The notes beneath the pieces are model-generated. The model saw only the letters and a program-made list of their open reading frames with translations, did not search any database and was not told the DNA's origin. From NCBI GenBank assembly GCA_963977445.1, contig CAXBPH010000089.1, positions 1 through 23,810 on the forward strand: 23,810 bases of DNA. The letters are read 5' to 3'. Below are positions 1-23,810 of the stretch, one piece after another. The stretch comes from an uncultured bacterium (GTDB taxonomy: Bacteria > Hydrogenedentota > Hydrogenedentia > Hydrogenedentales > JAEUWI01). Each line of letters begins with the position of its first letter. Position 1 is the first letter of the stretch. The translations under genes were made by a program, and so were the position numbers.

Positions 1-249
1 TATTTTCTTCCGGGGGTGTTGCAAAGGCAATGGGTATAAACCTAAGGGTACGCCCAACTGCTCTTCTCGACACAATCTTCGTCCCCCCAGCCCATTATCG
101 CCTATCATTTAACCCCTCCACGTTTCCCTCCCACCCAGCTTGGCCTGTATTCACAAGGGAAACATCCTTGGCAACGTTTCTGCCGCTGTTTCCACGGGCA
201 GAATCTCCTTACGAGCGCCGGACAAACCCGGCAAACAAAGGAGAAATAT

Positions 250-2526
250 ATGAGCAAAGAAATCACCCGATACCCTGAATTACCGACCTCAACAGAAACT
301 GAGATCACAACCGTTCAGGAACCCATTTCTGAACGCGATTCATTCATTGATTTGGCAGCGCGCCAAGAATGGCGACTCATCCGTCTTCAGGGGAAGAAAC
401 CGCAGGACATGGGGTGGCAAAATTCCCCCGGCTTGTCACGACAAGAAGCACTGAACCACCCCGGTAACCTCGGCATAGTCTGTGGCGAAAACTCGAACAG
501 GCTATTCGTCGTGGATATCGACGGAGAAATTCCCGAGGATCTCCCAGACACCCCCACTGTCATTACAGGCAGTGGCGCCCTACATATGTACTATCAACTT
601 CCTGAGGACATAACGTTGCTCAAGGCCAATAAAGTGGACCATGTCGCGAACAAAGTGGACACACGCTGGACTGGAGGTCAGGTTGTTTCCCCCGGTTCAA
701 CACACCCAGAAACAGGAAGGGAGTACAGTTGGATGCCTGGGAGGTCGCCCGATGATTTGCCCTTTGCCGAGGTACCGGAGTGGATTCTAATTGCGCTCCA
801 ATTGCCAAAAGAACCAAAGGGAGAGAGCAAAGCAGACGAACCCCGCTTAATGCCGGTCGAGGGTAGAGCCAAGCTCATTCAATCTTCGGCAGAACAGGTG
901 CGCAATGCAATATCCGGTACGCGCAATCATACGCTGAATACCAAGTCCTATACCCTAGCAGGAATCCCATTGATACCCGACGATGTAATTTGCCAGGTCT
1001 TGGTTCCCGCAGCAATTGAGGCGGGTCTTCCTGAATCTGAGGTGAGAGCCACGATAGCATCCGGTATCAGAGCGGGCAGGTTGGCTCCAATGCCCGCAAC
1101 TTCGTACGTGCCAACACAGGATGCCACCATCTCCATGGATTCCGTGGAGGCATTCCAGCTACGACGTTGTACAGATGTGTCGAATGGCATACGCTTCGAG
1201 CTGAAGAACACGGGTACCATCATGCATTCTGATTCAATGGGATGGCTCTGTTGGGATGAAAAGCGTTTCGCAGTCGATCCAAAAGGTGCGCGGGAGGCGG
1301 CTAAAGAGACTTCTGAAGACATCACTGACGAAATAAAACCACTCGCAGAGAAGATGGATTTACGCGACAGAGACGCCGCTGATCGCTTTCAAAAGTGTGT
1401 CGAACTCCTGAACAAATGGGCCAAGACATCCGCCAGCACAAAAGGCATAGACAATATCCTGAAGGAGGCCAAGACCACGCCGGGCATCAACGCAAACGCA
1501 CGGGAGTTCGACGCGAACCCTTGGCTTCTAAACTGTCAGAACGGAACCATTGACCTTCGTAGTGGTGAGCTACTGCCCCACACCCCGGAACATGGGATAA
1601 CCAAACTCGCTCCGATTGATTACAATCCCGATGCCGTGTGTCCGCGATGGGATCAATTCCTGTTGGAAATCTTCGAGGGAGACCTGGAAATCGTGGAGTA
1701 TGTTCGTCGGGCACTGGGATATTCCCTGTCTGGAGATACTTCATGGCAAGTCTGGTTCCTATTGCATGGCAATGGTGAAAACGGAAAATCACGTTTTGTG
1801 GAGGTCCTGCGAACGGTATTGGGGCTGGATTACTGTCACGAGATAGACCCAGAGGAGTTGTGCCAGCAACAGTGGTCCAAGCATTCAACCGAGCGTGCTG
1901 CATTGCGTGGTGCAAGGTATCTCACATCGGAGGAAACCGACGAAGGCCGGCAACTGGCGGAATCATTTATCAAGGCACTCACGGGGCAGGGAAAGCTTCG
2001 AGCCCGGTTCATGCGTCAGGATTCATTCGAATTTGAACCTGTTTGCAAGCTCTGGTTGAGTACCAATAACAAACCCGTGGTGAAGGACAGCTCCCACGGT
2101 TTTTGGCGGCGGGTACGGTTGATTCCTTTCAACGCCTGCTTCGCCGACGCCCCAAATAAGGACCCGAAACTCAGCGACAAGCTGAAAGCTGAGGCACCCG
2201 GTATTCTGGCTCAATTGGTGAAATATGCCAAGATAGCCCATGTGGATGGCGAAGGAGCAATCCCTGAGCAGATGCTGGCCGCAGGCGAAAAATACCGGGG
2301 CGACTCCGACATACTGGGCATGTTCCTTGACGAACATACAGAAGAAGACCCATATGGCAGCATTCTGAAACGCGATCTGTACCAGCGCTACTCCGACGAG
2401 AATGCCGGGAAGTGCGACAAGCCAAGGAAGTTCAACGACCGATTGAAGGCTCGTGGTATCCCAAGTGGCCATACCCGAGAAGGGGCTACATGGGAAGGCC
2501 TGGCTATCAAGGACGTTTTCTCGTGA
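250..2526 (+). CDS. Phage/plasmid primase-helicase: N-terminal bifunctional primase-polymerase (Prim-Pol), then D5_N, SF3 (P4/D5-family) helicase and probable C-terminal winged helix
   Basis: 758-aa ORF with RBS AAAGGAG upstream. Prim-Pol motifs: GKKP..W, NLGIVCG, VVDID, TGSGALHMYY, DTRWTGGQVVSPGSTH. D5_N-like LLNCQNGTIDL. Walker A GNGENGKS. SF3 motifs IKALTG, ARFMRQD, STNNKP, GFWRRVRLIPF. Confidence 0.93.
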   Translation: MSKEITRYPELPTSTETEITTVQEPISERDSFIDLAARQEWRLIRLQGKKPQDMGWQNSPGLSRQEALNHPGNLGIVCGENSNRLFVVDIDGEIPEDLPDTPTVITGSGALHMYYQLPEDITLLKANKVDHVANKVDTRWTGGQVVSPGSTHPETGREYSWMPGRSPDDLPFAEVPEWILIALQLPKEPKGESKADEPRLMPVEGRAKLIQSSAEQVRNAISGTRNHTLNTKSYTLAGIPLIPDDVICQVLVPAAIEAGLPESEVRATIASGIRAGRLAPMPATSYVPTQDATISMDSVEAFQLRRCTDVSNGIRFELKNTGTIMHSDSMGWLCWDEKRFAVDPKGAREAAKETSEDITDEIKPLAEKMDLRDRDAADRFQKCVELLNKWAKTSASTKGIDNILKEAKTTPGINANAREFDANPWLLNCQNGTIDLRSGELLPHTPEHGITKLAPIDYNPDAVCPRWDQFLLEIFEGDLEIVEYVRRALGYSLSGDTSWQVWFLLHGNGENGKSRFVEVLRTVLGLDYCHEIDPEELCQQQWSKHSTERAALRGARYLTSEETDEGRQLAESFIKALTGQGKLRARFMRQDSFEFEPVCKLWLSTNNKPVVKDSSHGFWRRVRLIPFNACFADAPNKDPKLSDKLKAEAPGILAQLVKYAKIAHVDGEGAIPEQMLAAGEKYRGDSDILGMFLDEHTEEDPYGSILKRDLYQRYSDENAGKCDKPRKFNDRLKARGIPSGHTREGATWEGLAIKDVFS

Positions 2527-2574
2527 TGTGACGCTTGTGACGGAGTAAGAGTAAGCCCCCCTATTCGTCTTGGT
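2527..2574 (+). repeat. Half copy (D) of the 88-bp TGTGACG element, starting on the base after the primase stop codon
   Basis: TGTGACG-ct-TGTGACG-GAGTAAGAGTAAGCCCCCCTATT-CGTCTTGGT. Matches the reverse complement of the right half of the 22195 copy at 40/48 positions (manual count). Confidence 0.8.
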
Positions 2575-2630
2575 GGGGGCATCTGGCCTGGGGGGTGGCC
2601 TACCCAGATTGGGGAGGGGGGAACCCAGTC

Positions 2631-2718
2631 TGTGACGGTGGTGACGGAGTGAAAGTATAACACCCTATTTTGACGACCAAATAAGGGATTAAGCTTTTCT
2701 AGCGTCACAACCGTCACA
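2631..2718. repeat. 88-bp iteron-like element, copy A; probable replication origin of the primase-helicase
   Basis: TGTGACG (2631) and GGTGACG (2640) face inverted CGTCACA (2703, 2712) across an AT-richer 56-bp core. It lies just downstream of the primase-helicase gene, like PICI/SaPI origins. Inverted relative to copies B and C. Confidence 0.85.
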
Positions 2719-3141
2719 CTACCGTCTATCATGCGCGCCCCTGGGTAACTCCACTACGGTAGCGGCCAGTAGCCTTTTCCGACGCTTCCTGCCCCTTGAT
2801 TCCGTCCGCCCCCTCTACCTCGGCGCCTCTTCCATTCTGGGGCCATTCACAGCGACTCCAGCCTCCTCGTTCTACCTCGCCCTGGGCTTCCAAAAACTTT
2901 TCAATACGAACAGGACAAATGTATGTAAACAGCGCGAGACGCGTCCGCCAATACAACCATGCCTGAATGAAAACAGCCGCGCCCCAGCGAGACGGGGATG
3001 ATCGACGAAAAATCTTGTTTTCCATCCAGGACAAATTCATAGAAACAGAATGAGGCTCTGCGATTGATTCTTGGCTTGATCAACGTAGAGGGGAATTCAG
3101 AGCCAATAAACGCAGCCAGTGCTGCAGAAAGGATCCGTCAT

Positions 3142-3345
3142 ATGGATGAGGAATTCATTACAGAAGCAGAGCTGGCCCAATGGCTAAAGATCAGTAAATC
3201 CACGCTTCACAAGCTTCGTGAAGATGGGCTACTGCCTTTTCAACTCATTGGATCGTGCATCCGGTATTCCCGGAAAGACCTTGATGACTGGCTACGTCAT
3301 CGAAAATTTAACCAACTGGAAGGAGGACCAGAAGATGTTCCCTAA
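3142..3345 (+). CDS. Excisionase-like helix-turn-helix DNA-binding protein (HTH_17/MerR-like)
   Basis: 67 aa MDEEFITEAELAQWLKISKSTLHKLREDGLLPFQLIGSCIRYSRKDLDDWL, the typical Xis/HTH_17 pattern. RBS GAAAGGA at 3127 favours ATG 3142 over the ORF-track start 3064. Confidence 0.88.
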   Translation: MDEEFITEAELAQWLKISKSTLHKLREDGLLPFQLIGSCIRYSRKDLDDWLRHRKFNQLEGGPEDVP

Positions 3346-3880
3346 AACAAGTAATACCCCAAAAGAAACCGGCAACAACGCCGGGTCCATACCAACTGAA
3401 AAAGGAGAAAACGTTATGGAAAGCACACAGTATACAGACGACGAATTACAGATAATCAGGGACCTTGAGAACATGAAGCTCAACCCCAGTAAAAGCAATG
3501 GAGCACCAGACGAAATCCCTGCCGGAAGCTATCTGGCATCCATTACCAATGCATCCAGATCGATCCATGATGAGGGTCAATACGACATCGTCACCATGGA
3601 AATCAAAGTACAAGCCGAACCGTACTCTGGTCGAATATTGAACAAGGTATACCACCAGAAATCAAGGAAAGCGGTTGGCTTTTTCAAGCGAGAGATGAAA
3701 GAGATTGGATACGACGTTTCCAGCCCTAATGAGTTGGAGAGTCTATGCAAATCACTTGTCGGTACCATCATTGTTGCGGACGTTTTTCCCAGCGAGTCAG
3801 GAAACCAGCAAATTTTCTTGAAGAACGCCAACACCAAGAGGACGGTAACTCCGGTTGATCCCGATTCTCTCTGGGGATAA
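3335..3880 (+). CDS. DUF669-like phage protein (probable OB-fold ssDNA-binding protein)
   Basis: Pattern IPAGSYLASI...IKVQAEPYSGRIL...LVGTIIVADV resembles DUF669. Two RBS-supported starts: AGGAGG->ATG 3335 and AAAGGAG->ATG 3416. Confidence 0.7.
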   Translation: MFPKTSNTPKETGNNAGSIPTEKGENVMESTQYTDDELQIIRDLENMKLNPSKSNGAPDEIPAGSYLASITNASRSIHDEGQYDIVTMEIKVQAEPYSGRILNKVYHQKSRKAVGFFKREMKEIGYDVSSPNELESLCKSLVGTIIVADVFPSESGNQQIFLKNANTKRTVTPVDPDSLWG

Positions 3881-3904
3881 TCCGTATTCTTACAACACCC
3901 ACCT

Positions 3905-3931
3905 GACCAGCTTTCATGCTGGTCTTTTTTT
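3905..3931 (+). terminator. Rho-independent terminator of the replication module
   Basis: GACCAGC-tttcat-GCTGGTC followed by T7, about 25 nt after the 3880 stop. Confidence 0.8.
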
Positions 3932-3966
3932 CTCGTTCCATGGCAAGGACAACCAAAGCTAAGGGG

Positions 3967-5142
3967 TCAAGAGGTTTTGGCCTCTGAATCGGACATACGA
4001 CGACCGATGGGCTTTTCCAACACCTTCAGGATCTCCTCTTTCCTGGACTCGTACTCCAGGAGAATCGATTCGTTTTCTTCTTGAAGTCGCCGGTTTTCCC
4101 GTTGAAGGTCTTCATTCTGTTTCGCAAAGTCCTTGGCCATCTCCATCAACTCTGTTTCACTTTCCTGCCCCGATTCGTGGAAGAGTTCATGGAGTCTTCG
4201 ACGTCTGGCAGTACTGACGATGGCCTCTATGGATACTACGTCACTCGGTCCAAATATCTGGGCACGACGACAACAGGCCCGGACGATCTGCATCGTCACT
4301 TCATCCTTGCCTAATCTACGTATGTCGGTAGGCGTGAAAAATCGATGGCGTTTTTGATCCGCTTGCGAATGGATATTTACTCCGGGCTGGTAAACACGGA
4401 TACCACCATTCCAGGTGGTGAAATCTCCCAGCAATTTCTCAAGTTCGCGGTCTACATTGGTGCTCTCCGCCACGTAAACCTTTGCCGCACCACACAGAAA
4501 GCTAGCCATGGGTTCTTGAAGTACGAGTGGTCGCTCGGTGTCCTGCGACCGGGATATGTAGACCAAGGGGCAGGCGCGAGTAGGACTGAGGACGGAATTC
4601 TTGAAAACATCCAGCCGCTCTTCAAACACATCCACGGGTTGGTCACTCAGTATTTCGTCACCACTGGTGCATTTCCAATGGCGTGAGGTAATTAAGCTCT
4701 GAATAATACCCGGCACAAATGGATTGGGTGGTTCGGGCTCTTCTCCCAGATAGCCTGCCATGGAGAAACGGCTTACGACCACAATTCGAAACGATTTGGG
4801 ATCCAGACTGGATAGAGTCAAATCATGGGTCCATCGACGATAGAAGAATTCGCTACAAGGATGAGAAATTCTGCATCCCCAATACGTGGGTGCCAGGCCC
4901 TCCGTGTTGTAATTCCTGGAAAGGGTTTCAAAAAATGTCTTGGGAGGGCATTCGTCTTTGAACGACCCGCCAAGGAGAAAAGTCTTGGTCTTCAACGTAT
5001 CACGGGGAACGTCCAGCGTGTCCTCTACCCACGTGCGAACGCGCTTGCTTATATCCGGGTATGGATCATCCCAATCACTGTTGACGCACGTCGCGTCAAA
5101 AGCACACCGATAGTGGATAGTTCCGCCATAGACATCACTCAT
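3967..5142 (-). CDS. Hypothetical protein with C-terminal coiled coil
   Basis: 391-aa ORF with globular-looking composition and a heptad-rich end (NEDLQRENRRLQEENE). No family securely recognised. Confidence 0.78.
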   Translation of the reverse strand: MSDVYGGTIHYRCAFDATCVNSDWDDPYPDISKRVRTWVEDTLDVPRDTLKTKTFLLGGSFKDECPPKTFFETLSRNYNTEGLAPTYWGCRISHPCSEFFYRRWTHDLTLSSLDPKSFRIVVVSRFSMAGYLGEEPEPPNPFVPGIIQSLITSRHWKCTSGDEILSDQPVDVFEERLDVFKNSVLSPTRACPLVYISRSQDTERPLVLQEPMASFLCGAAKVYVAESTNVDRELEKLLGDFTTWNGGIRVYQPGVNIHSQADQKRHRFFTPTDIRRLGKDEVTMQIVRACCRRAQIFGPSDVVSIEAIVSTARRRRLHELFHESGQESETELMEMAKDFAKQNEDLQRENRRLQEENESILLEYESRKEEILKVLEKPIGRRMSDSEAKTS

Positions 5143-5277
5143 TTAGATTGTATTCTTTCCGTGTAGATCTTGGTGGTTGGAGTGCCCCGCCGCCCTATTA
5201 TACCATAGCCGATCCAGGGTTCCGAGGCCACAAAACCGGGCCATTTTTAGTTTTTTGGGCATCCATGGTCGACTTCA

Positions 5278-5299
5278 AAAAACCGTATATCCGGTTTTT
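5278..5299. promoter_or_regulatory. Palindromic site AAAAACCG-TATATC-CGGTTTTT (copy 1)
   Basis: 8-bp perfect inverted arms with a 6-bp spacer in a divergent intergenic region. Near-identical to 20925-20946. Confidence 0.55.
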
Positions 5300-5604
5300 C
5301 TCCAATGGCCGACGGTGCTCATAGAGACGGAACATGAGTCCAACCCGCTAAATGGATGTCGGCCTTTACCGAGGGTTATGCGCATAACCTTTGGGCGTCG
5401 TTTTCATCAGAACGCGGGCCCGCTCAACCCCGAATCAAGCACTTGTTTTGCCTGTTTCAGGAGCCCAACAACTATATATATCGATTTATAACCCCCTTAC
5501 CCCATCCCCGGCTCGATTCCCATTCGGCCAAGCCTTGTCCACGCGTCTCACCACTGTTTTCCCCCGTTATACCCCCATTGCAAACTCCCAGAAAGGATCT
5601 CCCC

Positions 5605-6216
5605 ATGCTCATACGAATTTTGTTGAAATTGTCCCTGGTATTTGTCGTTTTTTTCCTGTTGTACACGGGTATTACCTGGATTATTTTTCCCCGGTTCATT
5701 CACAGTGACGTCTCGAAGGTATGTGAAGCGCTGATATCGCCAGAAGCAGTAGTAATGCAACTCAAAGGCCTCAACCAACTGAATTGCGCCCAGTCAACAA
5801 TCCAGACGATTGTCACCACCGAGGATTCGACCAAGTTGCTCGGTTTTCCCATAGGTTCTACCAAGCTGCTGTACATTGGCCTTGGAGAAGTGAGGGCCGG
5901 GATTGACCTATCTGAAACAGATGTCAGTCAGATATCCATATCCGATTCGGTAGAGGTGTACATCCCTCAGGCACGTATATTGGACTCGAAGATCGATATT
6001 TCCCGCTCCTACGTGTATGACGTGCGAGAATCCCGGTTTTTCGCCCCGCCCTCTACCCCGCTACAAACTGAAGCTCAGCAAGAAGCTCTGAAACGGGTTG
6101 AAAAGGCGGCCATTGAAACCGGTTTGCTTGACCTGGCCAATAAAAATGCAGTTCAAATTCTGAAGGAATTCGTGGAAGATATTGTAGACAAAGAGGTTAC
6201 CGTTTTGATTGAATAG
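5605..6216 (+). CDS. DUF4230 domain membrane-anchored protein
   Basis: RBS GAAAGGA then ATG 5605. N-terminal hydrophobic helix; motifs KLLYIGLGEVRAGIDLS, IPQARILDSKID, AIETGLLDLANKNA typical of DUF4230. Confidence 0.85.
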   Translation: MLIRILLKLSLVFVVFFLLYTGITWIIFPRFIHSDVSKVCEALISPEAVVMQLKGLNQLNCAQSTIQTIVTTEDSTKLLGFPIGSTKLLYIGLGEVRAGIDLSETDVSQISISDSVEVYIPQARILDSKIDISRSYVYDVRESRFFAPPSTPLQTEAQQEALKRVEKAAIETGLLDLANKNAVQILKEFVEDIVDKEVTVLIE

Positions 6217-6422
6217 CGCCTGTTGGGGATGGGGGTTGGGGTGCGGGGTACTACCAGCATTTTCTCACCTGTCATTCCGAAAACTGGAATACCATTTTGG
6301 TACCCTCTTACGGTAATCGGAACGAGTGGCACGGATCGGGGACTTTCGATGAGTTACAAGGCGGAGAATATCATTGGTACGCCGGGCCTGCGATTCAAGA
6401 ATTCGTGCGAAACTTTAGTTGT

Positions 6423-7157
6423 TCAAAGCCTCAGGCCCTCAAGCTTCTCTTTCCGGCGCTGCCAATCGGGCATGCAAGTAGCTAACAGTCGATAGAAGGA
6501 AGGGGAGTGATCGGCCACCTTGAGGTGGCAAAGCTCATGGACAATAACGTAGTCAATACATTCCACCGGGGCCTGGACTAGCTCGGAATTGAGTAGTATT
6601 CTTCCTGCCTTGCTGCAACTGCCCCAGCGTGATTTCATTCTACGAATGATAACGGGAGGCCGATTTATCTTAAGGCGGGTCAGCTTCGCCAGGCACAGAT
6701 CGAAGCGCCGTTCAAAAAGGGGGCGCGCATGGGTCTTGTACCATGCCTCCACGTGTCGGCAGACCTCAGCCGAGTCTTTCGGATTCGGAAGCTCTACCCT
6801 CAAGTATCGGCCAAGAAGTTTCACGGAAGGCTCCGCCCCTTTGGCAACTTTCAATCGGTACTGCCGCCCCAAGTAGCGGAAGGTCTCGCCACTTAAGTAC
6901 TGCCGGGGGGTAGGTCGTGGCCGAAATCGCTCGAAATGGTCGAGCTGGCGGATAATCCATGGTGCTCGCCGAAGAACACGTTCGCGCACCACCTCGGTGG
7001 AGGTCCCTTCAGGTGCGGCCACCACTACGCGCATGTCCGGCTTTACGGTGATTCCAATGTGTTTCCGGACTCTAAACTCTACCTGGTACGGAATGGCCAC
7101 ACTGCCGAAGGTGATCGAGTCTGATACGGCGGCACGCAATCTATGCTCCGGACCCAT
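6423..7157 (-). CDS. M48/YgjP-like (DUF45, SprT-type) zinc metallopeptidase associated with type I R-M
   Basis: HExxH motif (YVIVHELCHL), MKSRWGSCS, HSPSFY; directly downstream of hsdR. Start uncertain (ATG 7166 or 7157, or TTG 7139 after GGAG). Confidence 0.9.
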   Translation of the reverse strand: MGPEHRLRAAVSDSITFGSVAIPYQVEFRVRKHIGITVKPDMRVVVAAPEGTSTEVVRERVLRRAPWIIRQLDHFERFRPRPTPRQYLSGETFRYLGRQYRLKVAKGAEPSVKLLGRYLRVELPNPKDSAEVCRHVEAWYKTHARPLFERRFDLCLAKLTRLKINRPPVIIRRMKSRWGSCSKAGRILLNSELVQAPVECIDYVIVHELCHLKVADHSPSFYRLLATCMPDWQRRKEKLEGLRL

Positions 7158-10100
7158 GCCGGGCATGGGCCTTCGCCGCGTTGATGCATCGGTCGAGTAT
7201 GGTGTCGATTTCCTCAAAGGCCAATTCGAAGCCGCCTTCCTCGTGCATGCTGAACAAGAGGTCCTCAATATCCGTCTTCATGCGATTCTGAACGTCCATG
7301 TTGTTCGTCCAGTTCACAATCGCTTGCGTATCAACGATGCCATGGATCCCCACGGCGATATCTGCGGCGAGTTCGCGCGTTTCCGCGTTGTCCTCCAAGT
7401 GTCCTTGCAGGATTTCCCGTACCAGTCCATAGAACGCTTTTGCTGCATCTGAGTGTGCCACACGCTCTGGAACGTCGTCCCCGGTTCGCGTCCGCACCCG
7501 TTCCTCAAGGTCCCTCACCTTTGCTAAATACTCGGCGTCCGTAAGTCGTTTTTTTCGCCAGGCGTCAATCACATCTCGCAGCATCTTCGAAAACTTCTCG
7601 TAGAATGCCGGGTCTTCATCCATGCGCTCGGTGATGGTCTTCTGAGTACGCGACGCAATAGTGTCCGCCTTAGCGGCCTCGCCCACGACCTTTTCCACTT
7701 CTTCGGCAAAGCGCTCACGCTCGAAGATGTTCACCAGTCCTGTGACTTGCTCGACCTCCCCGGCACCGACATGTTGGTCAATAAGCTTTTCGATTCGCGC
7801 ATCGTACTCCGACATGTTTACGGTGTCGGAGTAGCGCCGCTCAACCGAAGTACGCAGTTCCCGGAAGTATTTCGCGTCACGGGTATACTTGGGAATGCGG
7901 ACCGCATGCTGCTCCTGAAACTGGACCGTGCCTAGCGCCAGCTTGAGTGTCCGAAGGTAATCCCCGAGCCGGTGGTAAAAACGATGGCGGACGGAAGGGT
8001 CAAAGAGCAGCTGCTCATACGCCTCCCGATCGTACTTGTTGGTGATACCGTCAAATATTTCCCAGAGGTCGGAGTGCTTCTGCGGCAATTGCTTGGCCAC
8101 TTCGCTCAGGTCCGTTAGCGTCCCTTCCAAGTCCTCGTGCTCGAAATCAGGCATCTTGTCATAGAGCGCAAGCGCCCCGTCCAGATTCGCCAAGACGCCC
8201 TGGTAATCGATGATGTAGCCGAAGTCCTTACCCTCGTGCAGCCGGTTCACCCGTGCAATCGCCTGCAACAAGGTATGCTCCTTCAGGTCCCGGTCGAGGT
8301 AGAGTACCGTGTTCCTCGGTGCGTCGAATCCCGTAAGGAGCTTATCTACGACGATGATAATCTCCGGGTCACCCTCGCCCTTAAAGGAACGGATGATCGT
8401 CTTGTTATAGGCGTCCTCCGTACCATATCGTGCCATCATATCCTTCCAGAAGAGCTGGACCCGCCGGTCGCGGCTGTCGCGCAGTTCTTCCTCGCTTTCT
8501 TCCGTGCTTTCATGGCCTTCACGGTCGTCCGGACCCGAAATGAGCGCTTCGGCGGTCACCATGCCGAACTCTTCCAAATACTTCTTGTACATCAGAGCAA
8601 TGTGCTTTCGCCGCGTCACCAGTTGGGCCTTGAATCCCGTCCCCTTCCAGTTGTCGCGGAAGTGGCAGCTCAGGTCCCAGGCAATGGCCATGACCCTTTG
8701 TTCCGCCCGGCTCACATGGTCCGATGTGGCGAATTTCCGCTTCAGGTCCGCCGCCTGCGCCTTGCTCAGCTTGGCCGTTATCTTTCCAAACCAGGAATCA
8801 ATCGCACCCTCGTTCACCTCCAGGGGCACCATCCGCCCTTCATAGAGCAACGGCACCACCGCCTTGTCTTCCACCGCGTCCCGGATGGTATATACCGGTG
8901 GAACGAAGCCGCCAAACCGTGTCACGGTGCTCTTGTCCTTCTTGGCCAGGGGCGTTCCGGTGAAACCGATGTAACACGCGCTCGGAAGCACCTTCTTCAT
9001 CTTCGCGTGGAAACTGCCATACTGGCTCCGGTGACTCTCGTCCACCAGCACGAACATACTCGGGTCATCCACGCGCATCCCCTTCACGTTCCCCAGCGAC
9101 TCAAATTTGTTGATGATCGTCGTCATAATGCGCGCCTTGCCCTCGTCCAGCAGCCGCGCCAGGTGGGCTGCGGTCTGTGCCTGGGCGGGCTCCATGCCGC
9201 AGTGGGTAAAGGTCCGATGAATCTGGTCATCCAAGTCCGTGCGGTCCGTCACCAGCACGATCCGTTGGTCGTAGAGGGCCGGCTCCAGGGCCAGGGCCTT
9301 CGCCAGCATCACCATCGTCAACGACTTGCCGCTACCCTGCGTGTGCCACACCACCCCGCCGTGCCGTCGCCCGGTGCCATCCTGTTCCCGGACCCGCCGG
9401 AGCAAATGGCGCACGGTGAAATACTGCTGCCATCGCGGAACCTTCTTTTCGCCCGCGTCAAACACCACATAGCGCCGCGCGATATCGAGCAGCCGCTCGG
9501 GACGGCACAGGCCATAGATCAGCCGGTCTTGGTCGGTCACTTCCCGGGCGGCTTCGCCGTATTGTTCAAAGGCTTCCCGTGCCGATGGACCACGGGTGGC
9601 AAACATGGGGTCCTTCTGGGCCGAGGTCAAGGGGCTGTTGATGAGCTCCCGGATGGCACCGTCCTCCTGCTCCTTGCCATTCTGCTCTTTCCACGCCGCC
9701 CAGAACTTCGCCGCCGTGCCCGTCGTGGCATACTTCGCCTGGCCCTCTGCGGGCGCCACGCCCAACAGCAACTGGGTATAGGCGAAGAGCATGGGGATCC
9801 CGTCGTCTTTCTGGTTGCGCACATGCTGGGAAATGGCCTGGTCCACGGGCTCGTCCTGCCCGGACAGCACCGGTCGCTTGCACTCGATGACCGCCAGCGG
9901 AATGCCGTTCACGAAGAGCACCAGGTCTGGGGTATAGCACTCCCGGCTCCCGGCCCGCTCCACGGCGTACTCCTCCGCCACGTGGTACACGTTCCGCTCC
10001 GGCCGTTCCCAGTCGATGTAGCGCAGGGTAAAGCTCTTGGTGTCGCCCAACACGGGCTGTTGGAGGCTCTTACCCAACATCAGCAGGTCATAGACCTTTT

Positions 10101-10392
10101 CGTTGGTCCGGAGGAGTCCGTCATACAGCACATCGCGCAAGGCCGCAATACCCGTCGCGATATTCCCGCCGGAAAAGGCATGCTCCTCGCCCCGATAACG
10201 GATGGTGTTAATCGCCGGAAGCACGTCTTCCAGCACGCCGAGCAGTAGTACTTCCGCACGTCGCCCACCACGCAGCCTATCCGCCTCCGCTGGCGTGAGG
10301 TAGGTGTAGCCCAGGCGTTGCAGGAGCTGTAAGGCCGGGAGTTTGCTCGCGCGGTCCTCGTCGAGGGGTGGGGTATAAGCACCGTTCATCAC
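7141..10392 (-). CDS. hsdR: Type I restriction endonuclease subunit R
   Basis: 1083 aa. Nuclease motif PDLVLFVNGIPLAVIECK, Walker A HTQGSGKS, DESHR box, GFTGTP, VDKLLTGFDAP, QAIARVNR. Confidence 0.97.
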   Translation of the reverse strand: MMNGAYTPPLDEDRASKLPALQLLQRLGYTYLTPAEADRLRGGRRAEVLLLGVLEDVLPAINTIRYRGEEHAFSGGNIATGIAALRDVLYDGLLRTNEKVYDLLMLGKSLQQPVLGDTKSFTLRYIDWERPERNVYHVAEEYAVERAGSRECYTPDLVLFVNGIPLAVIECKRPVLSGQDEPVDQAISQHVRNQKDDGIPMLFAYTQLLLGVAPAEGQAKYATTGTAAKFWAAWKEQNGKEQEDGAIRELINSPLTSAQKDPMFATRGPSAREAFEQYGEAAREVTDQDRLIYGLCRPERLLDIARRYVVFDAGEKKVPRWQQYFTVRHLLRRVREQDGTGRRHGGVVWHTQGSGKSLTMVMLAKALALEPALYDQRIVLVTDRTDLDDQIHRTFTHCGMEPAQAQTAAHLARLLDEGKARIMTTIINKFESLGNVKGMRVDDPSMFVLVDESHRSQYGSFHAKMKKVLPSACYIGFTGTPLAKKDKSTVTRFGGFVPPVYTIRDAVEDKAVVPLLYEGRMVPLEVNEGAIDSWFGKITAKLSKAQAADLKRKFATSDHVSRAEQRVMAIAWDLSCHFRDNWKGTGFKAQLVTRRKHIALMYKKYLEEFGMVTAEALISGPDDREGHESTEESEEELRDSRDRRVQLFWKDMMARYGTEDAYNKTIIRSFKGEGDPEIIIVVDKLLTGFDAPRNTVLYLDRDLKEHTLLQAIARVNRLHEGKDFGYIIDYQGVLANLDGALALYDKMPDFEHEDLEGTLTDLSEVAKQLPQKHSDLWEIFDGITNKYDREAYEQLLFDPSVRHRFYHRLGDYLRTLKLALGTVQFQEQHAVRIPKYTRDAKYFRELRTSVERRYSDTVNMSEYDARIEKLIDQHVGAGEVEQVTGLVNIFERERFAEEVEKVVGEAAKADTIASRTQKTITERMDEDPAFYEKFSKMLRDVIDAWRKKRLTDAEYLAKVRDLEERVRTRTGDDVPERVAHSDAAKAFYGLVREILQGHLEDNAETRELAADIAVGIHGIVDTQAIVNWTNNMDVQNRMKTDIEDLLFSMHEEGGFELAFEEIDTILDRCINAAKAHARHGSGA

Positions 10393-10404
10393 GGGGAAAC
10401 GACC

Positions 10405-11262
10405 TTATTCATCGGGCCCCTCCAGCGGTTCTACATGTTTGGGGAGCTTCTTTTCCTCTGATGCGAGACGGCGTTCTACCTTCTTCAAGTCTTCCGCAGG
10501 AGGGAGTCGTTCGGGCACGATATTTCGATTGACCAAAAGCTTACGCACATCTTCATTGTTCTTGACATGCTCGCGGGTGATCGTCGCCTCGGTACGCAGT
10601 TCGTCACGCTGGACATTGAAGCTGGTTATTTCATTGGCGAAATCCTTCGCCTTGATCGTAATCGTGGGCAGGAAATCCGCGAGCGGACGCCCCTTGGGAA
10701 CGCCGAGGCGGTTCTTCATGTCCCCCGTCGACTGTCCCCCGAAGAGGGCCATGTCGCCCTTGCTCCGAATCCGTGCGAAACTCTGCCCGTCGCCGAGCCG
10801 CTCAAAAATTACGCCGGAGAGCACTTTCTCCGATTGCGTCAGCTTTTTGCGGGCACCCAAGCGTTCTATCTCGGCCAAACGCTTCTCAATGACCTCTTGC
10901 TTACGCGTTTGGACCGCGAAATAGGTCTGGGCAAAGGCAATCGCCGCCTTTCCAGGATCGCCGTTCTGGGCGATGAGATAGCAGGCATACCGTGTGAGCA
11001 TGATATCCTCCACCTCCCGTTGCGCCCCTGAACCAATGTTCACCATTTTCGTGGTATCAAGAAAATGGTCCGAAACATCATAACCCGATGTTTCACAGGC
11101 AGTTACGGCCTTGCTTATGACGTTGTAGAAATTCTCCCAAGTCGAGTAGCCCAAAACCCGCTGCAGGTCTCTGGCCAGCCAGAACTCCACGCCCGTTTCG
11201 TCGTGCGTGTGGACCATGGACTCGAATTTGGCGTGCAACTGCGCGACCAATTCATGCTTCAT
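10405..11262 (-). CDS. dinD: DNA-damage-inducible protein D family (Bro-N-like N-terminus)
   Basis: EFWLARDLQRVLGY..WENF, LTRYACYLIAQNGDP.K..IAFAQTYFAVQTRKQE, RPLADFLPTITIKAKDFA, characteristic of DinD. Confidence 0.9.
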   Translation of the reverse strand: MKHELVAQLHAKFESMVHTHDETGVEFWLARDLQRVLGYSTWENFYNVISKAVTACETSGYDVSDHFLDTTKMVNIGSGAQREVEDIMLTRYACYLIAQNGDPGKAAIAFAQTYFAVQTRKQEVIEKRLAEIERLGARKKLTQSEKVLSGVIFERLGDGQSFARIRSKGDMALFGGQSTGDMKNRLGVPKGRPLADFLPTITIKAKDFANEITSFNVQRDELRTEATITREHVKNNEDVRKLLVNRNIVPERLPPAEDLKKVERRLASEEKKLPKHVEPLEGPDE

Positions 11263-11283
11263 ATTCTTGCACTCCTATCAGGA

Positions 11284-11652
11284 TTATACGTGGGCCTGGA
11301 CGGCTTGCCGGAGCATTCCAACGAGGACTTCCTTAAGAACGACGGCGCTAAACCCGCCGACACCGGTAAGGACTGATTTCGCCTTAAACCATCGGGCGTC
11401 ATCTCGGGCAGCGTCTAGAAACTCATGGCCATCCCAGGTCAGCGCGCGCACTTCGCAAAGGGGCAAGACATCACTGTCCCTCCCGACGGTGTACCCGAAT
11501 GCCAAGTCGGCATCCACCAACAAGTAATTGTGATAGCCAATCTTTTCGCGGGAGTAGCCAAGGTCACTCAAGGGTGGAAGCGTACTCTCACCCTCGCCAA
11601 TTTCTTCCAGACGGAATAGAATCTCCCGAATTAAGTCCATGTCACGTTTCAT
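11284..11652 (-). CDS. DUF2513 domain protein
   Basis: MKRDMDLIREIL...YH..LLVDA...LTWDGHEFLDAAR, the DUF2513 signature. Confidence 0.9.
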   Translation of the reverse strand: MKRDMDLIREILFRLEEIGEGESTLPPLSDLGYSREKIGYHNYLLVDADLAFGYTVGRDSDVLPLCEVRALTWDGHEFLDAARDDARWFKAKSVLTGVGGFSAVVLKEVLVGMLRQAVQAHV

Positions 11653-11684
11653 GGATTAGTGCCCTTTCATATGGCAGACACGAC

Positions 11685-13268
11685 TCATGCGGCTTCTTCT
11701 TTGCGAACCCAGGAAAACTGCGTCTGGAATCCAAGGTCATCAAGCCGTTGCTTTGCGTTACGTAGAGCGACCTTGCTGAAGAACGGTAGCCCCATGTCAC
11801 CATTGCCCTTGTATGGCTCCCGCATCACGGCGTAGACAACAGCGAAGTCGCCGCCTGCTATCGGCTTCTCGTGATCTGGACAAGGGGACTGAAATCCCGA
11901 ATGTGCGTCACGGATTTTCGCGTTCAGCTCCTTCCGAAATTCTGCATCACGTTTAAAGGCTTCTGCGGATACCACGCCCTGATTGAACAGATGGCTCAAG
12001 GTGGCCGATTCCGCTTTGTTCTTAATGTGAATAAACTGATTCTCCGGTGTCAGAAAGTCGCAGGACTCAATTGCAGAGGACCACTTGTCGCACTTAATAT
12101 TCTTGGTATGTAGACAGGCCCAATCCGGCTGCGCTCTCTTCAGATCGCCGATGTATTCATCTTCAGTAGTTTTTACTTTTGTATCTGGCAGAATTGGACC
12201 GCACATTACCTTCTCGAAGAACGCGTTGACTTCGTCCGCAAAGTCCGTGTCGACCCGGTACCAGCACCCCGTGGACAATACGTACAGCCCGCCTTGATAC
12301 TCCGTCTCGTAAACCAGACTGTTAAAGATGGGCCAACGGGTGAGTTCGGTGTTGTCGTCTTGAACCAGAACTATCTTGTGCCGTTTGAGCTGCTCCACAG
12401 ACAAAGTCGATTTTTCCGCGGCTGCCAAATAGTCCGTGAGACTGAGCGTGGGATAGGTCTCCCTGGACTTGGTGCCGCGATATCTGAAATCGCCCATAAT
12501 CTCGGGATCGATGATTTCAGGAGCGGCGAGATGTGCTGACTCCGCGTCCGATTTCAGATTCACGATGAGACAGGCGTTGAGCTTCTCACATGTTTCTTTT
12601 TCGCGTACATGGGCGACATAGTCCACCCAACCGAATCGCTCCTTGTAGTTATCTTGGTGATAAATATCGAGGACTTCTTCGGCCTTCTTCTTCAGATCCT
12701 TTGCAAAAACGGGCGTGGACATCGTCAACGCATCCGCACCGGTCATGTTCTTCGCAAACTCATTGTCGACAGCCTTCCCCTGGATCTTCTTCAAAATGTC
12801 ACGGTCCGTTGTGATATTGAAGATACCCAGTTCCGACTCTTGGCTTGCTTGGATACGTCGTTGGATCGTGGTTTGTTCTGGCGTACTCACATCCAGGCTT
12901 TTCAGCGATTCAGGATCAATGGCGTTCAGTACACAACGCAATCCAAATCCGATCTCGTACGACTCCTGTTTAAGCGCGTACAATCCGCCGCCGAACGTAA
13001 ATACCATCCAGCGGGAGGCAACAGGTATGAAGAGAACGGCCGAGGCATGGCGTACACCAAGATTAAGCTTCTCTCCCGTTCCCTCCTCTAGGAAGCCAAT
13101 CCATCTTGGAGGACGCAGACGTGACCGGCCTGTGAAGAGCCTCCCGTCTACCAGAGGGGGCCACACGTTTTCGTCAAGGCCGTGTCCGTCTTTCAACGCC
13201 GAATCCGGTTCGAATGAGTCCTTAAGGAGTCGCACAGCCAACTTTCGGGTCTTCGGTGTATTGCTCAT
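11685..13268 (-). CDS. TIGR04141 'sporadically distributed' / DUF6119 family protein with putative C-terminal PD-(D/E)XK-like nuclease
   Basis: 527 aa. Motifs TFGGG, GFGLRCVLNAID, FGWVDYV, LSTGCWY, and C-terminal IESCDFL...IHIK...TLSHLFNQGVVSAE and LPFFSKVAL. Confidence 0.82.
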   Translation of the reverse strand: MSNTPKTRKLAVRLLKDSFEPDSALKDGHGLDENVWPPLVDGRLFTGRSRLRPPRWIGFLEEGTGEKLNLGVRHASAVLFIPVASRWMVFTFGGGLYALKQESYEIGFGLRCVLNAIDPESLKSLDVSTPEQTTIQRRIQASQESELGIFNITTDRDILKKIQGKAVDNEFAKNMTGADALTMSTPVFAKDLKKKAEEVLDIYHQDNYKERFGWVDYVAHVREKETCEKLNACLIVNLKSDAESAHLAAPEIIDPEIMGDFRYRGTKSRETYPTLSLTDYLAAAEKSTLSVEQLKRHKIVLVQDDNTELTRWPIFNSLVYETEYQGGLYVLSTGCWYRVDTDFADEVNAFFEKVMCGPILPDTKVKTTEDEYIGDLKRAQPDWACLHTKNIKCDKWSSAIESCDFLTPENQFIHIKNKAESATLSHLFNQGVVSAEAFKRDAEFRKELNAKIRDAHSGFQSPCPDHEKPIAGGDFAVVYAVMREPYKGNGDMGLPFFSKVALRNAKQRLDDLGFQTQFSWVRKEEAA

Positions 13269-13270
13269 AT

Positions 13271-14551
13271 TTATCCCTCTGCCGCTACGCGCACCCGACC
13301 GGTGAGCAGTTGTTGCATGAGTCCCTTTTTCTGTTTTTTGAGTGCTTCCAATTGGGCCTTCAATTGTTCAATCTCTTCATCGCACTTGTTGAGGACCCCT
13401 GCAATCCGTACTTGTTCCTCCTTTGAGGGAACGGGAACGAGCATCTTCTCGAAGTCGCCCGCTGTCACATTGAGTAACCCGTGTGCACGACCGCCAACCT
13501 GGCAAATTCGGCGCAGTTGACGATTTAGAAGGCCGAATTCGAAAAGGTGCATAAAGAAATCCGAGTCCGATTCCCTGTCCTTAAGCCCGAAGCAATGATA
13601 GAGCGTGGAAACAGCACCACACTCGCGGGCGTCGAGTCGCTTGATGGCCCCATAGGGATAACCCTTCATCGCGCTTCGGTTATACGCGAATTCACCGCGC
13701 TCGAGTACGTAGTAGCCTTCGAGCGATACGCCTGCGACATTTCGGTCAAAATAGTCTCGCTGGTCAACGAGGCCATGCTGCCCCGAGGCCGTAAGTACCC
13801 GGTCCGTCGATGTACCGTTCTTCCGACGCACACGTTCGAATACCGTGCTGATCGGATTCAATGGCCAATCGACTGCAATGGGGCCCAAGAGCGTGTCCTG
13901 TGTGCCTTTCGACTTCGCAAATTCCGGAAAACGCTGTTGGCCGGTGAGGAGTTGTTGCATGAGGGCGCGCTTGCGCCGCTGTTTCAATGCCAGTAGGCGT
14001 TCCGCCTCCTCAATCGCCCGTTCCCAAGTGGAAAGAATAGTAACAAGGAGTTTCTGTTCTTCGACTGTTGGAAACCAGATTGGAAAACGAAGAAACTGCT
14101 CCCTTGTGAAGTGCGAAATGCTGGTAGTTCCTATTATGCTGTTAATGAGGCCCGTGCAGACAGAAAAATCTAGAAAATAGCGAGCGAAGACGACATCAAC
14201 TTCTTTGTCAATTGGCCGTAGGCGATGTAGAGCTTTCTGAAAGTAGCACGGGGCGATCCGACCGTCCCAAACTGCAGCTCGGCCAACTTCTCCACCCTCG
14301 CAGACTATGAGATCACCTGGACGCAATGAGAATTTGTCCATTTCATCGGAGTTGAAATGCATGGTCTGCAAATTGTGGGTTTCGAAGTTTCCCCACCTGA
14401 CATTGGAGTTAGCCAAGTAGGGCTTCTGATTTGTTCCCGATGTGGCTTTCTTATTGAGCATCTTCCCTAGTTGAATTGCGAAGTGCTTGCCAAACACTGC
14501 GATGCTCCACGAGCATGGAATTTTGCTAGCTAATCGTCCGGCGGTGGGCAT
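13271..14551 (-). CDS. hsdS: Type I R-M specificity subunit S (two TRDs)
   Basis: 426 aa with two TRDs and repeated conserved helices (PTVEEQ...ALMQQLLTG; PSKEEQVRIA...GLMQQLLTG). Confidence 0.95.
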   Translation of the reverse strand: MPTAGRLASKIPCSWSIAVFGKHFAIQLGKMLNKKATSGTNQKPYLANSNVRWGNFETHNLQTMHFNSDEMDKFSLRPGDLIVCEGGEVGRAAVWDGRIAPCYFQKALHRLRPIDKEVDVVFARYFLDFSVCTGLINSIIGTTSISHFTREQFLRFPIWFPTVEEQKLLVTILSTWERAIEEAERLLALKQRRKRALMQQLLTGQQRFPEFAKSKGTQDTLLGPIAVDWPLNPISTVFERVRRKNGTSTDRVLTASGQHGLVDQRDYFDRNVAGVSLEGYYVLERGEFAYNRSAMKGYPYGAIKRLDARECGAVSTLYHCFGLKDRESDSDFFMHLFEFGLLNRQLRRICQVGGRAHGLLNVTAGDFEKMLVPVPSKEEQVRIAGVLNKCDEEIEQLKAQLEALKKQKKGLMQQLLTGRVRVAAEG

Positions 14552-14556
14552 AGACG

Positions 14557-15162
14557 CTATTCGCTCCCTTCATACATTCGGCAAAAGGCCAGGGCCTCGC
14601 CCTCAAGTAATGGTTCCAACGCCGGATCGGCAGAGTCGAAAACATGTAGCTTACTCCGTCGCACGTCCAGAATTCCGATGCGACAGCCTTCTGCTTGGTC
14701 GCCCAATCCATTCAGCATCAAATTGCTGATAATGGCCAGTCGATTCTTCGTCAACTTCTCTTCCTTGAAGTAGAGTTTGACGAGATAGTCATCACCGTCT
14801 ATCGTCAACCCCAACTCAGGGTTTACGCGCACGCCGAGGTCCGAGAACATCCATTCCGCCCGTGGCGGCTCGAACCAGGCCAATTTCTTCCGGCCCAGGA
14901 ATTTCTTGTAGGCTTCCGTGAGGACCGGATAGGTCTCCCGTTTGTTCTTGTCCCCGATATTGCTCGCCAGGCCATCGAGGAACTTCTTGTCGAGGCCCTC
15001 CTGGTGATAGGCCACAATACCCTCACGCAACTTGCGGTAATAGTCATGCGCCGGGTGGTAGCCCGCCTCATGCTGCCGCTTGATATCCTTCACCTTCGTC
15101 AGCTTGGGCGTACCCGACTTGATAGCAAAATCCACGAACTCTGTTAACGAAATTTCAGTCAT
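14557..15162 (-). CDS. Hypothetical protein, possibly a degenerate PD-(D/E)XK/Cas4-like fold
   Basis: 201-aa ORF with RBS AAGGA, co-oriented between the E2 gene and hsdS. VRVNPE...LVKLYFK...ILDVRR pattern; the fold is a guess. Confidence 0.75.
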   Translation of the reverse strand: MTEISLTEFVDFAIKSGTPKLTKVKDIKRQHEAGYHPAHDYYRKLREGIVAYHQEGLDKKFLDGLASNIGDKNKRETYPVLTEAYKKFLGRKKLAWFEPPRAEWMFSDLGVRVNPELGLTIDGDDYLVKLYFKEEKLTKNRLAIISNLMLNGLGDQAEGCRIGILDVRRSKLHVFDSADPALEPLLEGEALAFCRMYEGSE

Positions 15163-15198
15163 ATTTTGTCCTTGAATGGCACGTATATGGAAACAGCC

Positions 15199-15660
15199 CT
15201 AATTGGAAGATGCGACATCATCTCGACCACGCGGCTTATTTCTTGACTTCACTTTTGGGTGTTCACCTCCACCGCTCCACGTCCCAGTAGCCCTCCAAAT
15301 CTCGTAGTGATACAACCATTCAGCTACCCAGGGGATAATAGTCTCGCCAATTTGCTCGCTGCCGTTCCATTCGCCCGGATAGTATAGGCAGAGCCTGTCT
15401 CCTGGATAGATGTGTGGTAGGTTCTCATGATCACTTGTTCTGAGTTTCGGCTCCAGCACTTGGACATCGGGCGTATCTCCCGGTCGATATCTAATTCTAA
15501 CCTTATAGGTTTGGCTCAGCGGTGTCGGAGTCAGATAGCCCTCCCAAAGTAGTCTTCCCCTGCTCACTTTTGACTCACCATTCGGATTGTGTTTTACGAG
15601 AAACAGATGATGGACGGCTGGGTCCAGACGCTTCGCTCTCCATTTGACCTTACTGCCCAT
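15199..15660 (-). CDS. CBASS-associated stand-alone E2 (ubiquitin-conjugating-like) protein
   Basis: WEGYLTPTPLSQTYKVRIRY...PDVQVLEP...LPHIYPGDRLCLYYPGEW...TIIPWVAEWLYHYEIWRATGTWSGGGEHP. E2-like PH..C motif; start overlaps the CD-NTase 3' end. Confidence 0.88.
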   Translation of the reverse strand: MGSKVKWRAKRLDPAVHHLFLVKHNPNGESKVSRGRLLWEGYLTPTPLSQTYKVRIRYRPGDTPDVQVLEPKLRTSDHENLPHIYPGDRLCLYYPGEWNGSEQIGETIIPWVAEWLYHYEIWRATGTWSGGGEHPKVKSRNKPRGRDDVASSN

Positions 15661-16780
15661 AGAAGCGGTGATCCTTCACTTGTACACCCACTGAGCCAAG
15701 TACCCCGGTCTTAGGATCAACGTGTAGATTTCCAGCTTTACGCTCTTCATAGGCTGCTGCACCCATACTCTTCATGGTCCGATTTACGGCATCAGAGCCA
15801 AAGTGAGGGCGCATTTGTTCTGCCAGTACGTGAAGTCCTCTCGCTTCCACGGCATTCAAAAGGTTGGAGCGCACACTGTCGAGCCAACTCTTGAACTTCG
15901 TTTCCCGCTGTGACTCATGCTCCCACTTGTCGGCAAAGTTTTCCTCGGAATTGACCGGGTTCGGGACCCAACTCACGCCCTCCTTCAACTGAATATAAGC
16001 GGGCATGCCAATCACGATGTTCTGCAGTGCCTCATAGATGTCTTCCTCGTTTCCGTACGCGTGAGCGGCAAGTGTTGTGATAATGATGGATATTGGCTTG
16101 TCATCAGGGTCATCCTCGAACATAATGTCGCGATGTCGTTTCAGAATTTGAATCGCCCGCTGCAGCGGGGTTCGCACCTGCCATTCCGGAACGTCTTCAA
16201 TATGCACCGCTTTGGCTTCCGCCAGGATCGCCTGGCGACGACGAAACACGACCTCCATACGCTTGCGAAACCAAGCACCATAGTCCTTGGGATTACTTAC
16301 GTGCCAATCGTTTTCATCCAGCTTCTTGTCTGGAATCAGGATGGACCCGTCATGTTTGTACTCTTGAGGAATCGCGGGGAGAATGTCCATATGGAACTCG
16401 TTGGCGTAGTCAAGGCGCCAGCATCGGTCTTTCTCTTCCAGCATGTCTTCGTACGTATCGTGGTTTCTAAAGCGATCACCGACCATTCGTTTTAATCCGG
16501 TTTGGCTGACCTCGTCGGGTCGAAAGCCCAATCGACACACGAGGTCGATGTCGAACTCTTCAGCGTCCGACAACGGTCGGGTGACCGTCCCCAACATGAA
16601 CGACCCTTGGGGATATAATTCGGGGTTGTGCAGTCGCAACGGAGACCCTGGTTTCGAGAGCCAGTCCGAGACCGAGGTGTATCGGTCGACCGCTTCCTGT
16701 TGCTTGGTCGGAGAAATGTCCAGTTCTTCCGCCAGCGTGGATAGAAACTTGCCGAGATGTACCTGTTCTTGAGTCAACAT
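15650..16780 (-). CDS. CBASS cyclic oligonucleotide synthase (CD-NTase/SMODS, probably CdnG-like)
   Basis: YPQGSFMLGTVTRP...EFDIDLV, FHMDILPA, SNPKDY..WF, TPLQRAIQILKRHRD, PISIIITTL, NPVNSEENFADKW, C-terminal HRFYGQ. ATG 16780 lies 1 nt after the SAVED gene stop (376 aa). Confidence 0.93.
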   Translation of the reverse strand: MLTQEQVHLGKFLSTLAEELDISPTKQQEAVDRYTSVSDWLSKPGSPLRLHNPELYPQGSFMLGTVTRPLSDAEEFDIDLVCRLGFRPDEVSQTGLKRMVGDRFRNHDTYEDMLEEKDRCWRLDYANEFHMDILPAIPQEYKHDGSILIPDKKLDENDWHVSNPKDYGAWFRKRMEVVFRRRQAILAEAKAVHIEDVPEWQVRTPLQRAIQILKRHRDIMFEDDPDDKPISIIITTLAAHAYGNEEDIYEALQNIVIGMPAYIQLKEGVSWVPNPVNSEENFADKWEHESQRETKFKSWLDSVRSNLLNAVEARGLHVLAEQMRPHFGSDAVNRTMKSMGAAAYEERKAGNLHVDPKTGVLGSVGVQVKDHRFYGQ

Positions 16781-16781
16781 G

Positions 16782-17927
16782 TTAGTGCCCGCCTTTCGTT
16801 TCGGATCCCACAGTAAGCGCATACTGGAAACCGCCGAGTTTCAAATTCTGATCGTAAATATTGAAGGGCATGTCCGCTTTCGGCTGGCGGACTCGTCCAA
16901 GTTCAATTGCTGCAGAGACGCCCATGGCCGGAAACACGTTGAGCTCGGTATCCTGTCCATGCCTTGCCTTGATCTCGTCCAGCAATAGGCGCATGCGCTG
17001 CCGAAACTGACTGAGTCCCTGCCGACTGGGAATGGCGTCATGCTGCGGCTCCGGCACGGTTATAGTCCAGATGGACGCTTTCGATCCCAGCGCCGTTTCT
17101 ATCCGATCCTGCGTAACAGTGGCGGAGAGGCTCAGCACCAAGGCCGGGGAGCCCTTGGTACCGCGAGGCTTCTTCACGACCAGTTCAAAGTCGTCAGGAT
17201 GTTCTCGCCACCGCCAGTCGGCGGGTTCACGAAACAGATGGTAGACCTCCGCACCCCCTATGTCGGTCAAGAGCGAACCCAGGAGGACAAGAAGCGGCTG
17301 CGGGGCCCGCCCGAATACGGATAAGTGCTGTACGTCTCCCAACTCCAATCGCTGCTTGACCCTATCCTTTATGAGGCGTCGTAGGTTCTTACTCTCGATC
17401 TGCCAGAACTCTGGTTCTCTATCCTCGAATGTGGAATTGACCATTCCGAGTTGGAGGGCATCGCTGGAGGCGGGATACCAGTCTGGAAGCATGCCTTGCA
17501 CAGCCTGGTCAAACGAGAGAATCGAACCATGCTCACCAATTCGCGCACCGTACAACAGGACCTCGCTTCGGCGGCTAGGCTGAAGCGAACCGAGGAGTTC
17601 AATACGCTCTTCATGTTCTTGTTTCATGGTCCGCAGGCGCTTCACCGGGTGTTCCGCGACCTGTTCCTTGTCGACAAGGCGATGATGAACGTCACACAGA
17701 ATCATCAGATTCGTGATATTGCTATTGAGTTTGGGGGAGAGCTTTTTATGGCCTCTTGGGCCACCAGGCTTATCAGCGACAATATGCGCGATATACGCTG
17801 CATTGAGTCGGATCTTGGTCAAGAAATCTTCCCAGAGGGGTATATTGCATCCCTGGTACTGACATCGCCCACCGGCCTTGACCCAAAGCAGGAGCTTGAT
17901 TCTGTCTGGTATGGAGCTTACGGACAC
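16782..17927 (-). CDS. cap5: CBASS effector, HNH endonuclease-SAVED (Cap5-type)
   Basis: N-terminal HNH/Zn motifs AGGRCQYQGC, AHIVA..PGGPRG, NLMILCDVHHRLVD. SAVED motifs SVFGRAPQPLLVLLGSLL, YHLFREP..WRW, LSLSATV, NVFPAMGVSAAIELGR. GTG start. Confidence 0.9.
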   Translation of the reverse strand: MSVSSIPDRIKLLLWVKAGGRCQYQGCNIPLWEDFLTKIRLNAAYIAHIVADKPGGPRGHKKLSPKLNSNITNLMILCDVHHRLVDKEQVAEHPVKRLRTMKQEHEERIELLGSLQPSRRSEVLLYGARIGEHGSILSFDQAVQGMLPDWYPASSDALQLGMVNSTFEDREPEFWQIESKNLRRLIKDRVKQRLELGDVQHLSVFGRAPQPLLVLLGSLLTDIGGAEVYHLFREPADWRWREHPDDFELVVKKPRGTKGSPALVLSLSATVTQDRIETALGSKASIWTITVPEPQHDAIPSRQGLSQFRQRMRLLLDEIKARHGQDTELNVFPAMGVSAAIELGRVRQPKADMPFNIYDQNLKLGGFQYALTVGSETKGGH

Positions 17928-18202
17928 TTCGGGCCCCCTTTCTTTTTACTTTCAATCCGCGTAACTTCCCGTCTCCCTGCGGTTTGAACTATTCGGAATT
18001 CCCGAATAGTTGTTTCGGGCACCAGTTCACTCTCCTTGTGGAGGTTCTGCAGGTGTTCGTTGCTGGTGGGTACACTTACCTGGAACAGGTCTCCCAGTTG
18101 CCGTTGACTCAGCCAGACGGACTCGCCCTCCAGGCGCACGGCGATACGTGTACGGCCCTCTTCCGGCTGGTACATCAATATCTGGGACTCGGGTTCAGGC
18201 AC
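17918..18202 (-). pseudogene. rhuM: Truncated RhuM-family (virulence RhuM-like) gene, N-terminal ~84 aa only
   Basis: ILMYQPEEGRTRIAVRLEGESVWLSQRQLGDLF...EHLQNL..E.EL..ETTIREFRIVQTAGRREVTR matches the RhuM N-terminus. It ends before the usual YNLD..ISVGYRV block. Strong RBS GAGGGAGG. Confidence 0.8.
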
Positions 18203-18250
18203 AGCGATTCCTCCCTCTGATCGATATTACACAGAAATTCTGGAAATTAT

Positions 18251-19801
18251 TCACAGAATCCCGAGCTCCTTGAGGTGCTTCGCCATTTCCTTGCGCGTTT
18301 CGCCGAGTTTGGCTTCCAATTCGTCGATTTCTTGCTGCACGGCGGCAATATCGATCTCTTCCTCTTCCTCGAAAGTATCGACATAACGGGGGATATTCAG
18401 GTTGAAGTCGTTCTCTTCGATCTCCGCGAAGGTGGCCCGGTAGGCGTATTTATCCACCGTCTTTCGAGCCCGGTGGGTTTTCACGATCCGCGCGATATCC
18501 TCCTCCCGGAGGACATTCTGATTCTTGCTGTCCTGATACTCGCGGCTGGCATCGATGAAGAGCACGTCCTTCGATTTCCGTCCCTTGTCAAAGAGCAGGA
18601 TGGCCGTGGGGATTCCGGTGCCGAAGAAGAGGTTGGCGGGCAGCCCGATGACGGCATCCAGCAGGTTTTCTTCGATAAGGGCCTTTCGGATTTTGCCCTC
18701 GCTGCCGCCGCGAAACAGAACGCCGTGGGGCACGATGACCCCGACCTTGCCGGTATCGGCCTGGGCGATGTGGATCATGTGAAGGATGAAGGCGTAGTCC
18801 GCCTTGCTCTTCGGGGGCACGCCCCGCCGGTAGCGCTCATAGCGGTCGGCAGCGGCATTTTCCGCGCCCCACTTGTCCAGCGAGAAGGGGGGATTGGCCA
18901 CGACGATATCGAACTTCATGAGCCGGTCATCCTCCACCAGCTTGGGGTCCGTGAGGGTGTTGCAGCGCTCAACCCGTGCGCTATCGGTCTCGTGGAGGAA
19001 CATGTTCATCTTGCAGAGAGCCCACGTGGCGGCATTGGCCTCTTGACCGAAGAGCGCGTAGTTCTGCTGTCCGTTTTGCTTGGGAACCTGGCGACCGACC
19101 TTCAACATGAGAGAGCCGGAACCGCAGGCCGGGTCGCATATACGGGCACCAGCCTCGGGGCCGAGCAGCCGTGCGAGGAGCGCGGAGACCTGGGAGGGGG
19201 TGTAGAATTCTCCCGCCTTCTTGCCCGCGTTGGCCGCGAAATTGCCGATGAGGTATTCGTAGACATCGCCGATGATATCCCGGTCGTGCAGCTTCGAAGG
19301 GCGGAGGTCTAGCTTGGGGTGGTTGAAGTCGTCCAACACATGCTTCAGGCGGCGGTTACGCTCTTTCGCGTCACCGAGGTTGGCCTCGCTGTTGAAATCG
19401 ATATCGCGGAAGACGTTCTCCAGTTTGGCCTTGTTGGCATCTTCGATGGCAGCCAGGACGATGTTAATGAGCTCGCCTATATTGTCCGCGTTACGCCGTT
19501 CGTAGATATTGTCGAAGGTGGCCGGGAACGAGTCCACCACGGTGCCTTCCTCGTCCTTGAGCTCTACCGTGGGGACTACAAAACGCTCCCGCTCGAGTGC
19601 GCGGCGCACTCGTTCCGCGTTGCCCTTGTACTTGGCTTCATATTCCGCCTTGCGGTCTTCCCACACATCGCTCAGGTATTTCAGAAAGAGCATGGTGAGG
19701 ATGTAGTTCTTGTAATCGCTGGGGTCGATAGCGCCGCGAAAAGTGTCGCACGCCCGCCACACGATGTTCTGGATGTCTTTCACTACCTGCATGTCGGTCA
19801 T
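18251..19801 (-). CDS. hsdM: Type I R-M methyltransferase subunit M (N6-adenine)
   Basis: WRACDTFRG, GEFYTP, DPACGSG, VANPPF, VPHGVLFRG, NLNIPRYVDTF. True start is probably ATG 19801 (TAATG overlap with the upstream gene), giving 516 aa. Confidence 0.97.
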   Translation of the reverse strand: MTDMQVVKDIQNIVWRACDTFRGAIDPSDYKNYILTMLFLKYLSDVWEDRKAEYEAKYKGNAERVRRALERERFVVPTVELKDEEGTVVDSFPATFDNIYERRNADNIGELINIVLAAIEDANKAKLENVFRDIDFNSEANLGDAKERNRRLKHVLDDFNHPKLDLRPSKLHDRDIIGDVYEYLIGNFAANAGKKAGEFYTPSQVSALLARLLGPEAGARICDPACGSGSLMLKVGRQVPKQNGQQNYALFGQEANAATWALCKMNMFLHETDSARVERCNTLTDPKLVEDDRLMKFDIVVANPPFSLDKWGAENAAADRYERYRRGVPPKSKADYAFILHMIHIAQADTGKVGVIVPHGVLFRGGSEGKIRKALIEENLLDAVIGLPANLFFGTGIPTAILLFDKGRKSKDVLFIDASREYQDSKNQNVLREEDIARIVKTHRARKTVDKYAYRATFAEIEENDFNLNIPRYVDTFEEEEEIDIAAVQQEIDELEAKLGETRKEMAKHLKELGIL

Positions 19802-20406
19802 TACGCGTGATTCCTTGTCGAGATGGGGTGACCTTCGGCCACGTGCATACTGACACCGCTGAGCCATTGGGCTCGCTTTGTCAGGAGTTCCTGGGTTAAC
19901 GTCTGCTCCTGCCACTGGAGCCGGTCCAGGGAGACAATTTGCTGTTGCGCTTCCAAGGTGGGGACGGGTACCTGTAACGACTCGAATACGGGGCGGGTTA
20001 CCACCGTGATATTCCCGGCACCCTGGGCACCCTTCAATAAGTGGCTCTGGGCGGCGGGTTGGCGGATATACCACGTGAGGTACGCCGACAACACGCGACT
20101 GGTATCGATTTGCAGGATGTAGAAATGATTCGAGGCGAGGGTGTTCTCCGGCAATCCGGAAACGAGGCCCGCCTCATGGGTCACGCCACGAACCTGCAGG
20201 AGCACATCACCCTCTGAGACGGTATACTGATCCGTCGAACGATCCGGCGTGAATCCAGTCAGCGTTCCGGGGTCGATAGTGCCATCATCCCGCAGATTCC
20301 GCATCTGGATGAGCCTGTGGGTGCCGCAGGGGTCTTCTTTCACCGCCCCCCGTGCCTGATATCCCACCTGGATACTCTGGGCTATGTCTTGTAGTTTAAG
20401 CTTCAT
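19801..20406 (-). CDS. Short HsdS-like protein (single target-recognition domain)
   Basis: About 201 aa from ATG 20406 (RBS GAGG). GDVLL, YL.WY, LQVPVPTLEAQQQIV pattern of a TRD plus a conserved helix. Confidence 0.82.
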   Translation of the reverse strand: MKLKLQDIAQSIQVGYQARGAVKEDPCGTHRLIQMRNLRDDGTIDPGTLTGFTPDRSTDQYTVSEGDVLLQVRGVTHEAGLVSGLPENTLASNHFYILQIDTSRVLSAYLTWYIRQPAAQSHLLKGAQGAGNITVVTRPVFESLQVPVPTLEAQQQIVSLDRLQWQEQTLTQELLTKRAQWLSGVSMHVAEGHPISTRNHA

Positions 20407-20482
20407 GTAATCCTCATTACCGAGACGGAATAATACAATTATCTGAAGTTTGCGTGTTACCATGTCCGTGTAGAATGTCTTA

Positions 20483-20511
20483 AGTCTACCTTGATCCTTA
20501 GGACATGTCAA
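20483..20511 (-). promoter_or_regulatory. Sigma70-type promoter of the R-M/CBASS operon
   Basis: Minus strand TTGACA (20511-20506), 17 nt, TAGACT (20488-20483), 76 nt upstream of ATG 20406. Confidence 0.75.
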
Positions 20512-20923
20512 GTGGGTATCCGAAAAACTTCAATGTTTTATGATCGCTGCTAGTAAGCAATTGATTTGGCCGCAGCGTTAGCAGAAACTTGACTGGTCGC
20601 TTTCGATCAGGCGAAGGGTGCCAAGCCCCCGCTCGGATGAGTTGTTCTGCCGTTACACAATTTCCGTTGTTTTGCTAAGCTCTGCCCAAGATTCTTCCCC
20701 CCGATTTCAGGATGCTCCCTTCCTGGCCTCCCGATGGCCAGGAGCACGAAGGCGCTCGACAAAATACATTGGCTCTCGACCGCTTTCCCTTCTTGACACC
20801 GTATCGTGGAGTCTTTACTCCAACCTGGGTCATACGTATACCACCCAACCGTTCCAAATTCCGGAACAACGCGAGGAAAATCCGTGTAATCCCCTCGGCC
20901 AGGAATCGGTGCAGGAATCGGAA

Positions 20924-20947
20924 GAAAAACCGAATATTCGGTTTTTC
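20924..20947. promoter_or_regulatory. Perfect 24-bp palindrome GAAAAACCGAATATTCGGTTTTTC (copy 2 of the AAAAACCG-N6-CGGTTTTT site)
   Basis: Perfect self-complementarity. Preceded by tandem CAGGAATCGG x2 (20900, 20912). Confidence 0.6.
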
Positions 20948-21177
20948 CTGGGCGGCTCTGATGCTGGCAATTCGTGACACAACGAATGAAAAAATGGAGG
21001 TATTGGGCCAGCTGACGGGAGTTAAACCGGTCTCAAATCTGATTGTTTCCAGGGCATGGAACCTTTGGGGGGACCGGGGTATTAATACAAGCCGCATACG
21101 TGTGGACGGGACAATGGTCGAGCGCGATTGTGGTGTCCGAATGTTTTTGGGCGGCACCATTTTTAATGGCCCTCGAT

Positions 21178-21206
21178 TGGACTATTCCAATACTCTGTGG
21201 TAGACT
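21178..21206 (+). promoter_or_regulatory. Possible sigma70 promoter for the 21333 gene
   Basis: TGGACT, 17 nt, TAGACT, with an extended -10 TG, in an AT-rich stretch. Confidence 0.35.
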
Positions 21207-21332
21207 ATCTGTACCATAACTATAGTAGTACGTAAAATTAAAAAATACCGTCAGCAACGAAAGGAGGTACAGCCAGGCTGGCACCAAGTTAATCGATATT
21301 ACACATGAATTCTTAGAAAAGGAATGAGACAT

Positions 21333-22097
21333 ATGCAATCGCACTCATACAACAATCAAACTGTAAGCACGAGAACCTTTCAGGCTCGTGGAAAAAACTA
21401 TTTCAACATGTCCGATGGGCTTCAGGGTGTAGACCTTGAATTCGCGAAGACCAGATTGATCATCGGACGCTCTTTGAGCAGACTTACGTCTGCGTTACAA
21501 CGACATGGCTTGGACAACCAAGCTATGGGGACAGAAATCAAAAATCGGCTTCGAATTGAGCCGGGGGTCGCAGCCCAATGTGTGCGAGTATCCCGTGCCT
21601 ACCGACCCGACGAAAATGAAGCAGACGGATTCGAGTTCTACTACCTGATAGCGATACCGCATGAAGTACTACTCGAATTTCTTCAACACGTACTCCAGTA
21701 CTTCAAAGACCCTACCCAGGGGGTCGGCCCTAATATGTGGGTGTCCAAGAAGTCGATTGAGATCTACGTCGCATTGGAAACAGGCCCGCCTCAGTGGTGG
21801 GACCTGAAATTTTTGACTACGGAACAGGTCAAGGCACTTCCAGCGCTGGTATCTCAGACCGGACCTCCGCCACAGCAGCAGGCGTCCAATAACTATGGGC
21901 AATCGGGGTCGTCATACCAAGCGAGCCATGCACCCAATTTGGGACAGGAGAGGGATGATGGTATCGCCCCTCTTTCTGCTAGGGAGGAGCTCTCCATGGA
22001 CGACATCTTTGAACAAGATTACCGGGAAAGTTTACGTTCGACCCCTCAGAACCCCGACACTCAACCTGTTGGCAACCGCCCCGAATATAAGCTGTAA
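21333..22097 (+). CDS. Hypothetical protein with low-complexity Q/S/P-rich C-terminal tail
   Basis: About 254-aa ORF. RBS AAAGGA 9 nt before ATG 21333; followed by a clear terminator. Confidence 0.75.
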   Translation: MQSHSYNNQTVSTRTFQARGKNYFNMSDGLQGVDLEFAKTRLIIGRSLSRLTSALQRHGLDNQAMGTEIKNRLRIEPGVAAQCVRVSRAYRPDENEADGFEFYYLIAIPHEVLLEFLQHVLQYFKDPTQGVGPNMWVSKKSIEIYVALETGPPQWWDLKFLTTEQVKALPALVSQTGPPPQQQASNNYGQSGSSYQASHAPNLGQERDDGIAPLSAREELSMDDIFEQDYRESLRSTPQNPDTQPVGNRPEYKL

Positions 22098-22120
22098 CTT
22101 AAAACTGGCCTCATCGACTG

Positions 22121-22152
22121 GCCCCGGAGTTCTTATGCTCCGGGGCTTTTTT
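22121..22152 (+). terminator. Rho-independent terminator
   Basis: GCCCCGGAG-ttcttatg-CTCCGGGGC followed by T6. Confidence 0.88.
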
Positions 22153-22194
22153 CATGGCCCCGATTGGCGTGCTGAACAAGGCACAACCCAATGG

Positions 22195-22282
22195 TGTGAC
22201 GGTTGTGACACTCTGAAGGCTTAACCTCCTATTTACCAGGACGAATAAGGGTTCTTACTTTTACTCCGTCACCACAGTCACA
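22195..22282. repeat. 88-bp iteron-like element, copy B
   Basis: TGTGACG-gt-TGTGACA ... CGTCACC-ac-AGTCACA. Aligns without gaps to copy C (68/88) and to the reverse complement of copy A. Confidence 0.85.
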
Positions 22283-22399
22283 GTCCTTGGACTCGGTAAT
22301 TTCTCTGTCCCTCGGTCCTCATACGTGCCGAATGACGGAGGAAAGTAATGATACCTTGTCCGCTTCTCCCCCGTACCTTGGAATGACACCCACGCAATG

Positions 22400-22435
22400 A
22401 AAAACCGGAAGATTCGATACACGAATCTTCCGGTT
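22400..22435 (-). terminator. Rho-independent terminator for the 23194->22460 gene
   Basis: 14-bp perfect stem AACCGGAAGATTCG/CGAATCTTCCGGTT with a 5-nt loop, ending in a T run on the minus strand. Confidence 0.75.
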
Positions 22436-22459
22436 AGCGAGAGGTGAGTACGCCTTCGA

Positions 22460-23194
22460 CTAATTGTAATTTCGAAGAGCGGCTCCTCGGAGGCGTTTGA
22501 GCTCAGTTTCTGGTGCTTCATGCTCGGAAACGTCTTCAAAATAATGTACCTTCAGCTTCGTTTTGGGCAATGGAGCGAATCCGTTTGCTTCAGCTTCTTT
22601 CTCAGTAGAAAGTGCGCCTTCATCTCTGCGATTCCACAAGATGTCAACGAGGGGAACTATGCCATATTCTTTCAGCAAGCGGTCCTCGTCTTCCGGCAAG
22701 TATTCAATCGGAGCTTCGAGGAAGTTGAATGTTTTCGCGGTACACGATGTGACGTACCGGAGATCCATGGCGAATCTACCGATACCGTATGCGATGAACC
22801 ACACCTTGATAGATGTTGGAGAGCAATCGCAGCCGGGAAAACCCGACATCGGGCTGTGGACATAATATTGATGTGTGCGCCAGCTGAATGCCATGAAAAC
22901 AGGGAAGTGAATCTTCCTTACGTACTCCAAGGCGAATTTATCTTCTTCCGGCGGACCTTCTTCGGGCCAGTAGTCGATTAGTTGCGTGAGATTTTCCACG
23001 TTTTTTTGCCACGCACAGGGTTGTAGACAAAGATGATCGCTCTCATATGTACCATGTGCATAGCCTACCCCACTTCGAAAGTGTTCGAAATAGGATTGCG
23101 CGAGATTCAGGCCGTGCTCGGCGTCCCGCATGTAGAAATTGTTGCGTTTTTGATTCTCCAGAACAATCTGGACATTCGTAGTTGAACCGTGCAA
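22460..23194 (-). CDS. Hypothetical protein
   Basis: 244-aa ORF with TTG start preceded by AGGAAAGGA, and a downstream terminator. No family recognised. Confidence 0.7.
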   Translation of the reverse strand: MHGSTTNVQIVLENQKRNNFYMRDAEHGLNLAQSYFEHFRSGVGYAHGTYESDHLCLQPCAWQKNVENLTQLIDYWPEEGPPEEDKFALEYVRKIHFPVFMAFSWRTHQYYVHSPMSGFPGCDCSPTSIKVWFIAYGIGRFAMDLRYVTSCTAKTFNFLEAPIEYLPEDEDRLLKEYGIVPLVDILWNRRDEGALSTEKEAEANGFAPLPKTKLKVHYFEDVSEHEAPETELKRLRGAALRNYN

Positions 23195-23373
23195 ATTAAC
23201 TTTCCTTTCCTGCCCTCACTGGGGCAGTTACTATGTGCCGCCCTATGCGTCACTATTGGAACTGTACCACCACTTGTAAGAAAGCGCAACGACATCTAGC
23301 AAACTAGTACAAAAACAAAATATTCAACCCATCAGCATTGCGATAGCGTATTGGCGGGCAGAGAGAATCAAAA

Positions 23374-23425
23374 AAAACCGGGGCAATCCCCAGATTTTCC
23401 ACAAGTAACCAACCGTTGTTACCGG
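23374..23425 (+). repeat. ~52-bp imperfect direct repeat 1, containing DnaA-box-like TTTTCCACA
   Basis: AAAACC...TCCACAAGT....AACCGTT...ACCGG recurs 294 bp downstream. Confidence 0.6.
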
Positions 23426-23491
23426 CTCTTGCCGCCGATTCCGAGGCAATCTGCCACCAACGGGCGTACTGGACGAAACAAAACCCACTGG

Positions 23492-23579
23492 TGTGACGGT
23501 TGTGACGCTCTGAAAGCTTAACCCTCTATTTGTGCTCAGCAATAGGGGTATATACTTTTGCTCCGTCACCAGCGTCACG
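23492..23579. repeat. 88-bp iteron-like element, copy C
   Basis: TGTGACG-gt-TGTGACG ... CGTCACC-ag-CGTCACG. 68/88 identical to copy B and to reverse-complemented copy A (manual count). Confidence 0.85.
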
Positions 23580-23667
23580 GGGTATGTTTGTAATACCGAC
23601 GATCCCTCAATGGGCAAGAATCATCGTGCCTCATTGGCCTTCTCCCCCGAAAAACGCCCACAAAAAG

Positions 23668-23719
23668 AAAACCCAGGGTTATCCCGGGTTCTCCACAAGT
23701 TATTAACCGTTCTCACCGG
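23668..23719 (+). repeat. ~52-bp imperfect direct repeat 2, containing TTCTCCACA
   Basis: Gap-free partner of 23374-23425. Confidence 0.6.
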
Positions 23720-23810
23720 GATTTAGCACCGGCCCCAATAGATTCCCGTTCGATTACGGTTTCATACAGCTCCCGCAATACATTTACATCGTGGCAAGGC
23801 TGGATGCAGT

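Follow-up and report, generated by a model that had tools for sequence, protein, structure and literature searches.

Repeated 88-bp units beside a P4-family primase-helicase gene in a Hydrogenedentota island are most likely compact replication-origin modules

What are the repeated units of 88 bp that lie beside the primase-helicase gene and again some 20 kb away in this 23,810-nucleotide stretch of DNA (the window), and what reads them? An earlier note had described three of them, site A (2631..2718, minus strand) and sites B (22195..22282) and C (23492..23579), both on the plus strand, and had read them either as parts of a multipartite replication origin or as an undescribed recombination or cassette-boundary site. 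We recovered all three at these coordinates in a gapless alignment, and the identities that had been given were reproduced (68 of 88 positions for A-C and also for B-C), to which we add 65 of 88 for A-B. The TGTGACG-type repeats were likewise seen at both ends of the units in inverted orientation. Each full unit is laid out as two GTGAC pentamers 9 bp apart, an AT-richer spacer of 58 bp and two GTCAC pentamers; the inner 58 bp of site A are 38% GC, against 53% for the contig. Site B is inverted relative to A; C, 1297 bp from B, has the same orientation as B. The arms of A, B and C are identical at 64-67 of 79 positions.

The family proved larger than the three copies listed at first, which had missed half-site D in the window and two full copies, E and F, that lie 1300 bp apart in a paralogous island on another contig (C10). 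Half-site D (2527..2574, minus strand; nhmmer E-value 2.6e-07) starts one base past the stop codon of the primase gene, so that A is the second primase-proximal copy, and retains its centre, ACCAAGACG, and one arm with two GTGAC pentamers, the other arm being lost. It is identical to B at 40 of 48 positions and to E at 42 of 48, and its counterpart is a full site in a related genome, G007, and in the metagenome loci L564 and L568. An nhmmer profile found five full copies (E-values 1.9e-25 to 9.5e-23) and the one half-copy in the 7.1-Mb genome, all confined to 2 of its 464 contigs. The exact four-pentamer pattern matches 6 of the 133 genomes of the order, whereas a reversed control pattern matched 0 of 133. 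Given these counts and the nhmmer E-values, the repeated occurrence of the unit is not chance. The length of exactly 88 bp holds for A, B and C but not for the family, which spans 86-88 bp across 17 distinct copies. A similar correction applies to the centre, which had been thought free to vary. The central 9 bp of A (GGTCGTCAA), B (ACCAGGACG) and C (GTGCTCAGC) do agree at just 1-2 of 9 positions pairwise, but centre types recur: centres like ACCAGGACG (7-8 of 9 positions) are common to B, D, E, F and the distal copy of G007, and the centre of site A is the same as that of its G007 counterpart. The centre of site C differs wholesale (1 of 9) from those of same-position copies in relatives, where the flanks are about 91% identical.

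Whether such sites follow primase genes was a question already raised, and profile scans of the genome and its relatives found a unit directly 3' of the helicase gene wherever that gene was seen. The gene in the window (250..2526, plus strand; 758 aa) encodes Prim-Pol, D5_N and DUF5906 (SF3) domains (Pfam) and passes the NCBIfam model of P4-family primases, TIGR01613 (254.7 bits; cut-off 108.7). In all four site-bearing genomes of the genus (C89, which is the window's own, G007, G005 and G010), the start of a unit falls within -29 to +1 nt of the stop codon of the primase-helicase. In the metagenome relatives L564 and L568 the primase is followed by two tandem full units, and G010 has, in addition, a truncated duplicate of the C-terminal end of the helicase, with three further units behind it. 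In another family of the order, units adjoin the 3' ends of two helicases, 32-37% identical (in G089 and on contig C24 of G104); the inner sequence there is unrelated, but these units retain the four pentamers, a length of 86-88 bp and their place at the stop codon.

Searched with the bare four-pentamer pattern, public genomes gave at least 120 matching stretches, and 80 loci were examined. Among the matches listed, a helicase stop codon abuts the site at 26 of these 80 loci (17 D5_N/DUF5906, 4 DUF927, 2 DUF3987, 1 VapE and 2 AAA_25 proteins), and about 48 are without a helicase and have housekeeping genes as neighbours, many of them in a few Proteobacteria assemblies. One match in the window's own order adjoins an AcrB pump gene; the bare pattern is not diagnostic. 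On viral contigs 89 stretches matched, compared with 21 for a control with GCGAC and 51 for one with the arrangement everted. Such helicase genes lie within 3 kb of the site at 34 of 80 viral loci examined. At 26 of these 34 the start of the site falls between -47 and +100 nt from the helicase stop codon; at 31 the site is no more than 450 nt downstream of that codon, and at 3 it is elsewhere. The spacer ranges from 24 to 91 bp across viral contigs, with peaks at 50, 58-59 and 67, so the 58-bp spacing is not universal. Phage phi105 has a layout of the same kind, with two GTTAC pentamers (9 bp apart), an 84-nt AT-rich spacer and two GTAAC pentamers, starting 45 nt past its primase gene.

We also examined the protein. 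The last ~73 residues of the primase-helicase (nt ~2305-2523) model as a winged helix, with a pLDDT of 81.5 for the C-terminal model. The P4 origin-binding domain (1ka8_A) matches this model with a Z-score of 8.1 and an rmsd of 2.3 Å over 71 aa and is the third-best of 48,161 chains, two RFX DNA-binding domains ranking higher. The helicase tail thus models as an origin-binding winged helix of the P4 type. When the five helicase families were compared by phmmer and hhalign over their last 120 residues, no mutual similarity appeared, which counts against a reading of GTGAC by the tails in all five.

The unit is probably a helicase-read origin module, with the primase-proximal cluster as the origin; taken by itself, the proposal that the half-deleted D together with A forms the origin of the island is very likely correct. 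Each unit would be a complete, compact iteron-type origin module for a self-loading P4-family primase-helicase. By analogy with P4 alpha and the SaPI Rep proteins, adjacent subunits of a hexamer would dock on the phased pentamers through their C-terminal winged helices, one hexamer would be assembled per arm, and the spacer between the hexamers would be melted, whereupon the Prim-Pol domain would prime it. The central 9 bp would be the dyad centre, read by neither hexamer, and would for that reason be weakly constrained and liable to be overwritten. Binding and melting are steps that we infer; the anatomy, position and distribution of the units and the family and C-terminal fold of the protein are established.

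Two known systems have much in common with this arrangement. In a recent preprint (bioRxiv 10.64898/2026.10.17.759575), SaPI origins lie downstream of rep and have oppositely disposed iterons around an AT-rich region, which are bound by the C-terminal winged helix of the initiator; the iterons of SaPI5 are 7 nt long and separated by AA, which by our arithmetic makes a 9-bp period, as in the 88-bp unit. For SaPI/PICI elements more widely (SaPIbov1, SaPI5, EcCICFT073), that source and PMC6092414 give an origin directly downstream of pri-rep, penta- to heptanucleotide iterons in two opposed sets around an AT-rich region, and an SF3 helicase initiator whose C-terminal winged helix reads the iterons, as is predicted here. 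The SaPI origins described there differ in being ~300 bp long, with an AT-rich core of ~102 bp and 5-6 iterons on either side of it (here 88 bp and 2 pentamers per side), in their iteron sequence (TGCAACC rather than GTGAC), and in that a single origin is described, whereas full extra units lie 20 kb away in the present island. Unlike in SaPI/PICI, the window showed no genes for packaging or helper interference, and the host is an uncultured Hydrogenedentota bacterium. Phage P4, which requires its crr in cis, had been offered as an analogy, and an apt one: the helicase part belongs to the same family (TIGR01613), the tail here models with the fold of the P4 origin-binding domain, and the two resemble each other in the core of the iteron (GTGAAC in P4, GTGAC here). 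In the P4 record (NC_001609) crr comes directly after the alpha gene and its terminator, as the distal units here follow hairpins, and consists of two repeated units, each with type-1 iterons 9 bp apart, in both orientations; the second iteron cluster, ori, is 4.5 kb away, compared with a separation of 20 kb here. The layouts of ori and crr differ in P4, whereas the distal sites here are full copies of the proximal unit, and the primase domain is of the Toprim type in P4, according to PMC4234260, and Prim-Pol here.

The same paper describes for plasmid pRN1 a ~100-bp palindromic element 3' of a gene that encodes Prim-Pol, SF3 helicase and winged-helix domains, a terminator ahead of the element, GTG/CAC motifs in its stem and, at 75 °C, a predicted 21-nt stem with a 58-nt loop, comparable with the 15-bp arms around 58 nt here; an analogous stem-loop follows the replication gene of Bordetella phage BIP-1. 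In that account, the stem-loop of the pRN plasmids is conserved in structure and poorly in sequence, with no iterons recognised, whereas the arms here are sequence-conserved phased pentamers with a weak structure signal beyond them. In addition, pRN1 is archaeal, unlike the bacterial island studied here.

The distal copies raise a separate question. The cargo is indeed bracketed by A and B in inverted orientation, as had been reported, and likewise in G007, where the sites are 23 kb apart. The variable defence cargo (6423..20511, minus strand) comprises type I restriction-modification genes, DUF6119, Bro-N and a CBASS-like SMODS and SAVED pair (Pfam); in the C10 and G007 islands a BREX system occupies this slot. 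Beyond it lies ORF257 (21324..22097, plus strand), a conserved backbone gene of unknown function that is 85% identical to its G007 counterpart and 39% to that on C10, with no Pfam, PHROG or NCBIfam family match; downstream of this gene come a terminator-like hairpin (22120-22147) and, next, site B. Between B and C is ORF244 (22460..23194, minus strand), an unknown gene for which Pfam, PHROG and NCBIfam searches gave no match and which, used as a query, found two copies in its own genome and one weak match in 1 other of the 133 genomes. In a terminator scan, such a hairpin precedes each distal unit; site B also lies 121 bp beyond the one that follows ORF244 (22435-22403, minus strand), and site C is bracketed by two on the minus strand (23694-23666 and 23393-23378). 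That B and C are bound by the same helicase and act as a second or auxiliary origin, in the manner of P4 ori and crr, is a role that we infer from this analogy and hold tentatively, at a little under an even chance. The multipartite origin proposed in the earlier note is supported in part: the sites are of an origin type that fits a Prim-Pol/SF3 helicase, and B and C may take part in replication.

Sites B and C, with E and F on C10, may instead be inert leftover or duplicated origin modules, only the primase-proximal cluster being at work; this is rather unlikely, and so is the source that it would imply, an ancestral tandem or mosaic element whose modules were carried along by recombination. 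It would agree with the mosaic structure of the islands, with the single site, beside the gene, that all five genomes having the closest helicase relatives carry, and with G010, where modules have been duplicated along with a dead helicase fragment and where no distal copy was found in the 60 kb examined. Half-site D exemplifies module decay, the outer pentamers have one mismatch each in E, F and the G007 distal copy, and site B is a poor hairpin folder (z -1.26). The C10 contig also counts against a role for distal copies, since it carries two of them but no Prim-Pol/D5 gene. However, the arms of B and C are still 81-85% identical to those of A despite scrambled centres, and the inner pentamers are undamaged in every distal copy, although with so few sites no stronger conservation could be measured for the pentamers of the distal copies (1-2 differences in 20 positions, versus 8-11 in 68 elsewhere in the unit). 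The metagenome loci L562 and L565 again show the two-site arrangement, and five island variants (C89, C10, G007, L562 and L565; 81-91% identical) have retained the distal cluster in the same position. No helicase remnant was found beside distal copies.

The other proposal of the earlier note found little backing. The units would serve site-specific recombination, with crossover in the 9-bp centre, for the insertion or excision of cassettes such as ORF244 or the inversion of the cargo, and we consider this improbable. The 1.3-kb segment with ORF244 is flanked by direct copies and missing from the G007 island, where a single hybrid-looking site is left; the homology of D stops precisely where the centre ends; the centres form discrete types, one of which is common to the inverted pair D and B; and two viral contigs have two dispersed sites each, one of them immediately beyond the 3' end of a gene for a large serine recombinase. 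Nevertheless, the cargo breakpoints between related islands lie 1.3-3.5 kb inside the A-B interval and off the sites, homology running from 3108 to 6290 and again from 20848, and the ORF244 segment alone has sites, B and C, at its borders. The direct repeats flanking that indel comprise the site plus about 28 bp, the repeat running 28-40 bp past the site, so that ordinary homologous recombination suffices. A recombinase gene adjoins no site in the island family, the only integrase seen (on C10) adjoins tRNA-Arg, and the association that holds across phyla is with helicase 3' ends.

A role as folded single strands, either an RNA hairpin in the 3'-UTR of the primase mRNA or a single-stranded DNA hairpin (a priming signal or single-strand promoter), is very improbable. 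The units are long imperfect palindromes, and A, C and F outfold shuffled sequences (z -7.0, -4.9 and -3.7), but B and E barely do. The free centre resembles a hairpin loop, the right backbone carries DUF932 and other genes typical of transferred DNA, and the origin of pRN1 is, according to PMC4234260, genetically defined as a stem-loop whose integrity matters. Against such folding, an Rfam search of the window gave no match at E-values up to 1, B and C lie beyond terminator-like hairpins, and pairing between the inner arms, which are conserved from copy to copy, is poor (11-15 of 25). Compensatory change is seen in only 2 of 20 pairs, with a covariation term of -0.38, the outer pentamer pairs are invariant in 13 of 13 copies, and across phyla the stems are conserved as sequence (GTGAC) and not as pairing. 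Conservation of the pentamers as sequence, and not by covariation, fits the reading of duplex DNA by a protein; extrusion of a cruciform while the origin melts is compatible with the helicase-read origin.

The reader of GTGAC may be something other than the helicase tail, conceivably so because helicases with dissimilar tails all have GTGAC sites, but operators or centromere-like sites for another island protein (a repressor or partition protein), for which dispersed multi-copy sites would be typical and several small unknown ORFs conserved in the backbone could be candidates, are highly unlikely: no candidate protein is common to the examples from different phyla, what adjoins the site throughout is a helicase 3' end and not a promoter, the helicase tail models with the P4 origin-binding fold, and no ParA/ParB-type gene was found in the window (Pfam).

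The 88-bp units are thus most likely a known kind of element, compact replication-origin modules. What is unusual is the presence of the extra copies B and C ~20 kb from the gene, which would be either auxiliary P4-like sites or relics.

Contig C89, whose 23,810 bp the window covers entirely, belongs to a 7.1-Mb draft genome of 464 contigs. It carries three full 88-bp sites, A (2631-2718, minus strand), B (22195-22282, plus strand) and C (23492-23579, plus strand), and their coordinates and gapless alignment proved to be exactly as described in the earlier note, as did its identity of 68/88 for both A-C and B-C; for A-B the value is 65/88. In pairwise alignment the arms of the three sites are identical at 64-67 of 79 positions, and the central 9 nt match at 1-2 positions only. 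A unit runs from TGTGACGGTTGTGAC through 25 nt, 9 nt and 24 nt to GTCACCNNNGTCACR, so that a pair of GTGAC pentamers with a 9-bp offset is followed by a 58-bp interior and a pair of GTCAC pentamers with the same offset. The interior has a GC content of 38-43%; the contig has 53% and the genome 56%. Scanning the genome with a profile of the copies, a check that the earlier note had proposed, returned five full copies (E 1.9e-25 to 9.5e-23) and, at E 2.6e-07, the half-site D (2527-2574, minus strand); there was no further match to this profile in the whole genome. The two full copies absent from the earlier note, E and F, lie 1300 bp apart on contig C10 of the same genome. Homology of D stops precisely at the edge of the 9-bp centre, with G-rich sequence (window 2575-2630) in place of the lost arm, and the spacing between D and A falls 46 bp short of that in G007, a genome of the same genus.

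The centre had been described as hypervariable. Wholesale replacement does occur, but the variation is not random, since position-matched copies often have the same centre. At C, 8 of the 9 central positions depart from those of the copies at the same place in C10 and in two metagenome loci (L562 and L565); the flanks are nevertheless about 91% identical, and the inner arm adjoining the centre is likewise atypical. This combination suggests, from the alignments, patchy conversion between paralogous units. Loop inversion as the source of the centre differences has a 5-nt match in its favor, and the arms in G010, another genome of the genus, are too symmetric to orient. The match involves the primase-proximal unit of a third congeneric genome, G005 (L039 19590-19677), with the centre ACTCCGACC; its reverse complement begins GGTCG, as does the centre of A (GGTCGTCAA), and on these five nucleotides only the G005 centre may be a flipped loop. 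Transposon or MITE ends were discarded, because no direct repeat that could be a target-site duplication occurs in the 10 nt flanking each of A, B and C and because all copies in the genome occupy matching positions in two related islands rather than being scattered. On either side of C there is a 56-nt direct repeat (23370-23425 and 23664-23719, 71% identical), each copy of which contains a minus-strand terminator-like hairpin and a second short inverted repeat. The double-heptamer search also gave near-misses, namely tracts of 9-bp repeats (TGGGACCTG / TGGGACTTG type) that lie at the ends of several contigs outside the window, or close to them (C305, C407, C420, C334 and C15), and are unrelated to the 88-bp sites.

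Wherever the primase-helicase gene was seen, a unit abuts its 3' end, and the question posed in the earlier note, whether site matches track primase genes, was answered affirmatively in C89, G007, G005, G010 and two metagenome relatives (L564 and L568). In C89, D begins 1 nt past the stop codon of the gene (250..2526, plus strand) and A follows 104 nt further on. G007 has full proximal sites at +1 and +151 from the stop codon, the unit of G005 overlaps the final 29 nt of the gene, and in both metagenome relatives two full units in tandem come after the primase. The complete genome of G010 has the gene followed by three units and a 229-aa truncated C-terminal copy followed by three more. This tandem duplication occupies 12090-16776 of locus L035 (G010:C1:7580001-7600000), with the fragment adjoining the intact gene, and in some of its units the right arm mirrors the left-arm type, making more perfect palindromes. 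Two contigs from another family of the order (in G089 and G104:C24) encode helicases that are 32-37% identical and have a unit at the stop codon; the interiors of these units are unrelated, yet the four pentamers and an overall length of 86-88 bp are kept. Among 133 genomes of the order, the exact four-pentamer pattern occurred in 6 and its reversed control in none; one of the matches, G104:C15, adjoins an AcrB pump gene rather than a helicase. Where C89 has the primase gene, C10 has a 924-aa ORF (L009 286-3060, minus strand) with no Pfam match, a weak match to PHROG 'DNA primase' over residues 55-186 and no GTGAC unit after it. Fragments homologous to this ORF flank the primase cluster of G010.

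The 758-aa protein combines Prim-Pol at its N-terminus (PF09250, E 1.5e-20) with D5_N and DUF5906, and it scores 254.7 bits against TIGR01613, 'phage/plasmid primase, P4 family', for which the curated cut-off is 108.7. We folded its last 150 residues together with 32 homologues from site-adjacent genes (pLDDT 81.5). Residues 78-150 of the model match RFX DNA-binding domains best (Z 10.7 and 9.7), followed by the crystal structure of the P4 origin-binding domain (1ka8_A; Z 8.1, with an rmsd of 2.3 A and 20% identity over 71 aligned residues), which ranks third of 48,161 chains, although by the structure-search tool's own caveat a Z near 8 may mean a common fold only. Foldseek returned the same winged-helix families more weakly.

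These features can be set against known origins. As in SaPI/PICI elements, the sites lie directly downstream of a pri-rep-type gene (D and A, and those of G007, G005, G010, L564 and L568), opposed iteron sets (two GTGAC and two GTCAC) surround an AT-richer 58 bp, and the SF3 helicase (D5_N, DUF5906) has a predicted C-terminal winged helix. A SaPI study states that C-terminal winged helices of neighboring subunits occupy successive iterons and gives the SaPI5 iterons as TGCAACC separated by AA, a 9-bp period by our arithmetic (bioRxiv 10.64898/2026.10.17.759575). The helicase falls in the same family as that of phage P4 (TIGR01613) and its predicted tail fold resembles the P4 origin-binding domain, but the P4 primase domain is of the Toprim type whereas that of the window is Prim-Pol, and in this respect the window departs from P4. 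The P4 crr is annotated (NC_001609) directly after the alpha gene and a terminator, as two 120-bp repeats in which type-1 repeats GGTGAACA / TGTGAACA lie 9 bp apart in both orientations, and the origin is annotated 4.5 kb away in the same record. The window has two separated iteron clusters (D/A and B/C); the closest five homologues have one each. For the pRN1 Prim-Pol/SF3/winged-helix protein, the published account describes a requirement for a stem-loop of about 100 bp 3' of its own gene, with a predicted 21-nt stem and 58-nt loop at 75 C, and a similar stem-loop after the replication gene of phage BIP-1 (PMC4234260). The window's unit agrees with it in position and size, its stems are conserved in sequence, and folding is good for A, C and F and not for B and E. 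Phage phi105 has two GTTAC, an 84-nt AT-rich spacer and two GTAAC, beginning 45 nt after the primase gene. By analogy, we regard the window's unit as a compact putative member of this SaPI / P4 / pRN1 / phi105 class of origins.

Under this assignment, winged helices of adjacent subunits in one helicase hexamer would contact both phased pentamers on one side of the unit, the mirror arm would be taken by a second hexamer, and the AT-richer 58 bp between them would be melted and primed. The 9-bp centre would be the midpoint of the dyad, and since neither hexamer would read it, conserved arms with a free centre would be accounted for. The core of the suggestion in the earlier note of a multipartite origin for the Prim-Pol/SF3 helicase, namely that these are origin-type sites, fits in position, iteron layout and winged-helix tail; its multipartite element would correspond to the two clusters, D/A and B/C. 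A reading of the unit as an RNA or single-strand structure was rejected for negligible covariation and uneven fold stability. The pentamers are conserved as sequence, without compensatory change, which favors read-out of the duplex and argues against RNA. Compared with shuffled sequences, A folds with a z of -7.0 and B with -1.26; folding is good for A, C and F but poor for B and E. These values are compatible with cruciform formation during melting, which may occur. Rfam 15 covariance models gave no matches at E up to 1 across the whole window.

Beyond the order, we scanned for GTGAC-N4-GTGAC-N55-60-GTCAC-N4-GTCAC, which occurs in at least 120 stretches of species-representative genomes and in 89 of viral contigs, and 80 of each were fetched. 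The stop codon of a replicative helicase abuts the site in 26 of the 80 genome loci (one of them, L092, being the same contig as G089:C6). These helicases comprise 17 D5_N/DUF5906 proteins with or without Prim-Pol, four DUF927, two DUF3987, one VapE and two AAA_25. For 11 of the 26, the first GTGAC includes the helicase's own TGA stop (L073, L085, L091, L092, L095, L099, L104, L107, L113, L118 and L119), and many of the 26 have 3+3 pentamers. Units overlapping the last 20-85 nt of coding sequence were seen in L084, L118, G005, G010 and G104:C24. In about 48 of the 80 fetched genome loci no helicase was seen and the site lies alongside housekeeping genes, many of them in a few Proteobacteria assemblies, and the bare pattern is therefore not diagnostic. 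A helicase lies within 3 kb at 34 of the 80 fetched viral loci. In 26 of these the site starts -47 to +100 nt from the stop, and in 31 it lies at most 450 nt downstream, with three sites elsewhere; the other fetched viral loci, too, have clean 3+3 phased pentamers. Control scans of viral contigs gave 21 stretches for a GCGAC version and 51 for the everted order, some of them from tandem sites, compared with 89 for the true pattern. The argument rests on positional association with helicase stops and not on the number of matches. A fixed 88-bp geometry does not hold as a universal rule, as the inner gap in viral contigs varies between 24 and 91 bp and peaks at 50, 58-59 and 67 bp; the 58-bp spacer is a feature of the lineage. 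Units at stop codons of families other than D5 include DUF927 (L059, L079, L087 and L097), DUF3987 (L056 and L106), VapE (L113 and eight viral loci) and AAA_25 (L107, L115, L187 and L218). Comparison by phmmer or hhalign shows no mutual similarity between the five helicase families in their last 120 residues; either these tails are winged helices diverged past recognition, or GTGAC has another reader. Three viral contigs (L164/L178, L172/L181 and L203/L216) each contain a pair of near-identical 3+3 GTGAC units separated by 15-28 kb. On two of these contigs a large serine recombinase gene has one unit on its 3' side, at a distance of about 77-120 nt; none of the six units had a recognized helicase beside it.

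C89 and C10 are sister islands with a common backbone and different cargo. C89 3108-6290 matches C10 3636-5416, and C89 20848-23804 matches C10 19690-22723, at 87% over the final 1.7 kb. The cargo slot, with DUF4230 on its left and ORF257 (21324..22097, plus strand) on its right, occupies 6423-20511 of the window, 5799-19439 of L009 (C10) and the corresponding part of L037/L038 (G007). In C89 it holds type I restriction-modification genes interleaved with DUF6119, Bro-N and a SMODS and SAVED pair, and in C10 it holds BREX. C10 ends in a tyrosine integrase beside tRNA-Arg; this tRNA-Arg end is not repeated within that contig, its sole match being 50 nt on contig C441. The island of G007 combines a C89-type primase (82% identical), two full proximal sites and one distal site with C10-type BREX (96-99% identical). 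The slot resembles a defence hotspot within an integrative island encoding a P4-family primase. No capsid, terminase or interference families were found among the window ORFs; the contig is part of an island, and many of its ORFs have no family. In sequencing runs, at most 0.12 of the sampled words of 22100-23700 were present in any one run.

Distal units of the B/C type occupy the same backbone position in C89, C10, G007, L562 and L565, and each is preceded by a strong minus-strand terminator-like hairpin (22435-22403 for B and 23694-23666 for C), resembling the placement of P4 crr after the alpha terminator. Their arms are conserved relative to A. Such copies are an unusual feature of the island: genomes with the closest helicase relatives have one site only, in five cases of five, and in G010 no site lies outside its 2.3-kb cluster within the 60 kb examined. 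By analogy with P4 ori and crr, B and C could well be working auxiliary or second origins, a role to which we give slightly less than an even chance. That they are relics is less likely, though a good deal more so than a recombination role. ORF244 (22460..23194, minus strand), ORF257 and the small backbone ORFs show no similarity to helicases and no family match. A role as recombination sites is very improbable. The bracketing of the cargo by A and B in inverted orientation, observed in the earlier note, holds in C89 and also in G007, but the cassette-boundary role proposed there is poorly supported, as cargo breakpoints lie 1.3-3.5 kb inside the A-B bracket and not at the sites. Four islands have the 1.3-kb B-to-C segment with ORF244 and G007 lacks it, and the repeat around this indel reaches 28-40 bp past the unit, which makes ordinary homologous recombination sufficient; homologues of ORF244 are too few to judge whether gene and site travel as a unit. 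An attC-like site likewise fits poorly, as no recombinase adjoins the sites in the island family and the ORF244 indel alone is bounded by them. Other roles take up the remaining probability.

A broader reading, which we consider improbable, is that the mirror sets of phased GTGAC pentamers are a pan-bacterial origin signal independent of helicase family, and that in this island lineage the module spread to a second locus, where its inverted copies bracket the cargo and promote swaps. Since at least five families with dissimilar tails have GTGAC at their stops, the reader could be something other than a family-specific tail, and GTGAC could be a priming signal, with GTG on one strand and GTC on the other. 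If this were true, replication, or recombination linked to it, could be started by the helicase to either side of the cargo, and such a dual start would favor the cargo swapping seen between the sister islands.

Iteron origins after primase-helicase genes are of a known kind. What is new is the minimal 88-bp module of 2+2 pentamers, the cross-phylum GTGAC signature at helicase stop codons, and the full extra copies that bracket swappable defence cargo; no description of the GTGAC pentamer architecture was found in the open-access literature searched. The four-pentamer signature, recurring at helicase stops in many phyla and in viral contigs, could help to locate origins when satellites, prophages and islands are annotated, and could also serve the study of co-evolution between winged-helix tails and iterons. 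With 88 bp, 2+2 pentamers and a 9-bp period, the unit is compact enough for binding, cryo-EM and minireplicon work on SF3 self-loading. The distal copies offer a natural test case for P4-style two-site replication control outside P4, and the unit itself provides a candidate, testable origin for an integrative defence island of an uncultured phylum.
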